Numbered from the stretch's first letter, positions 1 to 64,000 are shown. The stretch: DNA of 64,000 bases from an uncultured Clostridia bacterium (GCA_963766335.1 CAVXZA010000002.1:706254-770253), one strand, 5' to 3'. The notes: a model not told the origin generated them from the sequence alone. Numbers and translations: made by a program.

Positions 1-18
1 AACCAAAGGGGGTGCACA

Positions 19-1038
19 ATGAACGGAAAAGAATTATTTGCATTAATGGGGAAAGGGGAAATTCCTCCGGTTATACCATTTATACCTACTATTTTTGAAC
101 ACAGTGCAATGGTAATCGGAAAGACTCCTTCTGAAATTGCTCAAGACGAGGATTTGATAGTTAAAAGTCAGCTTGCCTGCTATGAGATGTACAGGCACGA
201 CCTGATTTCAATCGGAGTGGATATATATAATGTAGAATATGAGGCAATGGGAGCAAAAGTACACTTTCCGGAAAATGAAGAGCTGCCGTCAACCAATGAA
301 ACCATGATATCAACAGTAGAAGACATTGATAAGCTAAGTGTTCCGGATCCAGAAAAAGATGCCAGGATGCCCATGTTTCTAAATGCAGTTCAGAGGGTTA
401 ATGAAAAAGTAGGAAACGAAGTGATTGTAAACGGTACAATTGTAGGACCCTTTACTCTCGCGGCAATCATGCGCGGATTTGAGAATTTCGTAATGGACCT
501 GGTAATGGAGCCTGAGTTTGCATATAAGCTGATGGAGTTTGCAAACAAAGTCAGCCTGGCCTTTGCTGAAAGCTTTATTAAAAGAGGCGTGGGCCTGTCA
601 ATAAATGAATCATGGATTGCACCGCCCCTGCTGTCCCCGGCTTTTTATGCGGAAAATGTTGTAGGGTATGAAAAGACATTAATACAAGGGATTAAAAAGC
701 TCGGACAGAAAAACGTTGCCTTAATAAGCGGCGGAAATACTACGGATATACTCGATGACATGGTAACTACCGGAACATCGCTCCTATTGGCTGACAGCGA
801 GTGCGACCGGCACTATTATAAAAAGGTGTGTGCAAAAAACAATATATTGATGAGGGCAAGCATTGCTTCAAAAATCGTTGAAGATGGCGATGAAGAAAAA
901 ATGAAAGAAGCTGCAGCCGAAGTAATCAATGACTGCCGCGACTATTCCGGATTCATATTCGGCTGCGGCATTGTAAGCTATGATACAAAACCCGAAAGCG
1001 TTATAAAATTAAAAGAAATTGTGAGAAGTTATGAATAA
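19..1038 (+). CDS. Uroporphyrinogen decarboxylase (URO-D)/MtaA-like family protein. It is probably a methyltransferase-type enzyme rather than a heme-pathway enzyme.
   Basis: 339-aa ORF with SD AAGGGGG upstream; contains GPFTLAA..MRG..NF.MDL motif typical of URO-D/MtaA/CmuA family; 4-bp overlap with downstream methyltransferase. Confidence 0.6.
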   Translation: MNGKELFALMGKGEIPPVIPFIPTIFEHSAMVIGKTPSEIAQDEDLIVKSQLACYEMYRHDLISIGVDIYNVEYEAMGAKVHFPENEELPSTNETMISTVEDIDKLSVPDPEKDARMPMFLNAVQRVNEKVGNEVIVNGTIVGPFTLAAIMRGFENFVMDLVMEPEFAYKLMEFANKVSLAFAESFIKRGVGLSINESWIAPPLLSPAFYAENVVGYEKTLIQGIKKLGQKNVALISGGNTTDILDDMVTTGTSLLLADSECDRHYYKKVCAKNNILMRASIASKIVEDGDEEKMKEAAAEVINDCRDYSGFIFGCGIVSYDTKPESVIKLKEIVRSYE

Positions 1039-1753
1039 TAATTTTCCGAAGGCATCAAAATATGATCCCGAATGGATGAAAGAAAATATGATGGGACCGA
1101 ATTCTGTTTTTCTTTTAGAACGCCTTACTGACAGAATGAATTTAAAACCGGGAATGAGGGTACTCGACCTAGGGTGTGGCATGGGAATAACCTCCGTGTT
1201 CCTTGCAAAGGAATACGGGGTTCAGGTATGGGCAACTGATTTATGGATATCAGCTACCGAAAACCATAAGAGATTTATAGAAGCCGGCGTAAGCGACTTG
1301 GTTTATCCAATACATGCAGAAGCCCATGAACTGCCGTATGCTGATGGTTTCTTTAATGCTATAGTAAGCATAGATGCCTATCATTATTTCGGTACGGAAA
1401 AAAAATATTTAGATGCTCATTGTTCGAAACTGCTAAAACCCTACGGGCAGGTGGGAATCGTTGTACCTGGTCTTTCGGGAGAATTAGAGAAAGACGAAAT
1501 ACCACCCGGTCTTGAAAAATACTGGGAAGATGATTTTAATACATTCCATAGTTCTGAATGGTGGAAAAAGCTATGGGACGATAGTTCCATGATTGAAGTC
1601 GAGTATCACGAGAACATGTCCGACGGGAAAAAGATATGGTACGAATCCATTTGGCGCCATGGTGAACATGGTTCTGATTTCGACAGGGAATTCCTTAAAG
1701 CCGATAGAACCGATGCGATTACGCTGGTTATGATGATTGGTAAGAAAATATAA
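1031..1753 (+). CDS. Class I SAM-dependent methyltransferase
   Basis: 240 aa; SAM-binding motif I VLDLGCGMG and Methyltransf_11/25-like spacing; start overlaps upstream stop (ATGA). Confidence 0.7.
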   Translation: MNNNFPKASKYDPEWMKENMMGPNSVFLLERLTDRMNLKPGMRVLDLGCGMGITSVFLAKEYGVQVWATDLWISATENHKRFIEAGVSDLVYPIHAEAHELPYADGFFNAIVSIDAYHYFGTEKKYLDAHCSKLLKPYGQVGIVVPGLSGELEKDEIPPGLEKYWEDDFNTFHSSEWWKKLWDDSSMIEVEYHENMSDGKKIWYESIWRHGEHGSDFDREFLKADRTDAITLVMMIGKKI

Positions 1754-1874
1754 ATTTCTATGAATACCTGCACAAAAAGAAGTTATTGCGTAAAAGCTAA
1801 CAAATCGTCCACAGGACATTTTGTCTTGACGCTTTTACCCCTCACGGGTTCAAATCCTTCTTAGTAATGGATAC

Positions 1875-1906
1875 AGAAAGAGATACCGAAAATGGTATCT
1901 CTTTCT
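1875..1906. terminator. Perfect 13-bp stem-loop (AGAAAGAGATACC-gaaaat-GGTATCTCTTTCT) between the methyltransferase 3' end and the tRNA-Arg 3' end. It may be a bidirectional terminator or processing hairpin; it has no strong U-tract.
   Basis: perfect inverted repeat read directly from sequence. Confidence 0.4.
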
Positions 1907-1909
1907 ATA

Positions 1910-1986
1910 TGGCGCGCCCAACAGGATTTGAACCCGAAACCTTTCGGTCCGTAGCCGAACGCTCTATCCAATTGAGCTATGGGCGC
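1910..1986 (-). tRNA. tRNA-Arg (anticodon ACG)
   Basis: Reverse complement gives GCGCCCATAGCTCAATTGGATAGAGCGTTCGGCTACGGACCGAAAGGTTTCGGGTTCAAATCCTGTTGGGCGCGCCA. It has a 7-bp acceptor stem, D-arm GCTC/GAGC, anticodon stem TTCGG/CCGAA with loop CTACGGA, a TTCAAAT T-loop and an encoded CCA. It is close to Bacillus tRNA-Arg(ACG). The T-stem has one T:T mismatch. Confidence 0.85.
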
Positions 1987-2156
1987 AGGCGACTTATATA
2001 ATAATATATGAAATTTAAAAAAGCAATGTTAAGATATGCAATCAAAGTCCGGTCCGGGTGTATAATCATACAAACGGAACAAAATTTCACGGCGTCCGTT
2101 TAATATATATAACCGGTGATATAGTGACAAATGAAAAAGCAAAAAAGATTTATATA

Positions 2157-2633
2157 ATGAAAGCTTACAAATATGATGGTAGGATTCATTATGAACAACC
2201 ATTGAAATTGAAGGAAAAGTTCGACAACCATGTTGTTCTTGAAGGTGCAATAGGCAGGGAACTTATCCATTACACACGCGACACTGTTTTTACATTTGAT
2301 GCCAAGACATACGAATACTTTTTCACCGACAGATGGTACACGGCGGCTCTCGTGTTTGATAATGCCGGGAAGATAGTTCATGTTTACTGTAATATTGCAT
2401 TTCCCTGCAAACTAAAGGAAGACACTGTGGAATTTATTGATTTGGATGTTGATGTTATCGTTCGTGACGGAATTCTGGAGGTGGTGGACATAGATGAATT
2501 TGAAGAACATAAAAAACTGTATGGGTACGGGAAAGAACTGGAAATAAGAGTGTTTAAGGCCGTTGATCAAGTGAAAAAGGATATAACAGAAGGTAATTAC
2601 CCGTTCAACCGGGATATCTTAAAACAAGGGTAA
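2157..2633 (+). CDS. DUF402 family protein (Ntdp/FomD-like fold). The start is placed at the internal ATG; the ORF extends upstream to 2058.
   Basis: N-terminus MKAYKYDG...HYEQ and length ~158 aa are typical of DUF402; no clear SD at either start. Confidence 0.5.
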   Translation: MKAYKYDGRIHYEQPLKLKEKFDNHVVLEGAIGRELIHYTRDTVFTFDAKTYEYFFTDRWYTAALVFDNAGKIVHVYCNIAFPCKLKEDTVEFIDLDVDVIVRDGILEVVDIDEFEEHKKLYGYGKELEIRVFKAVDQVKKDITEGNYPFNRDILKQG

Positions 2634-2711
2634 CCTTATGTTTACAAATAAAAGTAATACGTATATAATTTAACATAGTCATAAAATATACGTCTAGCGG
2701 GAGGAAAAAAT

Positions 2712-3434
2712 ATGAAAAATAAAAAGTTAATTTTATTGCTTGCAGTAGTTATGGTAATAGCTTTGGTTGTGGTTTCCTGTAGCGAAACCCAAAAGTTTAA
2801 GGATGAAGCAGAAGAAAATGTTGGCTCAAGGGTTAATGCGATTGAAACGAGTTATGAAGTTATTGAAGACGGCGATGAATACGGCGGAGTTATGTATACC
2901 TTTCCAAGAATCGAGGGTATGACAAACATGTCAAAGCAGGCTGATGCGAACGGTAACATGAAAAGGCTTAATACAAAGACAACTAAGGACAATGATGGCA
3001 TAAGAGGGGCAATTTCGGACTCATTTGAAGTTCTTGTAGCAAACGATAAGATATTCTCAATTATTTTCCCTACTACACTTAATGTTGATATAGCGACAAG
3101 GGCCATGGTAATGCTTGTAGAAGCTCATAAATTCCTTTACACCATTGATAGTCTTTTCGGAAAGGCTGACGGCACTGCCCCTAACCCGATGTTTGGCGAT
3201 ATGAGGGCGGTTTTTACAGCAGCCGGCGCGGACGCATCACAGACAGATGATGAATTCAGGCAAAATCTTATTTATTTCAAACCTGATGCCACAAATCCGG
3301 ATGATATGACAGCACTCGAATTACACATGACCTACTTCAAGGATGGACCTCAGGATATAATGGTTAGTTTCTCTGATGTCATAGACTATTTAAAAGAAGG
3401 CATGCCCGAATTATTTGAATTTGCAGTAGAATAA
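2712..3434 (+). CDS. Putative secreted lipoprotein of unknown function
   Basis: Strong SD GGGAGG; signal peptide with lipobox (LVVVSC); no recognisable catalytic motifs. Confidence 0.6.
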   Translation: MKNKKLILLLAVVMVIALVVVSCSETQKFKDEAEENVGSRVNAIETSYEVIEDGDEYGGVMYTFPRIEGMTNMSKQADANGNMKRLNTKTTKDNDGIRGAISDSFEVLVANDKIFSIIFPTTLNVDIATRAMVMLVEAHKFLYTIDSLFGKADGTAPNPMFGDMRAVFTAAGADASQTDDEFRQNLIYFKPDATNPDDMTALELHMTYFKDGPQDIMVSFSDVIDYLKEGMPELFEFAVE

Positions 3435-3456
3435 AGAAAAACATATTTAAAAATTG

Positions 3457-3486
3457 AAAATCCCCGCTTTTGGCGGGGATTTTTTA
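3457..3486. terminator. Bidirectional rho-independent terminator (AAAATCCCCGC-ttttg-GCGGGGATTTTTT) serving the convergent lipoprotein (+) and GNAT (-) genes
   Basis: GC-rich hairpin flanked by A-run and T-run. Confidence 0.8.
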
Positions 3487-3494
3487 AATTTTAC

Positions 3495-3932
3495 TTATTT
3501 ATTTAAAAGTTTTATATATCTGGTGGAAGAACCGATTGCGAAGCCGGATTCAAAGAAACCGCAACCTGTAAGAAATAAAGAGTATTTTTCCCAGGAAGGT
3601 TTTACATCTGTATACCAGACCTTGCCTTCGGGAAACCTTTTAATTGCATAACTTATTGCCTTTTTCCCCAAACCAAGATTCTGATATTCAGGCAAAATGA
3701 AAATACGTTCAAGCTGGAAATTAAACTGTCCGGTCCTGAATACTACAAATCCACCGGCAAGTTCGCCGTTAAAAATTATTTTATATAGGTATCCGGTAGT
3801 GGCTGCGTTAAAATACCATTCAGGATTATTAAATCCGTCAGGTGCCGATTCGGGCTCATTGGAAAAAACAGATTCAGATATCTCTGAAATGTATGCAATA
3901 TCTTTAGGACAGACTTGATCTATAAAAAACAT
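3495..3932 (-). CDS. GNAT family N-acetyltransferase
   Basis: Motif A LPEYQNLGLGKKAI (Q/RxxGxG/A); start chosen at ATG preceded by GGGGGA SD (ORF extends to GTG at 3968). Confidence 0.7.
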   Translation of the reverse strand: MFFIDQVCPKDIAYISEISESVFSNEPESAPDGFNNPEWYFNAATTGYLYKIIFNGELAGGFVVFRTGQFNFQLERIFILPEYQNLGLGKKAISYAIKRFPEGKVWYTDVKPSWEKYSLFLTGCGFFESGFAIGSSTRYIKLLNK

Positions 3933-3979
3933 TAATATCCCCCGGGAATATATTCCGGCGCAGAGCACCTCTCACGCGT

Positions 3980-5977
3980 CTAATATAACACAGCGACCCC
4001 ATAGGGCTCAAGACGTATGCTTCCGCTGAGAGTCCTGCCGCTGATTTCATCAGTATAATCACGTTCTATAGGGATATATACGGTTTCATCTGTATGGTTA
4101 ATTGTAAAAACATATTCACTTTCACTGCTTTTTCTAAGAACAGTTTCAACCCCCGGCACAGGCACTAGCGGAGCTCGTTTTACGCCGGCTTCCCTGCAAA
4201 TATAATCAAATAATGGTGCAAGGTCATCAATGCTTAAATTACAGCCGATGTAATAGACAATGCCTTTGCCATAGGTATTTACTGTAATACAGGGAGTTCC
4301 TTTATAAAATCCATCGGTATACTCGGCAAGCACCGTTGCGTTCCTACAATCAATAATGTCACACCAAGTATCAGCCTCAAATTTACCAATCATACCGGAT
4401 GCCTTGCGTCTGACTGTGCCGACAGGGTCGTAATTAATCACATCTATCCCGCATAAGTCACGGAAATATCCAGGGAGGGTAAGGCCGTTAATCTTGTTAA
4501 ATTCATCCCTATTGCCGGAGCGGAAGGTTACAACAAGATGACCGCCGTTGATTACGAAATCCGTTAGCTTCTTTGTATCTTGCTCAGAAGATATATTATA
4601 TGCAGGCAGGACCGCCAGTTTATAATCATTTAGATTGGCATCCATCCCACGGACATCGCAATTGATGTTGTTTTTAATTATAGAATTGTGAGTCGTATAT
4701 AGTATCTTATTATAATCAAAGCCTTCGGAATGCCATTGATATGAATGGCTCCACGTATTGTCAAAGGAATGAAGAACACAGGTTTCGGATACAACTTCGG
4801 TATTATCGATCACATTACTTATCGAAAGCATTTCAGCACCCGTCTGCTTGATTTCTTCATAGCGTTGGCGTGGAACGCCGTCATGGTCAAGTATCCCATG
4901 CCAGTATTGCTCTGTGCCAAACAGGCAGGGGCGCCATCTGAAATATACCAATCCATTGGCTCCGTGGGATACGGCCTGATATGCCCAAAGTCGAATTTCT
5001 CCCGGATTAGGTGTTGCATTCATGAAATTCCAGCCGTTTTGTCCGCTGCACTGCTCCATAACCCAGAATTTCTTATTTTTATAGCCGCGGAGTTTGTCAT
5101 GGTTGTAAGATACTTCAGATAATCCGGAAAATGGCCCGTGCGCTATATTGGGATAACAGTCCCAGGATATAAAGTCAAACTGTTTTGCGAGCTTGAAGTA
5201 GTCAATATCATAGAAACTGCCCATGAAATTGTGGGTTATCGGCGTCGTAATTCCGCTGGCTTTTAGTTCCGATATCTGCATGGCTGAATAAATACCGATT
5301 GAATCAGATGAAAATCTGCAGAAGTCCAGAAATAAACCGGGATTATGAGCATACATGCCTCCGGCCTTATAGTCGCATACTGTATGAGCCGGAAGAATAA
5401 CACTTTTAAATGAATCATATTGCTGGCTCCAGAACGCCATTCCCAGTTTATCATTGAGATTTTCAATAGTTCCGTATTTGTTTTCCAGCCACTTTGGAAA
5501 AGAAGTTGCACAATCTTCACAATAGCAACGGACGGTATTATGACAACCGAATTCATTATCCAGCTGCCAGGCTATTATATTTTCATTATCTTTATAATGA
5601 ACAGCCATTGCCCTTACAATTTTCTTTGAATATTTAGTGAAAACAGTGCTATTGAAACAATAATGCCGCCGGCTTCCAAATCCGCGCACATTTCCGTACT
5701 CATCTTTTTGATATATTTCAGGATGCTTGTCCATTAACCACTTCGGAGGTGCGGCGGTCGGAGTGCACATAACAACCTTTATGCCTTTTCCTGCTGCCAA
5801 TTCCACGACCCTGTCAAGCCATTTAAAGTCATAATTTCCCTCGGAAGGTTCCATCATGGTCCAGGCGAATTCAGCGATTCGAATAGTGTTTATATCTGCT
5901 TCTTTCATAAGACGCAGATCTTCGGACCATCGCTCTTCAGGCCAATGTTCAGGATAATAATCAGTTCCGTAAATCAT
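3980..5977 (-). CDS. Beta-galactosidase, glycoside hydrolase family 42
   Basis: 665 aa; N-terminal YGTDYYPEHWPEERW and catalytic-region WQLDNEFG signatures of GH42. Confidence 0.85.
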   Translation of the reverse strand: MIYGTDYYPEHWPEERWSEDLRLMKEADINTIRIAEFAWTMMEPSEGNYDFKWLDRVVELAAGKGIKVVMCTPTAAPPKWLMDKHPEIYQKDEYGNVRGFGSRRHYCFNSTVFTKYSKKIVRAMAVHYKDNENIIAWQLDNEFGCHNTVRCYCEDCATSFPKWLENKYGTIENLNDKLGMAFWSQQYDSFKSVILPAHTVCDYKAGGMYAHNPGLFLDFCRFSSDSIGIYSAMQISELKASGITTPITHNFMGSFYDIDYFKLAKQFDFISWDCYPNIAHGPFSGLSEVSYNHDKLRGYKNKKFWVMEQCSGQNGWNFMNATPNPGEIRLWAYQAVSHGANGLVYFRWRPCLFGTEQYWHGILDHDGVPRQRYEEIKQTGAEMLSISNVIDNTEVVSETCVLHSFDNTWSHSYQWHSEGFDYNKILYTTHNSIIKNNINCDVRGMDANLNDYKLAVLPAYNISSEQDTKKLTDFVINGGHLVVTFRSGNRDEFNKINGLTLPGYFRDLCGIDVINYDPVGTVRRKASGMIGKFEADTWCDIIDCRNATVLAEYTDGFYKGTPCITVNTYGKGIVYYIGCNLSIDDLAPLFDYICREAGVKRAPLVPVPGVETVLRKSSESEYVFTINHTDETVYIPIERDYTDEISGRTLSGSIRLEPYGVAVLY

Positions 5978-6182
5978 AAGAAACCCCCGTGAAAAAATTC
6001 CCCATAATTATACCACACCATATTTTGCACATAGTTACAAATAATCAAAAATACACATGCTATTCCGGTGATATTTTTGTATGTAGGTGAGTTTCTATAA
6101 TTTTGTACATAAAACCATGTAAATAGATTAACGAATCTTTAATTGATTGATAAAAAGAAAACAATACTTTATAATTACAGTC

Positions 6183-7496
6183 ATGAAACAGAAAAAGAGA
6201 ATAAAAGGCGGAGTTAAAACGCCTCACTACAAGAACACTTCTAAGTCTGAAACAAAACTCATGCCCGTACCGGATAAAATAGAAATACCAATGTTGCACC
6301 ATATAGGTGCTCCTTGTACGCCTACTGTAAAAAAAGGCGATGAGGTAATGGTCGGAACACTAATCGGCGACAGTGACGCATTTGTCAGCGCACCAATCCA
6401 CTCGAGTGTATCAGGGACTGTAACGGACATTAAAAAACGACTGTTCCCCGATGGTTCGAATGTGGATGCGGTAATTATCAAATCCGATGGAAAGCAGACC
6501 GTAGACCCTAATGTACAGCCTCCGGTGGTCAACTCGAAAAAAGACTTCCTTAAAGCAGTTCGAGCATCGGGGTTGGTCGGATTGGGTGGGGCCGGTTTCC
6601 CCGCACATGTTAAACTGAATCCCCCGAAGGACAAAAAAATAGAGTATCTTTTAATTAATGCAGCCGAGTGCGAACCCTACATAACCTCTGATTACCGAGA
6701 GACTATTGAAAACTCATGGAATGTCATAAGCGGTATCAATATTGTCATGGATTTCCTTGAAATTGAAAACGTAATCATTGGAGTTGAGGACAATAAGCCG
6801 ACTACTATAAAGATACTGAATGATGTGGCTGACACTGATAAAAGGATTACGACTGTTTCGCTAAAATCCATATATCCGCAGGGCGCTGAAAAAATGCTTA
6901 TTTACGCCCTAACCGGCAGGATTGTTCCTGCAGGGGGGCTTCCAATGGATGTTGGTGTAATAGTAATGAACGTTAATAGCGTATCATTCATTGCAAAATA
7001 TCTAAAAACAGGCATGCCCCTTGTAAAAAAACGGCTTACGGTTGACGGTGCAGTGATTAAAGAACCTTCAAACGTTGAGGTTTGTATAGGTACATATATA
7101 AAAGACCTGGTTAATTTCTGCGGAGGTTTTACTGAAGAACCATATAAAGTCCTTATGGGCGGTCCAATGATGGGATTGGCACAGTATACCGTAGACACTC
7201 CGGTCCTAAAGCAGAACAACGCCATACTGGCATTCAATAAAAAGCAAAGTTTGCTACCTGAACAGACTGCATGTATAAGATGCGGCAACTGCGTCCGATC
7301 ATGTCCCATGAGCCTTATGCCCCAGCAGCTTGATATATTCTCGGAATCAAAGAATGTTGAGCAATTGCAGAAGTTTAATGTAATGAGCTGTATAGAATGC
7401 GGAGCGTGCTCATATGTGTGCCCGGCAAAAAGACACCTTGTACAGTCGATACGAAAAGGTAAAGTATTGGTTAAAACGAAAGGCCAGAAAAAATGA
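6183..7496 (+). CDS. rnfC: Rnf electron-transport complex subunit C (RnfC)
   Basis: KGGV..P N-terminus, GLVGLGGAGFPAHVKL nucleotide-binding motif, two CxxCxxCxxxCP 4Fe-4S motifs; first gene of rnfCDGEAB order; start set at MKQKKRIKGGV ATG (ORF extends to 6147). Confidence 0.9.
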   Translation: MKQKKRIKGGVKTPHYKNTSKSETKLMPVPDKIEIPMLHHIGAPCTPTVKKGDEVMVGTLIGDSDAFVSAPIHSSVSGTVTDIKKRLFPDGSNVDAVIIKSDGKQTVDPNVQPPVVNSKKDFLKAVRASGLVGLGGAGFPAHVKLNPPKDKKIEYLLINAAECEPYITSDYRETIENSWNVISGINIVMDFLEIENVIIGVEDNKPTTIKILNDVADTDKRITTVSLKSIYPQGAEKMLIYALTGRIVPAGGLPMDVGVIVMNVNSVSFIAKYLKTGMPLVKKRLTVDGAVIKEPSNVEVCIGTYIKDLVNFCGGFTEEPYKVLMGGPMMGLAQYTVDTPVLKQNNAILAFNKKQSLLPEQTACIRCGNCVRSCPMSLMPQQLDIFSESKNVEQLQKFNVMSCIECGACSYVCPAKRHLVQSIRKGKVLVKTKGQKK

Positions 7497-7536
7497 CAGC
7501 GAAAAACCTTGAACTAATGGCGGAGGAAATGTTTTA

Positions 7537-8466
7537 ATGGCTGAAAACAGACTCATAGTAAATTCTTCTCCTCATATGAAATGCGTAAAAAGCACCAGCG
7601 GCATAATGCTGGATGTGATAATTGCATTGATACCGGCTGTAATATTGAGCGTGTACTTCTTTTCGTACATAGCGGCAATAATAATTGCTGTATCAGTGGC
7701 AACATCCGTAATATTTGAATACCTTTATAATTTACTGGCAAAGAAAAAGCAGACGGTCAGCAACCTCAGTGCCGTGGTTACCGGAGTCATACTTGCCCTC
7801 AACCTTCCACCTGTTAAGTCTTCAATTTGGATTGCAGCCGTTGGGTCACTTGTTGCGATAATAATTGTAAAAATGCTCTTTGGGGGTATTGGGAAGAACA
7901 TATTCAATCCGGCAATTGCCGCAAGGGTATTCCTTACAGTATCATTTGCCTCGCAGATGACTACTTGGGTAGCTCCGGGGGTTGACAGTGTTTCAGCCGC
8001 CACTCCACTGGCACTTGCAAAAGCAGGTGAGATGACAGAATATATGGACCTTTTTCTTGGGAATATTGGAGGAAGTCTGGGTGAGACCAGTGCATTGGCA
8101 CTGCTTATAGGCGGAATCTGGCTGCTCCTTAGAAAAGTAATAAGCTGGCACATCCCCACTGCATTCATTGGAACCGTTGCAATCGGAGCATATATATTCG
8201 GACAGGATCCTCTTTTCCATATACTGGCCGGCGGATTGCTGCTTGGCGCTATCTTCATGGCAACGGATTATGTAACATCTCCCACTACATGGTCAGGCAA
8301 ACTTATATTCGGATTTGGTTGCGGACTAATAACAATAGTTATAAGATTGTTCGGAAATCTTCCGGAAGGGGTATCATTCTCTATTTTGTTCATGAATGCC
8401 CTTGTGCCTCTTATCGACAGATATACGGTTCCAAAAAGTTTCGGTGAGGTGAAGAAAAATGCGTGA
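7537..8466 (+). CDS. rnfD: Rnf complex subunit D (RnfD/NqrB family membrane protein)
   Basis: polytopic membrane protein with RnfD-like conserved blocks; operon position. Confidence 0.85.
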   Translation: MAENRLIVNSSPHMKCVKSTSGIMLDVIIALIPAVILSVYFFSYIAAIIIAVSVATSVIFEYLYNLLAKKKQTVSNLSAVVTGVILALNLPPVKSSIWIAAVGSLVAIIIVKMLFGGIGKNIFNPAIAARVFLTVSFASQMTTWVAPGVDSVSAATPLALAKAGEMTEYMDLFLGNIGGSLGETSALALLIGGIWLLLRKVISWHIPTAFIGTVAIGAYIFGQDPLFHILAGGLLLGAIFMATDYVTSPTTWSGKLIFGFGCGLITIVIRLFGNLPEGVSFSILFMNALVPLIDRYTVPKSFGEVKKNA

Positions 8467-9001
8467 TATCATAAAACCCGCTTTCAGCCTTGTCATAATA
8501 TGTGCGGTAATAACCTTCTTCGTAGCCCTTACCTATAATGTCACGAAAGACACTATCAGGCACAGGCAGCTTGAAGAACTGTACTCAGCAATGGCTGAAG
8601 TACTGCCGGATGGAAAAAGTTTTAATGAAATTACAAACGAATTTATAAATGGTGAAAATGGCGACATAAAGATTGACGGTGTATATGAATCCAATGCCGG
8701 TATGGTATTTAGTTTATTAACACCGGGATACGGCGGAGATGTTGCCGTAATTATCGGAATAAGTTCCAATGGTGAAATAAGCGGAGTCCGGCTTGGCTCA
8801 AACAATGAAACTCCATCGCTTGGTAAACAGGCCGAGGAAACTTTTTTCACATCCCGATTTGACAAAATATCAACCAACGACAATATAGCTGGTTCGGTTG
8901 ATTCCATAAGCGGCGTCACCATAACGTCAACCGCGGTCAAGAATGCAGTACAGGCTGCCTGCGGACATTATAATGAATATAAAGGAGGTGCCGGCAATTG
9001 A
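8459..9001 (+). CDS. rnfG: Rnf complex subunit G (FMN-binding)
   Basis: N-terminal TM, C-terminal SGVTITSTAVKNAVQAA FMN-attachment region; operon position. Confidence 0.8.
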   Translation: MRDIIKPAFSLVIICAVITFFVALTYNVTKDTIRHRQLEELYSAMAEVLPDGKSFNEITNEFINGENGDIKIDGVYESNAGMVFSLLTPGYGGDVAVIIGISSNGEISGVRLGSNNETPSLGKQAEETFFTSRFDKISTNDNIAGSVDSISGVTITSTAVKNAVQAACGHYNEYKGGAGN

Positions 9002-9663
9002 AAAAACTTTTTAAAGAATTTACAAAAGGCCTTATAAAAGAAAACCCGATATTCGTGCTGGTGCTCGGTATGTGTCCGACCCTCGCGGTCACCACATCCG
9101 CGGAAAACGGCCTTGGAATGGGTGCAGCTGCAACAGTGGTCCTCCTTGGTTCAAACATTGTAATATCAATGCTGAGGAAAATCATACCTGACAAGGTAAG
9201 GATTCCGGCATATATAACTGTAATCGCAGGTTTTGTTACCGTCGTGCAGTTGCTTCTTAAAGCATATCTTCCGGATTTGGACAAAGCACTCGGAATTTTC
9301 ATTCCCCTGATTGTTGTCAACTGTATTATTCTTGCAAGAGCTGAGATGTTCGCTAGTAAGAATAATATAGTCAGTTCAGTTGCGGATGCCCTTGGAATGG
9401 GACTTGGGTTCACTATTGCCCTGTTTATCATTGGTTCTGTAAGGGAAATCCTGGGAACCGGCGCATTCTTCGGAATGGACCTTACGGGTGGAGTAGTGAT
9501 TCCCGCAACGTCATTCATACTACCGGCGGGCGGATTTTTAGTGGTGGGACTTCTTATGGGTTTCTTCAACAAAGCCACAAAAAAGAATCCTTCAAGCAAA
9601 TTTGACTGCGCGCACTGTCCGCTTCAATGCGGAGTTGATGCTGAAGAGGAGGCTGTTAAATGA
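8998..9663 (+). CDS. rnfE: Rnf complex subunit E
   Basis: LVLGMCPTLAVTT..NGLGMG motifs typical of RnfE/NqrD; operon position. Confidence 0.85.
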   Translation: MKKLFKEFTKGLIKENPIFVLVLGMCPTLAVTTSAENGLGMGAAATVVLLGSNIVISMLRKIIPDKVRIPAYITVIAGFVTVVQLLLKAYLPDLDKALGIFIPLIVVNCIILARAEMFASKNNIVSSVADALGMGLGFTIALFIIGSVREILGTGAFFGMDLTGGVVIPATSFILPAGGFLVVGLLMGFFNKATKKNPSSKFDCAHCPLQCGVDAEEEAVK

Positions 9664-10241
9664 AAACAATAATTTTTGTAATCATGGGAACCATCCTCGT
9701 AGAAAACTTCGTACTACAGAAATTCCTGGGAATCTGTCCATTCCTTGGGGTATCGAAGAAAATGAATTCAGCTGTTGGGATGAGCGGAGCCGTCGTCTTC
9801 GTTATGACGCTGGCATCAGCCGCAACATGGGCTGTTAATGAGTATATATTATTGCCAAACGAACTGGAATTTCTTCGCACAATATCATTTATATTGGTTG
9901 TAGCCGCGTTAGTGCAGTTTGTTGAGATAATTTTAAAGAGATTTATCAAGCCGTTGTATAAATCGCTGGGCATATACCTGCCGCTGATAACCACCAACTG
10001 TGCGGTTCTCGGCGTAGCGCTCCTTAATATACAGAGGTCGTACGGATTCGGAATGTCAGTTCTCTACGGATTTGCTGCGGGCCTTAGTTTTACCGTGGCA
10101 TTGATATTATTCTCAGGAATTAGAGAAAGGCTCGAAACAGCCGATGTACCCGAGGCATTCAAGGGACTGCCCATAGCATTGATTTCGGCGGCGTTCCTGT
10201 CGCTGGCTTTCATGGGTTTCCAGGGATTATTTACATTTTAA
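9660..10241 (+). CDS. rnfA: Rnf complex subunit A
   Basis: ENFVLQKFLGICPFLGVSKK motif typical of RnfA/NqrE; operon position. Confidence 0.85.
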   Translation: MKTIIFVIMGTILVENFVLQKFLGICPFLGVSKKMNSAVGMSGAVVFVMTLASAATWAVNEYILLPNELEFLRTISFILVVAALVQFVEIILKRFIKPLYKSLGIYLPLITTNCAVLGVALLNIQRSYGFGMSVLYGFAAGLSFTVALILFSGIRERLETADVPEAFKGLPIALISAAFLSLAFMGFQGLFTF

Positions 10242-10259
10242 CGGACTGGTAGGAGAGAT

Positions 10260-11102
10260 ATGAATTTAAGCTTAGTAATAGCTGTAGCATCGGTGGCGGG
10301 CCTTGGATTGGTTTTCGGAATCATCCTGGCAGTTGCATCGAAGCTTTTTGCAGTAAAGAAAGAGCCATTGGTTGAAGAAGTACGTACAGCGCTTCCAGGG
10401 GCTAATTGCGGTGCTTGTGGATATCCCGGTTGTGATCAATACGCGGAAGCAGTTGCTGCAGATGAATGTGCGATAACCTTGTGTACAGTAGGCGGGGAAA
10501 TCTGCGTCAGGAATCTAGAAAGAATAACCGGACGGACAGCCGAAGCAGGTACCCGGATGGTAGCACGCGTAAACTGCGGAGGAACTCTCAACAATAGAAA
10601 AAAGAGTTACGAATACACCGGGTTGGAAACATGCCTTGATATGGCCCAGATATACAGCGGCGACAATGCCTGTGCATACGGATGCCTGGGTGCGGGTGAC
10701 TGTGAAAAAGCATGCCCGTTCGATGCCATCAGGATGGTTGAAGGAGTGGCTTTCATATTGGAAGACAAATGTAAAAGCTGTGAAATCTGTGTCGGTGTTT
10801 GTCCTAAGAATATTATTGAAATGGTACCGGAAAATTCGGCTGTCACAATAGCATGTTCAAACACTGATAAGGGCGCGGTTGCAATGAAAGGCTGTGCAGT
10901 TGCATGTATAGGATGCAGAAAGTGCGTCAAAGAGTGTCCTGTTGATGCAATAGAAGTTACCGACTTCCTTGCAAAAATTGATTATGAAAAATGTATTAAT
11001 TGTGGCAAATGTATAAATGTATGCCCAACAAAGGCGATTCTGCGGTATAACAAAAAGAAAAAGAAAATTGTAAAAAAACCAAAAACAACCGAAGAAGCCT
11101 AA
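10260..11102 (+). CDS. rnfB: Rnf complex subunit B (polyferredoxin)
   Basis: N-terminal TM plus Cys cluster CGACGYPGCDQY followed by several CxxCxxCxxxCP ferredoxin motifs; last gene of operon. Confidence 0.85.
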   Translation: MNLSLVIAVASVAGLGLVFGIILAVASKLFAVKKEPLVEEVRTALPGANCGACGYPGCDQYAEAVAADECAITLCTVGGEICVRNLERITGRTAEAGTRMVARVNCGGTLNNRKKSYEYTGLETCLDMAQIYSGDNACAYGCLGAGDCEKACPFDAIRMVEGVAFILEDKCKSCEICVGVCPKNIIEMVPENSAVTIACSNTDKGAVAMKGCAVACIGCRKCVKECPVDAIEVTDFLAKIDYEKCINCGKCINVCPTKAILRYNKKKKKIVKKPKTTEEA

Positions 11103-11116
11103 CGGCTTCTTTTTTT
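11092..11116 (+). terminator. Rho-independent terminator of the rnf operon (AAGAAGCC-taac-GGCTTCTT + T7)
   Basis: hairpin plus 7-T run immediately after rnfB stop. Confidence 0.8.
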
Positions 11117-11150
11117 GCACATTTGTCCCTAGGGACAAATGTGCAAAAAA
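11111..11150. repeat. REP-like palindromic repeat, copy A. It is a perfect 40-bp palindrome, TTTTTTGCACATTTGTCCCTAGGGACAAATGTGCAAAAAA.
   Basis: sequence equals its own reverse complement; core shared with 11 other copies in window. Confidence 0.9.
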
Positions 11151-11261
11151 GCAGGAATTATCTCTAGAGACAATTTTCGTTTTTGAAAAATGATTTGTAA
11201 ACAAATTGTTTAGGTTCGCATGTAATATACTTTTAGAATTTAAAAAGAGTATAATTTTATT

Positions 11262-12860
11262 ATGAAAAAAGTTATTTTAGTTTTGATGATCTTATTAATT
11301 TGTCTATCCGCTTGTAATGAAACTTCTATGCGAGGAACTTCTGAAAAACCGGATATTGATGTTAGTGATGCTCCTAGAATAACAAACTCAAATGGTATGA
11401 TTGAAGAAACATCGACACCTTTGGAAGAAACAGAACAATTACCTGATATTTTTGAACCTGTTAATCTGCTTTCGATTTTCCAACCGGCATACTCAAAAGA
11501 TGAGAAATATTTTAATTTGATGAGCTGGCAGGAATATATTGCCGACAAATTCGATATAGAAATAAATATATTTTATCAATCAAAAGAGGTTAGCGGAGTA
11601 CAGGCAGTTTACTATTATAATTATCCTATTGGATATCCATTCAGTAAAGTTAATCAGGTTTTTGATTATACCAGTTCGGATATGGCTTATGATCTTTCTC
11701 CGTATTATGAAAAATATGGCTGGAATGATTTTATTGATCCTCTGTATATTGAAGATTTAAAAGTTGACGGCCGTATATATGCTGTACCTACCGAGGCAAA
11801 TAAGTATATTATTCCCCGCTATTATAATGCTGAATATCTTGCTCAACTCGGAATGGAAGTGCCTAAAGATATAAATAGTTTCTATAATTATTTGATTGAA
11901 GCAAAAAAAATTATGAAGGGAGAAAATATACTGCTGCCGATGTTAATTCCTCAGCACCAGATGTTCCCATGTACCTCAGATATTTTTCGAGCTTTCGGAG
12001 CTTATGTTAACAGTGAGTATAACTCTGCATTATCATTCAATCCAAACACACAAAGCTTTGAAGATGCCATTTTTTCAGATGACATAGAATCAGCACTTGA
12101 TTTTTTTAAGACTTTACAGACAGATAATATTATAGGCTTTTTCGGTAATGCATATTGTGAGAGTGATGATTTTAACAGAAATCAATTCTTTGGGGATAGA
12201 TTAAAAATTAGTCCGAATTTTGCAAGTGAGTATAATTTTATAATTGATGAAAATACTAAGTGGTTTAGAAAATTCCTAAGGGCTACCCCGAGATATGAGG
12301 CAGTAAGCGGATATTACCTTGAACACACTAATAATAAAAATGTTTGCGAGGTTCGAAGTGATATGGGTTTTTATGTATTTCCTACAAATATTGAGAATAT
12401 TAATGGAACAATAGATTTATTTAATTCAGTAATGACCGATAAAACTTATTACCCGGATCTTTTGTACGGGTTAGAAAATACAGATTATGAGATTATAGGC
12501 AATGAAATATATCCTAAAAGACCCAGGGACGGTACGTTTACAGGAATTCGGATGATAAGCGCAGTTGTAGATAAAAACAACTATTATTCTGCAAATAATA
12601 TAGATATTGTCGGCGACATTGCTTCCAGTCTGATGTATGAATCTAATATTTTTACCCAGACATCAAGATACAGAGATATTGTTGGTGGATCAACTATAAG
12701 TTCTAGTTCCTATTTTGATAATCTTTTTTTGGGGTGTGTTTCTTCTGAAGAAGCAGTAAAAGAATATAGAAAATGGTTTATGGAATCAGGAATGTATCAA
12801 ACTCTGGATAAGCTGAATGAAAGAATAAATGCAACAACCGCCTATGAATACACTCCCTAA
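11262..12860 (+). CDS. Lipoprotein, extracellular solute-binding protein family 1 (LipO/YtcQ-like). It is an orphan; no ABC permease genes are adjacent.
   Basis: signal peptide with lipobox LSAC; DGRIYAVP block typical of family-1 sugar SBPs; C-terminal region of DUF3502 type; bracketed by REP copies. Confidence 0.55.
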   Translation: MKKVILVLMILLICLSACNETSMRGTSEKPDIDVSDAPRITNSNGMIEETSTPLEETEQLPDIFEPVNLLSIFQPAYSKDEKYFNLMSWQEYIADKFDIEINIFYQSKEVSGVQAVYYYNYPIGYPFSKVNQVFDYTSSDMAYDLSPYYEKYGWNDFIDPLYIEDLKVDGRIYAVPTEANKYIIPRYYNAEYLAQLGMEVPKDINSFYNYLIEAKKIMKGENILLPMLIPQHQMFPCTSDIFRAFGAYVNSEYNSALSFNPNTQSFEDAIFSDDIESALDFFKTLQTDNIIGFFGNAYCESDDFNRNQFFGDRLKISPNFASEYNFIIDENTKWFRKFLRATPRYEAVSGYYLEHTNNKNVCEVRSDMGFYVFPTNIENINGTIDLFNSVMTDKTYYPDLLYGLENTDYEIIGNEIYPKRPRDGTFTGIRMISAVVDKNNYYSANNIDIVGDIASSLMYESNIFTQTSRYRDIVGGSTISSSSYFDNLFLGCVSSEEAVKEYRKWFMESGMYQTLDKLNERINATTAYEYTP

Positions 12861-12888
12861 TTATTAAAAATTTATTTCTTTTATAATC

Positions 12889-12960
12889 TTTTGCACATTT
12901 GTCCCTAGGGACAAACGTGCACTTATTTAACATTTGTCCCTAGGGATAAATGTTAAATAT
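12889..12960. repeat. REP-like palindromic repeats, doublet B. B1 is GCACATTTGTCCCTAGGGACAAACGTGC and B2 is AACATTTGTCCCTAGGGATAAATGTT.
   Basis: two imperfect palindromes ~36 bp apart sharing the GTCCCTAGGGA core. Confidence 0.85.
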
Positions 12961-13045
12961 GGGCAATGGAAAGCATGGTGGTGTATAATAGTTTTTGACG
13001 ATATATACCACCTTTTTATACATTTTCAGGTAATGGAGGCTCGAT

Positions 13046-13558
13046 TTGAAAGTTATTGATAAAAATATGAAACTATTCGGTAAGGTAAGCCTTCTGGACA
13101 TACTGATTGTAATGGTTGTCATTGCTGCGATTATCGCTGCAACCGTATATTTCAGTAGCCACGGCACAGGGTTCGGGGGGGTTGAAACCCAGCCCATAAC
13201 CTACGAAGTCATGATAAAAAAAGTGGATTATGACTTTGTTGACGATATAGCGGCAGGTCAGCAGGTAAACGACAGGGTCAAGGGTTACAACAGGGGTATT
13301 GTGGAAAGCGTTGAGATTGTTCAGCATTCGGATAAAGCCACAGACCTGACTACCGGAGCACAGGCCTTGAAAGAATATCCTGGGCTGTATGATGCAATTG
13401 TCCGGATTAATGTTGACGCAGAAGTCACTGACCGTTATATAAACCTTTCTGGAAATAGAATAGACATCGGAAAGGAAGCTTATCTTCAAATTGGTGCCAA
13501 CGTTTATAAGAGCTGGGTTTCTGCGATTGAAGTACTTGATGAAGGAGGAAGCCAATGA
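13046..13558 (+). CDS. Small membrane-anchored protein (DUF4330-like). It is the first of a tandem paralogous pair.
   Basis: TTG start 6 nt after GGAGG; single N-terminal TM then ~130-aa soluble domain; weak similarity to next ORF in architecture. Confidence 0.5.
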   Translation: MKVIDKNMKLFGKVSLLDILIVMVVIAAIIAATVYFSSHGTGFGGVETQPITYEVMIKKVDYDFVDDIAAGQQVNDRVKGYNRGIVESVEIVQHSDKATDLTTGAQALKEYPGLYDAIVRINVDAEVTDRYINLSGNRIDIGKEAYLQIGANVYKSWVSAIEVLDEGGSQ

Positions 13559-14049
13559 AATTTATTAATGAAAAAGGCAGGCTTTTCGGCATCCTCAACA
13601 TTTTTGATTTATTTATAATCCTCCTGATAATCTCTCTTCTGGCAGGGGTATATTTTGTTTTCATCCGTGAAGATGACAGTGTAACCAAAGAGAACGTAAA
13701 AGTAGTTTACGAACTACAGCTGGAAGAATCATGGAAAGAACTGTATATTGATGCATTCTCGCCTGGAGAGAAGGTGTATTTCAAAGAAAGCGACATATAT
13801 ATAGGAACTATAAAAGAAATAAAAGCTGAGGAAGCCTGGGAATATGAGTCAGATTTAAACGGTGACTGGGTACTGGCTAAATCTAAAGGCTTCTACTTCA
13901 TAACTCTGGTCATTGAAGCGGATGCCGTCAAATCCGGAGAAGGCTATATAGTCGAAAACAACTGGAATGCTTTCAATGGCACAACGATTGAATTTTCAAC
14001 CAGGCGCCACTCAACTTTGGGTCAGGTTAAATCCCTGGAGGAAGAATGA
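13555..14049 (+). CDS. Small membrane-anchored protein (DUF4330-like). It is the second paralogue.
   Basis: same architecture (MKFINEKGRLFGILNIFDLFIIL TM then soluble domain); start overlaps upstream stop. Confidence 0.5.
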   Translation: MKFINEKGRLFGILNIFDLFIILLIISLLAGVYFVFIREDDSVTKENVKVVYELQLEESWKELYIDAFSPGEKVYFKESDIYIGTIKEIKAEEAWEYESDLNGDWVLAKSKGFYFITLVIEADAVKSGEGYIVENNWNAFNGTTIEFSTRRHSTLGQVKSLEEE

Positions 14050-16289
14050 AAAAAAGCATCCTCATAGCCACCATGGCCCTTGGAATAGGAGGGGCTGAAA
14101 CCCATATCGTCGAATTATCAAGGAAACTCGCTCAATTCGGGCACCGGGTTACAGTGGTTTCCAACGGCGGAATATATGTAGATGAGTTGAAAAAAGCAGG
14201 AGTCAGGCACATTAAAGTACCTCTTCACACTAAGAATCCGGCAAGTCTGCTAAAATCATACGCACAACTCAAGAAAATCATAGTAAGGGAAAACATCGAT
14301 ATTGTTCACGCACATGCAAGGATACCGGCATTCCTGTGTAATTTCGTGTGTAAAAAATATAATGTGCCTTTTGTAACCACAGTGCATTATGAATTCCGCA
14401 CATCACTTTTATTTAAAACATTCACCCGTTGGGGAAGCTACACACTTTCCGTCAGCAGGGATGTTAACAAGTATCTGATCGATAACTATAAATATGACGA
14501 GGACAGGGCTGGGCTGACCGTCAATGGAATTAACAGCGACGTCTTTTATCCCCGAAAAAAAGATCCCGGAATTATGAAAGAATTCGGTTTTTCAGAGGAT
14601 GACAATGTCATCACAACAATCTGCAGGATTGATAAGGGAAGCTCAAAGACCGCATTCATGCTGATAGATATTGCCGAAACACTTAATCAAGAAATAAATA
14701 ATCTTAGGATTATTATTGTTGGAGGCGGCAACCTGTTTGACCGGCTTACGGATAGGGTTGAAGCGGTCAATAAAAAAGCAGGGTATAAGCTTGTGACAAT
14801 AACAGGGCCAAGAAGAGACATAAGCGACATACTATCTGTTACAGATGTTTTCACGGGTATCAGCAGGGCTGCGCTAGAAGCAATGGCTATGGAAAAACCG
14901 GTTGTGCTCTGCGGTGATTTCGGATACCTTGGCATAATGGATGAAGAAAGCCGCGGAATGGCAATCGAAACCAACATGACCTGCAGGGAAATGGCTCCGG
15001 TATTTAATGAAAAACTTCAAACCGACCTTATTCTACTCTTTAGGGATAAGGCCGTAAGGGAAAGAAATGCCAGGTTAAACCTGAATACAGTCAGGGATTT
15101 TTATACAGTTGAAAAAATGGCTAACGACGCCGTTAATATGTATACCAAAGCTTTTTCTGAAAAAGCAACACCACCTAAATACTACCATGCGGTGCTTTCC
15201 GGATATTATGGTTTTGACAACAGCGGAGATGAAGCAATGCTGGCGTCAATTCTTAGGGAACTTAAAGAAAAGAAAAGCGACATACGGATTATGGTGCTTT
15301 CGAAAAAGCCGGCTGAAACCTCAAATAGATACGGGGTGGATTCAATGGCAAGGGCTAACCCATTATCGCTTTTAAGAATTTTCAACAGGACAGGAATGCT
15401 CATAAGCGGCGGCGGAAACCTGATTCAGGACCTGACCAGTTTCCAGTCGATGGTGTATTACACCAGCCTAATGAGATATGCTAAATTCAGGGGTTTGAAA
15501 GTCATGCTTTATGCAAATGGAATCGGTCCGTTGATTAGGTTCCGTTCAGTGAAAATAGCAGGCAGAGTGCTGGATAAAACAGATGTTATAACAGTGCGCG
15601 AACCCAATTCATATGATTTGCTCTCGAAAATAGGTGTTCGAAAACCAAGAATTTATGTAACTGCAGATCCTGTTATTAGTTTTAAAAAGCCGGAAGCCGG
15701 AAAAGTTGATGAAATTTTACAAATGCATTCCATCCCGGCTGACCGAACAACGGTAGTTTTTTCGGTACGACCATGGAAAGGTCTTGAAGGAACATTTGAA
15801 CCGATTTTTGCACACATAGCCGACTATCTATCTGAAAAATACAACATGCTTCCGGTTTTTATACCTTTGAATACAAAAAAAGACACCAAGATTTCCGGAG
15901 ATATCATCGGTTTGATGAAAAACCCTGCCTTGTTGGTTGAAAATGAGAACAGAGCGCGGAATCTTGTAGGAATAATCTCAAATGCGGACCTGCTGATTGG
16001 GATGCGGCTGCATTCACTAATTTATGCATCAATAACGGACACTCCTGTAATAGGGATAGTATATGATCCTAAAGTGCGGTATTTCATAGACATGATGGAA
16101 CAAGAAGACGGCGGCTTGATAGAAGACCTTGATTTTGACAGAATAACGAAACTGATTGATAAAATCATGGCCGGCAGGGAGTCATATATTAAAAAACTCA
16201 AAGCTAATATGGTAAGACTAAGAAAGTTATCAGCCAAAAATGCACAACTGGCGATTGATTTGATGTATGGGGAGACTGCAGATGAATAA
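14046..16289 (+). CDS. Bifunctional glycosyltransferase family 4 / polysaccharide pyruvyl transferase (CsaB-like) fusion protein
   Basis: N-terminal ~370 aa GT4 (GGAETHIVEL...Glycos_transf_1 EAMAMEKPVV); C-terminal ~370 aa begins YHAVLSGYYGFDNSGDEAML, the signature start of CsaB/PS_pyruv_trans. Confidence 0.75.
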   Translation: MKKSILIATMALGIGGAETHIVELSRKLAQFGHRVTVVSNGGIYVDELKKAGVRHIKVPLHTKNPASLLKSYAQLKKIIVRENIDIVHAHARIPAFLCNFVCKKYNVPFVTTVHYEFRTSLLFKTFTRWGSYTLSVSRDVNKYLIDNYKYDEDRAGLTVNGINSDVFYPRKKDPGIMKEFGFSEDDNVITTICRIDKGSSKTAFMLIDIAETLNQEINNLRIIIVGGGNLFDRLTDRVEAVNKKAGYKLVTITGPRRDISDILSVTDVFTGISRAALEAMAMEKPVVLCGDFGYLGIMDEESRGMAIETNMTCREMAPVFNEKLQTDLILLFRDKAVRERNARLNLNTVRDFYTVEKMANDAVNMYTKAFSEKATPPKYYHAVLSGYYGFDNSGDEAMLASILRELKEKKSDIRIMVLSKKPAETSNRYGVDSMARANPLSLLRIFNRTGMLISGGGNLIQDLTSFQSMVYYTSLMRYAKFRGLKVMLYANGIGPLIRFRSVKIAGRVLDKTDVITVREPNSYDLLSKIGVRKPRIYVTADPVISFKKPEAGKVDEILQMHSIPADRTTVVFSVRPWKGLEGTFEPIFAHIADYLSEKYNMLPVFIPLNTKKDTKISGDIIGLMKNPALLVENENRARNLVGIISNADLLIGMRLHSLIYASITDTPVIGIVYDPKVRYFIDMMEQEDGGLIEDLDFDRITKLIDKIMAGRESYIKKLKANMVRLRKLSAKNAQLAIDLMYGETADE

Positions 16290-17841
16290 AAAGGCAGTAA
16301 AAACAATCAGCCTTATAATGGTAATCATATTATTCAGCAAACTCCTGGGACTTGTAAGGGATATATTTCTGACAGGTTATTATGGGCAGGGAATGACACT
16401 GGACGCATTTACAACCGCATCGGATATACCGCTAAAGTTCTTTGACCTGGCTTTTGGAGCTGCGGTTACCTCCACATTCATTCCGGTATTCAATACATAT
16501 TTAAAGAATGATGACAAGGAAAACGGATTCCTGTTTGCCTCCCGCTTCATAAATATTATTTTTATATTGATTTCAGTAGTTGCTATTCTCGGGATGATCT
16601 TCTCGCAGCAGCTGATAAGCCTCTTTTTACCTGGAAGCAGCCCGGAAGTACAGCTGCTTGCTGTGAAATTATTAAGGATCATGTTCCCTGCGGCGGTTAT
16701 GGCGGGCCTGGCATTTTCAATGGTAAGCATACTACAGTCCATGGGGCAGTTTACGGTCCCGGCGATGATAAGCTTGTTTCCCAATGTATTGATGATTGTA
16801 TACATATTGCTTTTTAATAAGAGCTTTGGCGTAGAAGGCCTTGCGGTTGCTTTCCTTTTGGCTTGGTTACTCCAAGTGCTTGTACAGATACCTTTTATCA
16901 GAAAAAAGAATTTCATGTACACGCCCTCGTTAAAATTCAACGACCCTGGTATTAAGAAGGTTTCAAAGATGGCTCTTCCCATATTGATAAGTTCGTGGGT
17001 GGCCCCGGTTTCGCTTTTTATACTGGGAGCGCTTGCCTCATATATGGGGGAAGGATCTGTAACTTCAGTCCGGCTATCCAACAGACTTTACCTCATACTC
17101 GCCGGGATTTTCGTTTTTGCTATGATGAATTACTTGTTCCCGCTGATGTCCCGTCAGGCGGGAGACGCAGATCCGGGAGAGTTTAACAATACTTACAGAA
17201 GGGCGTTTGAAAGCCTGTGTTTCTTCATACTTCCACTTTCGGTGGGTGCATTTTTACTTAGTCCGAACCTGATAGCACTGCTATATGAACGAGGTGAATT
17301 TACCTCCGAAGCAACCGGGATGATGGCAGCGGCGTTCGCAGGATTCTGTCCGGCAGTATTCGGATATTCCTTATATGAAATTACATCAAAGGCATATTAT
17401 GCGCGTAAAAAAGTTGCCGCACCTACAATAATGTCGCTTGTTGCGCTGGCAATAACATTCGTATTGGCATATATCGTGGTTTTCCGAACAAATCTTAGCA
17501 TCGGCTATGTAAGCCTTGCATTTTCAATCGGGATAACCCTTTCTGCGGTGATTCTTGCCGTTATGTTCAGCAGGCGGATGGGAGGAATCCTAAAAGGAAG
17601 AAGCAACGCAGAACTCCTAAGAGGTATTATAGGTTCAGTTTTGATGGGAGCTGTTGTATTTGCGTTTAGAAAATTCATTTTAGATAATTCCACCGGGGGA
17701 TTCTGGACATTGCTGCTGTTAACAGGTGCAGCGGCAGCAATCGGAATAGTTGTTTACATGGCCGTCATGGCGCTTTTGAAATCGCCGACTTTCGGATACT
17801 ATTATAAATGGGCGAAACAGAAATTCGCAGGGGTAAAATAA
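16282..17841 (+). CDS. MurJ/MviN family lipid-linked oligosaccharide flippase (CsaA/Wzx-like role likely)
   Basis: 14-TM protein; N-terminal LGLVRDIFLTGYYGQGMTLDAFTTASDIP matches MurJ family; start ATG overlaps upstream stop, GGGGAG SD. Confidence 0.75.
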   Translation: MNKKAVKTISLIMVIILFSKLLGLVRDIFLTGYYGQGMTLDAFTTASDIPLKFFDLAFGAAVTSTFIPVFNTYLKNDDKENGFLFASRFINIIFILISVVAILGMIFSQQLISLFLPGSSPEVQLLAVKLLRIMFPAAVMAGLAFSMVSILQSMGQFTVPAMISLFPNVLMIVYILLFNKSFGVEGLAVAFLLAWLLQVLVQIPFIRKKNFMYTPSLKFNDPGIKKVSKMALPILISSWVAPVSLFILGALASYMGEGSVTSVRLSNRLYLILAGIFVFAMMNYLFPLMSRQAGDADPGEFNNTYRRAFESLCFFILPLSVGAFLLSPNLIALLYERGEFTSEATGMMAAAFAGFCPAVFGYSLYEITSKAYYARKKVAAPTIMSLVALAITFVLAYIVVFRTNLSIGYVSLAFSIGITLSAVILAVMFSRRMGGILKGRSNAELLRGIIGSVLMGAVVFAFRKFILDNSTGGFWTLLLLTGAAAAIGIVVYMAVMALLKSPTFGYYYKWAKQKFAGVK

Positions 17842-19715
17842 TGGACAGCGTTATAGGTTCTGCACTTTCAAAACTTTGGAACGGCATATTGATAATAATA
17901 TGCGACAGTCTCTCATACAAAGTTTTTTCTTCTGTTTCTTCGTTTTTAAAAAGGATTGTACGAAGTAGTATGATCTTTGGTTATTTTATGAAGCCTTCTG
18001 CCGTGGGTTCTGTTCCTAAAAGTCGTTTTTCAGAAATATTTTCAGGCTGGACAAAAGGAATCGGCAAAGGTTTTACAGCGACAGGGGGCTTTATCGGGCG
18101 ACTTGTTAAATCCAGCCGCATCCTTAGGCTTATATTTGATTTCTATGCAAATATACTTTTTCAATCTTTAAGAACATTTGGGATAATGATAAGTGTTTCC
18201 GCTGTATCATATATTGCCTTGACGGGAATGTTCAGTAAGATCGGGCCAAGGAGTATAATTGCATCAGTCGTTCTGCTGGCTACGGGTGGAATAATGGCGT
18301 TATCTGAAGCGAGTTTATATGATGTTATGGAAAACAGCCGGGTTGTTAAGATAATCTGCGGTAAAACCGGCGGATTGCATAAACTCAGCCCTGTAAACAC
18401 AAAAAAGAAACAGGCGCATTACATAATGGCGATTGTAATTGGATTGATTATTTCAACTCTTCCGGTTTTCCTCCCAACCCTTTATGCGGTTGCCGGTGTT
18501 GCGGCTGTTTTTGCTGTTCCCATTATAATAATATGGCCCATAGTGGGGCTGGCGGGATTATCACTGTCGATAGCATTCATACCTACCATGCTGGCCGCAG
18601 GACTAATAGTCTTAATATGGATTGGCATCATATTGAATGCGTCTGTGGGAAAACTGAAGTTAAACGGTGCATTCTTAAAGGGCAAAGTTGCCTTGGTTTA
18701 TATTATTATAACAATTGCAGGGGGCATACTGTCTTTTGCCATAGCTGACAGTATTCCTATTGCTTTGATATACACATTGTTTATATCAGTTGTATTTTTA
18801 TTCATTATTCTTGTAAAAAACACACTTGAATTAAAAACCATATTGCTGGCAGCTGCAATCGCTGCCCTGGTAACAGCGATAATTGGTATATATCAGTATC
18901 TTACAGGGAATATTGAAGTTGGCTGGATTGATTCAGAGATGTTTGAAGGAATGGTAAGGATATACTCCACCTTTGAAAATCCAAATGTATATGGCGAATA
19001 CCTTTTGTTTATGATTCCGCTGAGTCTTGTGCTGTTTTTCAGTACAAAAAGATGGGTCTATAAATTGCTTTGGGTTGGAGCGGGTCTCTTAATGGTCGCA
19101 GCGATGATGCTTACCATGTCCAGGGGTTGCTGGATAGGATTAGCCGCGGGGGTCTTTGTATATTTCCTGATTGCAGACAGGCGGTTCCTTTGGTTATTTT
19201 TTGCGGCTGTTGTCATACTGCCGTTTGTCTTGCCGCAATCAATAATGGTGCGCTTGTTAAGCGTAGGCAATCTGGAGGATTCTTCCTCTCTTTATAGGCT
19301 GTACATATGGCTCGGAACATTTTCAATGTTGAGGGACTATTGGCTTACCGGGGTGGGGCTTGGCACAAAGGCCTTCAGCGGCGTGTATTCTGCATATGCA
19401 TATAATGGAATAATCGCCCCGCATCCTCACAACCTTTATCTTAATATAATCAGTGAAACCGGGATAGCCGGACTGCTGGGATTTGTCTGGGTCGCGATAA
19501 AAGGCCTTAAGAACAGTATTTCGACAGCTTTTTCAGGCGGGGGATTCAAGCGGCATATGGGTGCTGGCCTTACAGCTGCATTCACAGGGTTCTTTGTACA
19601 AGGGATGTTTGATAATGTATTCTATAACTATAGGATGGTTCTCATATTCTGGATGTTTATTGCGTTTAGCTTTGCACTTGTGCAGATAAAGAAAAAGGCG
19701 GTTGCTGATGATTAA
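17841..19715 (+). CDS. Polytopic membrane protein with O-antigen ligase / Wzy_C-type polymerase domain
   Basis: FENPNVYGEYLLFMIPLSL ... LTMSRGCWIGL motifs of O-antigen ligase family; TAATG overlap with the upstream flippase gene. Confidence 0.65.
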   Translation: MDSVIGSALSKLWNGILIIICDSLSYKVFSSVSSFLKRIVRSSMIFGYFMKPSAVGSVPKSRFSEIFSGWTKGIGKGFTATGGFIGRLVKSSRILRLIFDFYANILFQSLRTFGIMISVSAVSYIALTGMFSKIGPRSIIASVVLLATGGIMALSEASLYDVMENSRVVKIICGKTGGLHKLSPVNTKKKQAHYIMAIVIGLIISTLPVFLPTLYAVAGVAAVFAVPIIIIWPIVGLAGLSLSIAFIPTMLAAGLIVLIWIGIILNASVGKLKLNGAFLKGKVALVYIIITIAGGILSFAIADSIPIALIYTLFISVVFLFIILVKNTLELKTILLAAAIAALVTAIIGIYQYLTGNIEVGWIDSEMFEGMVRIYSTFENPNVYGEYLLFMIPLSLVLFFSTKRWVYKLLWVGAGLLMVAAMMLTMSRGCWIGLAAGVFVYFLIADRRFLWLFFAAVVILPFVLPQSIMVRLLSVGNLEDSSSLYRLYIWLGTFSMLRDYWLTGVGLGTKAFSGVYSAYAYNGIIAPHPHNLYLNIISETGIAGLLGFVWVAIKGLKNSISTAFSGGGFKRHMGAGLTAAFTGFFVQGMFDNVFYNYRMVLIFWMFIAFSFALVQIKKKAVADD

Positions 19716-20832
19716 GACAAGGGTTGTACAGATCATTACAGATACCAATATCGGAGGAGCGGGTAAGGTGCTTCAGAATTACTTTGCCCACCATGATAAG
19801 CATAAATATGATGTGCTGGCTGTTCTTCCAAAGGAAAGTCCGTTGGGAGATTTCCTGGAAGGGTACGGAGTTTCGTTGATAAGATTTGAAAAACTGAGTG
19901 GTAAATCCATGGATTTTAAAACAATAATTCCTATGCACGGTCTGCTGAAAAGGTTAAAGCCGGATATAGTCCACACTCACGCAAGCTTTTCATCAAGGAT
20001 TGCAGCGAAACTATATGGAAAATGTAAAATCATTTATACCAGGCACTGCGCATATCCGCCGTCAGAATTCACGAAATCCCCTATAGGAAGATTAATAGGG
20101 AGAATAATTGCAAAGTTGTTTGCCGACCGGGTAATTTCAATATCAAAAGCAGTGAAAGAAAACTTAACTGAAACGGGTGTCCCGGAAAAAATGATTTCTG
20201 TGATGATGAATGGTGTTGATCCGCTTAAAGAACTCAATGCGCAAAAAAAAGCATCAGTAAGAGAAAGATACGGGATTTTACAGACTGAAAAAGTTGCAGG
20301 CATGATAGGCAGGCTTGAACCCGTCAAGGGTCATGAATTCTTCATAAGGGCAATCAAAGAATGCAATGATAATGGGTTAAATATTAAGGGCCTGATTGCA
20401 GGTGCCGGGGGGAGTGAAAAGGCCTTAAAGCAACTGGCGGGCGATATTGGAATTTCAGACCGTATTATATTCACTGGTTTTTTAGATGATGTCGCACCGG
20501 TTGTCAATATCCTTGATGTCTTTGTCAATGCTTCATACGGAACAGAGGCCTCCAGCCTTGCCATGCTGGAAGCTATGAGTCTTGGCAAACCTGTGGTCGC
20601 TACGAATTACGGCGGAAATCCATATCAAGTAAAACCCGGCAGAACAGGATTGCTTGTACCTGTAAAGGATGCTGATTATCTTTCGGATGCAATTATACGG
20701 ATTTTAAATGATGATGAAACATATGCAGAATATTCAAAAAACGCAAAAAACGAATATAATGAACACTACACAGCAGAAATCATGGCACGCAACATAGAAA
20801 AAGTATATAAAACCACATTATCCGCCGGATAG
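19708..20832 (+). CDS. Glycosyltransferase family 4
   Basis: Glyco_trans_4 N-domain (ITDTNIGGAGKV) and Glycos_transf_1 C-domain (EASSLAMLEAMSLGKPVVATNYGG). Confidence 0.75.
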   Translation: MIKTRVVQIITDTNIGGAGKVLQNYFAHHDKHKYDVLAVLPKESPLGDFLEGYGVSLIRFEKLSGKSMDFKTIIPMHGLLKRLKPDIVHTHASFSSRIAAKLYGKCKIIYTRHCAYPPSEFTKSPIGRLIGRIIAKLFADRVISISKAVKENLTETGVPEKMISVMMNGVDPLKELNAQKKASVRERYGILQTEKVAGMIGRLEPVKGHEFFIRAIKECNDNGLNIKGLIAGAGGSEKALKQLAGDIGISDRIIFTGFLDDVAPVVNILDVFVNASYGTEASSLAMLEAMSLGKPVVATNYGGNPYQVKPGRTGLLVPVKDADYLSDAIIRILNDDETYAEYSKNAKNEYNEHYTAEIMARNIEKVYKTTLSAG

Positions 20833-20856
20833 CGTGACAAGACATGGAGGGATATC

Positions 20857-22725
20857 ATGTTTGATAGATTTTTAGATGGATATAGGAATCCGGAAAATGA
20901 ATTAGCCAACCTTTTGTATGGCAAGGTCATTGATGGATTGGTCAAAGAAGAGCAAATTAAGAAAGAAATAAAAACCACTGCCGAGTGGGTAGAAAAAGCT
21001 TCTGTAATCCGCAGTAAATTCATTGAGTCAATCGGCGGCCTGGATTTTGATAAATGTAATTTACAGCCGGAATATACGGGTGAAATAGACAGAGGAGCTT
21101 TCATAATAAAAAAAGTGGTATATCAAAGCCTTCCCCGGGTTTATGTAACGGCGAATTTATACATTCCTAAAAATATTGATGGAAAAGTGCCCGGGATATT
21201 GTTTTCATGCGGACACAGTAAACCGGCAAAGGCAGAACCTAAGTATCAGCGCGCGGCAATTGAGCTTGCTCTAAACGGAATGGTAGTTCTGGTTGTTGAT
21301 CCTCCCGGCCAGGGTGAACTAATACAGATGCCTGACCGTGATGATATCGACTGGGGTGTGCATGAACACTCTTACATGGGTCTTGCCTGCAGTCTTGCCG
21401 GAATGAATATAGCGCGTTACTTTATATGGAACCTAATCAGGTCAGTAGATTTTCTGACATCGCTTGAATATGTAGATGCCGAAAAGATCGGTGCGTGCGG
21501 GAACTCCGGCGGCGGAACACAGACATGCTATATATCAATGGTGGACCCGAGAATTAAAGCGGCTGCCCCGGGATGCTATGTCAACGGCAGAAAGGAATAT
21601 GTAACAAAGGGGCATGCTCACGACAGTGAGCAAAATATCTTCAATTGTGCAAATTTCGGGCTTGATTACACTGAGTTCATAAGCTGCTTTGCACCAAAGC
21701 CCTTAAGGCTGCTCAGCCAGCAGTACGATTTTTTCCCTATTGAGGGAGCGCTGAATTCATTAAAACGTGCGAAGAAAATCTACTCGCTTTATGGCAAAGC
21801 AGAAAATGCAGATATTGTTATAGAAAAAAACATGCATGGTCTCCATGATGTGCTCAGACAGGGTCTTGTCGAGTGGTTTATGAAGCATTTCCTTGGCAAA
21901 GAATATAATCCAGGCTATAATCCGTATGAATTTCTATTAACAGAAGAGGAATTGTTATGTACGGATGCGGGAAATGTCATTAAAGAATATGATGACGCTA
22001 TAGCACTTGATGAATTGATTTATAAGGATTATGAAGCAAGAAAAACCCGTAACGGGAATTTAAAAGAGCGTATTAGGGAAGTTCTCAAAATTGATAAGCA
22101 TGGACGCCGCCCGATGGAGAAACGAATTAATCCGTTTGATTACCATGGACATGTAGCTGAGAAAGTATTCTGGATAACTGAAGATGGACTTGCAAATGCG
22201 GGAATTTATATTGACGGCGATACCGGGGGCAGAGTTGCTTACATGTTTTTTGAGAATGGGACGCTGGACATTGGAAAACAGGAAAAAGAAATAAGTGCAT
22301 ACCTTAAGAACGGTGATGTGTTCATAGTTGATGTGCGCGGAACCGGTGCTGTTAAGGCATCCGAAATAAATAGCGCCAATTACTATGAAAGATACGGGAC
22401 AATGCATAAGCTTTGCAATGATGCTATGATGGCGGGAACATCCATGATGGAAATGCAGGTAAATGACATTCTTCTTAGCTTAACACTTTCAGAAAAAGAT
22501 ACAGTTTTTGCAGCATATGGCAAAGCATGTCCGGCGGTATTAGTTGCGGCGCTCTTTAGTAAAGAAGTAAAAAGCCTCAGAGCGTTGGATTGTATTGATT
22601 CCTTTGAAGAAATAATGAAGTGCCAGGCTCCGTTTGTCGCAGAATATGAAGCGTTCGGCATGGCTTTGAATTTTGAACTTGCAGAAGTAATTGCCGAATT
22701 AAGAAAAGAAGGCAAATTGAAATAG
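20857..22725 (+). CDS. Alpha/beta-hydrolase of acetyl-xylan-esterase (AXE1/CE7)-like type with ~250-aa C-terminal extension
   Basis: LVVDPPGQGE block and nucleophile elbow GNSGGG resemble AXE1 family; 622 aa. Confidence 0.45.
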   Translation: MFDRFLDGYRNPENELANLLYGKVIDGLVKEEQIKKEIKTTAEWVEKASVIRSKFIESIGGLDFDKCNLQPEYTGEIDRGAFIIKKVVYQSLPRVYVTANLYIPKNIDGKVPGILFSCGHSKPAKAEPKYQRAAIELALNGMVVLVVDPPGQGELIQMPDRDDIDWGVHEHSYMGLACSLAGMNIARYFIWNLIRSVDFLTSLEYVDAEKIGACGNSGGGTQTCYISMVDPRIKAAAPGCYVNGRKEYVTKGHAHDSEQNIFNCANFGLDYTEFISCFAPKPLRLLSQQYDFFPIEGALNSLKRAKKIYSLYGKAENADIVIEKNMHGLHDVLRQGLVEWFMKHFLGKEYNPGYNPYEFLLTEEELLCTDAGNVIKEYDDAIALDELIYKDYEARKTRNGNLKERIREVLKIDKHGRRPMEKRINPFDYHGHVAEKVFWITEDGLANAGIYIDGDTGGRVAYMFFENGTLDIGKQEKEISAYLKNGDVFIVDVRGTGAVKASEINSANYYERYGTMHKLCNDAMMAGTSMMEMQVNDILLSLTLSEKDTVFAAYGKACPAVLVAALFSKEVKSLRALDCIDSFEEIMKCQAPFVAEYEAFGMALNFELAEVIAELRKEGKLK

Positions 22726-22782
22726 AAAAACCTATATTGTATTGATATAATAATATTTGAAAAATACGTTCCGGGGGGAAAC

Positions 22783-23412
22783 ATGGCAAAACTATATTAC
22801 AGATACGCGGTAATGAATGCGGGTAAATCTACCCAGTTGCTGCAAATAGCACATGACTATGAACGGAATAACGGCGAGAAAATTCTAGCCCTGAAACCTG
22901 AAAATGATACAAAAGCTGATAACTGCATAATTGCCAGGATTGGCAAAGATATGCTTAAACGCAAATGCGATTTTCTAATCAGACATGATGCAAACTGGTT
23001 GTTTGATGAAGTGCGCAAGCATCCCGACACAAGAGTCGTGCTTATTGACGAAGCCCAGTTCCTAAGTAAAGAGAATGTATTCGATTGTGCAAGGATTGTG
23101 ACGCAGCTTAACATACCGGTTATTTGTTTCGGGTTGAAATGCGATTTCCGGGGGGAGCCATTTGAGGGCAGCACATACCTTTTTGCACTTGCGCAGGATA
23201 TTGAGGAAGTCACAACCCGTGCGATATGCCGCAGGAGCAATAAGCCTGTGAAGGCAACGGTTAACATGCGCTTGGTGAATGGAGTGCCGGTTTTTAGGGG
23301 CGGCCAGCTGAGCATCGAGGGTGAGAATAATGTTATTTATGAGCCGGTCAGTCTGAAAGTATTCATGGATATGTTTATAGCTGACGGTAATAAATACGGA
23401 AGCAACGAATAA
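22783..23412 (+). CDS. tdk: Thymidine kinase
   Basis: MAKLYYRYAVMNAGKST P-loop N-terminus and zinc-ribbon Cys pairs; length 209 aa. Confidence 0.9.
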   Translation: MAKLYYRYAVMNAGKSTQLLQIAHDYERNNGEKILALKPENDTKADNCIIARIGKDMLKRKCDFLIRHDANWLFDEVRKHPDTRVVLIDEAQFLSKENVFDCARIVTQLNIPVICFGLKCDFRGEPFEGSTYLFALAQDIEEVTTRAICRRSNKPVKATVNMRLVNGVPVFRGGQLSIEGENNVIYEPVSLKVFMDMFIADGNKYGSNE

Positions 23413-23425
23413 CTCAAATGAATCC

Positions 23426-23449
23426 ATTCCCGGGTGCAAATCCGGGAAT
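23426..23449 (+). terminator. Possible terminator hairpin (ATTCCCGG-gtgcaaat-CCGGGAAT) after tdk; the T-tract is weak
   Basis: 8-bp GC-rich stem directly after stop. Confidence 0.35.
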
Positions 23450-23472
23450 ATTCTTTATATGCAGGTATATTG

Positions 23473-24900
23473 ATGAAATTTAAATTCGAAAAAATACTTG
23501 AGACAAAAAAAGAATATGATGTGATTGTAATAGGCGGCGGGACTGCAGGGGTTACGGCTGCCCTGGCATCTGCCCGGACCGGCGCAAAAACACTGCTTGT
23601 GGAGCGGACAGGAAGCCTTGGGGGCATGATGACCATCGGAAACTGCGGGCTGACCTGTTACATTCTGCATGCGAGTAATGTTGAAGATCAATATATGGTT
23701 GAAGAAATGTTGTTGAAAGAGCCTAAAAGCGCCCAGGTTATCGGCGGCATCCCCCTTGAAATCACAAACGAATTAATAAAAAGAGGAGCAGCTGTTGCCA
23801 CAGAAGGAAATGCAGGCAGCTATGTTTTCACTGATCAGGTTGAATTTAAAACACTTCTCAATGAAATGATGGTATCTGCTGGCGTTGAAGTGCTTTTTCA
23901 CACAGTATTTGTTGAAACTGTTATGAACGTCACCACAGTAAAAGGAGTTGTTCTTCATAATAAAGAAGGGTTGGTTTTATATGAGGCTAAAACATTTATA
24001 GATGCCTCGGGCGATGGTGATGCGGCGGCCTCGGCAGGAGCGGAATATTTTACCGGAATAGGAAAGTATGATTTGGTTTATAAAGAAGACCCGTCTGTAC
24101 TTGGCAGAATTGCAGCCATGGGAACAATGTTTAGAATCGGCAGCACCGATATTCTAAAGGCTTTGAGTTACTTAAAGGATCGTACAGAAGCGCCGTGTTT
24201 TGAAGTTCAGATTATGTCCCTTCAGGATTATGATACAGTTGTTGATTGTATAAATAGACAGCAGATGACCACTTTTGTTATCAATGGATTTTCATTCGGA
24301 GGTCTGCAGATTTATAACACGCCGGACCCGGATATTTTTGTGCTCGGATGTCCCTGCATTAAAGGAAACGGGCTTAAGCCAGAAGATAAATCCAGGGCAG
24401 AGTTGGAAATGTCTGCAATGATAAACGCATACATGAAAGAAATCCGAAATATCCCGGGCTTTGAAAAGGCGGTAGTCCTGGATATACCGGAAATAGGAAT
24501 AAGGGAGACCAGGCATATAATCGGTGATTATATCCTGGGACTTAAGGAAATCCTCCGGATGAATGTGTTTGAGGACTCCATTGGCAAAGGCTCTCATCTT
24601 ATTGATATATCGCCGGTTCCGTCATGGCTTAAGAAAGACGAATTGCCGGAAATGTTTGAATTCACTATTCCGTATAGAAGCCTTATTGTAAAAGGAATCG
24701 ATAACATGTTTGTCGCGGGGAGGTGTATGTCCGCTACCCATGAAGCAAGTGGTACAATAAGGGTAACAGCACAGTGCATGGTCTCCGGGGAAGCTGCCGG
24801 AACGGCGGCGGCCATGTGTTCTAAAAAAGACGGCGCTTCAAGAAGCGTTGCATATAAAGAAGTGAGGGAAATTCTACTGAAAAACGGTGTTATTTTATAA
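23473..24900 (+). CDS. FAD-dependent oxidoreductase (FAD_oxidored/PF12831-like)
   Basis: YDVIVIGGGTAGVTAALASARTGAKTLLVER dinucleotide-binding motif at N-terminus; start set at internal ATG (ORF extends to 23434). Confidence 0.7.
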   Translation: MKFKFEKILETKKEYDVIVIGGGTAGVTAALASARTGAKTLLVERTGSLGGMMTIGNCGLTCYILHASNVEDQYMVEEMLLKEPKSAQVIGGIPLEITNELIKRGAAVATEGNAGSYVFTDQVEFKTLLNEMMVSAGVEVLFHTVFVETVMNVTTVKGVVLHNKEGLVLYEAKTFIDASGDGDAAASAGAEYFTGIGKYDLVYKEDPSVLGRIAAMGTMFRIGSTDILKALSYLKDRTEAPCFEVQIMSLQDYDTVVDCINRQQMTTFVINGFSFGGLQIYNTPDPDIFVLGCPCIKGNGLKPEDKSRAELEMSAMINAYMKEIRNIPGFEKAVVLDIPEIGIRETRHIIGDYILGLKEILRMNVFEDSIGKGSHLIDISPVPSWLKKDELPEMFEFTIPYRSLIVKGIDNMFVAGRCMSATHEASGTIRVTAQCMVSGEAAGTAAAMCSKKDGASRSVAYKEVREILLKNGVIL

Positions 24901-24912
24901 GGGGGGAATATC

Positions 24913-25977
24913 ATGTTCGATAATGCTTTGGGGTCTCTTTACAGAATGTCTGATGCAAAAACAAGGTCTATATGCGCTGAAAACCCAACCGGCGAACCCG
25001 GCAAGGGGGCAATGGCAGAACCTAATGGGGAAGGTGCAGGCGCAAAACTCGGTAAAGGGTGGAAAATCAGACCATGCATACAGGTTAAACCCGGTGAGAC
25101 TGCAGTGCTTGCCGATTATACCGGGACCGGCATAATAAGGCATATCTGGATGACAGCTGACAGCAGGATGTCGCGTGCCGGGGTGCTGCGCTTTTACTGG
25201 GATGGTGAAACAGAACCATCTGTTGAGGTTCCGTTTGCCGATTTCTATGCCATGGGGCATGGAAAGCGCTACGATGTAAATTCACTTCCGGTTGTGGTTA
25301 ATCCCAACGGAGGAATGAACTGCTACTGGCCTATGCCTTTTAGGAAAGGTTTTAAAATAACATTTACAAATGATTATTTTGAAGAAGTGAGGGGATTTTT
25401 CTTCCAGATTACCTTTGACGAAACCGAAGTCGCTGATGATGCTGCATATTTCCATGCCCAGTGGAGGTGTTCGATGACTACCCGGGAGTATCCGGAGCAT
25501 GTAATTGTTGATAACATAAAAGGCAAGGGCCAGTATGTTGGGACATATATGGCATGGATGCAGTACTCTGACTGCTGGTGGGGCGAAGGTGAAGTTAAGT
25601 TCTATATGGACGGCGACGGGGAATATCCAACTATATGCGGAACAGGAACCGAAGATTACTTCGGCGGCGCATGGAACTTCGGCGGTGATTATAAGAACAC
25701 ATTCGGAAGGAATTACTCAACACCGTTCCTTGGATTTCCTTATACTGAGGCAATAGAGGGAAAAGTGCCTAAACACAGCCTGTACAGATGGCATGTCATG
25801 GACCCTATCCGTTTTGATAAAGACTTGAAGGTGACAATGCAGGCACTGGGTTGGTGGCCTAATGGAAAATATCAACCGTTGACCGAAGACATTGCGTCGA
25901 TTGCATACTGGTACCAGACAGAACCGCATGTGAAATTCCCGGCGTTCCCCGAATTAGACGACCGCTGGCCGAGATAG
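24913..25977 (+). CDS. DUF2961 domain protein (glycoside hydrolase family GH172-like)
   Basis: 354 aa, conserved blocks through the DUF2961 fold (e.g. WRCSMTTREYPEH, CGTGTEDYFGGAW). Confidence 0.65.
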   Translation: MFDNALGSLYRMSDAKTRSICAENPTGEPGKGAMAEPNGEGAGAKLGKGWKIRPCIQVKPGETAVLADYTGTGIIRHIWMTADSRMSRAGVLRFYWDGETEPSVEVPFADFYAMGHGKRYDVNSLPVVVNPNGGMNCYWPMPFRKGFKITFTNDYFEEVRGFFFQITFDETEVADDAAYFHAQWRCSMTTREYPEHVIVDNIKGKGQYVGTYMAWMQYSDCWWGEGEVKFYMDGDGEYPTICGTGTEDYFGGAWNFGGDYKNTFGRNYSTPFLGFPYTEAIEGKVPKHSLYRWHVMDPIRFDKDLKVTMQALGWWPNGKYQPLTEDIASIAYWYQTEPHVKFPAFPELDDRWPR

Positions 25978-25985
25978 GAGATAAA

Positions 25986-27128
25986 ATGTTACAAATTTTA
26001 CAGGCAATCATTATTTTTGCAGTACCGATGCTCATACTCTGGGCTAAAAAAAGGTACAAAATTGTAAAAACCTTAAGCCCGATTTTACTGGCGTATGCCA
26101 TTGGAATAATATGGGGAAATATACCGGGAATACCTCTCGACAGGGGACTTTCGGATATTTTAACACAGGTAAGCGTACCAATAGCAATTCCGTTGATTCT
26201 TTTTTCTGCCGACTTTATTAAATGGCTGAAATCGGCTAAGAAAACAGTTATATCCTTCGTTTTAATGATTGTTTCAGCATTTCTTGCAGCGCTTCTTGCG
26301 GCATGGATTTTTAGGGAAACAATAGATGAGTTTGCAAAAATCTCGGGCATGATGATAGGAGTTTATACCGGTGGAACACCAAATATGATGGCAGTCGGTA
26401 TGATGCTGGAGACAAATAAAGACACGATGGTTTTAGTCAGTACAGTTGATAGTATACTGGGCGGAGGCTATTTCTTATTACTTATATCCATTATTAAACC
26501 ATTGTTGTCAAAAATATTAAGACCGTATAAAAGCACAGACAATTCTGAAATAATTGAAGAAGAAGTACCGGAATTCACATCCCTTAATAAAAAAGAAAAA
26601 GTTAAAGCAGTAAAAGGTGTTTCGCTTGCCGTTTTAATTTGTATAGCAGGACTTGGAATCAGTGCTGGAATAGCATTGCTGGCAACAGGTAATCTGGATG
26701 TTGCAATAGTAATGCTTGGAGTTACCACTGTTGGGGTAGGAATGTCATTTGTTAAAAAAATCAAAAACCTACGATATACTTTTAATGCCGGACAATATTT
26801 AATACTGGTATTTTCAATAGCGCTTGGAACAATGGTAAATATTAAGGAAATGCTGAACTCATCACCTGCCGTGCTTGGGTTTGTAGCTGTAGCAATGTTC
26901 GGAGCAATAATAATCCATCTCATTTTCGCTATAATATTTAAAATTGATGTCGATACAGCCATAATAACCTCAACCGCCGGAGTATATGGCCCCGCATTTA
27001 TTGTGCCTGTTGCTGATGCAATAAAAAACAAGGAAGTAATTGTGGCAGGCCTAACAGCAGGCTTAGTAGGCTACGCTGTAGGCAATTACCTCGGCCTACT
27101 CGTCTACACCATCGCCAAACTCTTTTAA
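25986..27128 (+). CDS. DUF819 family polytopic membrane protein (putative transporter)
   Basis: 380 aa, ~10 TM segments, two-lobed organisation typical of DUF819. Confidence 0.55.
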   Translation: MLQILQAIIIFAVPMLILWAKKRYKIVKTLSPILLAYAIGIIWGNIPGIPLDRGLSDILTQVSVPIAIPLILFSADFIKWLKSAKKTVISFVLMIVSAFLAALLAAWIFRETIDEFAKISGMMIGVYTGGTPNMMAVGMMLETNKDTMVLVSTVDSILGGGYFLLLISIIKPLLSKILRPYKSTDNSEIIEEEVPEFTSLNKKEKVKAVKGVSLAVLICIAGLGISAGIALLATGNLDVAIVMLGVTTVGVGMSFVKKIKNLRYTFNAGQYLILVFSIALGTMVNIKEMLNSSPAVLGFVAVAMFGAIIIHLIFAIIFKIDVDTAIITSTAGVYGPAFIVPVADAIKNKEVIVAGLTAGLVGYAVGNYLGLLVYTIAKLF

Positions 27129-27193
27129 AATTGTCCCTAGGGTAAAAAGTACTTTTTTGACACATTTGTCCCCAGGGACAAATGTGTTTTTTT
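27127..27193. repeat. REP-like repeats, doublet C. This is the left flank of the RAYT gene: a truncated copy TTGTCCCTAGGG plus a full palindrome CACATTTGTCCCCAGGGACAAATGTG.
   Basis: read directly; 47 nt (27131-27177) are the exact inverted complement of 28054-28100. Confidence 0.85.
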
Positions 27194-28100
27194 AACCTGA
27201 CAGGTTAAATTTCGACTAAATTTATATTAGTAGTATATTCACAAAAATTACCATTTAAGCTAAATTATTTGCATGACAACTTTAACACGCAACTTAAGAG
27301 AAAACGGAATATACCACGTATACAACAGAGGTATTGACCAGATGGATATTTTTCTTGAACCTGAAGATTTCCGTTTTTATCTGAAAAGGCTTCGTGTCTG
27401 TAAGGAAGAATATGGTTTTGAACTATATGCGGTATGCCTTATGACAAACCACTATCATCTAATTATTAGGGATGTCGGATTGAACCTTCCCATGATAATG
27501 GATTCAGTAAATAGTGTATATGTAAGATATTTTAATGATAAATATAATCGTAAAGGGCCGCTTTTTGGAGAGCCCTTTAAACATGGAATTATCTCTTCTG
27601 ACTATGACTTGGCTAAGCGGATCAGGTATGTGAATAGAAATCCTGTAGCAGCCGGTATGTCCAGGAGTATCTATGATTATTCATGGGTTTTGATAATCAC
27701 GGAGAAAGATTACCTTCATTTAATAAATTTTGACTATATTGATGAAGTCTTTCTCAAAGTATGTAAAACATCATACGAAGAGTATCTTAAATCTGATGAG
27801 GATGACCTATGGGTTGATGAAATAGAAATTTGTAGAATGTATGATTCTGAGGCAAATAAAATCTTTGAGTTGATTTTAACGAAAATTACAAACAGTGAAA
27901 ACTTTAACAAGAAAGAATTAACCAAAACCGAGATTGATAAAGTCATTAAAACCACATTTTCCAGAGGAATAACAATCAGGCAGATTTCAAAGCTCACTGA
28001 TTTGTCCATTTCTACTATCAGAAAGTTTCTGTATAATTAAAAAACATGTTAACCCCTGGGGACAAATGTGTCAAAAAAGTACTTTTTACCCTAGGGACAA
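27131..28100. mobile_element. REPIN-RAYT unit. An IS200/IS605-family (Y1 HUH) REP-associated tyrosine transposase gene is bounded by 47-bp perfect terminal inverted repeats made of REP palindromes.
   Basis: 27131-27177 TTGTCCCTAGGGTAAAAAGTACTTTTTTGACACATTTGTCCCCAGGG is the reverse complement of 28054-28100; encloses RAYT ORF. Confidence 0.7.
27273..28040 (+). CDS. REP-associated tyrosine transposase (RAYT; IS200-like Y1 transposase, COG1943) with C-terminal HTH extension
   Basis: N-terminus YHVYNRGIDQMDIF, HUH motif NHYHLII, C-terminal RYVNRNPVAAGMSRSIYDYSWV block typical of TnpA(IS200)/RayT; extra C-terminal domain ending GITIRQISKLTDLSISTIRKFL (HTH-like). Confidence 0.75.
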   Translation: MTTLTRNLRENGIYHVYNRGIDQMDIFLEPEDFRFYLKRLRVCKEEYGFELYAVCLMTNHYHLIIRDVGLNLPMIMDSVNSVYVRYFNDKYNRKGPLFGEPFKHGIISSDYDLAKRIRYVNRNPVAAGMSRSIYDYSWVLIITEKDYLHLINFDYIDEVFLKVCKTSYEEYLKSDEDDLWVDEIEICRMYDSEANKIFELILTKITNSENFNKKELTKTEIDKVIKTTFSRGITIRQISKLTDLSISTIRKFLYN

Positions 28101-28113
28101 ATGTGCAAAAAAA
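28045..28113. repeat. REP-like repeats, doublet D. This is the right flank of the RAYT gene, in inverted orientation relative to doublet C.
   Basis: AACCCCTGGGGACAAATGTGTC ... CCCTAGGGACAAATGTGC. Confidence 0.85.
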
Positions 28114-28138
28114 GAGCCGCTGTTAAGCGACTCTTTTT
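28107..28138 (-). terminator. Rho-independent terminator of PFOR gene (hairpin AGAGTCGC-ttaaca-GCGGCTCT followed by U7 on minus strand)
   Basis: hairpin with one mismatch plus A7 on plus strand = U7 on minus. Confidence 0.7.
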
Positions 28139-28156
28139 GGTTTAAGTTAATGAATG

Positions 28157-31100
28157 TTATTCAGCAAGCTTTTTATAGCTGTTATAACGTTCCTTTGCCT
28201 CTTTTTCGGTTTTCACGAAGAGTTCTTTTGCCCTTTCGGGGAATGACCTTGTAAGCGATGAGTAACGGTTTTCACTCATGAGAAATTCCTGGAAGTCAGC
28301 AGTGGGTTCTTTGGAATCGAGTGAGAATGGATTCTTACCTTCTTCTTTGAGAACGGGGTTGAACCTGTACATATGCCAATAACCTGCTTCAACAGCTTTC
28401 TTTTCCTGGAGTTGTGCGCAACCCATGCCTGCTCTGATTCCGTGGTTGATACAAGGAGAATAAGCAATTATAAGTGAAGGACCGTGATAGCTTTCGGCTT
28501 CTTTTACGGCTTTAATGAACTGTGCTTGGTTTGCACCTTGTGCAACCTGAGCTACATATACATAGCCATATGACATTGCCATCATTCCGAGGTCTTTCTT
28601 CTTGATCGGCTTACCGGCAGCAGCGAATTTTGCAACTGAACCGGTTGGTGTAGCTTTGGAAGCCTGCCCGCCTGTATTTGAGTAAACTTCCGTGTCGAAT
28701 ACGAGAACATTAACATCTTCGCCGGAAGCGAGTACATGGTCAAGTCCGCCGTAGCCGATGTCATAAGCCCATCCGTCACCACCGACAATCCACTGTGAAC
28801 GTTTAACCATGAAACCTTCTTTTTCAATAAGTTCATCTACGATTGCTTGTGTCGCATCATCATTCTTGCAATCGCCTGAGCAAGTTGTGAGCGCTGACAT
28901 AAGCTTGTCTTTAGCGGCTCTTGTTGTTTCGCCGTCATAACGGGAATCAAGCCATCCTTGTGCTGCTTCTTTGAGGCATTCACATGCAGTTCCTTCAACA
29001 AGCGATGTACAAAGATCTGCAATCCTGTCTCTCATCTGTTCGGCTGCGAGATGCATTCCAAATCCGTATTCGGCATTATCTTCAAACAGTGAATTGGCCC
29101 ATGCAGGTCCGCATTCATTTTCATCAGTTGTGAATGGTGTTGCAGGTGCGCTTCCGCCCCAGATTGAAGAACAACCAGTTGCATTAGCAATCATCATTCT
29201 GTCCCCATAAAGCTGTGTGACAAGTTTCAGATAAGGGGTTTCGCCGCATCCTGCGCATGCGCCGGAAAATTCGAAGTAAGGCATTTCAAACTGGCTTCCC
29301 TTAACGGTATATTTATTCATTGGATTAGGCTTCTTACTTACTGTAAGCGAGTAATTCCATTTTTCAATTTGATCGTGCTGTGATTCCTGTGGTTGCATAA
29401 TGAGAGATTTTTCCTTGGAAGGACAAACCTGAGCGCAGTTTCCGCAGCCGGTACAATCAAGAGGTGAAATCTGAATTCTAAAAGTAGTTCCTTCAAGTCC
29501 CTTGCCAATAGCTTTTTTAGTAGTAAATCCTTCAGGTGCTGCAGCAAGTTCTTCTTCACTTACAAGAACCGGCCTGATTACCGCATGAGGACAAACATAA
29601 GCACACTGGTTACACTGTATGCAGTTGTCAATCTGCCATTCCGGCACGTTAACCGCGATGCCGCGTTTTTCATACTGCGTGGTACCCTGTGGGAATGTTC
29701 CGTCTTCTCTGTTTAGGAATGTGCTGACAGGAAGAGTGTCGCCTTTTTGCGCATTCATGACATTAGCAACATTCTGGACAAAATCAGGGATTTCATAATC
29801 AGCTTCAGTTTCATCTTCAACAGCGGTTTTCCAGCTTTTAGGAACTTTAATTTCAACAATTTTGCCAACGCCCTGGTCAACGGCTTCATTGTTCATATTA
29901 ACGATTTTTTCGCCCTTCTTACCGTAAGAATAAACAATCGCATCCTTCATATACTTAATGGCATCATCCATTGGTATAACCTTGGACAGTTTGAAGAAGG
30001 CTGACATCATTACCATGTTGATTCTTCCGCCAAGGCCTATGCTCTCAGCAATATGAACAGCGTCAATTGTATAAAGTTTAATATCATTATTGGCAATGTA
30101 CTGTTTCATTGCTGCGGGAAGATGTGTATTCAGGTCTTCAGCCGACCATCCTGTGTTTAGAAGGAAAGTTCCGCCGGGCTTAACGTCCTGAACCATATCA
30201 TACTTATCTACATATGAAGGCTGGTGGCATGCTACAAAATCGGCCCTGCTTATAAGATAAGTTGATTTAATTGGTTTTTTGCCAAATCTCAGGTGGGATA
30301 CAGTGATGCCGCCGGACTTCTTGGAGTCATATGAGAAATATGCCTGGGCATACATGTCGGTATGGTCGCCGATGATTTTAATTGTGTTTTTATTTGCTCC
30401 GACTGTTCCGTCAGAACCAAGTCCCCAGAACTTACAGGCAACCGTGCCTTCGGGTGAAGCATCGAAATGGTCGCCGAGTGGCAGTGAAAGATGCGTAACA
30501 TCATCATTGATTCCTATAGTGAAGCCATTCTTTGGAACATCTGCGTTAAGATTTTCAAATACTGCAACAATCTGTTCGGGAGTTGTGTCTTTTGAACCGA
30601 GTCCGTATCGTCCGCCAATGATTAAAGGAGACTTTTCGCTGTCATAATATGCAGATTTCACATCAACATAAAGAGGTTCACCGACTGATCCGGGTTCTTT
30701 AGTTCGGTCAAGAGTTGCGATTTTAGTTACTGTATCAGGAATGGCTGCCATCATATGTTTAATTGAGAATGGTCTATAGAGCCTTACTTTAAGGAGACCG
30801 ACTTTTTCGCCGTTTTCAACCATGCGATTAACGGTTTCTTCAATAGTGTCGCATACGGAACCCATAGCGATGATAAGCCTTTTGGCATCCGGTGCGCCGA
30901 TATAATCAAAGAGATTATAGGTTCTGCCGGTTATCTTGCTGATTTCTTTCATATACTTCTCTACGATTTCGGGAACAACATCATAATACTTATTTGCTGA
31001 TTCTCTAGCTTGGAAGAATATGTCCGGATTCTGAGCGGTTCCCCTAAGCACAGGATGATCGGGATTAAGTGCATTGGCCCTGAATTCTTTTATTGCATCG

Positions 31101-31690
31101 TAGCTTACTAGGTTTTTAAGGTCGTCATAGTCCATAACTTCGATTTTCTGGAATTCATGTGAAGTCCTGAAACCATCAAAGAAATGAACAAAGGGAACCC
31201 TGGATTCGATTGCTGCAAGATGTGCGATTCCGCCGAGATCCATAACTTCCTGTACGCCTCCGGATGCTAAAAGTGCAAAACCAGTCTGGCGTGTAGCCAT
31301 TACATCGGAATGATCTCCGAAAATTGAAAGCGCGTGGCTCGCTACTGCACGTGCGCTGACGTGGAATACGCCGGGAAGAAGTTCCCCTGATATTTTGTAC
31401 ATGTTCGGGATCATCAGAAGAAGTCCCTGTGAAGCTGTAAATGTAGTGGTAAGTGCTCCGCCCTGCAGTGAGCCGTGAACTGTTCCCGCGGCACCTGCCT
31501 CAGACTGCATTTCAACGACTTTAACTTCCTGGCCGAATATATTTTTACGGCCATTGGCCGCCCATTCGTCCACAAATTCCGCCATGTCGGATGAAGGCGT
31601 AATCGGATAAATGCCGGCGACTTCGGTAAACGCATATGCTACATGAGAAGCGGCATTATTTCCGTTCATGGTTTTAAAAACCTTACTCAT
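28157..31690 (-). CDS. nifJ: Pyruvate:ferredoxin (flavodoxin) oxidoreductase, homodimeric PFOR/NifJ type
   Basis: 1177 aa; N-terminus MSKVFKTMNGNNAASHVAYAFTEVAGIYPITPSS, two ferredoxin CxxCxxCxxxCP motifs mid-protein, TPP-binding C-terminal domain; start at ATG with GGAGAAACAAA SD (ORF extends further upstream). Confidence 0.9.
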   Translation of the reverse strand: MSKVFKTMNGNNAASHVAYAFTEVAGIYPITPSSDMAEFVDEWAANGRKNIFGQEVKVVEMQSEAGAAGTVHGSLQGGALTTTFTASQGLLLMIPNMYKISGELLPGVFHVSARAVASHALSIFGDHSDVMATRQTGFALLASGGVQEVMDLGGIAHLAAIESRVPFVHFFDGFRTSHEFQKIEVMDYDDLKNLVSYDAIKEFRANALNPDHPVLRGTAQNPDIFFQARESANKYYDVVPEIVEKYMKEISKITGRTYNLFDYIGAPDAKRLIIAMGSVCDTIEETVNRMVENGEKVGLLKVRLYRPFSIKHMMAAIPDTVTKIATLDRTKEPGSVGEPLYVDVKSAYYDSEKSPLIIGGRYGLGSKDTTPEQIVAVFENLNADVPKNGFTIGINDDVTHLSLPLGDHFDASPEGTVACKFWGLGSDGTVGANKNTIKIIGDHTDMYAQAYFSYDSKKSGGITVSHLRFGKKPIKSTYLISRADFVACHQPSYVDKYDMVQDVKPGGTFLLNTGWSAEDLNTHLPAAMKQYIANNDIKLYTIDAVHIAESIGLGGRINMVMMSAFFKLSKVIPMDDAIKYMKDAIVYSYGKKGEKIVNMNNEAVDQGVGKIVEIKVPKSWKTAVEDETEADYEIPDFVQNVANVMNAQKGDTLPVSTFLNREDGTFPQGTTQYEKRGIAVNVPEWQIDNCIQCNQCAYVCPHAVIRPVLVSEEELAAAPEGFTTKKAIGKGLEGTTFRIQISPLDCTGCGNCAQVCPSKEKSLIMQPQESQHDQIEKWNYSLTVSKKPNPMNKYTVKGSQFEMPYFEFSGACAGCGETPYLKLVTQLYGDRMMIANATGCSSIWGGSAPATPFTTDENECGPAWANSLFEDNAEYGFGMHLAAEQMRDRIADLCTSLVEGTACECLKEAAQGWLDSRYDGETTRAAKDKLMSALTTCSGDCKNDDATQAIVDELIEKEGFMVKRSQWIVGGDGWAYDIGYGGLDHVLASGEDVNVLVFDTEVYSNTGGQASKATPTGSVAKFAAAGKPIKKKDLGMMAMSYGYVYVAQVAQGANQAQFIKAVKEAESYHGPSLIIAYSPCINHGIRAGMGCAQLQEKKAVEAGYWHMYRFNPVLKEEGKNPFSLDSKEPTADFQEFLMSENRYSSLTRSFPERAKELFVKTEKEAKERYNSYKKLAE

Positions 31691-32015
31691 TTTGTTTCTC
31701 CTTTTCTTAATTCCTATGTAACGGCGAACGCATAAAAACGCGCACCTAATTATAGCCACTCAGTATTCTATCACAATTATATATTATATGTTCCTTGTTA
31801 TATAGATTTTTTAGTTATTTCTGCTAAATCTGCATTAAATTGCAGTTCTATATCACGTTAAAATAAAATTTCAATTTTTCATAAATAATTTTTGGAAATT
31901 AATGATACAAAAATAAGAGAAATATCCCACGGACAATTTTTGCCTTGGGTTTATAAAAAACAGGTATGCTGATATAATACAAGCGAAAGAACAACATAAG
32001 ATTAAAGGTGATAAA

Positions 32016-34496
32016 ATGAAAAAGTTCATAAAAATATTTTTAATCGTACTAGCTGCGTCGTTAATATTATCGTCATGTAAAATAAAAAACAGCACAGAAT
32101 CGCCGGGACCATCGGAATCTCCCGGAAATCCCATTGGATCCCAGACTCCCCAGCCGGCAAAACCGTGGGAAGAAATGTGGTCTGTGCCGGTTTATGAAAC
32201 AACCTCTATCCAAGATTTACAGGACTACCTTGAAATCCTACTTGCCCAATATCCCGGCCGGTATGGATTATCGTTTATTGATTTACTCACAAATCAGAAA
32301 ATCAAAATCAGAGATAATGAAAAATACATTTCCGCTGATTCAATATCAGTTCCGGTTAATCTTTGTTTATACAGTCTTATCGCAGATGAAAAAACAGGGT
32401 TGTCAGAGCAGATGGAAGTCCTGCAGACTGATAAAATCGGGGGGACGGGAGATATAAGCAATACACCGGCAGGCACCAAATTAACATTGGGAGAAATATC
32501 AGAGGCATCTCTGAAGCAAAATGATATGACTGCAGTTGCCATGCTGATACGTTATATAACGCCGGGAAAATTGGATGAGTATATCAGTACATTAGGAACA
32601 GAAAAAACAATAATACCCGAATACTCATCTCCTCAAGATATGTCTCTGATAATGAGTGAGATATTTAGACTTGAAAACATAAACCCGGGTATTTTTTCTG
32701 CCCTGACTGCAAACCTCCAGGCTGAGCAGCCGTTTATAGCTGCACCCCTGCCGCAGGATATTGACACAGCATCAAAAACCGGTATGTTCGGGGGAATCCC
32801 CTCATATAATGATTCGGCCATTATTTATGGTGATAAACCTTATGTCCTAAGCATGTTTTCTGAAAATGCCCTAAAAAGCGAGGCGGTAAATGTAATGGAA
32901 ACTGCTTCAAAGGCAGTGTTTAGTTTTGTAAATTACGGAAGGCTTCCGTTATTTGAATATCCGCTTAATGCAATGATTCCGGGGAAAGTGGTTGAATCAG
33001 CAATTCCGGATTCGGTGGATTATTTTGAAGAGATATTGGATGAAAGTAAAATAATAATGAATTATAGGGATACTGACACTATAATGTTTCCGGATTCAAA
33101 TGATTATGCCGGAGACTTGGGGCTAATAACATTCCGAGGAAACAACTACCGTGACGGAGGTGCCTTTGGAACAGCTAATATAACCGAGGAAAAACTTGAA
33201 ATAATCTGGGAGTTTGATATTGGCAGCATATCAACGCAATCCGGCGGTTACTGGCCGGGGGTAGGTTGGACCGGACAGCCCTCGATTGTAGCCTGGCCGG
33301 AAGATATACAGGCAATCATGAATATTAAGGACGAATTAAAAGGACCAGATTTAAAAGAAGTCATTTATGCCTCTCTTGACGGGAATATATATTTCAGCGA
33401 CTTAGCCACCGGTGAATGGACGAGAGAACCAATCCACATCGGATACCCAACCAAGGGAAGCGTATCAATGGATCCGAGAGGATATCCGCTTCTTTATACC
33501 GGGCAGGGCATCGGTGAAAACGGCTACGAGACATTGACTCCGGCTTACAGAATATTCAGCCTTATTGACCAGACGCTCCTGTACGAAATCGGAGGAGGAG
33601 ACCCCGACTCACTTCGGTACTGGCCGAACTTTGATTCGTCGGGAATACTGGACATCGAAAATGATACATTCTATGAGGCTGGTGAAAACGGTATAATTTA
33701 CAAAATAAAACTAAACACAGATTTTGACAAAGATGCCGGCACAATAACGGTTAATCCCAAGTTGACCAAGTACAGGTACCTTAATCCATTCGGAGACAGA
33801 ATCGGTATTGAAAGTTCTCCGGCAATCTATAAAAATCTTATGTATTGCGCTGATAACAACGGTATGGTAATGTGCATCAACCTAAACACAATGAAGGCTG
33901 AATGGGTAGTTCCTACATATGATGATACAGATGCCTCGCCGGTTCTTGAGGTAACAGACGATGGTGTTTTCCTATACACTGGAAATGAAGTTGATATGAG
34001 CGGTGAATTCGGCGACAAGGAAGATAAGATTTATGATTCCACTATATCTAAATTCAATGCTTTGACCGGAAAGTTAATATGGGAAGTAAAATACCCCTGC
34101 ATGTATAATTCAGTTATCAACGGCGGAGTTCTCGGAACCCCTGTAATGGGCAAAAACGACATATCGAACCTCGTCATATTCGGACTGGCTAAAAACGGCG
34201 GGGAATACATGGGAAGATTAGTTGCCTTGGACAAAGTAACCGGGGAAGAAGTTTGGGCAATCGATTCCGAAGCTTATAGCTGGAGTTCTCCGACTGCGGT
34301 TTATACCCCGGAGGGCAAATCCTATATCTTATACTGCAACTTTGCAGGCAATATGTACCTGATTGAAGGAACTACCGGCAAGATACTTGACAGGGTGTCG
34401 CTTGGGGCAAATATAGAGGGAACTCCCGGAGTATTCAATGATATGGCTGTCATTGGATCGTATGCAAAGAAAATCTTTGGAGTTAAGATTAAATAG
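32016..34496 (+). CDS. Large lipoprotein with an N-terminal class-A beta-lactamase-like (serine-hydrolase fold) domain fused to a C-terminal PQQ-like beta-propeller. The active site of the N-terminal domain is degenerate.
   Basis: lipobox LILSSC; KTG box (SKTGMFGG) present but no SxxK (ISADSIS) and SDN replaced by QND; C-terminal repeats DGNIYFSD/ATGEW, NGMVMCINLNT/AEW, LTGKLIWEV, KVTGEEVWAI, TGKILDRV typical of PQQ/BamB-like propeller blades. Confidence 0.55.
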   Translation: MKKFIKIFLIVLAASLILSSCKIKNSTESPGPSESPGNPIGSQTPQPAKPWEEMWSVPVYETTSIQDLQDYLEILLAQYPGRYGLSFIDLLTNQKIKIRDNEKYISADSISVPVNLCLYSLIADEKTGLSEQMEVLQTDKIGGTGDISNTPAGTKLTLGEISEASLKQNDMTAVAMLIRYITPGKLDEYISTLGTEKTIIPEYSSPQDMSLIMSEIFRLENINPGIFSALTANLQAEQPFIAAPLPQDIDTASKTGMFGGIPSYNDSAIIYGDKPYVLSMFSENALKSEAVNVMETASKAVFSFVNYGRLPLFEYPLNAMIPGKVVESAIPDSVDYFEEILDESKIIMNYRDTDTIMFPDSNDYAGDLGLITFRGNNYRDGGAFGTANITEEKLEIIWEFDIGSISTQSGGYWPGVGWTGQPSIVAWPEDIQAIMNIKDELKGPDLKEVIYASLDGNIYFSDLATGEWTREPIHIGYPTKGSVSMDPRGYPLLYTGQGIGENGYETLTPAYRIFSLIDQTLLYEIGGGDPDSLRYWPNFDSSGILDIENDTFYEAGENGIIYKIKLNTDFDKDAGTITVNPKLTKYRYLNPFGDRIGIESSPAIYKNLMYCADNNGMVMCINLNTMKAEWVVPTYDDTDASPVLEVTDDGVFLYTGNEVDMSGEFGDKEDKIYDSTISKFNALTGKLIWEVKYPCMYNSVINGGVLGTPVMGKNDISNLVIFGLAKNGGEYMGRLVALDKVTGEEVWAIDSEAYSWSSPTAVYTPEGKSYILYCNFAGNMYLIEGTTGKILDRVSLGANIEGTPGVFNDMAVIGSYAKKIFGVKIK

Positions 34497-34537
34497 AACA
34501 AACCAAACAAATTATGAATATTTGACATAAAAATTAG

Positions 34538-34562
34538 AAAAGCCGTGAAAACGGCTTTTTTA
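34538..34562 (+). terminator. Rho-independent terminator (AAAAGCCGT-gaaa-ACGGCTTTTTT)
   Basis: hairpin + T6 after lipoprotein stop. Confidence 0.8.
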
Positions 34563-34632
34563 AACTATTCCAGTCATAATTCTGCCATATTTTTATTGCA
34601 CAATTAAATGTAGAAACTTCAAAGGAGGAGTT

Positions 34633-34818
34633 GTGATGTATATATTCTTTCTGATATTACTTGGGATTGGGGCGTATTTATTGTTATATAACAAGGGTTC
34701 GGCTGCAATAAAACTTCCCAATAGGAAAAGTGCGGGAGAGATACTCGATGAACGGTTTGTAAATGGTGAAATCGACGAAGAAACATATAAAAAAATGAAA
34801 ATCGCCTTAAATGGCTAG
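34633..34818 (+). CDS. Small membrane protein with SHOCT domain
   Basis: 61 aa; one TM then ILDERFVNGEIDEETYKKMK matching SHOCT (short C-terminal domain) consensus; GGAGG SD. Confidence 0.55.
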   Translation: MMYIFFLILLGIGAYLLLYNKGSAAIKLPNRKSAGEILDERFVNGEIDEETYKKMKIALNG

Positions 34819-34830
34819 GAGGAAGAGATT

Positions 34831-35082
34831 ATGATGCATAGTAGATATTTTATTGGCAATGGGAGTTGCTTTGGAGCAGGAAATTTCGGTGGAATCTGGG
34901 GCTGGCTGATTGTAATTGGGGTTGCCATGCTGATTACCGCTGCTATATATTTATTGGTAAGCAAGAATAAAAAAACAACAGTAAATGCAAGCGCATTTGC
35001 AACACTAGATACTAAATTCGCACAGGGCGATATTACCATTGAAGAGTATCAAAAGCGTAAAAATGTTTTAAAAGGAAAGTAG
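34831..35082 (+). CDS. Small membrane protein with SHOCT domain (paralogue)
   Basis: 83 aa; TM then LDTKFAQGDITIEEYQKRKNVL; GGAGG SD. Confidence 0.55.
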   Translation: MMHSRYFIGNGSCFGAGNFGGIWGWLIVIGVAMLITAAIYLLVSKNKKTTVNASAFATLDTKFAQGDITIEEYQKRKNVLKGK

Positions 35083-35090
35083 GAAATAAT

Positions 35091-35336
35091 ATGAGAACAG
35101 CTATGAAAATTGTATTGGTATTGGCATTTATACTAATTTTAACAGGGATTGCCGGTAGTGTGTTTTCCTTTGTACAGACGACACATAAAGAGGGGTTGGA
35201 TGAATCGTTTTATATCAGAAGCGGAATGATGGGCGAATCGCATTATACCAGAAGCGGAAAGGTTAATGATTATCGAGAGTTTTGCTATGATGAGCTAGAT
35301 GAGAGTTGTCCGATAGAATCTCTGCCAATTCGATAA
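35091..35336 (+). CDS. Small membrane protein, unknown function
   Basis: 81 aa, N-terminal TM, GGAAATAATATG SD-like; no known motif. Confidence 0.4.
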   Translation: MRTAMKIVLVLAFILILTGIAGSVFSFVQTTHKEGLDESFYIRSGMMGESHYTRSGKVNDYREFCYDELDESCPIESLPIR

Positions 35337-35428
35337 CTTTAACCGAATTGGGAATAATATAAGTAAGAACAAAGCCTGAAGGCATAATATTAAAAATGTT
35401 TAAATAATTTGAATGGCCGGGTAACAGA

Positions 35429-36115
35429 GTGAAATACAATATCCTGGTGGTTGAAGACCAAATAGAAATCAGCAGCATAGTATCCAAATATCTTAATGCC
35501 GAAGGGTACAATAGCGTGTTGGCTTCAAATGGTTTTGAAGCACTTGAGATTTTCAATAAAACAAAATGCCACCTGGTCATTCTCGATATAATGATGCTGG
35601 GAATTGACGGTCTTGAAGTTCTAAGGGAGATTCGTTTATTGTCTGATATACCCGTAATAATGCTGACGGCCAGACAGGAAGAGGTTGATCGTCTTAAAGG
35701 ATTTGATTCAGGAGCGGATGACTATGTGATTAAGCCGTTCAGTGCCAGGGAGCTGATGAAACGCATAAAAGCAATATTGAAGAGAACTTATCGCGGTACA
35801 GATGAAATAATCTACAATTATGAAGAATTAAAATTGCATACTAAGGGTATGAAGTTATTCTCGGGTGACAGAGAAATAAGCCTGACATCCATTGAATTCA
35901 ATCTTTTGTTCACTTTCTTTAAAAATAAGGGACAGGTTTTGTCAAGAGAGCAACTTATTCGACTTTCCTTTGGTGGTGATTATGAAGGATACGATAGGAA
36001 TATAGACAGCTATATCAAAAGACTAAGACAGAAAATTGAAAAAGAACCCGGAAAGCCCCGGATTCTTAGGACGAAGTATAGTGCCGGGTATATTTTTGGA
36101 GGTGAGGAAACATGA
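35429..36115 (+). CDS. OmpR-family response regulator
   Basis: receiver domain (ILVVEDQ...DIMMLGIDG...KPF) + winged-helix C-terminal domain; GTG start. Confidence 0.8.
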   Translation: MKYNILVVEDQIEISSIVSKYLNAEGYNSVLASNGFEALEIFNKTKCHLVILDIMMLGIDGLEVLREIRLLSDIPVIMLTARQEEVDRLKGFDSGADDYVIKPFSARELMKRIKAILKRTYRGTDEIIYNYEELKLHTKGMKLFSGDREISLTSIEFNLLFTFFKNKGQVLSREQLIRLSFGGDYEGYDRNIDSYIKRLRQKIEKEPGKPRILRTKYSAGYIFGGEET

Positions 36116-37485
36116 CTATTAGAAAATTGTGGCTGATACTCCTCACCCTTGTTGCTGTTGTCTCCGTAATTATAAACGCAGCTGTTCTCAGCGTTTTGAC
36201 CAATAGATATTTCAAAGATTATTTAACAGAAAACTATGAAAATCATTTCAACCAGATTGTTGAATACTCAAAACAGGTGTTAAAAACAGAAGATTTATCC
36301 ATTGCCCAAATGAAGATTGAAATGGAAACACATTTGGATGATCCCATAATCCGTATTAAGTTATATGATGAAGAAGGCACAATTATTGTTGATGTAGGTG
36401 ATGACACCGGTACATTGCCAATGATGATGGGAGGCAGAATGATGCCGATGATGGGTTCCGGATATACGGTAGCGGATCAGGAAAGTGACAGTTATGAAAT
36501 TGTCGATGGAGGTAAAACAGTAGGATACCTTGCAATAACAAGATACAGTTCGATAACTGACTCTATCAATACCCGGCGCTTTAAAGCTTCACTTGTAATC
36601 AACAGCTTGTTTTCAACTATACTTGTAATAATTCTTGCAGTATTTATAGGAGTTTTTATCAGTAAACGAATGAGCAGGGATTTAATGAGCACGGCGAAGC
36701 TGGCCCAGGACATTTCACTTGGCACTGATACTGACATAAAAAAAACGAATATTGAAGAGATTAGGATAATACGACAAAGCCTGGAAGCTCTTAAAAATAG
36801 ATTGAAGCTTAAAAATAAGAGCAGGAAGATCCTTGTGGATGAACTTATCCATCAGACAAGAACGCCGCTTACTATATTGAAAACTCATTTGGAAGGATAT
36901 TCTGATAAAATTATAGAAATGACGCCAGAAGAAATAAAAGTTCTTGGGAACCAGATAGAAGATATTTCCTCAATAATCTCCAATATGAGTAACATTATTG
37001 ATACAGAAAAAGATGTTACAGTTATGAATATTGAGGAATTTGAACTAACCAGATTATTAAAGCAGATTGTAAACGGACTGAAAGTTCAATTCAGCAATAA
37101 AAAAATAGATTTAAACTTAATTTGTGAAGAAAAATCCACACTTAAAACAGACAGATATAAATTAAGCCAGTCAATATACAATGTTCTGACAAATGCATAT
37201 AAATTCACTGGAGAAAGCGGGTCAGTTACCATTGGCTGCTCGGTTGTCAACGGTCATGTCTTGATTGAAGTCAAAGATACAGGCATTGGGATGGATGAAG
37301 ACGAAACAGGTAGAATTTTCGACGCCTATTACAAAGGGAACAGCTTAAAAACGGGCGATGGCCTTGGATTATTCATAGCAAAAGAAAATCTAAACAAAAT
37401 TAATGGTTCAATCAAAGTAATATCAAAATCCGGCGAGGGAAGCACATTCACAATCAGTATTCCCATTGGGGATGTTAACGGATAA
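36112..37485 (+). CDS. Sensor histidine kinase (two TM segments, HisKA + HATPase_c)
   Basis: H-box HQTRTPLTIL, N/G boxes (NAYKFT, DTGIGM, GDGLGL); overlaps RR stop. Confidence 0.8.
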   Translation: MTIRKLWLILLTLVAVVSVIINAAVLSVLTNRYFKDYLTENYENHFNQIVEYSKQVLKTEDLSIAQMKIEMETHLDDPIIRIKLYDEEGTIIVDVGDDTGTLPMMMGGRMMPMMGSGYTVADQESDSYEIVDGGKTVGYLAITRYSSITDSINTRRFKASLVINSLFSTILVIILAVFIGVFISKRMSRDLMSTAKLAQDISLGTDTDIKKTNIEEIRIIRQSLEALKNRLKLKNKSRKILVDELIHQTRTPLTILKTHLEGYSDKIIEMTPEEIKVLGNQIEDISSIISNMSNIIDTEKDVTVMNIEEFELTRLLKQIVNGLKVQFSNKKIDLNLICEEKSTLKTDRYKLSQSIYNVLTNAYKFTGESGSVTIGCSVVNGHVLIEVKDTGIGMDEDETGRIFDAYYKGNSLKTGDGLGLFIAKENLNKINGSIKVISKSGEGSTFTISIPIGDVNG

Positions 37486-37575
37486 AATATTACTCGCTAC
37501 ATAGATCATCATTGACAGAGTTTTCTTTAACTATTATCATGGCAAATAAGTAACACAAAGTAACTGAGGAGAGAT

Positions 37576-38790
37576 ATGCAATACAGGACAATGCCGGGTT
37601 CGGATGAAAAACTATCAATATTAGGATATGGCTGCATGAGGTTGCCTACTGCTTTCGGCGGAGTAATTGACAAAGAAAAAGCACTAAAGCAAATCAGGAG
37701 CGCTATTGACAGAGGAGTTAACTATTTAGATACCGCATGGCCGTATCATATGGGTAATTCTGAATCATTCCTAGGGGAACATGTCTTGAAAGACGGGTAT
37801 CGTGAAAAGGTTTTTTTAGCCACAAAACTTCCTTGTATGATGATAAGAAAAAAGGAAGCCATAAGGGAAACTTTTGAAAAGCAGCTTAAGAAACTTCAAA
37901 CTGAATATATAGACTATTATCTTCTGCATAGTTTAGACGGCCCGGCATGGGACAAGATGCTGAACCTTGGAATCATCGAGTTCATGGATGAGGTTAAAGC
38001 TTCGGGTAAAGCAAGGAAAATGGGCTTTTCATTTCATGGCAAAAAATCGGACTTCATGCGCATATGCGATGGATACGATTTCGATTTTGCACAGGTTCAG
38101 TTCAATATATTAGATGAGCAATACCAGGCGGGAATTGAAGGAATTGAGTATGCAGCTAAAAAAGGCATGGGAATCATTGCTATGGAACCTCTTAGAGGCG
38201 GAGCTCTTGTAAGCAAGATGCCGACAGAGGTGAAACAGATATATGCGGGCTCCGGTTTCCAGCGATCTGCTGCCGAATGGGCGTTTCGATGGGTATGGAA
38301 TCATCCCAATATACAGATTGTTTTATCCGGAATGAACGTGGATGAACATATAAATGAAAATATTAGGATTGCTTCAGAAGCCGAAGCCGAAAGCATGAGC
38401 GAAGAGGAACTGGCAGTCATAGGACGCGTAAGGGACACATATAAAGATCTGATGCAGGTTGGTTGCACCCAATGTGCTTACTGCATGCCCTGTCCGGCGG
38501 GAATCAATATTCCTGCAGCATTAGGAAATCTGAACGAGTATCACATGTATTCAAAGAGAAGTGCAAAACTCCATCATGTAATGCATCTGGGATTGGACAG
38601 TAAAGACGGAAAACCCCATTGGACTACCGATTGTATTGACTGCGGGGAATGCGAAAAGAAATGTCCCCAGAATATACCGGTCCGCGAGGTCTTCAAACAG
38701 GTTCAGAATGATCTTGAAGGACCATCAACCAAGATCATAACCTTCCTTGCAGGAATATTCCTTGGAAGACGGAATAAAAAGAAAAAATAA
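37576..38790 (+). CDS. Aldo/keto reductase family oxidoreductase with C-terminal 2x[4Fe-4S] ferredoxin domain (COG1453 type)
   Basis: AKR N-terminus GYGCMRLP...YLDTAWPY; C-terminal CTQCAYCMPCP and CIDCGECEKKCP motifs. Confidence 0.75.
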   Translation: MQYRTMPGSDEKLSILGYGCMRLPTAFGGVIDKEKALKQIRSAIDRGVNYLDTAWPYHMGNSESFLGEHVLKDGYREKVFLATKLPCMMIRKKEAIRETFEKQLKKLQTEYIDYYLLHSLDGPAWDKMLNLGIIEFMDEVKASGKARKMGFSFHGKKSDFMRICDGYDFDFAQVQFNILDEQYQAGIEGIEYAAKKGMGIIAMEPLRGGALVSKMPTEVKQIYAGSGFQRSAAEWAFRWVWNHPNIQIVLSGMNVDEHINENIRIASEAEAESMSEEELAVIGRVRDTYKDLMQVGCTQCAYCMPCPAGINIPAALGNLNEYHMYSKRSAKLHHVMHLGLDSKDGKPHWTTDCIDCGECEKKCPQNIPVREVFKQVQNDLEGPSTKIITFLAGIFLGRRNKKKK

Positions 38791-38818
38791 CCCACATATT
38801 ACCTATCCTTATAAGAAG

Positions 38819-38843
38819 ACCTCCTGGCAACAGGAGGTTTTTT
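38819..38843 (+). terminator. Rho-independent terminator (ACCTCCTG-gcaa-CAGGAGGT + T6)
   Basis: hairpin + T-run after AKR stop, immediately followed by REP doublet E. Confidence 0.8.
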
Positions 38844-38915
38844 ACTGCACATTTGTCCCTAGGGACAAACGTGCACTTTTTTAACATTTGTCCCTAGGGA
38901 CAAATGTGCAAAAAC
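38844..38915. repeat. REP-like repeats, doublet E. E1 is GCACATTTGTCCCTAGGGACAAACGTGC, identical to B1; E2 is AACATTTGTCCCTAGGGACAAATGTGC.
   Basis: read directly. Confidence 0.85.
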
Positions 38916-38954
38916 CGATTATTCTCATGGGTAATTGTGGTTTATAATATACTT

Positions 38955-40436
38955 ATGAAAAAGAAACCTCATATTATTATTTTTAACCCAGATCAATTCA
39001 GAGCCGATGCCCTGCATCATATGGGGTGCGAGGCGGCTGTTACGCCGAATATGGACAAGACAGCTGCAGAAGACGGGATTTCATTCAGAAATGCTTTCTG
39101 TCAGAATCCAGTCTGCACTCCGAGCAGATGTTCTTTCATGACTGGCTGGTACACCCATATCCACGGCCATCGCACCATGTACTATATGCTAAGAAAAAAT
39201 GAGCCGGTTTTACTAAAAATTCTAAAGGACAACGGTTATTATGTCTGGTGGGGCGGTAAGAACGACCTTATTCCCGGACAGTATGATGAATTGGAATACT
39301 GCTCACACTATAACAGAACCAAAAGAAATACCAATAAAAACCTACATCAGACTGCAGCCGACTGGCGAGGTCCTAAGGGCGGTGACAATTATTTTTCTTT
39401 CTACGCGGGAAAACTAGAATCTAATGAAGATGGTACATATATCGATGAGGATTGGGCTAATGTCCTGGATGCAATAGATTTCATTAGAAGTTATGACGGC
39501 GAACGACCGCTGTGCGTTTACCTGCCTCTTTCTTATCCCCATCCGCCATATGGTGTTGAAGAACCGTTTTACAGCATGATTGACCGATACAAGGTGGATC
39601 CTCCGAAGAAGGCATATGACAATTGGGACGACAAACCGTCAATGCTAAAGGGCATATATAGGGAACAATACATGCGGAACTGGGATGAACAACGCCTGGT
39701 AGAGTTGAAAGCAACTTATCTGGCGATGTGCGCCAGGGTTGATAAGCAGTACGGCATGCTGCTTGACGCATTGAAAAATAAAGGAATTTATGACGACAGC
39801 GCTGTTTTCACATTCAGCGATCATGGTGATTTCACCGGCGATTACGGACTTGTCGAAAAGACTGAAAATACATTCCAGGATGACCTTACCAATGTACCGC
39901 TTATATTTAAGCCGCCGAAATGTATAGATACAAAATCCCGGATAACTGATGCAATGGCTGAGCTTATCGATTTCACTGCAACCGTATTCGAACTCACGGG
40001 AATTGAACCGGGATATACACACTTTGGAAAATCTCTTGTCCCTTTAGCTGAAGGGAAAATCGATGAACTCCGTGATGCAGTCTTTTGCGAAGGCGGTCGA
40101 ATGCCATATGAAAAACACTGTGACGGACATCAGTCAACCAGCGCCGGAACAGATTTTTTGTATTCGCCGAGGATAAACCTGCAGATAGGCGACGGACCGG
40201 AACATTCAAAGGCGGTCATGGTCCGCACACATGATTATAAATATGTATACAGAGTCGGTGAAAAACACGAATTGTATGATTTAAAAACAGACCCGGATGA
40301 ATTTACAAATTTAATTGATGACAAGGCATATGCAGACATTCTGGCAGGCTTGAAAAACCGAATGCTGCAGTTTTTTGTAGAAACAGGCGATGTGGTGCCT
40401 TTTGATGGAGACAAACGGTGGTTTAATGAGACCTGA
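38955..40436 (+). CDS. Sulfatase (Cys-type formylglycine motif C-T-P-S-R)
   Basis: N-terminal sulfatase signature NAFCQNPVCTPSRCSFMTGWY; start at MKKKPHIIIF ATG (ORF extends to 38904). Confidence 0.75.
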   Translation: MKKKPHIIIFNPDQFRADALHHMGCEAAVTPNMDKTAAEDGISFRNAFCQNPVCTPSRCSFMTGWYTHIHGHRTMYYMLRKNEPVLLKILKDNGYYVWWGGKNDLIPGQYDELEYCSHYNRTKRNTNKNLHQTAADWRGPKGGDNYFSFYAGKLESNEDGTYIDEDWANVLDAIDFIRSYDGERPLCVYLPLSYPHPPYGVEEPFYSMIDRYKVDPPKKAYDNWDDKPSMLKGIYREQYMRNWDEQRLVELKATYLAMCARVDKQYGMLLDALKNKGIYDDSAVFTFSDHGDFTGDYGLVEKTENTFQDDLTNVPLIFKPPKCIDTKSRITDAMAELIDFTATVFELTGIEPGYTHFGKSLVPLAEGKIDELRDAVFCEGGRMPYEKHCDGHQSTSAGTDFLYSPRINLQIGDGPEHSKAVMVRTHDYKYVYRVGEKHELYDLKTDPDEFTNLIDDKAYADILAGLKNRMLQFFVETGDVVPFDGDKRWFNET

Positions 40437-42162
40437 AACGATGAAAAGGCCGAATATAGTTTTTGTATTAACAGACGACCAGGGCTACGGCGACCTGGGA
40501 TGCCACGGTAATCCTATTATTCAAACGCCTAATCTGGATCAGTTCCATAACGAAAGCATAAGGTTTACCAATTACCATGTAGGTCCCACATGCGCACCTA
40601 CCAGGGCTGGGCTGATGACAGGCCATTATGCTAACAGCACCGGGGTGTGGCATACATTCGGCGGCCGTTCTTTACTAAGGCGTAATGAATGGACGCTTGC
40701 ATCGGCGCTTAGTGAAAACGGCTACAGGACAGGTATCTTCGGCAAATGGCATCTTGGCGATAATTACCCATACCGGCCGTTCGACAGAGGATTTGATGTA
40801 TCAATAACCCATGGCGGAGGAGGCATCAGCCAGACTCCGGACTACTGGGGTAATGATTATTTCAGTGATAAATACTCAGTCAACGGCAAATTAAAGCAAT
40901 TCGACGGATATTGCACGGATGTATTTTTTGATGAGGGAATGAAATTCATTGAAGAAAACAGAAACAATTCATTCTTCTGCTATATTGCATTGAACGCACC
41001 CCATGTGCCGCTCAATATCGCGCCGGAATATTATGAAATATATAAAGGCAAAACCGATTTTAAAAAGGCTCGTTTCTACGGAATGATAACCAACATAGAC
41101 GAAAACTTCGGCATACTTAGAAAAAAACTGAAGGAACTGGAGCTCGAAGATAATACAGTACTTATTTTCATGACAGACAACGGCTCGGATTCCGGTGTTG
41201 AGATTGATGAAAACTGCTTTGTAACAAGCGGATATAACGCAGGTCTGCGCGGCAAGAAACTTTCAGAATACGACGGCGGACACAGGGTACCGTTTTTCAT
41301 CAACTGGCCCCGTGGAATAAGGGAAATAAATGAACTTACGGCAAATGTGGATTTCATGCCTACAATACTGGATATCTGCGGCATTGAAAAACGCGGGAAC
41401 ATTGAGTTTCACGGGAAAAGCCTAGTGCCATTGCTTAGGGGCGAAGGCGGATGGGAAGAACGGGTTTTGGTTACGGATAATCAAAGGCATCCGACTCCCA
41501 TCAAGTGGAACAAAAGTGCGGTCATGACCCAAAAGTGGAGGCTAATCAACGGATGCGAACTATATGATATGGATACAGACCGGGAGCAGCGCAACGATCT
41601 TTCAGCCAAGTATCCAGAGGTTATTGAAAATCTTTGCAAAGAATATGAAAAATGGTGGGAGATTGTATCAAAGCAGTATGATGAAATGATTCCCATACCA
41701 ATTGGTAAAAACCCCGTTACATTGCTCAGTCAAGACATGCGGAACCAGGAATGTATTGCAGCACACAGCCAGCATCAGGTAAGGTTGGGATTGAAAGCCC
41801 TTGGTTACTGGGAAGTGGAAATTGAAGAAGAGGGAGAATATGAATTTGAAATACGTAGATGGCCGGCTTCCCATGAAAGACCCATTTCGGCGGGAATAGA
41901 CGGTGATGATATTGAATTTTACAGGGAAGGTGTAAGCGAAAGTGATTGGTACAGGTATACCGGAGGTGTTGCACTTCCCATAAAACAAGCATCAATAAAA
42001 ATCCAAGACACAAAAATGTCATCGGGAATATCCCCTGATTCAATGGCTGCTTCTTTTATAATAAGTTTAAAATCCGAAGAATGTAAGCTTTATGCAAGTT
42101 TCGGTAACGACAATACGCATGAACTCCTCGCTCCTTACTTTATATATGTGAGAAAAAAATGA
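40426..42162 (+). CDS. Arylsulfatase-family sulfatase (Cys-type motif C-A-P-T-R)
   Basis: PNIVFVLTDDQGYGDLGCHGN ... VGPTCAPTRAGLMTGHY; start uncertain (40426 or 40441). Confidence 0.75.
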   Translation: MRPETMKRPNIVFVLTDDQGYGDLGCHGNPIIQTPNLDQFHNESIRFTNYHVGPTCAPTRAGLMTGHYANSTGVWHTFGGRSLLRRNEWTLASALSENGYRTGIFGKWHLGDNYPYRPFDRGFDVSITHGGGGISQTPDYWGNDYFSDKYSVNGKLKQFDGYCTDVFFDEGMKFIEENRNNSFFCYIALNAPHVPLNIAPEYYEIYKGKTDFKKARFYGMITNIDENFGILRKKLKELELEDNTVLIFMTDNGSDSGVEIDENCFVTSGYNAGLRGKKLSEYDGGHRVPFFINWPRGIREINELTANVDFMPTILDICGIEKRGNIEFHGKSLVPLLRGEGGWEERVLVTDNQRHPTPIKWNKSAVMTQKWRLINGCELYDMDTDREQRNDLSAKYPEVIENLCKEYEKWWEIVSKQYDEMIPIPIGKNPVTLLSQDMRNQECIAAHSQHQVRLGLKALGYWEVEIEEEGEYEFEIRRWPASHERPISAGIDGDDIEFYREGVSESDWYRYTGGVALPIKQASIKIQDTKMSSGISPDSMAASFIISLKSEECKLYASFGNDNTHELLAPYFIYVRKK

Positions 42163-42995
42163 AAAATATTCTTATAACCGGAACCAGCGGTGCGCTGGGC
42201 AAAAATTTAAGAGAGTACTTTCTGGACCAGGGCTATAAAGTGATTGGCACCGTTGGCAAAAGTAAACCGCGGGAAGGAGAGATTCCAATAAACCTTGGCG
42301 ATTGGGATAGTTATACAGCGCTGCGTGAAGTGGTTAAGAATAAAAATATTGATGCAATAATACATAACGCGGCGGCTCTTCACGGCAAGGCAGGTATAAG
42401 GAAAACCTATAGGGCCAATGTTGTCGGCACGGAAAATATGCTGCGTCTGGCTTATGAGTGCAGCTGCGTTAATTTCATCCAGATAAGTACAGTAGGTATC
42501 TATGGTATCCGGTCGCTTGGGAAAAACCGAACTGAAGAAACTCACCCGATTGACATAGAACCTTACGGAATAACTAAGAAAATAGCTGAAAAAAGAATTT
42601 TATCATCAGAAACACCGTACACGCTTCTCCGTCTGCCTTTGGTTAAATACAGCGGTGGCTACCTTATTGAAAAGCCTATAAAAAAGGGCATATCTGTTTT
42701 TATAAAAAAACGCGAACTGAACATTGTTTCATCAGTCATTCCTGAGTTTGTCGCTAAAACATGCGAATGGATAGTAGAAAATGGCCCGCTAAACGACATT
42801 TTTAACTGTGCCAGCCATCACCAGACCTGGCGCGAGATGGTCATGGACCACTGTAGGCATGAAGGCATAGAAATTATAAACACAAAAAGGGTTTCAATAT
42901 TAGGCGCATTTTCAATGGGTATTGTAATCGGTCCAATCGCCGCATTCGGACAGCATACACCCTCAGACAAGATGGAAGCCATAATAAATCATTAA
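42159..42995 (+). CDS. NAD-dependent epimerase/dehydratase (SDR) family protein
   Basis: N-terminal Rossmann motif ILITGTSGALG; 278 aa. Confidence 0.65.
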   Translation: MKNILITGTSGALGKNLREYFLDQGYKVIGTVGKSKPREGEIPINLGDWDSYTALREVVKNKNIDAIIHNAAALHGKAGIRKTYRANVVGTENMLRLAYECSCVNFIQISTVGIYGIRSLGKNRTEETHPIDIEPYGITKKIAEKRILSSETPYTLLRLPLVKYSGGYLIEKPIKKGISVFIKKRELNIVSSVIPEFVAKTCEWIVENGPLNDIFNCASHHQTWREMVMDHCRHEGIEIINTKRVSILGAFSMGIVIGPIAAFGQHTPSDKMEAIINH

Positions 42996-42997
42996 AA

Positions 42998-43103
42998 TTT
43001 TTCATTTGTCCCTAGGGATAAACATTCACTTTTTTAACATTTGTCCCTAGGGACAAATATGCACTTTTTTAACATTTATCCCTAGGGACAAATGTTCATT
43101 GAG
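42998..43103. repeat. REP-like repeats, tandem triplet F (three ~35-bp units, head-to-tail)
   Basis: TCATTTGTCCCTAGGGATAAACATTCACTTTTTT / AACATTTGTCCCTAGGGACAAATATGCACTTTTTT / AACATTTATCCCTAGGGACAAATGTTCATT. Confidence 0.85.
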
Positions 43104-43142
43104 ATAATTTAGGGTTATAATTACACATAGGGGGAGGACTCA

Positions 43143-44519
43143 ATGAAATTTTTTGTCGGCAGTAAAAAAATCACACCGGAGTTTCCGGTGCTTCAATGTG
43201 GATTCGCAGCAAGAAATAAAAAGAGCGAGGGTGTGCATGATGACACTTTTGCCAGTATTGTTATACTACAGGAAAACGAAACAGTCATAATGATAACGCT
43301 GGATGTTGTATACGGAGACAAAAGTTTTGCATATGGCATTAAGAGTGCCATTGAAGAAAAACATGGAATATTACCTAAAAACATTATCATTAGCTACACC
43401 CATACACATTCTTCGGTAGCCTTGACCGGTGAGGATAAGATAAAACGAAACCGCCGTCCGTATAGCCTTGCCGCGGACAGGTTCTTTTTCTATGGTGAAT
43501 GGAAGAATATAGATGATACACAAGACGTAGAGTATTACAGATTCATAAAATCCAAAATAATGAACCTTATGGATGAAGGAATGTCAAATCTTGAAGAAGG
43601 CAGCCTTTATATAAACAAAAGCAAATCCCATTTTGGAATAAGCCGCCGCTTGCCTGTGGACGGTAGGATCGAATTTCGCCCGTATGACAATGATGATGCA
43701 ATGGACACCGACTTATTACTGCTTAAACTGACGGATATAAATGGTATTGTAAAAGGAATTCTGTATAATTATGCATGCCATCCGACCAGCGTAGGCAGTG
43801 ATAATTACCTTATTTCAGCAGATTTCCCGGGCGAGGTGCGGAGCCGGCTAAAAGAGAATTTTCCTAACGCTGAGGTTGTTTTCCTGCAGGGATGCGGAGC
43901 AGACATCAAGCCGCGCTTTGGTGCGGTCGACGGGTACTTCAAATCCGCGGATTTCAGCAGGCTTAGAGAAGGCTGTAAACCCTTTATAGATGAAATAACC
44001 GAATTAATCGAAAACGGCAAATGGCGCAAAATTGATTTGGATATAAACGTAGCGGAGAAAAAATTCAACTTATACACTACCTCAAAGGACAGGGATTTTT
44101 TTGAGGCTAAATATAACAACCCGGAAGAAGCTGAGTATATCCGCGAATCTGCCCGGGCGGCTATGGAAAACATCGACAATAAAAGAACTGTTGACATCCT
44201 GCAATACTATATAAATGCAATCCGCATGGATGACAAAACCTATATCCTCGCGTTTGAAAACGAGGTTGTCAGCAATATCGGTAAACTTATAAAAAAAATC
44301 TCGGACGAAGACCTTATAATACTTGGATATGCCAATAGTGTTTGCTGTTACATCCCGACCGAAGATGTAATCAAAACCGGTGGGTACGAAGCGGATAACT
44401 ACATGATTGCACGTCTTGCAGGCCCCTTCGTACCTGAAATAGAAAGTATCATTATGGGCGAAGCCAATAAAATCCTGATATCAGTAAGGGGGACAGATGA
44501 ACAAACTAGCCGATTTTAA
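43143..44519 (+). CDS. Neutral/alkaline ceramidase-like hydrolase (PF04734-like N-terminal domain)
   Basis: N-terminal KITPEFPV.QCGFAARNKKSEGVHDDTFASIVIL ... ITLDV and YTHTHSS blocks resemble ceramidase N-domain; no signal peptide seen. Confidence 0.45.
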   Translation: MKFFVGSKKITPEFPVLQCGFAARNKKSEGVHDDTFASIVILQENETVIMITLDVVYGDKSFAYGIKSAIEEKHGILPKNIIISYTHTHSSVALTGEDKIKRNRRPYSLAADRFFFYGEWKNIDDTQDVEYYRFIKSKIMNLMDEGMSNLEEGSLYINKSKSHFGISRRLPVDGRIEFRPYDNDDAMDTDLLLLKLTDINGIVKGILYNYACHPTSVGSDNYLISADFPGEVRSRLKENFPNAEVVFLQGCGADIKPRFGAVDGYFKSADFSRLREGCKPFIDEITELIENGKWRKIDLDINVAEKKFNLYTTSKDRDFFEAKYNNPEEAEYIRESARAAMENIDNKRTVDILQYYINAIRMDDKTYILAFENEVVSNIGKLIKKISDEDLIILGYANSVCCYIPTEDVIKTGGYEADNYMIARLAGPFVPEIESIIMGEANKILISVRGTDEQTSRF

Positions 44520-44523
44520 AGAT

Positions 44524-45063
44524 TTATTCATGAACATGCCTGTCTTCCTTAAGGGCTTTCAGCTTCCCAATATTTTGAAACAGCGCTTTAACTAATAATA
44601 TAGTAAAAACAAAAGCGCCGATTGAAACACTGATATTGGCCGGGAGCCCTTTGGTAATACCGATTATCAAGCTCGCAATCACTATAATAAGATTGAAAAA
44701 CAGTATTGTAAGAACATAGGAGACATTCCTCTTATAGTGTCTTATTTTCGCATCAATATCTGAATACAGGTCAAAGGGACCGTCTGCCGCCTTTTTCCTG
44801 AAATACGCCCATTTGCCACTGGTTGAAACACACTCCACTCCAGTCTCCTCAAGGAATTTTATATATTGGCGGCTTACCGGATGGCTGGGGCTGTTTTCCA
44901 GCATTTCAATTCTATAGATATATTCATTGGGAGTGCCTTCTGAAAACGTATAACGCATAATAAAGTTATCAATGAAATTAAATCCTTTTTGCGCCATTTC
45001 ATTAAGCCACTCTTCTTCCTTTTCCATATCTGCAAATATAATCTTGTAAACTTTGGTAATCAT
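44524..45063 (-). CDS. DUF2812 family membrane protein (typical partner of PadR regulators)
   Basis: 179 aa, soluble N-domain + 2 C-terminal TM; immediately downstream of padR-like gene. Confidence 0.55.
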   Translation of the reverse strand: MITKVYKIIFADMEKEEEWLNEMAQKGFNFIDNFIMRYTFSEGTPNEYIYRIEMLENSPSHPVSRQYIKFLEETGVECVSTSGKWAYFRKKAADGPFDLYSDIDAKIRHYKRNVSYVLTILFFNLIIVIASLIIGITKGLPANISVSIGAFVFTILLVKALFQNIGKLKALKEDRHVHE

Positions 45064-45104
45064 AGGTTTCTACTCCTTTAAATTCAATATTTGAGAATAA
45101 TACA

Positions 45105-45446
45105 TTACAAAAGATCTTCTTTATATGTATCGCCTCTGGTAATACGCTCACCATGAACTATAAGCTCTTTCAGCCTTACTATTTCACTATCGACAATATC
45201 CCTTCCCTTATCGGTTATCGCATAAAGTTTCCGGCTGTCATTCTGGATTTCCTCGATACTAATCCATTCATTTTTTAAGAGTGTATTTATCGCGCCGTAT
45301 AAAGTGCCCGAACCAAGTATCACCCTGTTGCTTGTAATGGTTCTTGCGAACTTTATTATCCCGTATCCATGGGTAGGTTCAAAGAGTGCCAGCAATATAT
45401 AAAATACAGCTTCTGTTAGCGCTCCTTTGTCAGTATTCTTTGTCAT
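45105..45446 (-). CDS. PadR family transcriptional regulator
   Basis: winged-HTH block ILLALFEPTHGYGIIKF...GTLYGAINTLLKNEWI; AGGAGG SD 7 nt upstream of ATG. Confidence 0.8.
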   Translation of the reverse strand: MTKNTDKGALTEAVFYILLALFEPTHGYGIIKFARTITSNRVILGSGTLYGAINTLLKNEWISIEEIQNDSRKLYAITDKGRDIVDSEIVRLKELIVHGERITRGDTYKEDLL

Positions 45447-45518
45447 TCCCACACCTCCTTGTTCACTATTGCTATGTCGCTGTCAGATACGTCTAAAACT
45501 GATATGTCTAAAATGGAT

Positions 45519-45535
45519 ATGTCGTCTGACGACAT
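45519..45535. promoter_or_regulatory. Candidate PadR operator: perfect 17-bp palindrome ATGTCGTCTGACGACAT (ATGT-N9-ACAT) ~70 bp upstream of padR
   Basis: matches the ATGT-N8-10-ACAT PadR operator pattern; additional ATGTC half-sites at 45473-45515. Confidence 0.45.
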
Positions 45536-45669
45536 AATTATAGCGAGGCGGACAGCATATGTCAACACCTTTTTTAAAAAAATTTCAAAACTCCTTAATA
45601 AGTTTGTAACTTTCGTGTTCAAACTGGTATTGTAATATAGAGGTTGACTATAATTAATTGGGGTTACGC

Positions 45670-46793
45670 ATGGATAAAATTCTTATAATTGAAGACGAAA
45701 AAAGCATTAACCGCTTCATAAGAATAAACCTTGAAAGAGAAGGGTTTAAAGTCGCCTGTGCATTTTCAGGGGAAGAAGGCCTTGAAATGACAAGACAGTT
45801 CAAACCGGAGGTATTGGTTCTTGACATAATGCTGCCCGGCATAGATGGATTTGAGGTTTGCACAATAATCCGCGAACTTAATCCCTATGTGATCATAATC
45901 ATGCTGACAGCAAAGGGACAGGACATGGACAAAATCATGGGACTGGAGCTTGGTGCCGACGGACTATATGATAAAACCCTTCAATCCACAGGAACTGACT
46001 GCAAGGATCCGGGCCCACCTAAGGCGCTACTCCACAAACGGTAATACAGGAAACGCAGGTTTTACGATTAATAAAAGACAGCACAAAATATATAAAAACG
46101 GTGTAGTGCTAAATCTTAGTCCAAAAGAATATGAAATCATGTCGCTTCTTATAAAAAATCCGGACAAGACGTTCAGCCGCCATGATATGAAGTTTCATAC
46201 CATGCGCCTGGAAATGAAAAGTGGGCAGAGGTAGTTGTAGAAAGAGCACTGGATTCATTTAACCGGAAACGCGGATGGATAGAAGAATATATAGGTAACG
46301 GGATGGCTTACTTGCTGCCCGAAAAATTAAAAGAGTCTACCTCGCCCGTATACCTGGACATTAATGATGATATTGTTGACATCGCCATGGAAGCCATATC
46401 AAAATCAGTCATGGGTATAGTAACTGTTGAAGAAGCTCTGAAACAGTACAAAGAAAAAGCAAGGGTACTCGGTGTCAAGGACATCCTTGATTTCGAGAAC
46501 GAGAAGCTCGGGAAAACCACCGAACAGACTTATGACTAATGATTCGGATATACTAAAAGAAGCAGGTGTTTAATATAGCCTTAATGTCGCTTCTGATAAA
46601 AAATCCGGAAAAGACATTCAGCCGCCACGAACTGCTGGACCATGTGTGGGGGGTAGATTATATTGGAGACATAAAAACCGTGGATGTCCATATCTGCAGG
46701 CTGCGCGAAAAAATCGAAGGCGAAGCCGCGGATGAATGCTTTGTCGAAACCGTCTGGGGCTATGGCTACAAATGGCGGGGGAGCGAAAAATGA
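45670..46793 (+). pseudogene. Disrupted OmpR-family response regulator. The receiver domain carries a +1 frameshift at ~45960. The winged-helix domain is interrupted by a ~445-bp insertion that includes a 355-bp copy of the 3' end of the SBP gene at 49392-51065.
   Basis: Frame switches at GCCGACGGACTAT (expected GADDYMIKPF). 46185-46539 is ~90% identical to 50711-51065. A 45-bp RR segment ATGTCGCTTCTTATAAAAAATCCGGA is present twice (46139-46183 and 46584-46628). The intact wHTH tail (46566-46793) overlaps the HK start. Confidence 0.7.
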
Positions 46794-48172
46794 GAAGTAT
46801 TCGTTTCAGGGTCATAGGAACATATCTGCTTATAATCGTGCTTACCATTTTCCTATTCAGCGTCGGTGTATATACCTTCATCAGTGATTACTACATGAAT
46901 AACATCGAAGAAATCCTGACCGGTGGACAGGACATTTGCCAGGATATATACAACGAGTTGTATTACCAGTATGACATGGAGTTGGAATCAGAGAAAATTG
47001 GCAACCGGTTCGTCCCGTATACAAGGGCCCAGGTGTTGCTCCTGGACAATGAGGGAAATGCCCTGTATGACTCAATAGGCATATATGACAGGGGACAGCC
47101 TGCACTTGAAAGGGATATCAACAGGGTATTAGGAGGGGAAACAGTCCTTCACAGGGAAACGTCAACCCTCGGCGAAAGGACCCTTTCGGTTTCCAGGACG
47201 CTGAAATCAAATGACGAAGTCATAGGAATCCTAAAACTAACGGCTTCCCTGGAAGGCGTATACAGGGTGCTGAACCGAATTATCCTTATTCTTGCCGCCG
47301 GTGGATTTATAATCATAATCATAGTGTTCATGGCCGCGCTAATATTAGCCAACACAATAATAAAACCCGTGAGAAAGGTCACGGACCATATTTCGGACAT
47401 TGCATCGGGAAACCTGGAGCAAAAACCAGCGGGCAGATACAACGATGAATTATCCGGCCTTACGGACAATCTCAATATGCTTTCAACAGAACTTGAAAGC
47501 AATAAGAAACTTCGCGAACAGTTCATAGAGTCGGTTTCGCATGAACTGAGAACGCCTCTTACATCAATCAAAGGCTGGATTATTACACTGAAAAACCGCA
47601 AAAAGGACGATGATGCGCTTCTGTCCGAAGGTCTTGAATTAATAGACAGCGAGACAGACAGGCTCACGGGCCTTGTAAACGAACTTCTTGATTTTTCGGG
47701 TTCGCTGAATGATATTGCGTCACTGAAACTAGGCAGGATGGATATGACCTACCTCGTCGAATACACCTGTAAACAGATGAAACCCAGGGCTGACAGGGCG
47801 GGAATAACCATGGACTGTAATTGCGGGCACGAAAAGGCATTTGTGAAAGGCGATTATGACAGGCTTAAACAGGTGCTGGTTAATCTGCTGGACAATGCCA
47901 TAAAATATTCGGAAAAAGGCGACGGCGTCACTGTTACATGCGGAAATGAAAATGGAATTATTACCACGGTTGTCGCCGATACCGGACCCGGAATCCCAGA
48001 TAGTGACCTTGGGAAAATATTTGAGAAGAAATACCAGGGCAATAATGCGAAAAAGGGAACGGGCCTAGGCCTGGCGATTTCAAAGGAAATAATAGAAGTT
48101 CACGGAGGCGAAATTGACATCAGCAGCGGCAGCAAGGGCACTTCCGTTACTATTAGGTTGAAAAGCATATGA
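46790..48172 (+). CDS. Sensor histidine kinase (HAMP + HisKA + HATPase_c)
   Basis: H-box SHELRTPLTSIKGW; G-boxes GTGLGL; two TM segments; ATGA overlap with RR end. Confidence 0.8.
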   Translation: MRSIRFRVIGTYLLIIVLTIFLFSVGVYTFISDYYMNNIEEILTGGQDICQDIYNELYYQYDMELESEKIGNRFVPYTRAQVLLLDNEGNALYDSIGIYDRGQPALERDINRVLGGETVLHRETSTLGERTLSVSRTLKSNDEVIGILKLTASLEGVYRVLNRIILILAAGGFIIIIIVFMAALILANTIIKPVRKVTDHISDIASGNLEQKPAGRYNDELSGLTDNLNMLSTELESNKKLREQFIESVSHELRTPLTSIKGWIITLKNRKKDDDALLSEGLELIDSETDRLTGLVNELLDFSGSLNDIASLKLGRMDMTYLVEYTCKQMKPRADRAGITMDCNCGHEKAFVKGDYDRLKQVLVNLLDNAIKYSEKGDGVTVTCGNENGIITTVVADTGPGIPDSDLGKIFEKKYQGNNAKKGTGLGLAISKEIIEVHGGEIDISSGSKGTSVTIRLKSI

Positions 48173-49269
48173 ATATGAGAAAGAAGAAAATTTACCAGTA
48201 TTTCGCATTGATTGTCCTGCTGGGTGTAATATCAACAGGATGCGGATATCTGCCTTCTCCGGATGAAGTAATAGTGCCTCCGGGGGGAAAAACCTCAAAC
48301 AACCTCAATATAAACGTAAAAGCCTTCATACCGGCCGGCATGACGGCGATGACTGCTGAAAACAGCGGGGGGCGATACAGGGTCCAGTTCATTGATATTG
48401 AAAATGACGGGATAGATGAACTTATAGTTTATTATGGAAATCCGGAGACCTATAAATGCACGGGTTTTGTAATTCTGAAGGAAAATGAAAACTGGAGGTT
48501 GTTCCATGACCAGTCGTATACCGAAGGAACCAAATACTATGTAGAAAACGTAAGATTCATTGATATAAACGGCGGCAGCAAGGAAATGGTCATTGAATTG
48601 AGCGATATCAACGATATCCGCATTTTCCGTATAATGAAATTCAGCGACGGTGTTGAGAAGCTTTACACTTTCGGCGAGGACCGGCTGGACATAATCAGGA
48701 CAGAAGAGGGTAATCCATTGATCGCCATCTGGACCAACAGGCCGGAAGGCCATGACATTGATATCATAAAGTGGGAAGATGACGGATTCATAAACGCTAC
48801 GTTTGATGCACCCGGATATTTCATTCAGCTGCTTCCCAAGTACAGAGGGGATGAAACTGACGGCAGTGATCAAAAACTTCTGTACAGGGCGGATATTTTA
48901 ATGAAGGCCGGAGACTATGGCAGCGCACTAAATACCATAAGATTATACAGTACCGTTATGCACACCGAGGAAGATATGCTGAAAGCTCATATAATTGAAG
49001 CAAGGTGCCTTTTTAACCTGGGTGAAACAGACAGTGCGATGGCCGTATTATCAGAAAACAAATTAACCCAGGGCTATGACACTGAATTACTGCTTGAGTC
49101 AAATTTTCTTCTTGCGGACATATTGCTTCAGAAAGAAAACACTGCAGCTGCAGAAAAAGTGCTCGAAGCCAGTAAGGAACTGCTCTATAATTTCCTGCAC
49201 AGCAACTACAAACTCCACATGTGGACAAATGAATATGAAACAAGGCTGGAAAAGCTCAGAGATGAGTAA
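48169..49269 (+). CDS. Lipoprotein of unknown function co-transcribed with the two-component system
   Basis: lipobox ISTGCG; ATGA overlap with HK stop. Confidence 0.55.
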   Translation: MNMRKKKIYQYFALIVLLGVISTGCGYLPSPDEVIVPPGGKTSNNLNINVKAFIPAGMTAMTAENSGGRYRVQFIDIENDGIDELIVYYGNPETYKCTGFVILKENENWRLFHDQSYTEGTKYYVENVRFIDINGGSKEMVIELSDINDIRIFRIMKFSDGVEKLYTFGEDRLDIIRTEEGNPLIAIWTNRPEGHDIDIIKWEDDGFINATFDAPGYFIQLLPKYRGDETDGSDQKLLYRADILMKAGDYGSALNTIRLYSTVMHTEEDMLKAHIIEARCLFNLGETDSAMAVLSENKLTQGYDTELLLESNFLLADILLQKENTAAAEKVLEASKELLYNFLHSNYKLHMWTNEYETRLEKLRDE

Positions 49270-49391
49270 AACCAACCGGCGGTGTAACTAATTGAAATAA
49301 TTTGTAACTTTTATGAAACTTATTGAATTCCGGCAAGGTATAACATTAAATCAGGCCTAAGGGGACAAAAAGCCGGAAAGGGTGTTTAAGT

Positions 49392-51065
49392 ATGAAGAAG
49401 TATAAATTAATTTTTATTTGTATGATTGCCATTCTGTCGCTTCTGGCAACAGGCTGTGCCAAATCATCTGATATTGTACCCGACCCGCCTGATGGAGTGC
49501 CGGGTATGTCTGAAATTCCCGAAAAGCCCGAAGGCGCGCCCGATGAGGTTGTCATTGTGGAATGCCAGTTTTATGGTGATTCAATGTACAACCTGGACTA
49601 TAAGGAAGCATGGCCCAAGGCTCTGAAAGAGCATTACGGAGTGACGGTTGTGGTCCAGTACCCGCTTCGCAGGGACTATATGGAAACCATAGAAGAATCG
49701 GCCATGTCGGGGGACCTGACGGGAATAGTCGAATTGTTCGGCGGGCCATATTTAATGGAATGGATTAACAATGAATGGATTTATCCTCTTTCGGATTACC
49801 TTGCAGACAATGAAGTCTGGAACACTGTCATACCGGATATGTGGAAGGATGTATACACATTCAATGGTAAGGTATGGGCGCTGGCATCCGGTGCAGACGG
49901 AGAGGCCGTATGGTTCACTCGTTCAATGAGAGGTGATTGGCTGGAAAGGCTGGAGCTTGAAAAGCCCTACACGATTGATCAATTTTATGAGGCTTCATAT
50001 AAATTCACATACAATGATCCCGATGATAACAGCCGGGATGACACGGTAGGATTCACATCCGCCGGGACCTGGAACATGCAGGATATTTTCCAGGCTTTCG
50101 ACGCCAGGCTCAGCCATGTTTCGGATCCGGTTCCTGTCTGGAATCCAAATACTAATATCTGGGAAGATTCAATGCTAAAACCTGAAATGGCGGAATGCCT
50201 GCTCTTTCTTAAAAAATGTTTTGATGAAAAGGTTCTTGATGAGATGACATTCCAGGACGTTGACGGGGCATATATGAGAACTAAGGTTTCATCAGGAAAA
50301 TGCGGCGGAACATTCTATTGGGACAGCTGGACCCTGAGTTTTGAAAACGCTGTCAGGGGCAAATATCCGAATGCAAGCATGGTCTGCGTGGGTGCCCTCT
50401 CAGGGAATATTACTGAAAATCTGAATCAATATGGGATTTCTTATGGCGCTCCGCGGGTAATGATGAAAAACACACCCCAACCGAAAGAAACTATAAACTG
50501 GTATGTAAATACATTTTATGGAGATGAATGGGGATTCTGGACGGCCAAGATTGGTCCGGTGGGAGATGAACGCGGCCAGGCGGGGGCTGCCTGTACTATT
50601 GAAGGCAATACCATCGTCCGTAACACTTACATAGACAGCGGAGGAAATATAAGAAGCTACCCCGCACCGGGATACATAGGAGGACTTCCTTCAAGAGCGC
50701 TTTATACTGTATATGAAGTTGCATACCATGCCCCTGGAAATGAAAAGTGGGCAGAGGTAGTTGTAGAAAGAGCACTGGATTCATTTAACCGGAAACGTGG
50801 ATGGATAGAAGAATATATAGGCAACGGTATGGCATATCTGCTGCCGGAAAAATTAAAAGAGTCTACTTCGCCGGTATACCTTGATATCAACAAAGAGATT
50901 GTCAACATCGCCATGGAGGCCATATCCAAATCGGTCATGGGTACAGTCACCGTTGAAGAGGCATTGAAGCAATATAAAGAAAAAGCAAGGGTACTGGGTG
51001 TAAAGGATATCCTTGATTTTGAAAACGAAAAACTAGGGAAAACAACAGAACAGAACTACGACTGA
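49392..51065 (+). CDS. Lipoprotein, extracellular solute-binding protein family 1 (LipO-like, DUF3502-type C-terminus)
   Basis: lipobox LLATGC; family-1 SBP-like blocks; paralogous in architecture to 11262-12860; its last 355 bp are duplicated inside the RR pseudogene. Confidence 0.55.
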   Translation: MKKYKLIFICMIAILSLLATGCAKSSDIVPDPPDGVPGMSEIPEKPEGAPDEVVIVECQFYGDSMYNLDYKEAWPKALKEHYGVTVVVQYPLRRDYMETIEESAMSGDLTGIVELFGGPYLMEWINNEWIYPLSDYLADNEVWNTVIPDMWKDVYTFNGKVWALASGADGEAVWFTRSMRGDWLERLELEKPYTIDQFYEASYKFTYNDPDDNSRDDTVGFTSAGTWNMQDIFQAFDARLSHVSDPVPVWNPNTNIWEDSMLKPEMAECLLFLKKCFDEKVLDEMTFQDVDGAYMRTKVSSGKCGGTFYWDSWTLSFENAVRGKYPNASMVCVGALSGNITENLNQYGISYGAPRVMMKNTPQPKETINWYVNTFYGDEWGFWTAKIGPVGDERGQAGAACTIEGNTIVRNTYIDSGGNIRSYPAPGYIGGLPSRALYTVYEVAYHAPGNEKWAEVVVERALDSFNRKRGWIEEYIGNGMAYLLPEKLKESTSPVYLDINKEIVNIAMEAISKSVMGTVTVEEALKQYKEKARVLGVKDILDFENEKLGKTTEQNYD

Positions 51066-51101
51066 AAAGAAAACCGTATCATATATTAAGCTTTCACTTA
51101 A

Positions 51102-51132
51102 TTGGGACAAAAGCCCTCCGCTTTTGTCCCAA
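51102..51132 (+). terminator. Terminator-like 12-bp perfect hairpin TTGGGACAAAAG-ccctccg-CTTTTGTCCCAA after the SBP gene
   Basis: perfect inverted repeat; arms contain GGGACAAA/TTTGTCCC as in the REP core. Confidence 0.5.
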
Positions 51133-51268
51133 TGTTTATGCTCTATTTGCAAGTTAACCGTCTGGCCAGGATATAGTATACAATAGTAGCGTCATATTAC
51201 AAAAGTTAAGGAATCAACAAACAGAATAGGTAGGTATTAACCATAGGATAGAATAAAAGGAGTAATAT

Positions 51269-52250
51269 ATGAAAGCTATAGTTTGTAACAAATACGGGCC
51301 TCCGAGTGTAATGCAGCTTAAAGAGATTGATAAACCTGTACCCAAAGATGATGAAATGCTGATTAAAATTCATGCATCATCAATTAATTCTGCCGACCAC
51401 CGCACAATGCTGGCAAAGCCCTTTTTTGTAAGATTCATGGGGGAAGGCCTTTTAAAACCAAAGAAAAGTGTTCCGGGAATTGACATGTCAGGTGTGGTTG
51501 AGGCAGTGGGCAGTGGTATAAAGCAGTTCAAACAGGGTGATGAGGTATTCGGAGATATCTATGACAGCAAGATAGGTGCATATGCAGAGTATTCATGTGC
51601 CGGTGAAGATGCGAATATAGTAATAAAGCCCGAAGGAGTGACATTTATGCAGGCTGCATCGGTACCTGTCGCAGGTATGACAGCTCTTCAGGCACTGAGG
51701 GACCATGGACAGATAAAGGAAGGCCAAAGTGTCCTTGTTAACGGGGCTTCAGGCGGTGTGGGAACATTTGCCGTTATACTCGCAAAAGCATTCGGTGCTG
51801 AGGTAACAGGCGTCTGCAGCGCCAGGAACCTTGAACTTGTAAAATCCATCGGAGCGGATTTTGTAATTGACTATACCAAAGAGGATGTTACGGAATCCGG
51901 TAAAAGGTATGACTTGATAATCGACATAGCCGCGAACATAACAACAAAAGGATATATAAAACTTCTTTCACCGAAAGGCACCGGGATACTTGTGGGCTTC
52001 TCAACAATACCCCATATGATGGGAATAAGCCTGAAGGGTAAAAAGGTTGGAAAAGAAAAACGGCCTGATAATTAAAGCCATGGGGTCTGCAAAGACAAGC
52101 AAGGAAGACCTGAAATACCTTGGAGAACTAGTAAAGTCGGGAAAAATATCGCCGGTAATTGAAAAGGTATACCCCTTGGAAGAGACTGCCGAAGCAATGC
52201 GGCATTTTCATGAGGATCATGCAAGTGCAAAGCTGGTAATATCAATATAA
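51269..52250 (+). pseudogene. Quinone oxidoreductase / MDR-family NADPH-dependent oxidoreductase with a frameshift near 52035-52075 (A-run GGAAAAGAAAAACGG). It is either a pseudogene or a sequencing error.
   Basis: ORF 51269-52075 ends prematurely; the C-terminal MDR tail (…ELVKSGKISPVIEKVYPLEETAEAMRHFHEDHASAKLVISI) continues in another frame at 52047-52250. Confidence 0.65.
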
Positions 52251-52331
52251 AGTATAATATTCAAAGCGAGTTCACTGACGTATTGGATGTATTGGTTCAC
52301 ATTAATCCATTTAAAGAGGTAAAGAAAACAA

Positions 52332-53399
52332 ATGAAAATTAAAAGGAATACCGGGATAGGATTTTTTGAAAAATACTTAAGCATTTGGGTATTGGCCTGC
52401 ATGGCAATTGGGATAGGCATCGGATTATGGTTGCCGGGCATTCCTGCTTTCTTAGCTAAGTTTGAATACTACAACGTATCTATACCAGTTGCGGTACTCA
52501 TTTGGCTAATGATATACCCAATGATGCTAAAGGTTGATTTTGCAAGCATTAAGAATGTCAGTAAAAATCCAAAAGGCCTTGTTATCACATGGATTACCAA
52601 CTGGCTTATAAAGCCTTTTTCAATGTTTGGGATAGCATATCTGTTTTTCTTTGTTATATTCAAACCGGTTATCCCGACAGACCTTGCCAGGGAATATCTT
52701 TCCGGGGCAATACTTTTAGGAGCTGCGCCTTGTACCGCAATGGTATTTGTATGGAGTCAATTAACCAAGGGCAATCCTGCCCATACTCTTGTGCAGGTTG
52801 CAACAAACGACCTGATTATATTGCCGTTATTCGCACCAATTGTAGGATTGCTGTTTTTATTTGGAAACATTGGAGTTGAGGGTGTTGGAGTGCCATGGGC
52901 AACACTGTTCCTTTCAGTTGCCCTTTTCGTAGTTATTCCATTAACGGCCGGATGGTTGTCGAGAAGTATATTGACAAAGAAAAAAGGCATTGAATTCTTT
53001 GAAAAAAAATTCATACCAAAGTTCAGCAATATAACAATAATCGGACTCTTGCTTACACTAATAATTATATTCTCTTTCCAGGGAAGAAAAATCATAGAGC
53101 AACCCACAGACATATTACTTATTTCAGTGCCGCTTATTATACAGACTTTCATAATATTCTTCATAGCGTATTTATGGGCGAAGAGGTGGAAACTGCCGCA
53201 TGATATAGCTTCTCCCGGTGCAATGATAGGTGCGAGTAATTTCTTTGAGCTTGCAGTAGCCGTAGCTATTTCATTGTTTGGCCTGCAATCGCCGGCGGCC
53301 CTTGTAACTATAGTAGGAGTATTAGTTGAAGTGCCTGTTATGTTGACTTTGGTTAAAATAGCGAACAAAACAAAACACTGGTTCCCGAAACAACAGTAA
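52332..53399 (+). CDS. acr3: Arsenite efflux transporter, ACR3 family
   Basis: N-terminus GFFEKYLSIWVLACMAIGIGIG and conserved Cys region GAAPCTAMVFVW match ACR3 (B. subtilis ArsB-type). Confidence 0.75.
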   Translation: MKIKRNTGIGFFEKYLSIWVLACMAIGIGIGLWLPGIPAFLAKFEYYNVSIPVAVLIWLMIYPMMLKVDFASIKNVSKNPKGLVITWITNWLIKPFSMFGIAYLFFFVIFKPVIPTDLAREYLSGAILLGAAPCTAMVFVWSQLTKGNPAHTLVQVATNDLIILPLFAPIVGLLFLFGNIGVEGVGVPWATLFLSVALFVVIPLTAGWLSRSILTKKKGIEFFEKKFIPKFSNITIIGLLLTLIIIFSFQGRKIIEQPTDILLISVPLIIQTFIIFFIAYLWAKRWKLPHDIASPGAMIGASNFFELAVAVAISLFGLQSPAALVTIVGVLVEVPVMLTLVKIANKTKHWFPKQQ

Positions 53400-53547
53400 A
53401 ACCAGTCGTGAAACTATGATACAAATTAAAAACGGTCTTTTTAGACATTTATAATTATAACAGCGCCTATTCATTCTTCTATAATGCTATATATAAAATC
53501 AGTTAAATAAGTGTACAATAGTTTTACAATGTGAATCGGGGGATATT

Positions 53548-55083
53548 ATGAATCAAAAATACCTTCACTGCGAACTATTGTACGAAGACTCTGTTAATAA
53601 TATGAACAGGGTTGTAAGGCTTGAAGACGGCAGCCTGTTTACACTGGGAGTAATCAAAAGAGATATTCATAACATGGGTAACTATCCAAAATTCCAGTTC
53701 ATTTTCTCGCGCAGGTCGTATGACGAAGGAAAGACCTGGAGTCTGCCGAAGACCCTTTTTGAAATCCCTGAGACAAAGATATTCACTGATCTTGCACAGT
53801 TCATGATAAGCGAAAAAGGTTTTCTTCATGTCTTCATGTACCGCATATGGAAATACAATTTTGAGAAAAATGAGTTTAAAGGCGACATTCTCCATGCCAG
53901 AATGGATGACACCACCGGAGCTAACCTTATAATACAGAAAATAGAATGCCTCGACAGGTACACCGGTGCCCTCAATAATCTGATTCAATTGGAATCAGGC
54001 CGGATAGTGGTACCCTTCTCAACACTGGATGAAGTTACCGGTACATTCCAGTCATCAACGATTTATTCGGATGACGAAGGTATTACATGGAATGGTTCAA
54101 ACCAAGTGACCGTCACAAGCAAAGAAACCCATGTTGAATCCGGGGCGGTTGAACCGGTGGTTGCCGAAGTTGAAGAGAACACACTGGTAATGATTATACG
54201 TACTGTCCTGGGCAGCTTTTATTACTCTATTTCAAAAGACGGCGGTGAAAGCTGGAGTGATTCAAAAAAGAGCAATATAAAGTCATCCAACTCACCGGCC
54301 GTGCTTCAGAAATTGAAAGACGGCAGGATACTGATTGCATGGAACAACTGCAACGGTATGCCTATGAGAGGTGTCAGGTATAGCATGGCCAGGCAGTGTC
54401 TGCATGCGGCTATTTCAGATGACGGATTAAGGACACTTAAGGGCGTTCGGATGATTGTATCAAAGGAAGATGGTGACCCTGATAACGTACTTAACTGCTA
54501 CCCGTTCTCGGCTGTGGCATCAGATAAAGAGGTTTTCATCAGAATGATGACGGTGCAGTCAAAAGATGGTGAAGACTGGCGAGAACCCAATGCTAAGCTG
54601 ATATTACTAGAAACAGACTTTCTGTATGAAACCAGTCTAAATAAAAATTTCGGCAGCGTTTGTATTAAATCAACCAGAGATAAGCCCGGTTACGAATATT
54701 TTAACTTTCCATATGGACAAAAAGGAAGCTTGGAAATATCATATGAAAACAATGCTGATGAAGCCCAGCTTCAGCTTATCCTCTCAGACAACTATATGGA
54801 TGCATCAAGCTTCAGCCTGAGTAAAGATAATGAGCAATACCGCGAATATATAGACGAAAACTATATTAAAATTCCGGTAATCATTGAAAACGGACAGGGC
54901 GTCATAAAGATAGATTGGGACAACGAAATAACCATTGAGTGCAACGGGAAAACCGGCAGGGTTCAAAAAAGTTTTCCCGGATTTAACCACCTTGGCATAC
55001 TGTTACACAAAGGAGAATTGAATATACAGAAAATCAACGAACAGTCTGAAAAGGCATGGATTGACACAGGAATAGATTATTAG
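53548..55083 (+). CDS. BNR/Asp-box repeat protein, exo-alpha-sialidase-like glycosyl hydrolase
   Basis: three canonical Asp-boxes SYDEGKTW, SDDEGITW, SKDGGESW spaced as in sialidase beta-propellers. Confidence 0.55.
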   Translation: MNQKYLHCELLYEDSVNNMNRVVRLEDGSLFTLGVIKRDIHNMGNYPKFQFIFSRRSYDEGKTWSLPKTLFEIPETKIFTDLAQFMISEKGFLHVFMYRIWKYNFEKNEFKGDILHARMDDTTGANLIIQKIECLDRYTGALNNLIQLESGRIVVPFSTLDEVTGTFQSSTIYSDDEGITWNGSNQVTVTSKETHVESGAVEPVVAEVEENTLVMIIRTVLGSFYYSISKDGGESWSDSKKSNIKSSNSPAVLQKLKDGRILIAWNNCNGMPMRGVRYSMARQCLHAAISDDGLRTLKGVRMIVSKEDGDPDNVLNCYPFSAVASDKEVFIRMMTVQSKDGEDWREPNAKLILLETDFLYETSLNKNFGSVCIKSTRDKPGYEYFNFPYGQKGSLEISYENNADEAQLQLILSDNYMDASSFSLSKDNEQYREYIDENYIKIPVIIENGQGVIKIDWDNEITIECNGKTGRVQKSFPGFNHLGILLHKGELNIQKINEQSEKAWIDTGIDY

Positions 55084-55092
55084 GAGTAACAA

Positions 55093-56001
55093 ATGATGAT
55101 TACAGTTGAAGCGGCAAAAAAAGCGTTGGCAGGCCCCATAGCATCCGTAAGCACACCGTTTAAACGAGATGGATCCATTGACTATAAAGGCCTTGAGAAT
55201 ATTGTTGAATTTATAATAGCAGCCGGAAGCGGAACTGTTTTACTGACACATGGCGACAGCCTTTACACCCTGCTCGCTGATGACGAAATTGCTGAAATTA
55301 CTAAAAGGGTTGTGCAACAGACAAAAGGCCGCGCAATGACTGTTGCAGCAAGCAGCTGGTGGCTTGGTAAAAGTATGGAGTTTGCTAAATATGCAAGAGG
55401 CCTCGGCGCTGACATGTATATGCCCCTGCCCCCTGACTGGGCAAATTCAGGTTCTGTTGAAAATCTAGTGGAGTATTATACAAAAATATCTGAAATATTA
55501 CCGGTAATGATGGTTACGATGATTGGAAAACGGCCGATACCAATTGAGGTTATAAAAACACTACTAAATAGAAAGAACAATATAACAGCTATAAAAGATG
55601 ACAAGTGTGGTGAATATGGAAAAGAAGTAGCGAAAACCATCAATGGCAAATGGGCTTTTCTTTCCGGAGGCAGGATGAAAAACCACATGGATGTAATGCC
55701 CTTTGGCGCGGATGGATATCTTTCTGTATATATGCGTTTTAAACCGGAAATTGCCCATAGGTACTGGAATTCTATCAAAAGTAATGACATAAAAACTGCG
55801 ACAGAAATTATGGATAAATATGACATGCCTTTTATGGAAGAACTTCCGGCACAGCTGGATCTGAACTTTGATGCAGTCATTCATGCTGCTATGGAGATAT
55901 ATAGTGTTGCGGAACGCTGGCGCAGGAGTCCGTATATTAATGCAAGTGATGAGCAGATAGAGCAAATCAGGGAGTTTTTCAAGGGCTTGAAATTACTATA
56001 G
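55093..56001 (+). CDS. DapA-family (dihydrodipicolinate synthase / N-acetylneuraminate lyase family) aldolase
   Basis: SVSTPFKRDGSIDYKGLENIVEF...TKGRAMTVAAS...GADMYMPLPP...ITAIKDDKCGE follows the DapA/NanA family pattern including the Schiff-base Lys region. Confidence 0.6.
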   Translation: MMITVEAAKKALAGPIASVSTPFKRDGSIDYKGLENIVEFIIAAGSGTVLLTHGDSLYTLLADDEIAEITKRVVQQTKGRAMTVAASSWWLGKSMEFAKYARGLGADMYMPLPPDWANSGSVENLVEYYTKISEILPVMMVTMIGKRPIPIEVIKTLLNRKNNITAIKDDKCGEYGKEVAKTINGKWAFLSGGRMKNHMDVMPFGADGYLSVYMRFKPEIAHRYWNSIKSNDIKTATEIMDKYDMPFMEELPAQLDLNFDAVIHAAMEIYSVAERWRRSPYINASDEQIEQIREFFKGLKLL

Positions 56002-56033
56002 CGATCAAATTCAAAGAGCAGAACCAATAGGTA

Positions 56034-56762
56034 ATGAAAATGAAGTTTATCAACACAGATGTTACTATTAGTAAAAAAAGGAAGCCTGTTCCACAATGTA
56101 TTCAATTATCCGACCGGGTTAAGCTGATATCCTGGGGTTCTATTTATATAAGTTTAGTTAAGGCCAATCTATTTCCATCAAGTTTCTGTATTGAGAGCGT
56201 TGATACAGTCATATATATTGATCCCGTACTGGTTGATACAACAAAAAAAGCTGATTATATTTTTATCACTCACAGTCATTTTGACCATTTTTCAATTAAA
56301 GATATAGAAAACTTAAGTAACGATAAGACAATGATTATTTGCCCCAAAAAAGTGGCTAAGAAGTTAAAGAAGTATAATGTGAAAGAAGTAAGGCCCGGCG
56401 ATTGCATAGAGCTTAAGGATGTAGTCTGCAGAGCCACCCATGCATACAGCAAAGGTTTTCCCTCTCATCCTAAAAGTATAGAAAACGTTGGTTATGTTAT
56501 AACTATCGGCGGAATCAATATTTACCATGCGGGAGACACATTTTTGGTGCCTGAAATAAAAACCCTTCAAGATATTGATGTTGCCCTGGTTCCGATTGAC
56601 GGAGGCAACCTGACGATGAAAACAGAAGAAGCGGCAAGTTTGGTCAATCAGCTAAAACCTAAGATTGTGATTCCGATGCATTATTTGCCTGATGAAAACA
56701 AGGCCATCGAATTTAAACACTTAATAAATACAGATATTGATGTAAGAATTATTGCAGATTAA
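56034..56762 (+). CDS. MBL-fold metallo-hydrolase
   Basis: HxHxDH motif ITHSHFDHF plus downstream His/Asp ligands (HAGDT, IPMHY). Confidence 0.65.
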   Translation: MKMKFINTDVTISKKRKPVPQCIQLSDRVKLISWGSIYISLVKANLFPSSFCIESVDTVIYIDPVLVDTTKKADYIFITHSHFDHFSIKDIENLSNDKTMIICPKKVAKKLKKYNVKEVRPGDCIELKDVVCRATHAYSKGFPSHPKSIENVGYVITIGGINIYHAGDTFLVPEIKTLQDIDVALVPIDGGNLTMKTEEAASLVNQLKPKIVIPMHYLPDENKAIEFKHLINTDIDVRIIAD

Positions 56763-57093
56763 ACGGAACAAAACCAGTAATCCCTTGTATTATCTTCCTT
56801 GAGTATATTAGCAGTAAATGAACTTTTTGCTCAATTCCTAAGCTTTTCCCATAACTTGCACTTTTAATCATTTTGCAATTTAAATACTGTTAAAAACCAT
56901 GAATTCTTGCAAGTCGTAACACCCAATATTGCAAAATCCGTTGATTTTACCCTGTTTTAGTGATAAAATACTCCTACTTTATAAATCCCATAGGATTTAG
57001 AGCAAGAAAGCGCATAATATAATGCAAGTTGTGTTTGGTTATATTGCAAGCGAGGCTTGTTCACACTCCGAAGGGGAAAGTGGGTAACAAAAG

Positions 57094-60000
57094 ATGCAGG
57101 GATATCCTAATAAGCAGGGGCTTTATGATCCGGGGTTCGAGCATGATGCATGCGGTATTGGGGCCATAGTCAGTATAGACGGTCACAAGTCGCATAAGAT
57201 AGTTATGCGGGCACTGGATATTTTAATTAACCTGGAGCACAGGGGTGCCAGCGGGTCGGATGCCAAGTCAGGCGACGGCGCAGGTATTTTACTGCAGATT
57301 CCACATTTGTTTTTTATGAAGGCATGTAAGCCGCTTTCTATAGATTTGCCTAAAGAGGGCCGATATGGCGTTGGGATGTTTTTCCTGCCGCAGGATACGG
57401 AAAAGCGGCAGCATTGCCAGTATATATTTGAACAGGCGGTTGTGCGCGAAGGTCAGGAATTTCTGGGTTGGAGAAAACTTCCCCTTGAGGATACTTGCCT
57501 TGGAATTACTTCTAAAGCATCAATGCCGTACATCATGCAGGCTTTTGTAGGCTGTTCGTCGGACCTGACTTCGGAACTGGAAGTTGAGAGAAAGCTCTAT
57601 GTCATCAGGAAACAGGCCGAGAATACACTTGAACGCGAGAAGATGGAAGGTTTCTATATCCCCTCCTTATCATCCCGTACTATTGTATATAAAGGGATGT
57701 TGCTGGCGGAGCAGGTTAAGCGATTCTATAAGGACTTGACCCACCCTTCTTTTAAATCAGCCATTGCAGTTGTGCATTCGCGTTACAGTACCAATACTTT
57801 TCCCAGTTGGGAAAGGGCACACCCGAACAGATATATAATTCATAATGGCGAAATCAACACATTGCGAGGAAATGTAAACTGGATAAATGCCCGCAAATCC
57901 ATGCTTGCATCAGATGCCTTCGGTGATGACTTATCCAAAGTTTATCCAATTATCAATGAAGACGGCAGTGATTCATCCATGTTTGACAACGCAATGGAAT
58001 TCATGCACCTCTCGGGACGGTCGCTGGCCCATACGGCCATGATGATGATTCCGGAGCCTTGGTCTAAGAATAAGAATATGGATAAAAACAAACGTGCTTT
58101 TTATGAATTTAACTCATGTCTTATGGAACCATGGGACGGACCGGCATCTATTGTTTTTACTGACGGAACTACTCTTGGTGCTGTACTGGACAGAAATGGA
58201 CTTCGCCCATCCAGATATTATGTTTTAAAAGAAAATATCTTGATTTTGGCATCTGAAGTGGGAGTACTGGATATTGAGGAGGATGAAGTTTTATATAAAG
58301 AAAGGCTGCGGCCGGGCAGGATGCTATTGGTTGACACTGACCAGGGGCGCATCATAGGCGATGAGGAACTGAAGCAGACCATTTCAAAGGCCAAGCCTTA
58401 TGGTAAATGGTTGAAAGAAAATATGAAGACCCTCTATACGGTAAAACATAATAAATTCGATATCCCTCAGGTTAGGAATGTCGGTAAACATCAATATGCT
58501 TTCGGGTATACATATGAAGACTTAAATTTACTTATCAAGCCGATGGCTGAGACCGGCAAAGAATCAATCGGGGCAATGGGCAACGATGTGCCGCTGGCTG
58601 TGCTTTCGGACCGCCCCCAGCTTCTTTACAACTATTTTAAGCAGTTGTTTGCGCAGGTTACAAATCCACCTATTGATGCCATCCGAGAGGAAATAGTCAC
58701 GGGCACCGAGATGTACCTTGGGTCACAGAAGAATCTTTTGAATGCCGAGGCGCTGAGCGTGCGGCAGATTAAGATTGAATCGCCCATACTCACCAATGAA
58801 AAACTGGCCATTCTAAAGAATATAACTGAGGACGGATTTAAATCCAAGGTCATTCCTGCTGTTTTCTCACCTGATGACGACGGGGAGTCTTTAGAAGAAG
58901 CAATGATCCGCATGTTTGAAGCAGCTGACAGGGCCATTGAAGATGACGTAAATATCCTCATTCTGTCTGACAGGGAAATAAATTCGTCACAGGCTCCGAT
59001 ACCGGCTTTGCTGGCTTCTTCGGGGTTGCATCATTACCTGATTAAAAAAGGGAAAAGAACCAGGGTCAGCATCATTGTGGAATCCGGAGAACCCAGGGAA
59101 GTTCATCATTTTGCTGTTTTAATCGGTTATGGCGCAACTGCAGTCAATCCATACCTGGCCTTCGAAAGCATCGGCAAGATGATAAATGACGGTTTAATCA
59201 GGGAAACCGATTATGAAAAAGCTGAATATAATTATGTGAAATCGGTTACGAAAGGCATTGTGAAGGTAATGTCTAAAATGGGTATTTCAACATTACTCAG
59301 TTATCATGGCGCCCAGATATTCGAAGCACTCGGTTTGAGCGAAGAGGTAGTCAAAACCTATTTTACCGGGACTCCCTCAAGGATAGGGGGACTGTCACTT
59401 AAGGACATCGGGCGCGAGACTGTAATCCGACATAAAAATGCTTTTAATATAATGCGGAAGAATTATGCGCTTGAATCAGGAGGTGACTATAAGTACAGGA
59501 GTAATGGAGAATACCATCTTTATAATCCGATGACAATACATAAATTGCAGCAGGCGTGCAGGACAGGTAAATATTCCATGTTTAAGGAATATTCCGGTAT
59601 GTTCAGTAAAAGTCACAAAGCAACTATCAGAAGTCTTTTAAATATTGATTCGCCGTATGAACCGGTTCCGATTAAAGAAGTTGAATCCGTTGATGATATT
59701 GTAAAGCGATTTAAAACCGGGGCGATGTCTTATGGCTCAATTAGTCAGGAGGCTCATGAGACCCTTGCAATTGCTATGAACAGGCTGCAGGGTAAAAGCA
59801 ATACAGGTGAGGGCGGTGAAATCACTGACAGGTTTATTCCGGATGGAAATGGGGATTCACGCTGCAGTGCAATAAAACAGGTGGCTTCAGGACGGTTCGG
59901 CGTTACTAGTTATTACCTTGTTAATGCAAAAGAAATTCAGATTAAGATGGCTCAAGGTGCAAAACCCGGTGAAGGAGGGCAGCTGCCGGGCAGGAAAGTT

Positions 60001-61641
60001 TACCCATGGATTGCAAAGGCGCGTCTTTCAACTCCTGGAGTCGGGTTGATTTCCCCGCCGCCGCATCATGACATCTATTCAATAGAAGACCTGGCGCAGC
60101 TTATTCACGACCTCAAGATGGCAAATTCCGAGGCGGATATTAACGTTAAATTAGTTTCAGAGGTTGGTGTCGGTACAATTGCTGCCGGAGTTGCAAAGGG
60201 AAAAGCCGATGTTATATTGGTTTCCGGCTACGATGGAGGCACAGGTGCAGCACCGCGTACTTCCATGAAACACGCAGGACTCCCATGGGAGCTGGGTCTT
60301 GCAGAGACGAACCAGACGCTTGTTCTTAATAATCTGCGCGACCGTGTAAAGCTGGAAACCGACGGCAAGCTGATGACGGGTAAAGATGTAATCATAGCCG
60401 CTCTGCTCGGGGCTGAGGAATATGGATTTTCAACTGCACCGCTCATAGCAATCGGATGTGTGATGATGAGAGTTTGTAACCTTGACACATGCCCGGTTGG
60501 TGTCGCAACCCAGAATCCCGAGTTACGGAAATATTTTAAGGGAAAACCTGAATATGTTGTTAATTTTATGAGGTTCATAGCAGAAGAAATGCGCGAGTAT
60601 ATGGCTGCAATAGGTTTTAGAAAATTAGACGATATGATAGGCAGGGCAGATCTTTTAAAAACCGGCAAACTGCCTGATAATTTTAAACTTAAAGGACTTA
60701 ATCTAGAAGCACTCTTCCACCTGCCTGAGCTTCCTGAAGGAAGCACGCGCTACAGGACCAAGCGGCAGGATCATAAAATCGAAAGAACTTTTGACTACAG
60801 AATTCTCGACCATCTTCTGCATGATGCCATTGCAAGCGGAAAGAAGACTACTGCTGTACTCCCGGTTAAAAATGTAGACAGGGATGTCGGAACTTATGTA
60901 GGAAGTAAGATAAGCAGAATTTATGCCGATCAGGGACTTCGAGAAGATACTGTAATGCTTAACATGAAGGGTTCTGCAGGACAAAGTTTCGGGGCATTCA
61001 TGCCAAAAGGTATAACTCTTAATCTTGAAGGCGACTGCAATGATTATATCGGCAAAGGCTTATCGGGAGGGAAAATAATAGTCAGGTGTCCTGAGGAAGC
61101 TGATTATAAGCCGGAAGAAAATATTATAATCGGAAATGTCGCATTCTATGGAGCTACAGGCGGAGAAGCATATATTAACGGTGTTGCGGGTGAGCGTTTC
61201 TGTGTCAGGAACAGTGGGGTTCATGCTGTTGTCGAGGGTATGGGAGACCATGGCTGTGAATATATGACAGGCGGCAGGGTTGTTGTCCTTGGTATGGTTG
61301 GGAGAAACTTTGCAGCGGGTATGTCCGGTGGGATTTCATATGTTTATGATGAAGACGGGTCTTTTGAAAAATTCGTCAATAAGGAAATGGTTTTCCTTGA
61401 GAGGCTGTCTAAAAATGACGAAGCTGATATGGTCAGGAGCATGATTAAGAAGCACTATTCATATACTGAAAGCGATCTTGCCGAGAGGCTTCTTGACCAA
61501 TGGGAAGACACCCTCGAAAAGTTTGTTAAAGTAATTCCCAAGGATTATAAAAATATAATTACTGCCATTGATGAGGCGGTTGAAGAAGGATATGACATAG
61601 AGACCGCACAACTCGCGGCTTTCAGGAAGTACGCGGGATAA
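57094..61641 (+). CDS. gltB: Glutamate synthase large subunit
   Basis: 1515 aa; N-terminal amidotransferase Cys (HDACGIGA), FMN and 3Fe-4S domains, C-terminal GXGXG domain. Confidence 0.95.
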   Translation: MQGYPNKQGLYDPGFEHDACGIGAIVSIDGHKSHKIVMRALDILINLEHRGASGSDAKSGDGAGILLQIPHLFFMKACKPLSIDLPKEGRYGVGMFFLPQDTEKRQHCQYIFEQAVVREGQEFLGWRKLPLEDTCLGITSKASMPYIMQAFVGCSSDLTSELEVERKLYVIRKQAENTLEREKMEGFYIPSLSSRTIVYKGMLLAEQVKRFYKDLTHPSFKSAIAVVHSRYSTNTFPSWERAHPNRYIIHNGEINTLRGNVNWINARKSMLASDAFGDDLSKVYPIINEDGSDSSMFDNAMEFMHLSGRSLAHTAMMMIPEPWSKNKNMDKNKRAFYEFNSCLMEPWDGPASIVFTDGTTLGAVLDRNGLRPSRYYVLKENILILASEVGVLDIEEDEVLYKERLRPGRMLLVDTDQGRIIGDEELKQTISKAKPYGKWLKENMKTLYTVKHNKFDIPQVRNVGKHQYAFGYTYEDLNLLIKPMAETGKESIGAMGNDVPLAVLSDRPQLLYNYFKQLFAQVTNPPIDAIREEIVTGTEMYLGSQKNLLNAEALSVRQIKIESPILTNEKLAILKNITEDGFKSKVIPAVFSPDDDGESLEEAMIRMFEAADRAIEDDVNILILSDREINSSQAPIPALLASSGLHHYLIKKGKRTRVSIIVESGEPREVHHFAVLIGYGATAVNPYLAFESIGKMINDGLIRETDYEKAEYNYVKSVTKGIVKVMSKMGISTLLSYHGAQIFEALGLSEEVVKTYFTGTPSRIGGLSLKDIGRETVIRHKNAFNIMRKNYALESGGDYKYRSNGEYHLYNPMTIHKLQQACRTGKYSMFKEYSGMFSKSHKATIRSLLNIDSPYEPVPIKEVESVDDIVKRFKTGAMSYGSISQEAHETLAIAMNRLQGKSNTGEGGEITDRFIPDGNGDSRCSAIKQVASGRFGVTSYYLVNAKEIQIKMAQGAKPGEGGQLPGRKVYPWIAKARLSTPGVGLISPPPHHDIYSIEDLAQLIHDLKMANSEADINVKLVSEVGVGTIAAGVAKGKADVILVSGYDGGTGAAPRTSMKHAGLPWELGLAETNQTLVLNNLRDRVKLETDGKLMTGKDVIIAALLGAEEYGFSTAPLIAIGCVMMRVCNLDTCPVGVATQNPELRKYFKGKPEYVVNFMRFIAEEMREYMAAIGFRKLDDMIGRADLLKTGKLPDNFKLKGLNLEALFHLPELPEGSTRYRTKRQDHKIERTFDYRILDHLLHDAIASGKKTTAVLPVKNVDRDVGTYVGSKISRIYADQGLREDTVMLNMKGSAGQSFGAFMPKGITLNLEGDCNDYIGKGLSGGKIIVRCPEEADYKPEENIIIGNVAFYGATGGEAYINGVAGERFCVRNSGVHAVVEGMGDHGCEYMTGGRVVVLGMVGRNFAAGMSGGISYVYDEDGSFEKFVNKEMVFLERLSKNDEADMVRSMIKKHYSYTESDLAERLLDQWEDTLEKFVKVIPKDYKNIITAIDEAVEEGYDIETAQLAAFRKYAG

Positions 61642-61652
61642 GGAGAAAAACC

Positions 61653-63137
61653 ATGGGAAAACCAACAGGATTCATGGAACTTAAAAGAAAAGAAATACCG
61701 TACAAGGATCCCCTTGAAAGAATAAAGGACTGGAATGAATTCTCTATTCCCTTATCTGAAGAAGCACGCCTTGAACAAGCGGCAAGATGCATGGACTGCG
61801 GAACGCCGTTTTGCCAGAGTGGGATTACCCTGAACGGTTTGGCAAGCGGGTGCCCTTTAAGCAACCTGGTTCCTGAATGGAATCACTTAATCTACAACGG
61901 GCTTTGGGAAGATGCTCTTACACGTTTGCTGAAAACTGATAATTTTCCGGAATTCACGGCAAGGGTATGTCCGGCGCCATGCGAAGGTGCTTGTACACTT
62001 GGTGTCATCAATCCCCAGATTACAATTAAGAATAATGAACTGGCGGTGATTGAGCGTGGTTTTGAAGAAGGCTGGATTAAACCATTTATACCGGTTAAAA
62101 GGACAGGTAAAAAAGTTGCCGTTGTCGGCAGCGGGCCTGCAGGGCTTGCTTGCGCCGACCAGTTGAATAAAGTCGGTCATTTGGCTACTGTTTACGAGAG
62201 AGCTGACAGGGCCGGCGGGCTTCTTATGTACGGCATACCTAATATGAAGCTTGAAAAAGATGTTGTTGAGCGAAGGCTTTCCATCATGGAAGAAGAAGGT
62301 GTGGAATTTATAACCGGTACGGACGTAGGAACCGATGTCACCGGAGACGAGTTGAAGTCAAATTATGATGCGGTAGTGCTTTGCTGCGGGTCTACAGTTC
62401 CGCGTGACCTTAAGGTTATTGGAAGGGAATTGAAGGGCATTCATTTTGCTGTTGATTATCTTACAATAAACACTAAAAGCCTAATGGATTCCAATCATAA
62501 TGACAGTAACTTCATATCCGCAGAAGGCAAGGATGTAATAGTTATCGGAGGCGGAGACACGGGAAATGACTGTGTCGCAACCGCAATACGGCAGGGATGT
62601 AAAAGTATCAAGCAGTTTGAGATAATGCCTGAAGCTGCTTCAGAGAGAACATCCGAAAATCCATGGCCGCAGTTTCCGAAGGTTAAAAAGACTGATTACG
62701 GACAGAAAGAATGTATTGCATTGTTCGGCAATGATCCACGGCAGTATTGCATTTCAACAAAATCCTTTTCAGGTGATGACGATGGCAATGTAATTGGCCT
62801 TAATACAATTCTTATTGAATGGACTAAAGACCACACCGGACGGTTTTTCCCAAGGGAGATAGATGGCAGCGAAGAAGCATATAAAGCCGATATGGTATTG
62901 CTGGCAATGGGATTTGTCGGTGTCGAAACTAAGTTAACTGATTCATTTGGAGTGGAAACCGATGCGCGTGGGAATGTGAAAGCCGAATATGGCAAACACA
63001 CCACCAGTGAGGAAAAGGTATTTGCTGCAGGTGACATGCGACGTGGACAGAGCCTTGTCGTATGGGCCATCAAAGAAGGCCGTGAAGCTGCCCGTGAAGT
63101 TGACAAATACCTAACCGGATTCTCAATCCTCTCATAA
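61653..63137 (+). CDS. gltD: Glutamate synthase small subunit (NADPH)
   Basis: N-terminal Fe-S Cys cluster (CMDCGTPFC..C), two dinucleotide-binding motifs (VAVVGSGPAGLA, VIVIGGGDTGND). Confidence 0.9.
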   Translation: MGKPTGFMELKRKEIPYKDPLERIKDWNEFSIPLSEEARLEQAARCMDCGTPFCQSGITLNGLASGCPLSNLVPEWNHLIYNGLWEDALTRLLKTDNFPEFTARVCPAPCEGACTLGVINPQITIKNNELAVIERGFEEGWIKPFIPVKRTGKKVAVVGSGPAGLACADQLNKVGHLATVYERADRAGGLLMYGIPNMKLEKDVVERRLSIMEEEGVEFITGTDVGTDVTGDELKSNYDAVVLCCGSTVPRDLKVIGRELKGIHFAVDYLTINTKSLMDSNHNDSNFISAEGKDVIVIGGGDTGNDCVATAIRQGCKSIKQFEIMPEAASERTSENPWPQFPKVKKTDYGQKECIALFGNDPRQYCISTKSFSGDDDGNVIGLNTILIEWTKDHTGRFFPREIDGSEEAYKADMVLLAMGFVGVETKLTDSFGVETDARGNVKAEYGKHTTSEEKVFAAGDMRRGQSLVVWAIKEGREAAREVDKYLTGFSILS

Positions 63138-63167
63138 ATCAAGAAGAATTTAAAAGAAAATTTAAAA

Positions 63168-63197
63168 CCGCCCCTGCGAAGGGGCGGCTGTATTTTT
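63168..63197 (+). terminator. Rho-independent terminator after gltD (CCGCCCCT-gcga-AGGGGCGG ... TTTTT)
   Basis: GC hairpin with T-run 5 nt downstream. Confidence 0.7.
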
Positions 63198-63445
63198 GAG
63201 TTCATAGATTAGTATATGTAATAATCTTCGATGGTTACTTTAAGTGTGTACAATCTATCCGTTTGAAGTAATACTGTAAATAATTATTTGCTTAATTTTC
63301 ATCTTCATCACCGAATCAGTCATACACACCTCTTTTATTATCAAAACAATGGTAAATTACGGCATTAATTACACGATTACATAAATAAAGTTTCCATTGC
63401 AGGATTAATGTAAAAAAAATATAATCATTTGGTAGAGGTGTGAAC

Positions 63446-64000
63446 ATGGACTATTCAAAGATTACAGACTTCAGCGACGGGCAGCTTGAGAATTTTCAGA
63501 ACATATATAAAAGGTATAAAGGGATGTACCTTTCTCCAGATAAAGCTATGCCGATGTTTATAATTAATACCCCGGTGAAAACACATGATTGGGAAGATAA
63601 ACTATTTAACGTAGAAGCAATGTTCACAGATGAACTGAAGATAATTAAAGCCCATGCAGATATTGAAGACGACAGGGTTCCGGCAACAAGGGTAAATTTT
63701 GGTACAGCACAGATAGCGGCGGCTTTCGGATGCGAAATGTACATTCCTCCCAATAACCTTCCGTGTGCAAAAACACATGTGCTTCATGACATCAATGATG
63801 CGGTAAAAATGGTAAAACCGGCTAAAAATGCGGGATGGTATAAAAGACTATTTGAATTTTCGGAATTTTATATGGAAAATCTCCCCGAGGGGGTTGAAAT
63901 ACAGCTCCCCGATACTCAGGGAACTTTTAATAATGCTCACTTGATTCGCGGCAATGATATTATTTTTGATTTTTATGACTACCCGCAGCAACTGGAGTAT
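63446..64000 (+). CDS. URO-D/MtaA-like family protein. This is the 5'-partial paralogue of the first gene in the window; it runs off the window end.
   Basis: open frame from ATG 63446 to end; RVPATRVNFGTAQIAAAFGCEMYIPPNNLP resembles URO-D-family substrate-binding region. Confidence 0.45.
   Translation, partial: MDYSKITDFSDGQLENFQNIYKRYKGMYLSPDKAMPMFIINTPVKTHDWEDKLFNVEAMFTDELKIIKAHADIEDDRVPATRVNFGTAQIAAAFGCEMYIPPNNLPCAKTHVLHDINDAVKMVKPAKNAGWYKRLFEFSEFYMENLPEGVEIQLPDTQGTFNNAHLIRGNDIIFDFYDYPQQLEY

Follow-up and report, generated by a model that had tools for sequence, protein, structure and literature searches.

The defining partner of REP elements is the RAYT tyrosine transposase, and to our knowledge REP/RAYT systems have been studied almost exclusively in Proteobacteria. 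The systems that served for comparison here are those of E. coli (yafM), Pseudomonas, and the Stenotrophomonas REPtrons (PMC2817692, PMC3333891, PMC3116915, PMC8266576); a GT[AG]G foot on the repeat is required by E. coli TnpA_REP (PMC3333891), and two modes of recognition have been described (PMC8266576). Also relevant are the TIRYT proteins and their TIRtrons (Di Nocera 2013, PMC3733652), equated with subclass 2.1 of TnpA_Y1 (Quentin 2018, PMC6006769); these proteins carry a C-terminal HTH domain of the Bac_DnaA_C, HTH_23, or HTH_28 type, and Quentin et al. reported no REP-like hairpins beside subclass 2.1 genes (PMC6006769). Clostridia are represented in the searchable literature by one sentence, to the effect that Group 1 RAYTs occur there too, and the 16-mer frequencies flanking Group 1 RAYTs are just moderately elevated (both from Bertels et al. 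2017, PMC5581495).

The window analyzed here, a stretch of 64 kb from an uncultured Clostridia bacterium, carries a REP/RAYT-type repeat system, an element of known type in a group of hosts for which documentation is poor, because its palindromes form a real repeat family, two arrays of which, in mirror image, flank a single gene for an HUH tyrosine transposase. With a probability of about 0.8, the repeats can be regarded as REP/BIME-like extragenic palindromes that belong with the transposase encoded at 27273-28040, in a REPtron/TIRtron-like system whose enzyme, by analogy with the described ones, would mobilize or maintain them. The sequence-only reading of this DNA had already favored REP-like, probably mobile dispersed palindromes over operators, and that view is supported: neither a regulon nor a constant distance from promoters characterizes the arrays, which in related contigs lie in tandem, convergent, and divergent intergenic regions at 1 to 487 bp from the next picked ORF, and the motif extends beyond the gene neighborhood of the window to ∼60 metagenomic contigs of related Clostridia, many with flanking genes unlike those of the window. 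The REP reading is strengthened because the ORF between arrays C and D, a point not made previously, encodes a RAYT-like tyrosine transposase.

Searches of the 64-kb window with GTCCCTAGGGAC, allowing up to 2 mismatches, returned 11 matches against 0.97 ± 0.96 expected, a number reached in none of 100 shuffles, and the 22-mer CATTTGTCCCTAGGGACAAATG with up to 3 mismatches returned 10 matches against 0 expected. These counts bear out the 12 copies at six loci that had been described from the sequence, with every coordinate holding on reinspection; together with one further degenerate copy, they amount to 13 units in six arrays, compared with ∼0 to 1 expected by chance. All six arrays are strictly intergenic, as claimed, each lying between ORFs. 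Array A (11111-11176, minus strand) consists of the 40-bp perfect palindrome at 11111-11150 (core at 11123-11138) that had been noted before and of a second unit, decayed to AATTATCTCTAGAGACAATT, that follows at 11156-11175 with an offset of 35 bp, so that this locus, formerly taken for a singlet, is a doublet; the arrangement of the other loci as doublets and a triplet stands. The minus strand was assigned to array A from linker homology (GTGCAAAAAAGC), which was used for orientation, within the window only, because the A/T content of linkers is unreliable across lineages. Array B (12892-12957, plus strand) is a doublet with a spacing of 35 bp, its units having the form TGCAC..core..CGTGCA (B1) and TTTAAC..core..GTTAAA (B2). 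Array E (38846-38910, plus strand) is likewise a doublet, and its first unit (38846-38875) is identical to B1 (12892-12921), in agreement with the original observation, as is the makeup of array F (43002-43098, plus strand), a head-to-tail triplet with a period of 35 bp. Terminator-like hairpins do adjoin three of the loci, A (11092-11116), D (28107-28140), and E (38820-38843), the one at 28107-28140 being the terminator of the minus-strand PFOR gene. At the gathering threshold, Rfam matched only a tRNA in this DNA, and a CRISPR was rejected on account of the 35-bp period, the lack of unique spacers, and the lack of cas-like genes among the annotated ORFs. GC skew is positive throughout the window.

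The two remaining arrays delimit the transposase gene as the ends of a putative REPtron. Array C (27128-27192, plus strand), the left end, comprises a half-decayed outer unit (core at 27131-27146) and an intact inner hairpin (27160-27187, centered on CCCCAGGG) that looks like a terminator because it is followed by a T-run. Array D (28039-28107, minus strand), the right end and the mirror image of C, has an inner unit at 28045-28072, centered on CCCTGGGG and too degenerate to be picked up by the motif searches, and an outer unit at 28080-28107; the left arms are decayed in both. As inverted repeats, the two arrays are 92% complementary over 62 nt (27131-27192 versus 28039-28100), and decay has gone furthest in the units adjacent to the gene. 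Between the inner REP of array C and the start codon lies a conserved AT-rich inverted repeat (27193-27235, plus strand) with the orthologue consensus CAGTATAAATTT-loop-AAATTTATACTG; of its 11 predicted pairs, 4 show compensatory changes, but the folding energy is weak. This inverted repeat may represent an operator or a leader hairpin.

The gene itself (27273-28040, plus strand) encodes a protein of 255 aa that was assigned as a RAYT-like Y1/HUH tyrosine transposase from Pfam and NCBIfam matches, conserved residues, an AlphaFold2 model, a PDB match, and syntenic orthologues. It matches the Pfam family Y1_Tnp (E = 1.4e-6) and the NCBIfam equivalog NF047646 (REP_Tyr_transpos; E = 7.6e-16, covering profile positions 4 to 145 of 146), the latter with 58.3 bits, below the cut-off of 80. 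The HUH motif reads H60-Y-H62, and Y119, within YVNRNPVAAG, serves as the catalytic Tyr; residues H15, R19, D32, H60, H62, and Y119 are invariant in 26 homologues. The class-2 (TnpA_REP) tyrosine signature Y-x3-NP (PMC6006769) is present as Y119-V-N-R-N123-P124, with N123 and P124 at least 90% conserved. The residues described by Nunvar et al. (2010) as RAYT specific, an N-terminal Thr and NP(L/V)(R/K)xG after the Tyr, are absent from this protein: NPVAAG has Ala in place of Arg/Lys at the fourth position, and the N-terminal strand reads YHVYNRG. A fold search was needed because a sequence search of the PDB with the transposase gave no match; with the AlphaFold2 model (pLDDT, 89.9), the best match was 4ER8_A (E = 8.7e-6; target TM-score, 0.71), the E. 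coli TnpA_REP bound to a REP hairpin, which is thus the closest solved structure, followed by IS200/IS605 TnpA structures. The C-terminal part (approximately residues 150 to 255) is modeled as helical (residues 153-164, 168-173, 191-206, 218-230, 235-242, and 246-254). It is probably an HTH domain: in the window protein, HTH matches are subthreshold, and among its homologues there are two weak matches to HTH_23 and one to HTH_28 (E = 5e-4 to 5e-3).

Folding as single-stranded DNA, a check suggested along with the sequence-only reading, is strong for arrays A, B, E, and F (z-scores of −7 to −10.7) and weaker for C (−3.9) and D (−1.4); the best fold of array E is one long hairpin of −28.7 kcal/mol. 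What stays invariant among the 133 aligned units is the top of the hairpin, TTGTCCCTAGGGACAA; none of them has GTAG, CTAC, or CGTC at a fixed position. The outer stem covaries, with 76.1% of cells paired versus 70.4% ± 0.6% in shuffles, 179 cells changed on both sides versus 109, and a covariation score of 0.199 versus 0.114, which was reached by 0 of 500 shuffles (all slid controls scored ≤0.111). Such palindromic covariation is also compatible with a symmetric protein binding to duplex DNA.

Eight orthologues of the transposase, 50 to 63% identical, were found in related metagenomic contigs, with REP arrays containing the TTGTCCCTAGGGACAA core on every retained flank. As in the window, the arrays on the two sides of the gene are inverted in L013, L015, L081, and L044, the loci L012, L022, and L086 being cut by contig ends. 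Wherever the neighbors are visible, the gene occupies the same slot, DUF819-RAYT-PFOR, and it is the fastest-evolving gene of the syntenic block (50 to 55% identity versus 67 to 97% for its neighbors), much as reported for rayt genes elsewhere (PMC2817692). Among the arrays in related contigs, 75 of 80 are extragenic, and 70 of 75 unit spacings measure exactly 35 bp; doublets are the most common form (50, next to 40 singlets and 6 triplets). The density is estimated at one array per 11 to 27 kb. An 18-mer scan of genome contigs detected the family in a single Clostridia MAG, CSMAG_446 (loci L005 and L008). Another 17 fetched loci sharing the 18-mer (3 from Streptococcus in the genome scan and 14 from metagenomes) were set aside as unrelated GGGACA repeat fields with 68/100-bp spacing in prophage-like regions. 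Most of the distant homologues examined have a repeat of their own on their flanks: CCCCCCGGGGGG palindromes in L019, CTAG-centered GTGTCAAAAACC..GGTTTTTGACAC palindromes in L103, inverted arrays of 35-bp units in L100, and a terminal inverted repeat, GGGGTCAG, in L102; in L098, there is a palindrome upstream only.

Repeat and enzyme covary only at these deeper levels (L019, L103, L100, and L102). At closer range, the outer-stem type was expected to follow the transposase tree, which is refuted by its distribution: the GCACATTTG outer stem is common to the window and the L081/L044/L086 clade at ∼51% RAYT identity, whereas L012, with a RAYT 62% identical, has CGGAAAATTG instead. The outer-stem type goes with the relatedness of the hosts, and the homogeneity of the repeats could therefore be due in part to gene conversion through host recombination.

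At orthologous sites, the REPs vary in presence, copy number, and orientation, which agrees with the previously proposed recent spread or gene conversion, and the presence/absence polymorphism of orthologous intergenic regions that was to be looked for is indeed seen. Site A lacks the repeat in the 81%-identical L084 and has it in L076 and L025; the site B doublet of L084 is in the orientation opposite to that in the window; the site E doublet is identical in L085, where the surrounding aligned block is ∼85% identical to the window; and site F has three units in the window and two in L093, L028, and L088. Sites A, S1, X, and Y are polymorphic among relatives, and new sites arise in single lineages, such as site X in L015. 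The proposal that arrays bracket gene cassettes obtained one supporting point, at the SBP gene between arrays A and B, which is 41 to 55% identical in relatives whose flanking genes are 77 to 91% identical. Two further sites in the window could be decayed REP remnants, judging by position and partial similarity: TTTTGCACATAGTTACAAATAATCAAAAA at 6024-6051, where L084 has one intact REP and L076 a doublet, and ATATCCCACGGACAATTTTT at 31922-31941, where L044 has an intact REP.

The likeness to REP/BIME elements with their RAYTs thus includes short extragenic palindromes that stand alone, in pairs, or in clusters, inverted arrays of the repeat on both sides of a single Y1/HUH gene, the fixed position and fast evolution of that gene, compensatory changes that keep the stem, and 4ER8 as the best structural match. 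The differences are that the repeats lack the GT[AG]G foot, that intact units are near-perfect palindromes centered on CTAG, that the host belongs to an uncultured lineage of Clostridia, and that the protein falls below the NCBIfam RAYT cut-off and, at 255 aa, carries an extra C-terminal helical domain. Moreover, BIMEs alternate in orientation and REPINs are inverted REP doublets forming one long hairpin, whereas the units here are, by their linkers, head to tail with a rigid 35-bp period and each self-complementary; still, the single long hairpin of array E is REPIN-like. With TIRYT/subclass 2.1, to which the protein is likened by described features, the system shares the length of its class-2 Y1 protein, the HTH-like extension at the C terminus of that protein (putative here), and self-complementary repeats in dimers or clusters, as known from some TIR families. 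The GGGGWSAS motif of TIRYT flanking repeats is matched at 6 of 8 positions by the G-rich AGGGACAA in most units, at 7 of 8 by GGGGACAA in two gene-proximal units, and at all 8 by the canonical GGGGTCAG of the homologue L102. Unlike subclass 2.1 genes, the gene described here and its orthologues are flanked by hairpin repeats, which are also dispersed.

The proposed mechanism as a whole is modeled on E. coli TnpA_REP and IS200/IS605 TnpA. When the DNA is single stranded, e.g., at a replication fork, a unit would fold into a hairpin of ∼12 to 15 bp with a CTAG loop, whose invariant top (TTGTCC-CTAG-GGACAA) the transposase may recognize. Y119 would then cut near the hairpin foot and the strands would be rejoined, so that units could be moved, duplicated, or converted in trans, with the transposase gene staying in place and being inherited vertically. 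Head-to-tail arrays with the fixed 35-bp period could be built by local recombination, and the duplex half-site (A/G)GGGACAA may be a target of the probable HTH at the C terminus.

The main alternative is that host processes alone (recombination, gene conversion, and replication slippage) keep and homogenize the repeats as terminators or mRNA 3′ stabilizers, the transposase being a relic or having some other job and no longer acting on them. A hairpin followed by a T-run does resemble an intrinsic terminator, and in a scan of 27 to 43 kb for terminator-like sites, the inner unit of array C was listed first, its 13 pairs being the most in the table; arrays B and F come directly after stop codons that have no other terminator, the outer stems track the host rather than the transposase tree, and decay has affected the copies close to the gene. 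Some repeats probably serve as terminators as well, and it seems plausible that, as secondary uses, units with a T-run can act as terminators or 3′-end stabilizers and arrays offer homology for recombination. However, none of the 26 homologues departs from the catalytic residues, the eight orthologues seen all retain an intact gene (save for a shorter copy in L044), arrays also occur between divergent genes and lie either way round with respect to transcription, some sites are new in a single lineage, and most of the distant homologues examined have their own flanking repeat, all of which makes an exclusively host-driven origin unlikely.

Two other explanations start from the gene and from the symmetry of the repeat, respectively. 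The Y1_Tnp domain, the terminal repeats on the gene, and the IS200/IS605 TnpA structures as next-best matches would suit an ordinary, currently mobile insertion sequence of the IS200/IS605 type, with the palindromes as its miniature derivatives (PATE/MITE-like solo ends) and the gene not a domesticated single-copy RAYT. The Y1/HUH core, the hairpin-shaped ends, and a presumed single-strand mechanism are indeed shared with these elements, but they have Y-x3-Q, a multicopy gene, and often tnpB, whereas here the motif is YVNRNP of class 2, no tnpB adjoins the gene (the neighbors being DUF819 and PFOR), and the gene is syntenic and apparently single copy, the window and each related locus having one copy; it is the repeats that are multicopy. 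The persistence of the gene in the same chromosomal slot among lineages whose RAYTs are just 50 to 63% identical and the presence of inverted multiunit arrays rather than same-sense subterminal hairpins at its ends render this explanation very improbable. The perfectly symmetric half-sites (TTGTCCC-TA-GGGACAA) and the position of several arrays upstream of SBP, sulfatase, and ceramidase-like genes could alternatively point to operators through which a dimeric transcription factor regulates the adjoining carbohydrate and sulfatase genes. That assignment was rejected as hardly credible, since the arrays occur in all intergenic contexts, including after stop codons or terminators and between convergent genes, at the variable distances from the next ORF given above, comprise up to three tandem 35-bp units, vary in their outer stem by compensatory changes, and come and go at orthologous sites without change in the neighboring genes, the transposase gene being the only one systematically linked to them.

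Taken as a REP/RAYT-type system, the locus offers a clean Clostridia case with comparative depth, combining a syntenic transposase, mirror-image ends, dispersed covarying repeats, and turnover of sites, and it indicates that a TIRYT-like protein with a putative HTH can own a true hairpin repeat family. At E ≤ 0.001, an exhaustive search for homologues yielded 20,185 cluster representatives, with full-length matches of ∼245 to 260 aa making up the majority of the 150 best, and the 35-bp period is kept in members with unrelated repeat sequences (the CCCTAGGG group, L019, and L100). It is a tentative suggestion, with the odds somewhat against it, that Y1 proteins of ∼255 aa with a C-terminal HTH constitute a large, essentially undescribed class of REPtrons in uncultured anaerobes, whose ends are phased multisite arrays and whose enzyme reads the hairpin top, or a duplex half-site via the HTH, rather than a GTAG foot. 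If true, such a class would bridge the gap between true REP families and the REP-less TIRYT/subclass 2.1 proteins and add a third recognition mode to the two described in PMC8266576. On a practical level, these repeats can be mistaken for terminators or operators in annotation, and they break metagenome assemblies of this lineage: the contigs that bear the orthologues are often just ∼0.9 to 2 kb long and end in the repeats, the usual effect of a multicopy repeat on an assembly.

The palindromic repeats of the window exceed chance expectation by a wide margin: motif searches with GTCCCTAGGGAC (up to 2 mismatches) gave 11 matches against 0.97 expected, and a 22-mer of the repeat (up to 3 mismatches) gave 10 against 0. 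Inspection of each of the six arrays, which start at 11111 (A), 12892 (B), 27128 (C), 28039 (D), 38846 (E), and 43002 (F), bore out the coordinates proposed in the sequence-only reading, along with the perfect 40-bp palindrome at 11111-11150, the identity of the first units of B and E, the head-to-tail triplet of 35-bp period in F, and the hairpins, terminator-like in appearance, that directly adjoin A, D, and E. Two units can be added to that list, a decayed second unit in A (11156-11175), which makes this array a doublet too, and a very degenerate inner unit in D (28045-28072); candidate remnants at 6024-6051 and 31922-31941 are graded as possible. Folding of single-stranded DNA, relative to shuffled sequences, gave z values of -7 to -10.7 for arrays A, B, E, and F and weaker ones for the two arrays adjoining the open reading frame (ORF) at 27273-28040 (-3.9 for C and -1.4 for D).

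The sequence-only reading had overlooked this ORF between arrays C and D, which encodes a Y1 transposase of 255 aa. The protein matches Pfam Y1_Tnp (E = 1.4e-6) and the entire NCBIfam profile “REP-associated tyrosine transposase” (E = 7.6e-16; 58 bits versus a cut-off of 80). Its HYH motif (H60 and H62) and Tyr119, within YVNRNP, are invariant among 26 aligned homologs; the Y-x3-NP signature is that of class 2 (TnpA_REP-type) enzymes, whereas IS200 has Y-x3-Q (PMC6006769). The AlphaFold2 model (pLDDT 89.9) has as its best structural match the E. coli REP-associated transposase with a bound REP hairpin (4ER8_A), followed by the IS200, IS608, and ISDra2 transposases. It also contains a helical C-terminal extension; profile searches with the C-terminal part of the protein gave only sub-threshold HTH matches, and the homologs show weak HTH_23/HTH_28 matches. 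This two-domain architecture of ∼250 aa is common: with E ≤ 0.001 as the limit, an exhaustive search returned 20,185 cluster representatives, and full-length matches make up most of the best 150. Arrays C and D form an inverted repeat (62 nt, 92% complementary, separated by 846 nt), and the layout, with a rayt gene enclosed by REPs in inverted orientation, is that of a REPtron (PMC2817692, PMC3333891). The aligned leaders share a conserved AT-rich inverted repeat, CAGTATAAATTT-loop-AAATTTATACTG, which separates the inner REP from the start codon of the transposase gene (27193-27235 in the window, where the copy is imperfect). It shows compensatory changes in 4 of 11 predicted pairs but a weak folding energy; possible roles are an autoregulatory operator and a leader hairpin like that of IS200.

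The source genome is a 2.45-Mb contig, whose PFOR is 83 to 91% identical to proteins from metagenome-assembled genomes that bear the label “Clostridia bacterium” if their source is named; among the matches listed, its identity to proteins of named cultured species does not exceed ∼72%. A metagenome scan with an 18-mer yielded 78 loci, 14 of which represent an unrelated Streptococcus prophage type and were left out of the repeat counts. The remaining loci were pooled with the window and the previously collected loci; of 75 pairs of adjacent units, 70 are spaced by exactly 35 bp. With redundant loci removed, the arrays comprise 50 doublets, 40 singlets, and 6 triplets. A crude ORF picker placed 75 of 80 arrays between genes, in tandem, convergent, and divergent contexts. 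All eight transposase orthologs found (50 to 63% identical) carry REP arrays with the same core on each flank that the contig retains. In every case with visible neighbors, the transposase gene sits in the slot bounded by the DUF819 gene and the PFOR terminator. Many of these contigs span no more than ∼0.9 to 2 kb and terminate in the repeats. The Streptococcus sequences (L003, 7040-7340; L009, 850-1200; L010, 1880-2200; and the 14 metagenome loci) are dense GGGACA(A)/TGTCCC fields with 68/100-bp spacing and, although they share the 18-mer, were rejected as members of the family. Located in a prophage-like region next to genes for RusA, Cro/CI-type HTH, and DUF1642 proteins, they could represent the origin of a phage or a field of iterons.

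The 16-nt core TTGTCCCTAGGGACAA hardly varies among the 133 distinct units, and stem positions 9 to 15 from the center vary by compensation (GCACATTTG/CAAATGTGC, GCACAAATTG/CAATTTGTGC, TGAAAATTG/CAATTTTCA, and GGTCATTTG/CAAATGACC). Paired cells amount to 76.1% (70.4 ± 0.6% in shuffles), cells changed on both sides to 179 (109), and the covariation score to 0.199 (0.114); in 500 shuffles the observed values were never attained, and every slid control stayed at or below 0.111. An imperfect variant, ACGTTTATCCC..GGGACAAATGT, recurs and often occupies the second position within an array. Across the window and the related loci, the family is dispersed, extragenic, and structurally constrained. In the whole window, CTAG is ∼6-fold under-represented (38 found versus 232 expected from base composition), yet the REP arrays account for 11 of these 38 while occupying <1% of its length.

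Syntenic contigs of 71 to 85% nucleotide identity allowed a site-by-site comparison, in which the repeats turn over on the timescale of species divergence. Site A is empty and site B inverted in one relative (L084); site E is identical in another (L085) despite only ∼85% identity in the aligned block around it; the three units of site F in the window correspond to two in relatives; sites S1 and Y, decayed in the window, have intact repeats in relatives; and L015 alone carries a repeat at site X. No other gene of the block diverges as much as the transposase gene (54% versus 67 to 96% for neighbors in L015). Compared with a shorter copy of 222 aa in the close relative L044 (10381-11046), it is 50 to 52% identical, versus 97% for the DUF819 C terminus and 91% for PFOR, a contrast that hints at a fixed locus undergoing either allelic replacement or very rapid divergence. 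The outer-stem type tracks host relatedness and not the transposase tree, and we therefore claim enzyme-repeat covariation only at a deeper level. As to the intervening genes, the SBP gene between A and B (11262-12860) encodes a protein only 41% (L084) and 55% (L076) identical to its counterparts, versus 77 to 91% for the flanking RnfB and DUF4330 in the same contigs, so the A-B cassette is hypervariable or exchanged. L093, syntenic in other respects, has no counterpart of the second sulfatase gene (40417-42155), and its epimerase gene comes immediately after sulfatase 1; no REPs border this indel.

Most deeper transposase homologs have different repeats at the same flanking places: AAACCCCCCGGGGGGTTT palindromes in L019 (43% identical), two of them downstream and ∼35.5 bp apart; CTAG-centered GTGTCAAAAACC..GGTTTTTGACAC palindromes in L103 (35%); inverted arrays of a non-palindromic 35-bp unit in L100 and L101, with three copies downstream; a 31-nt terminal inverted repeat with GGGGTCAG in L102; and, upstream only, an TAGGGACAGG palindrome in L098. 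Maintenance of the repeats by host processes alone, with the transposase gene as a relic, would leave unexplained why most homologs examined have a flanking repeat of their own, and is the weaker account. Reading the gene as an ordinary insertion sequence is likewise weaker, given its synteny, apparent single copy, and Y-x3-NP signature, and an operator function of the palindromes fits poorly with their varied intergenic contexts and tandem arrays.

We favor a repeat-transposase set that would, by analogy, work like a REP/RAYT system, the Y1/HUH transposase gene being found systematically between inverted arrays of the family at a conserved chromosomal position. Judging from the biochemistry of TnpA_REP and IS200/IS605, the enzyme would act on single-stranded hairpins, with Tyr119 cleaving and rejoining strands and the C-terminal domain possibly binding duplex; repeats could be mobilized or converted in trans, and arrays could grow by local recombination. 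The repeats may also be secondarily used as terminators; the inner unit of C, with the most pairs, heads the list of terminator-like sites from a scan of 27 to 43 kb.

The architecture is that of REP/RAYT systems, but the repeats lack the GTAG foot, and the protein lacks the N-terminal Thr of the RAYTs of Nunvar et al. and scores below the NCBIfam RAYT cut-off. The closest branch appears to be TIRYT/subclass 2.1. The half-site (A/G)GGGACAA is similar to GGGGWSAS, a motif found in the TIRYT elements that Di Nocera et al. described (PMC3733652). Quentin et al. equated these elements with subclass 2.1, comprising long proteins with a C-terminal HTH (PMC6006769). Those authors reported no REP-like hairpins for this subclass (PMC6006769), whereas the window system has true hairpin repeats. 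We assign about one chance in three to the tentative proposal that it represents a separate, widespread variant whose defining trait is multi-site ends phased at 35 bp.

Elsewhere in the window, the only Rfam match at the gathering threshold is a tRNA gene (1913-1986, reverse strand). A stretch of ∼445 to 600 bp beside a two-component system (46139-46735) looks like a pseudogene fragment or insertion. It has stops throughout the one frame translated, direct repeats of 47 nt mark its boundaries (46139-46185 and 46584-46630, 91% identical), and 300 nt of it (46185-46484) match the 3' part of another SBP gene, at 49392-51065, with 88% identity.
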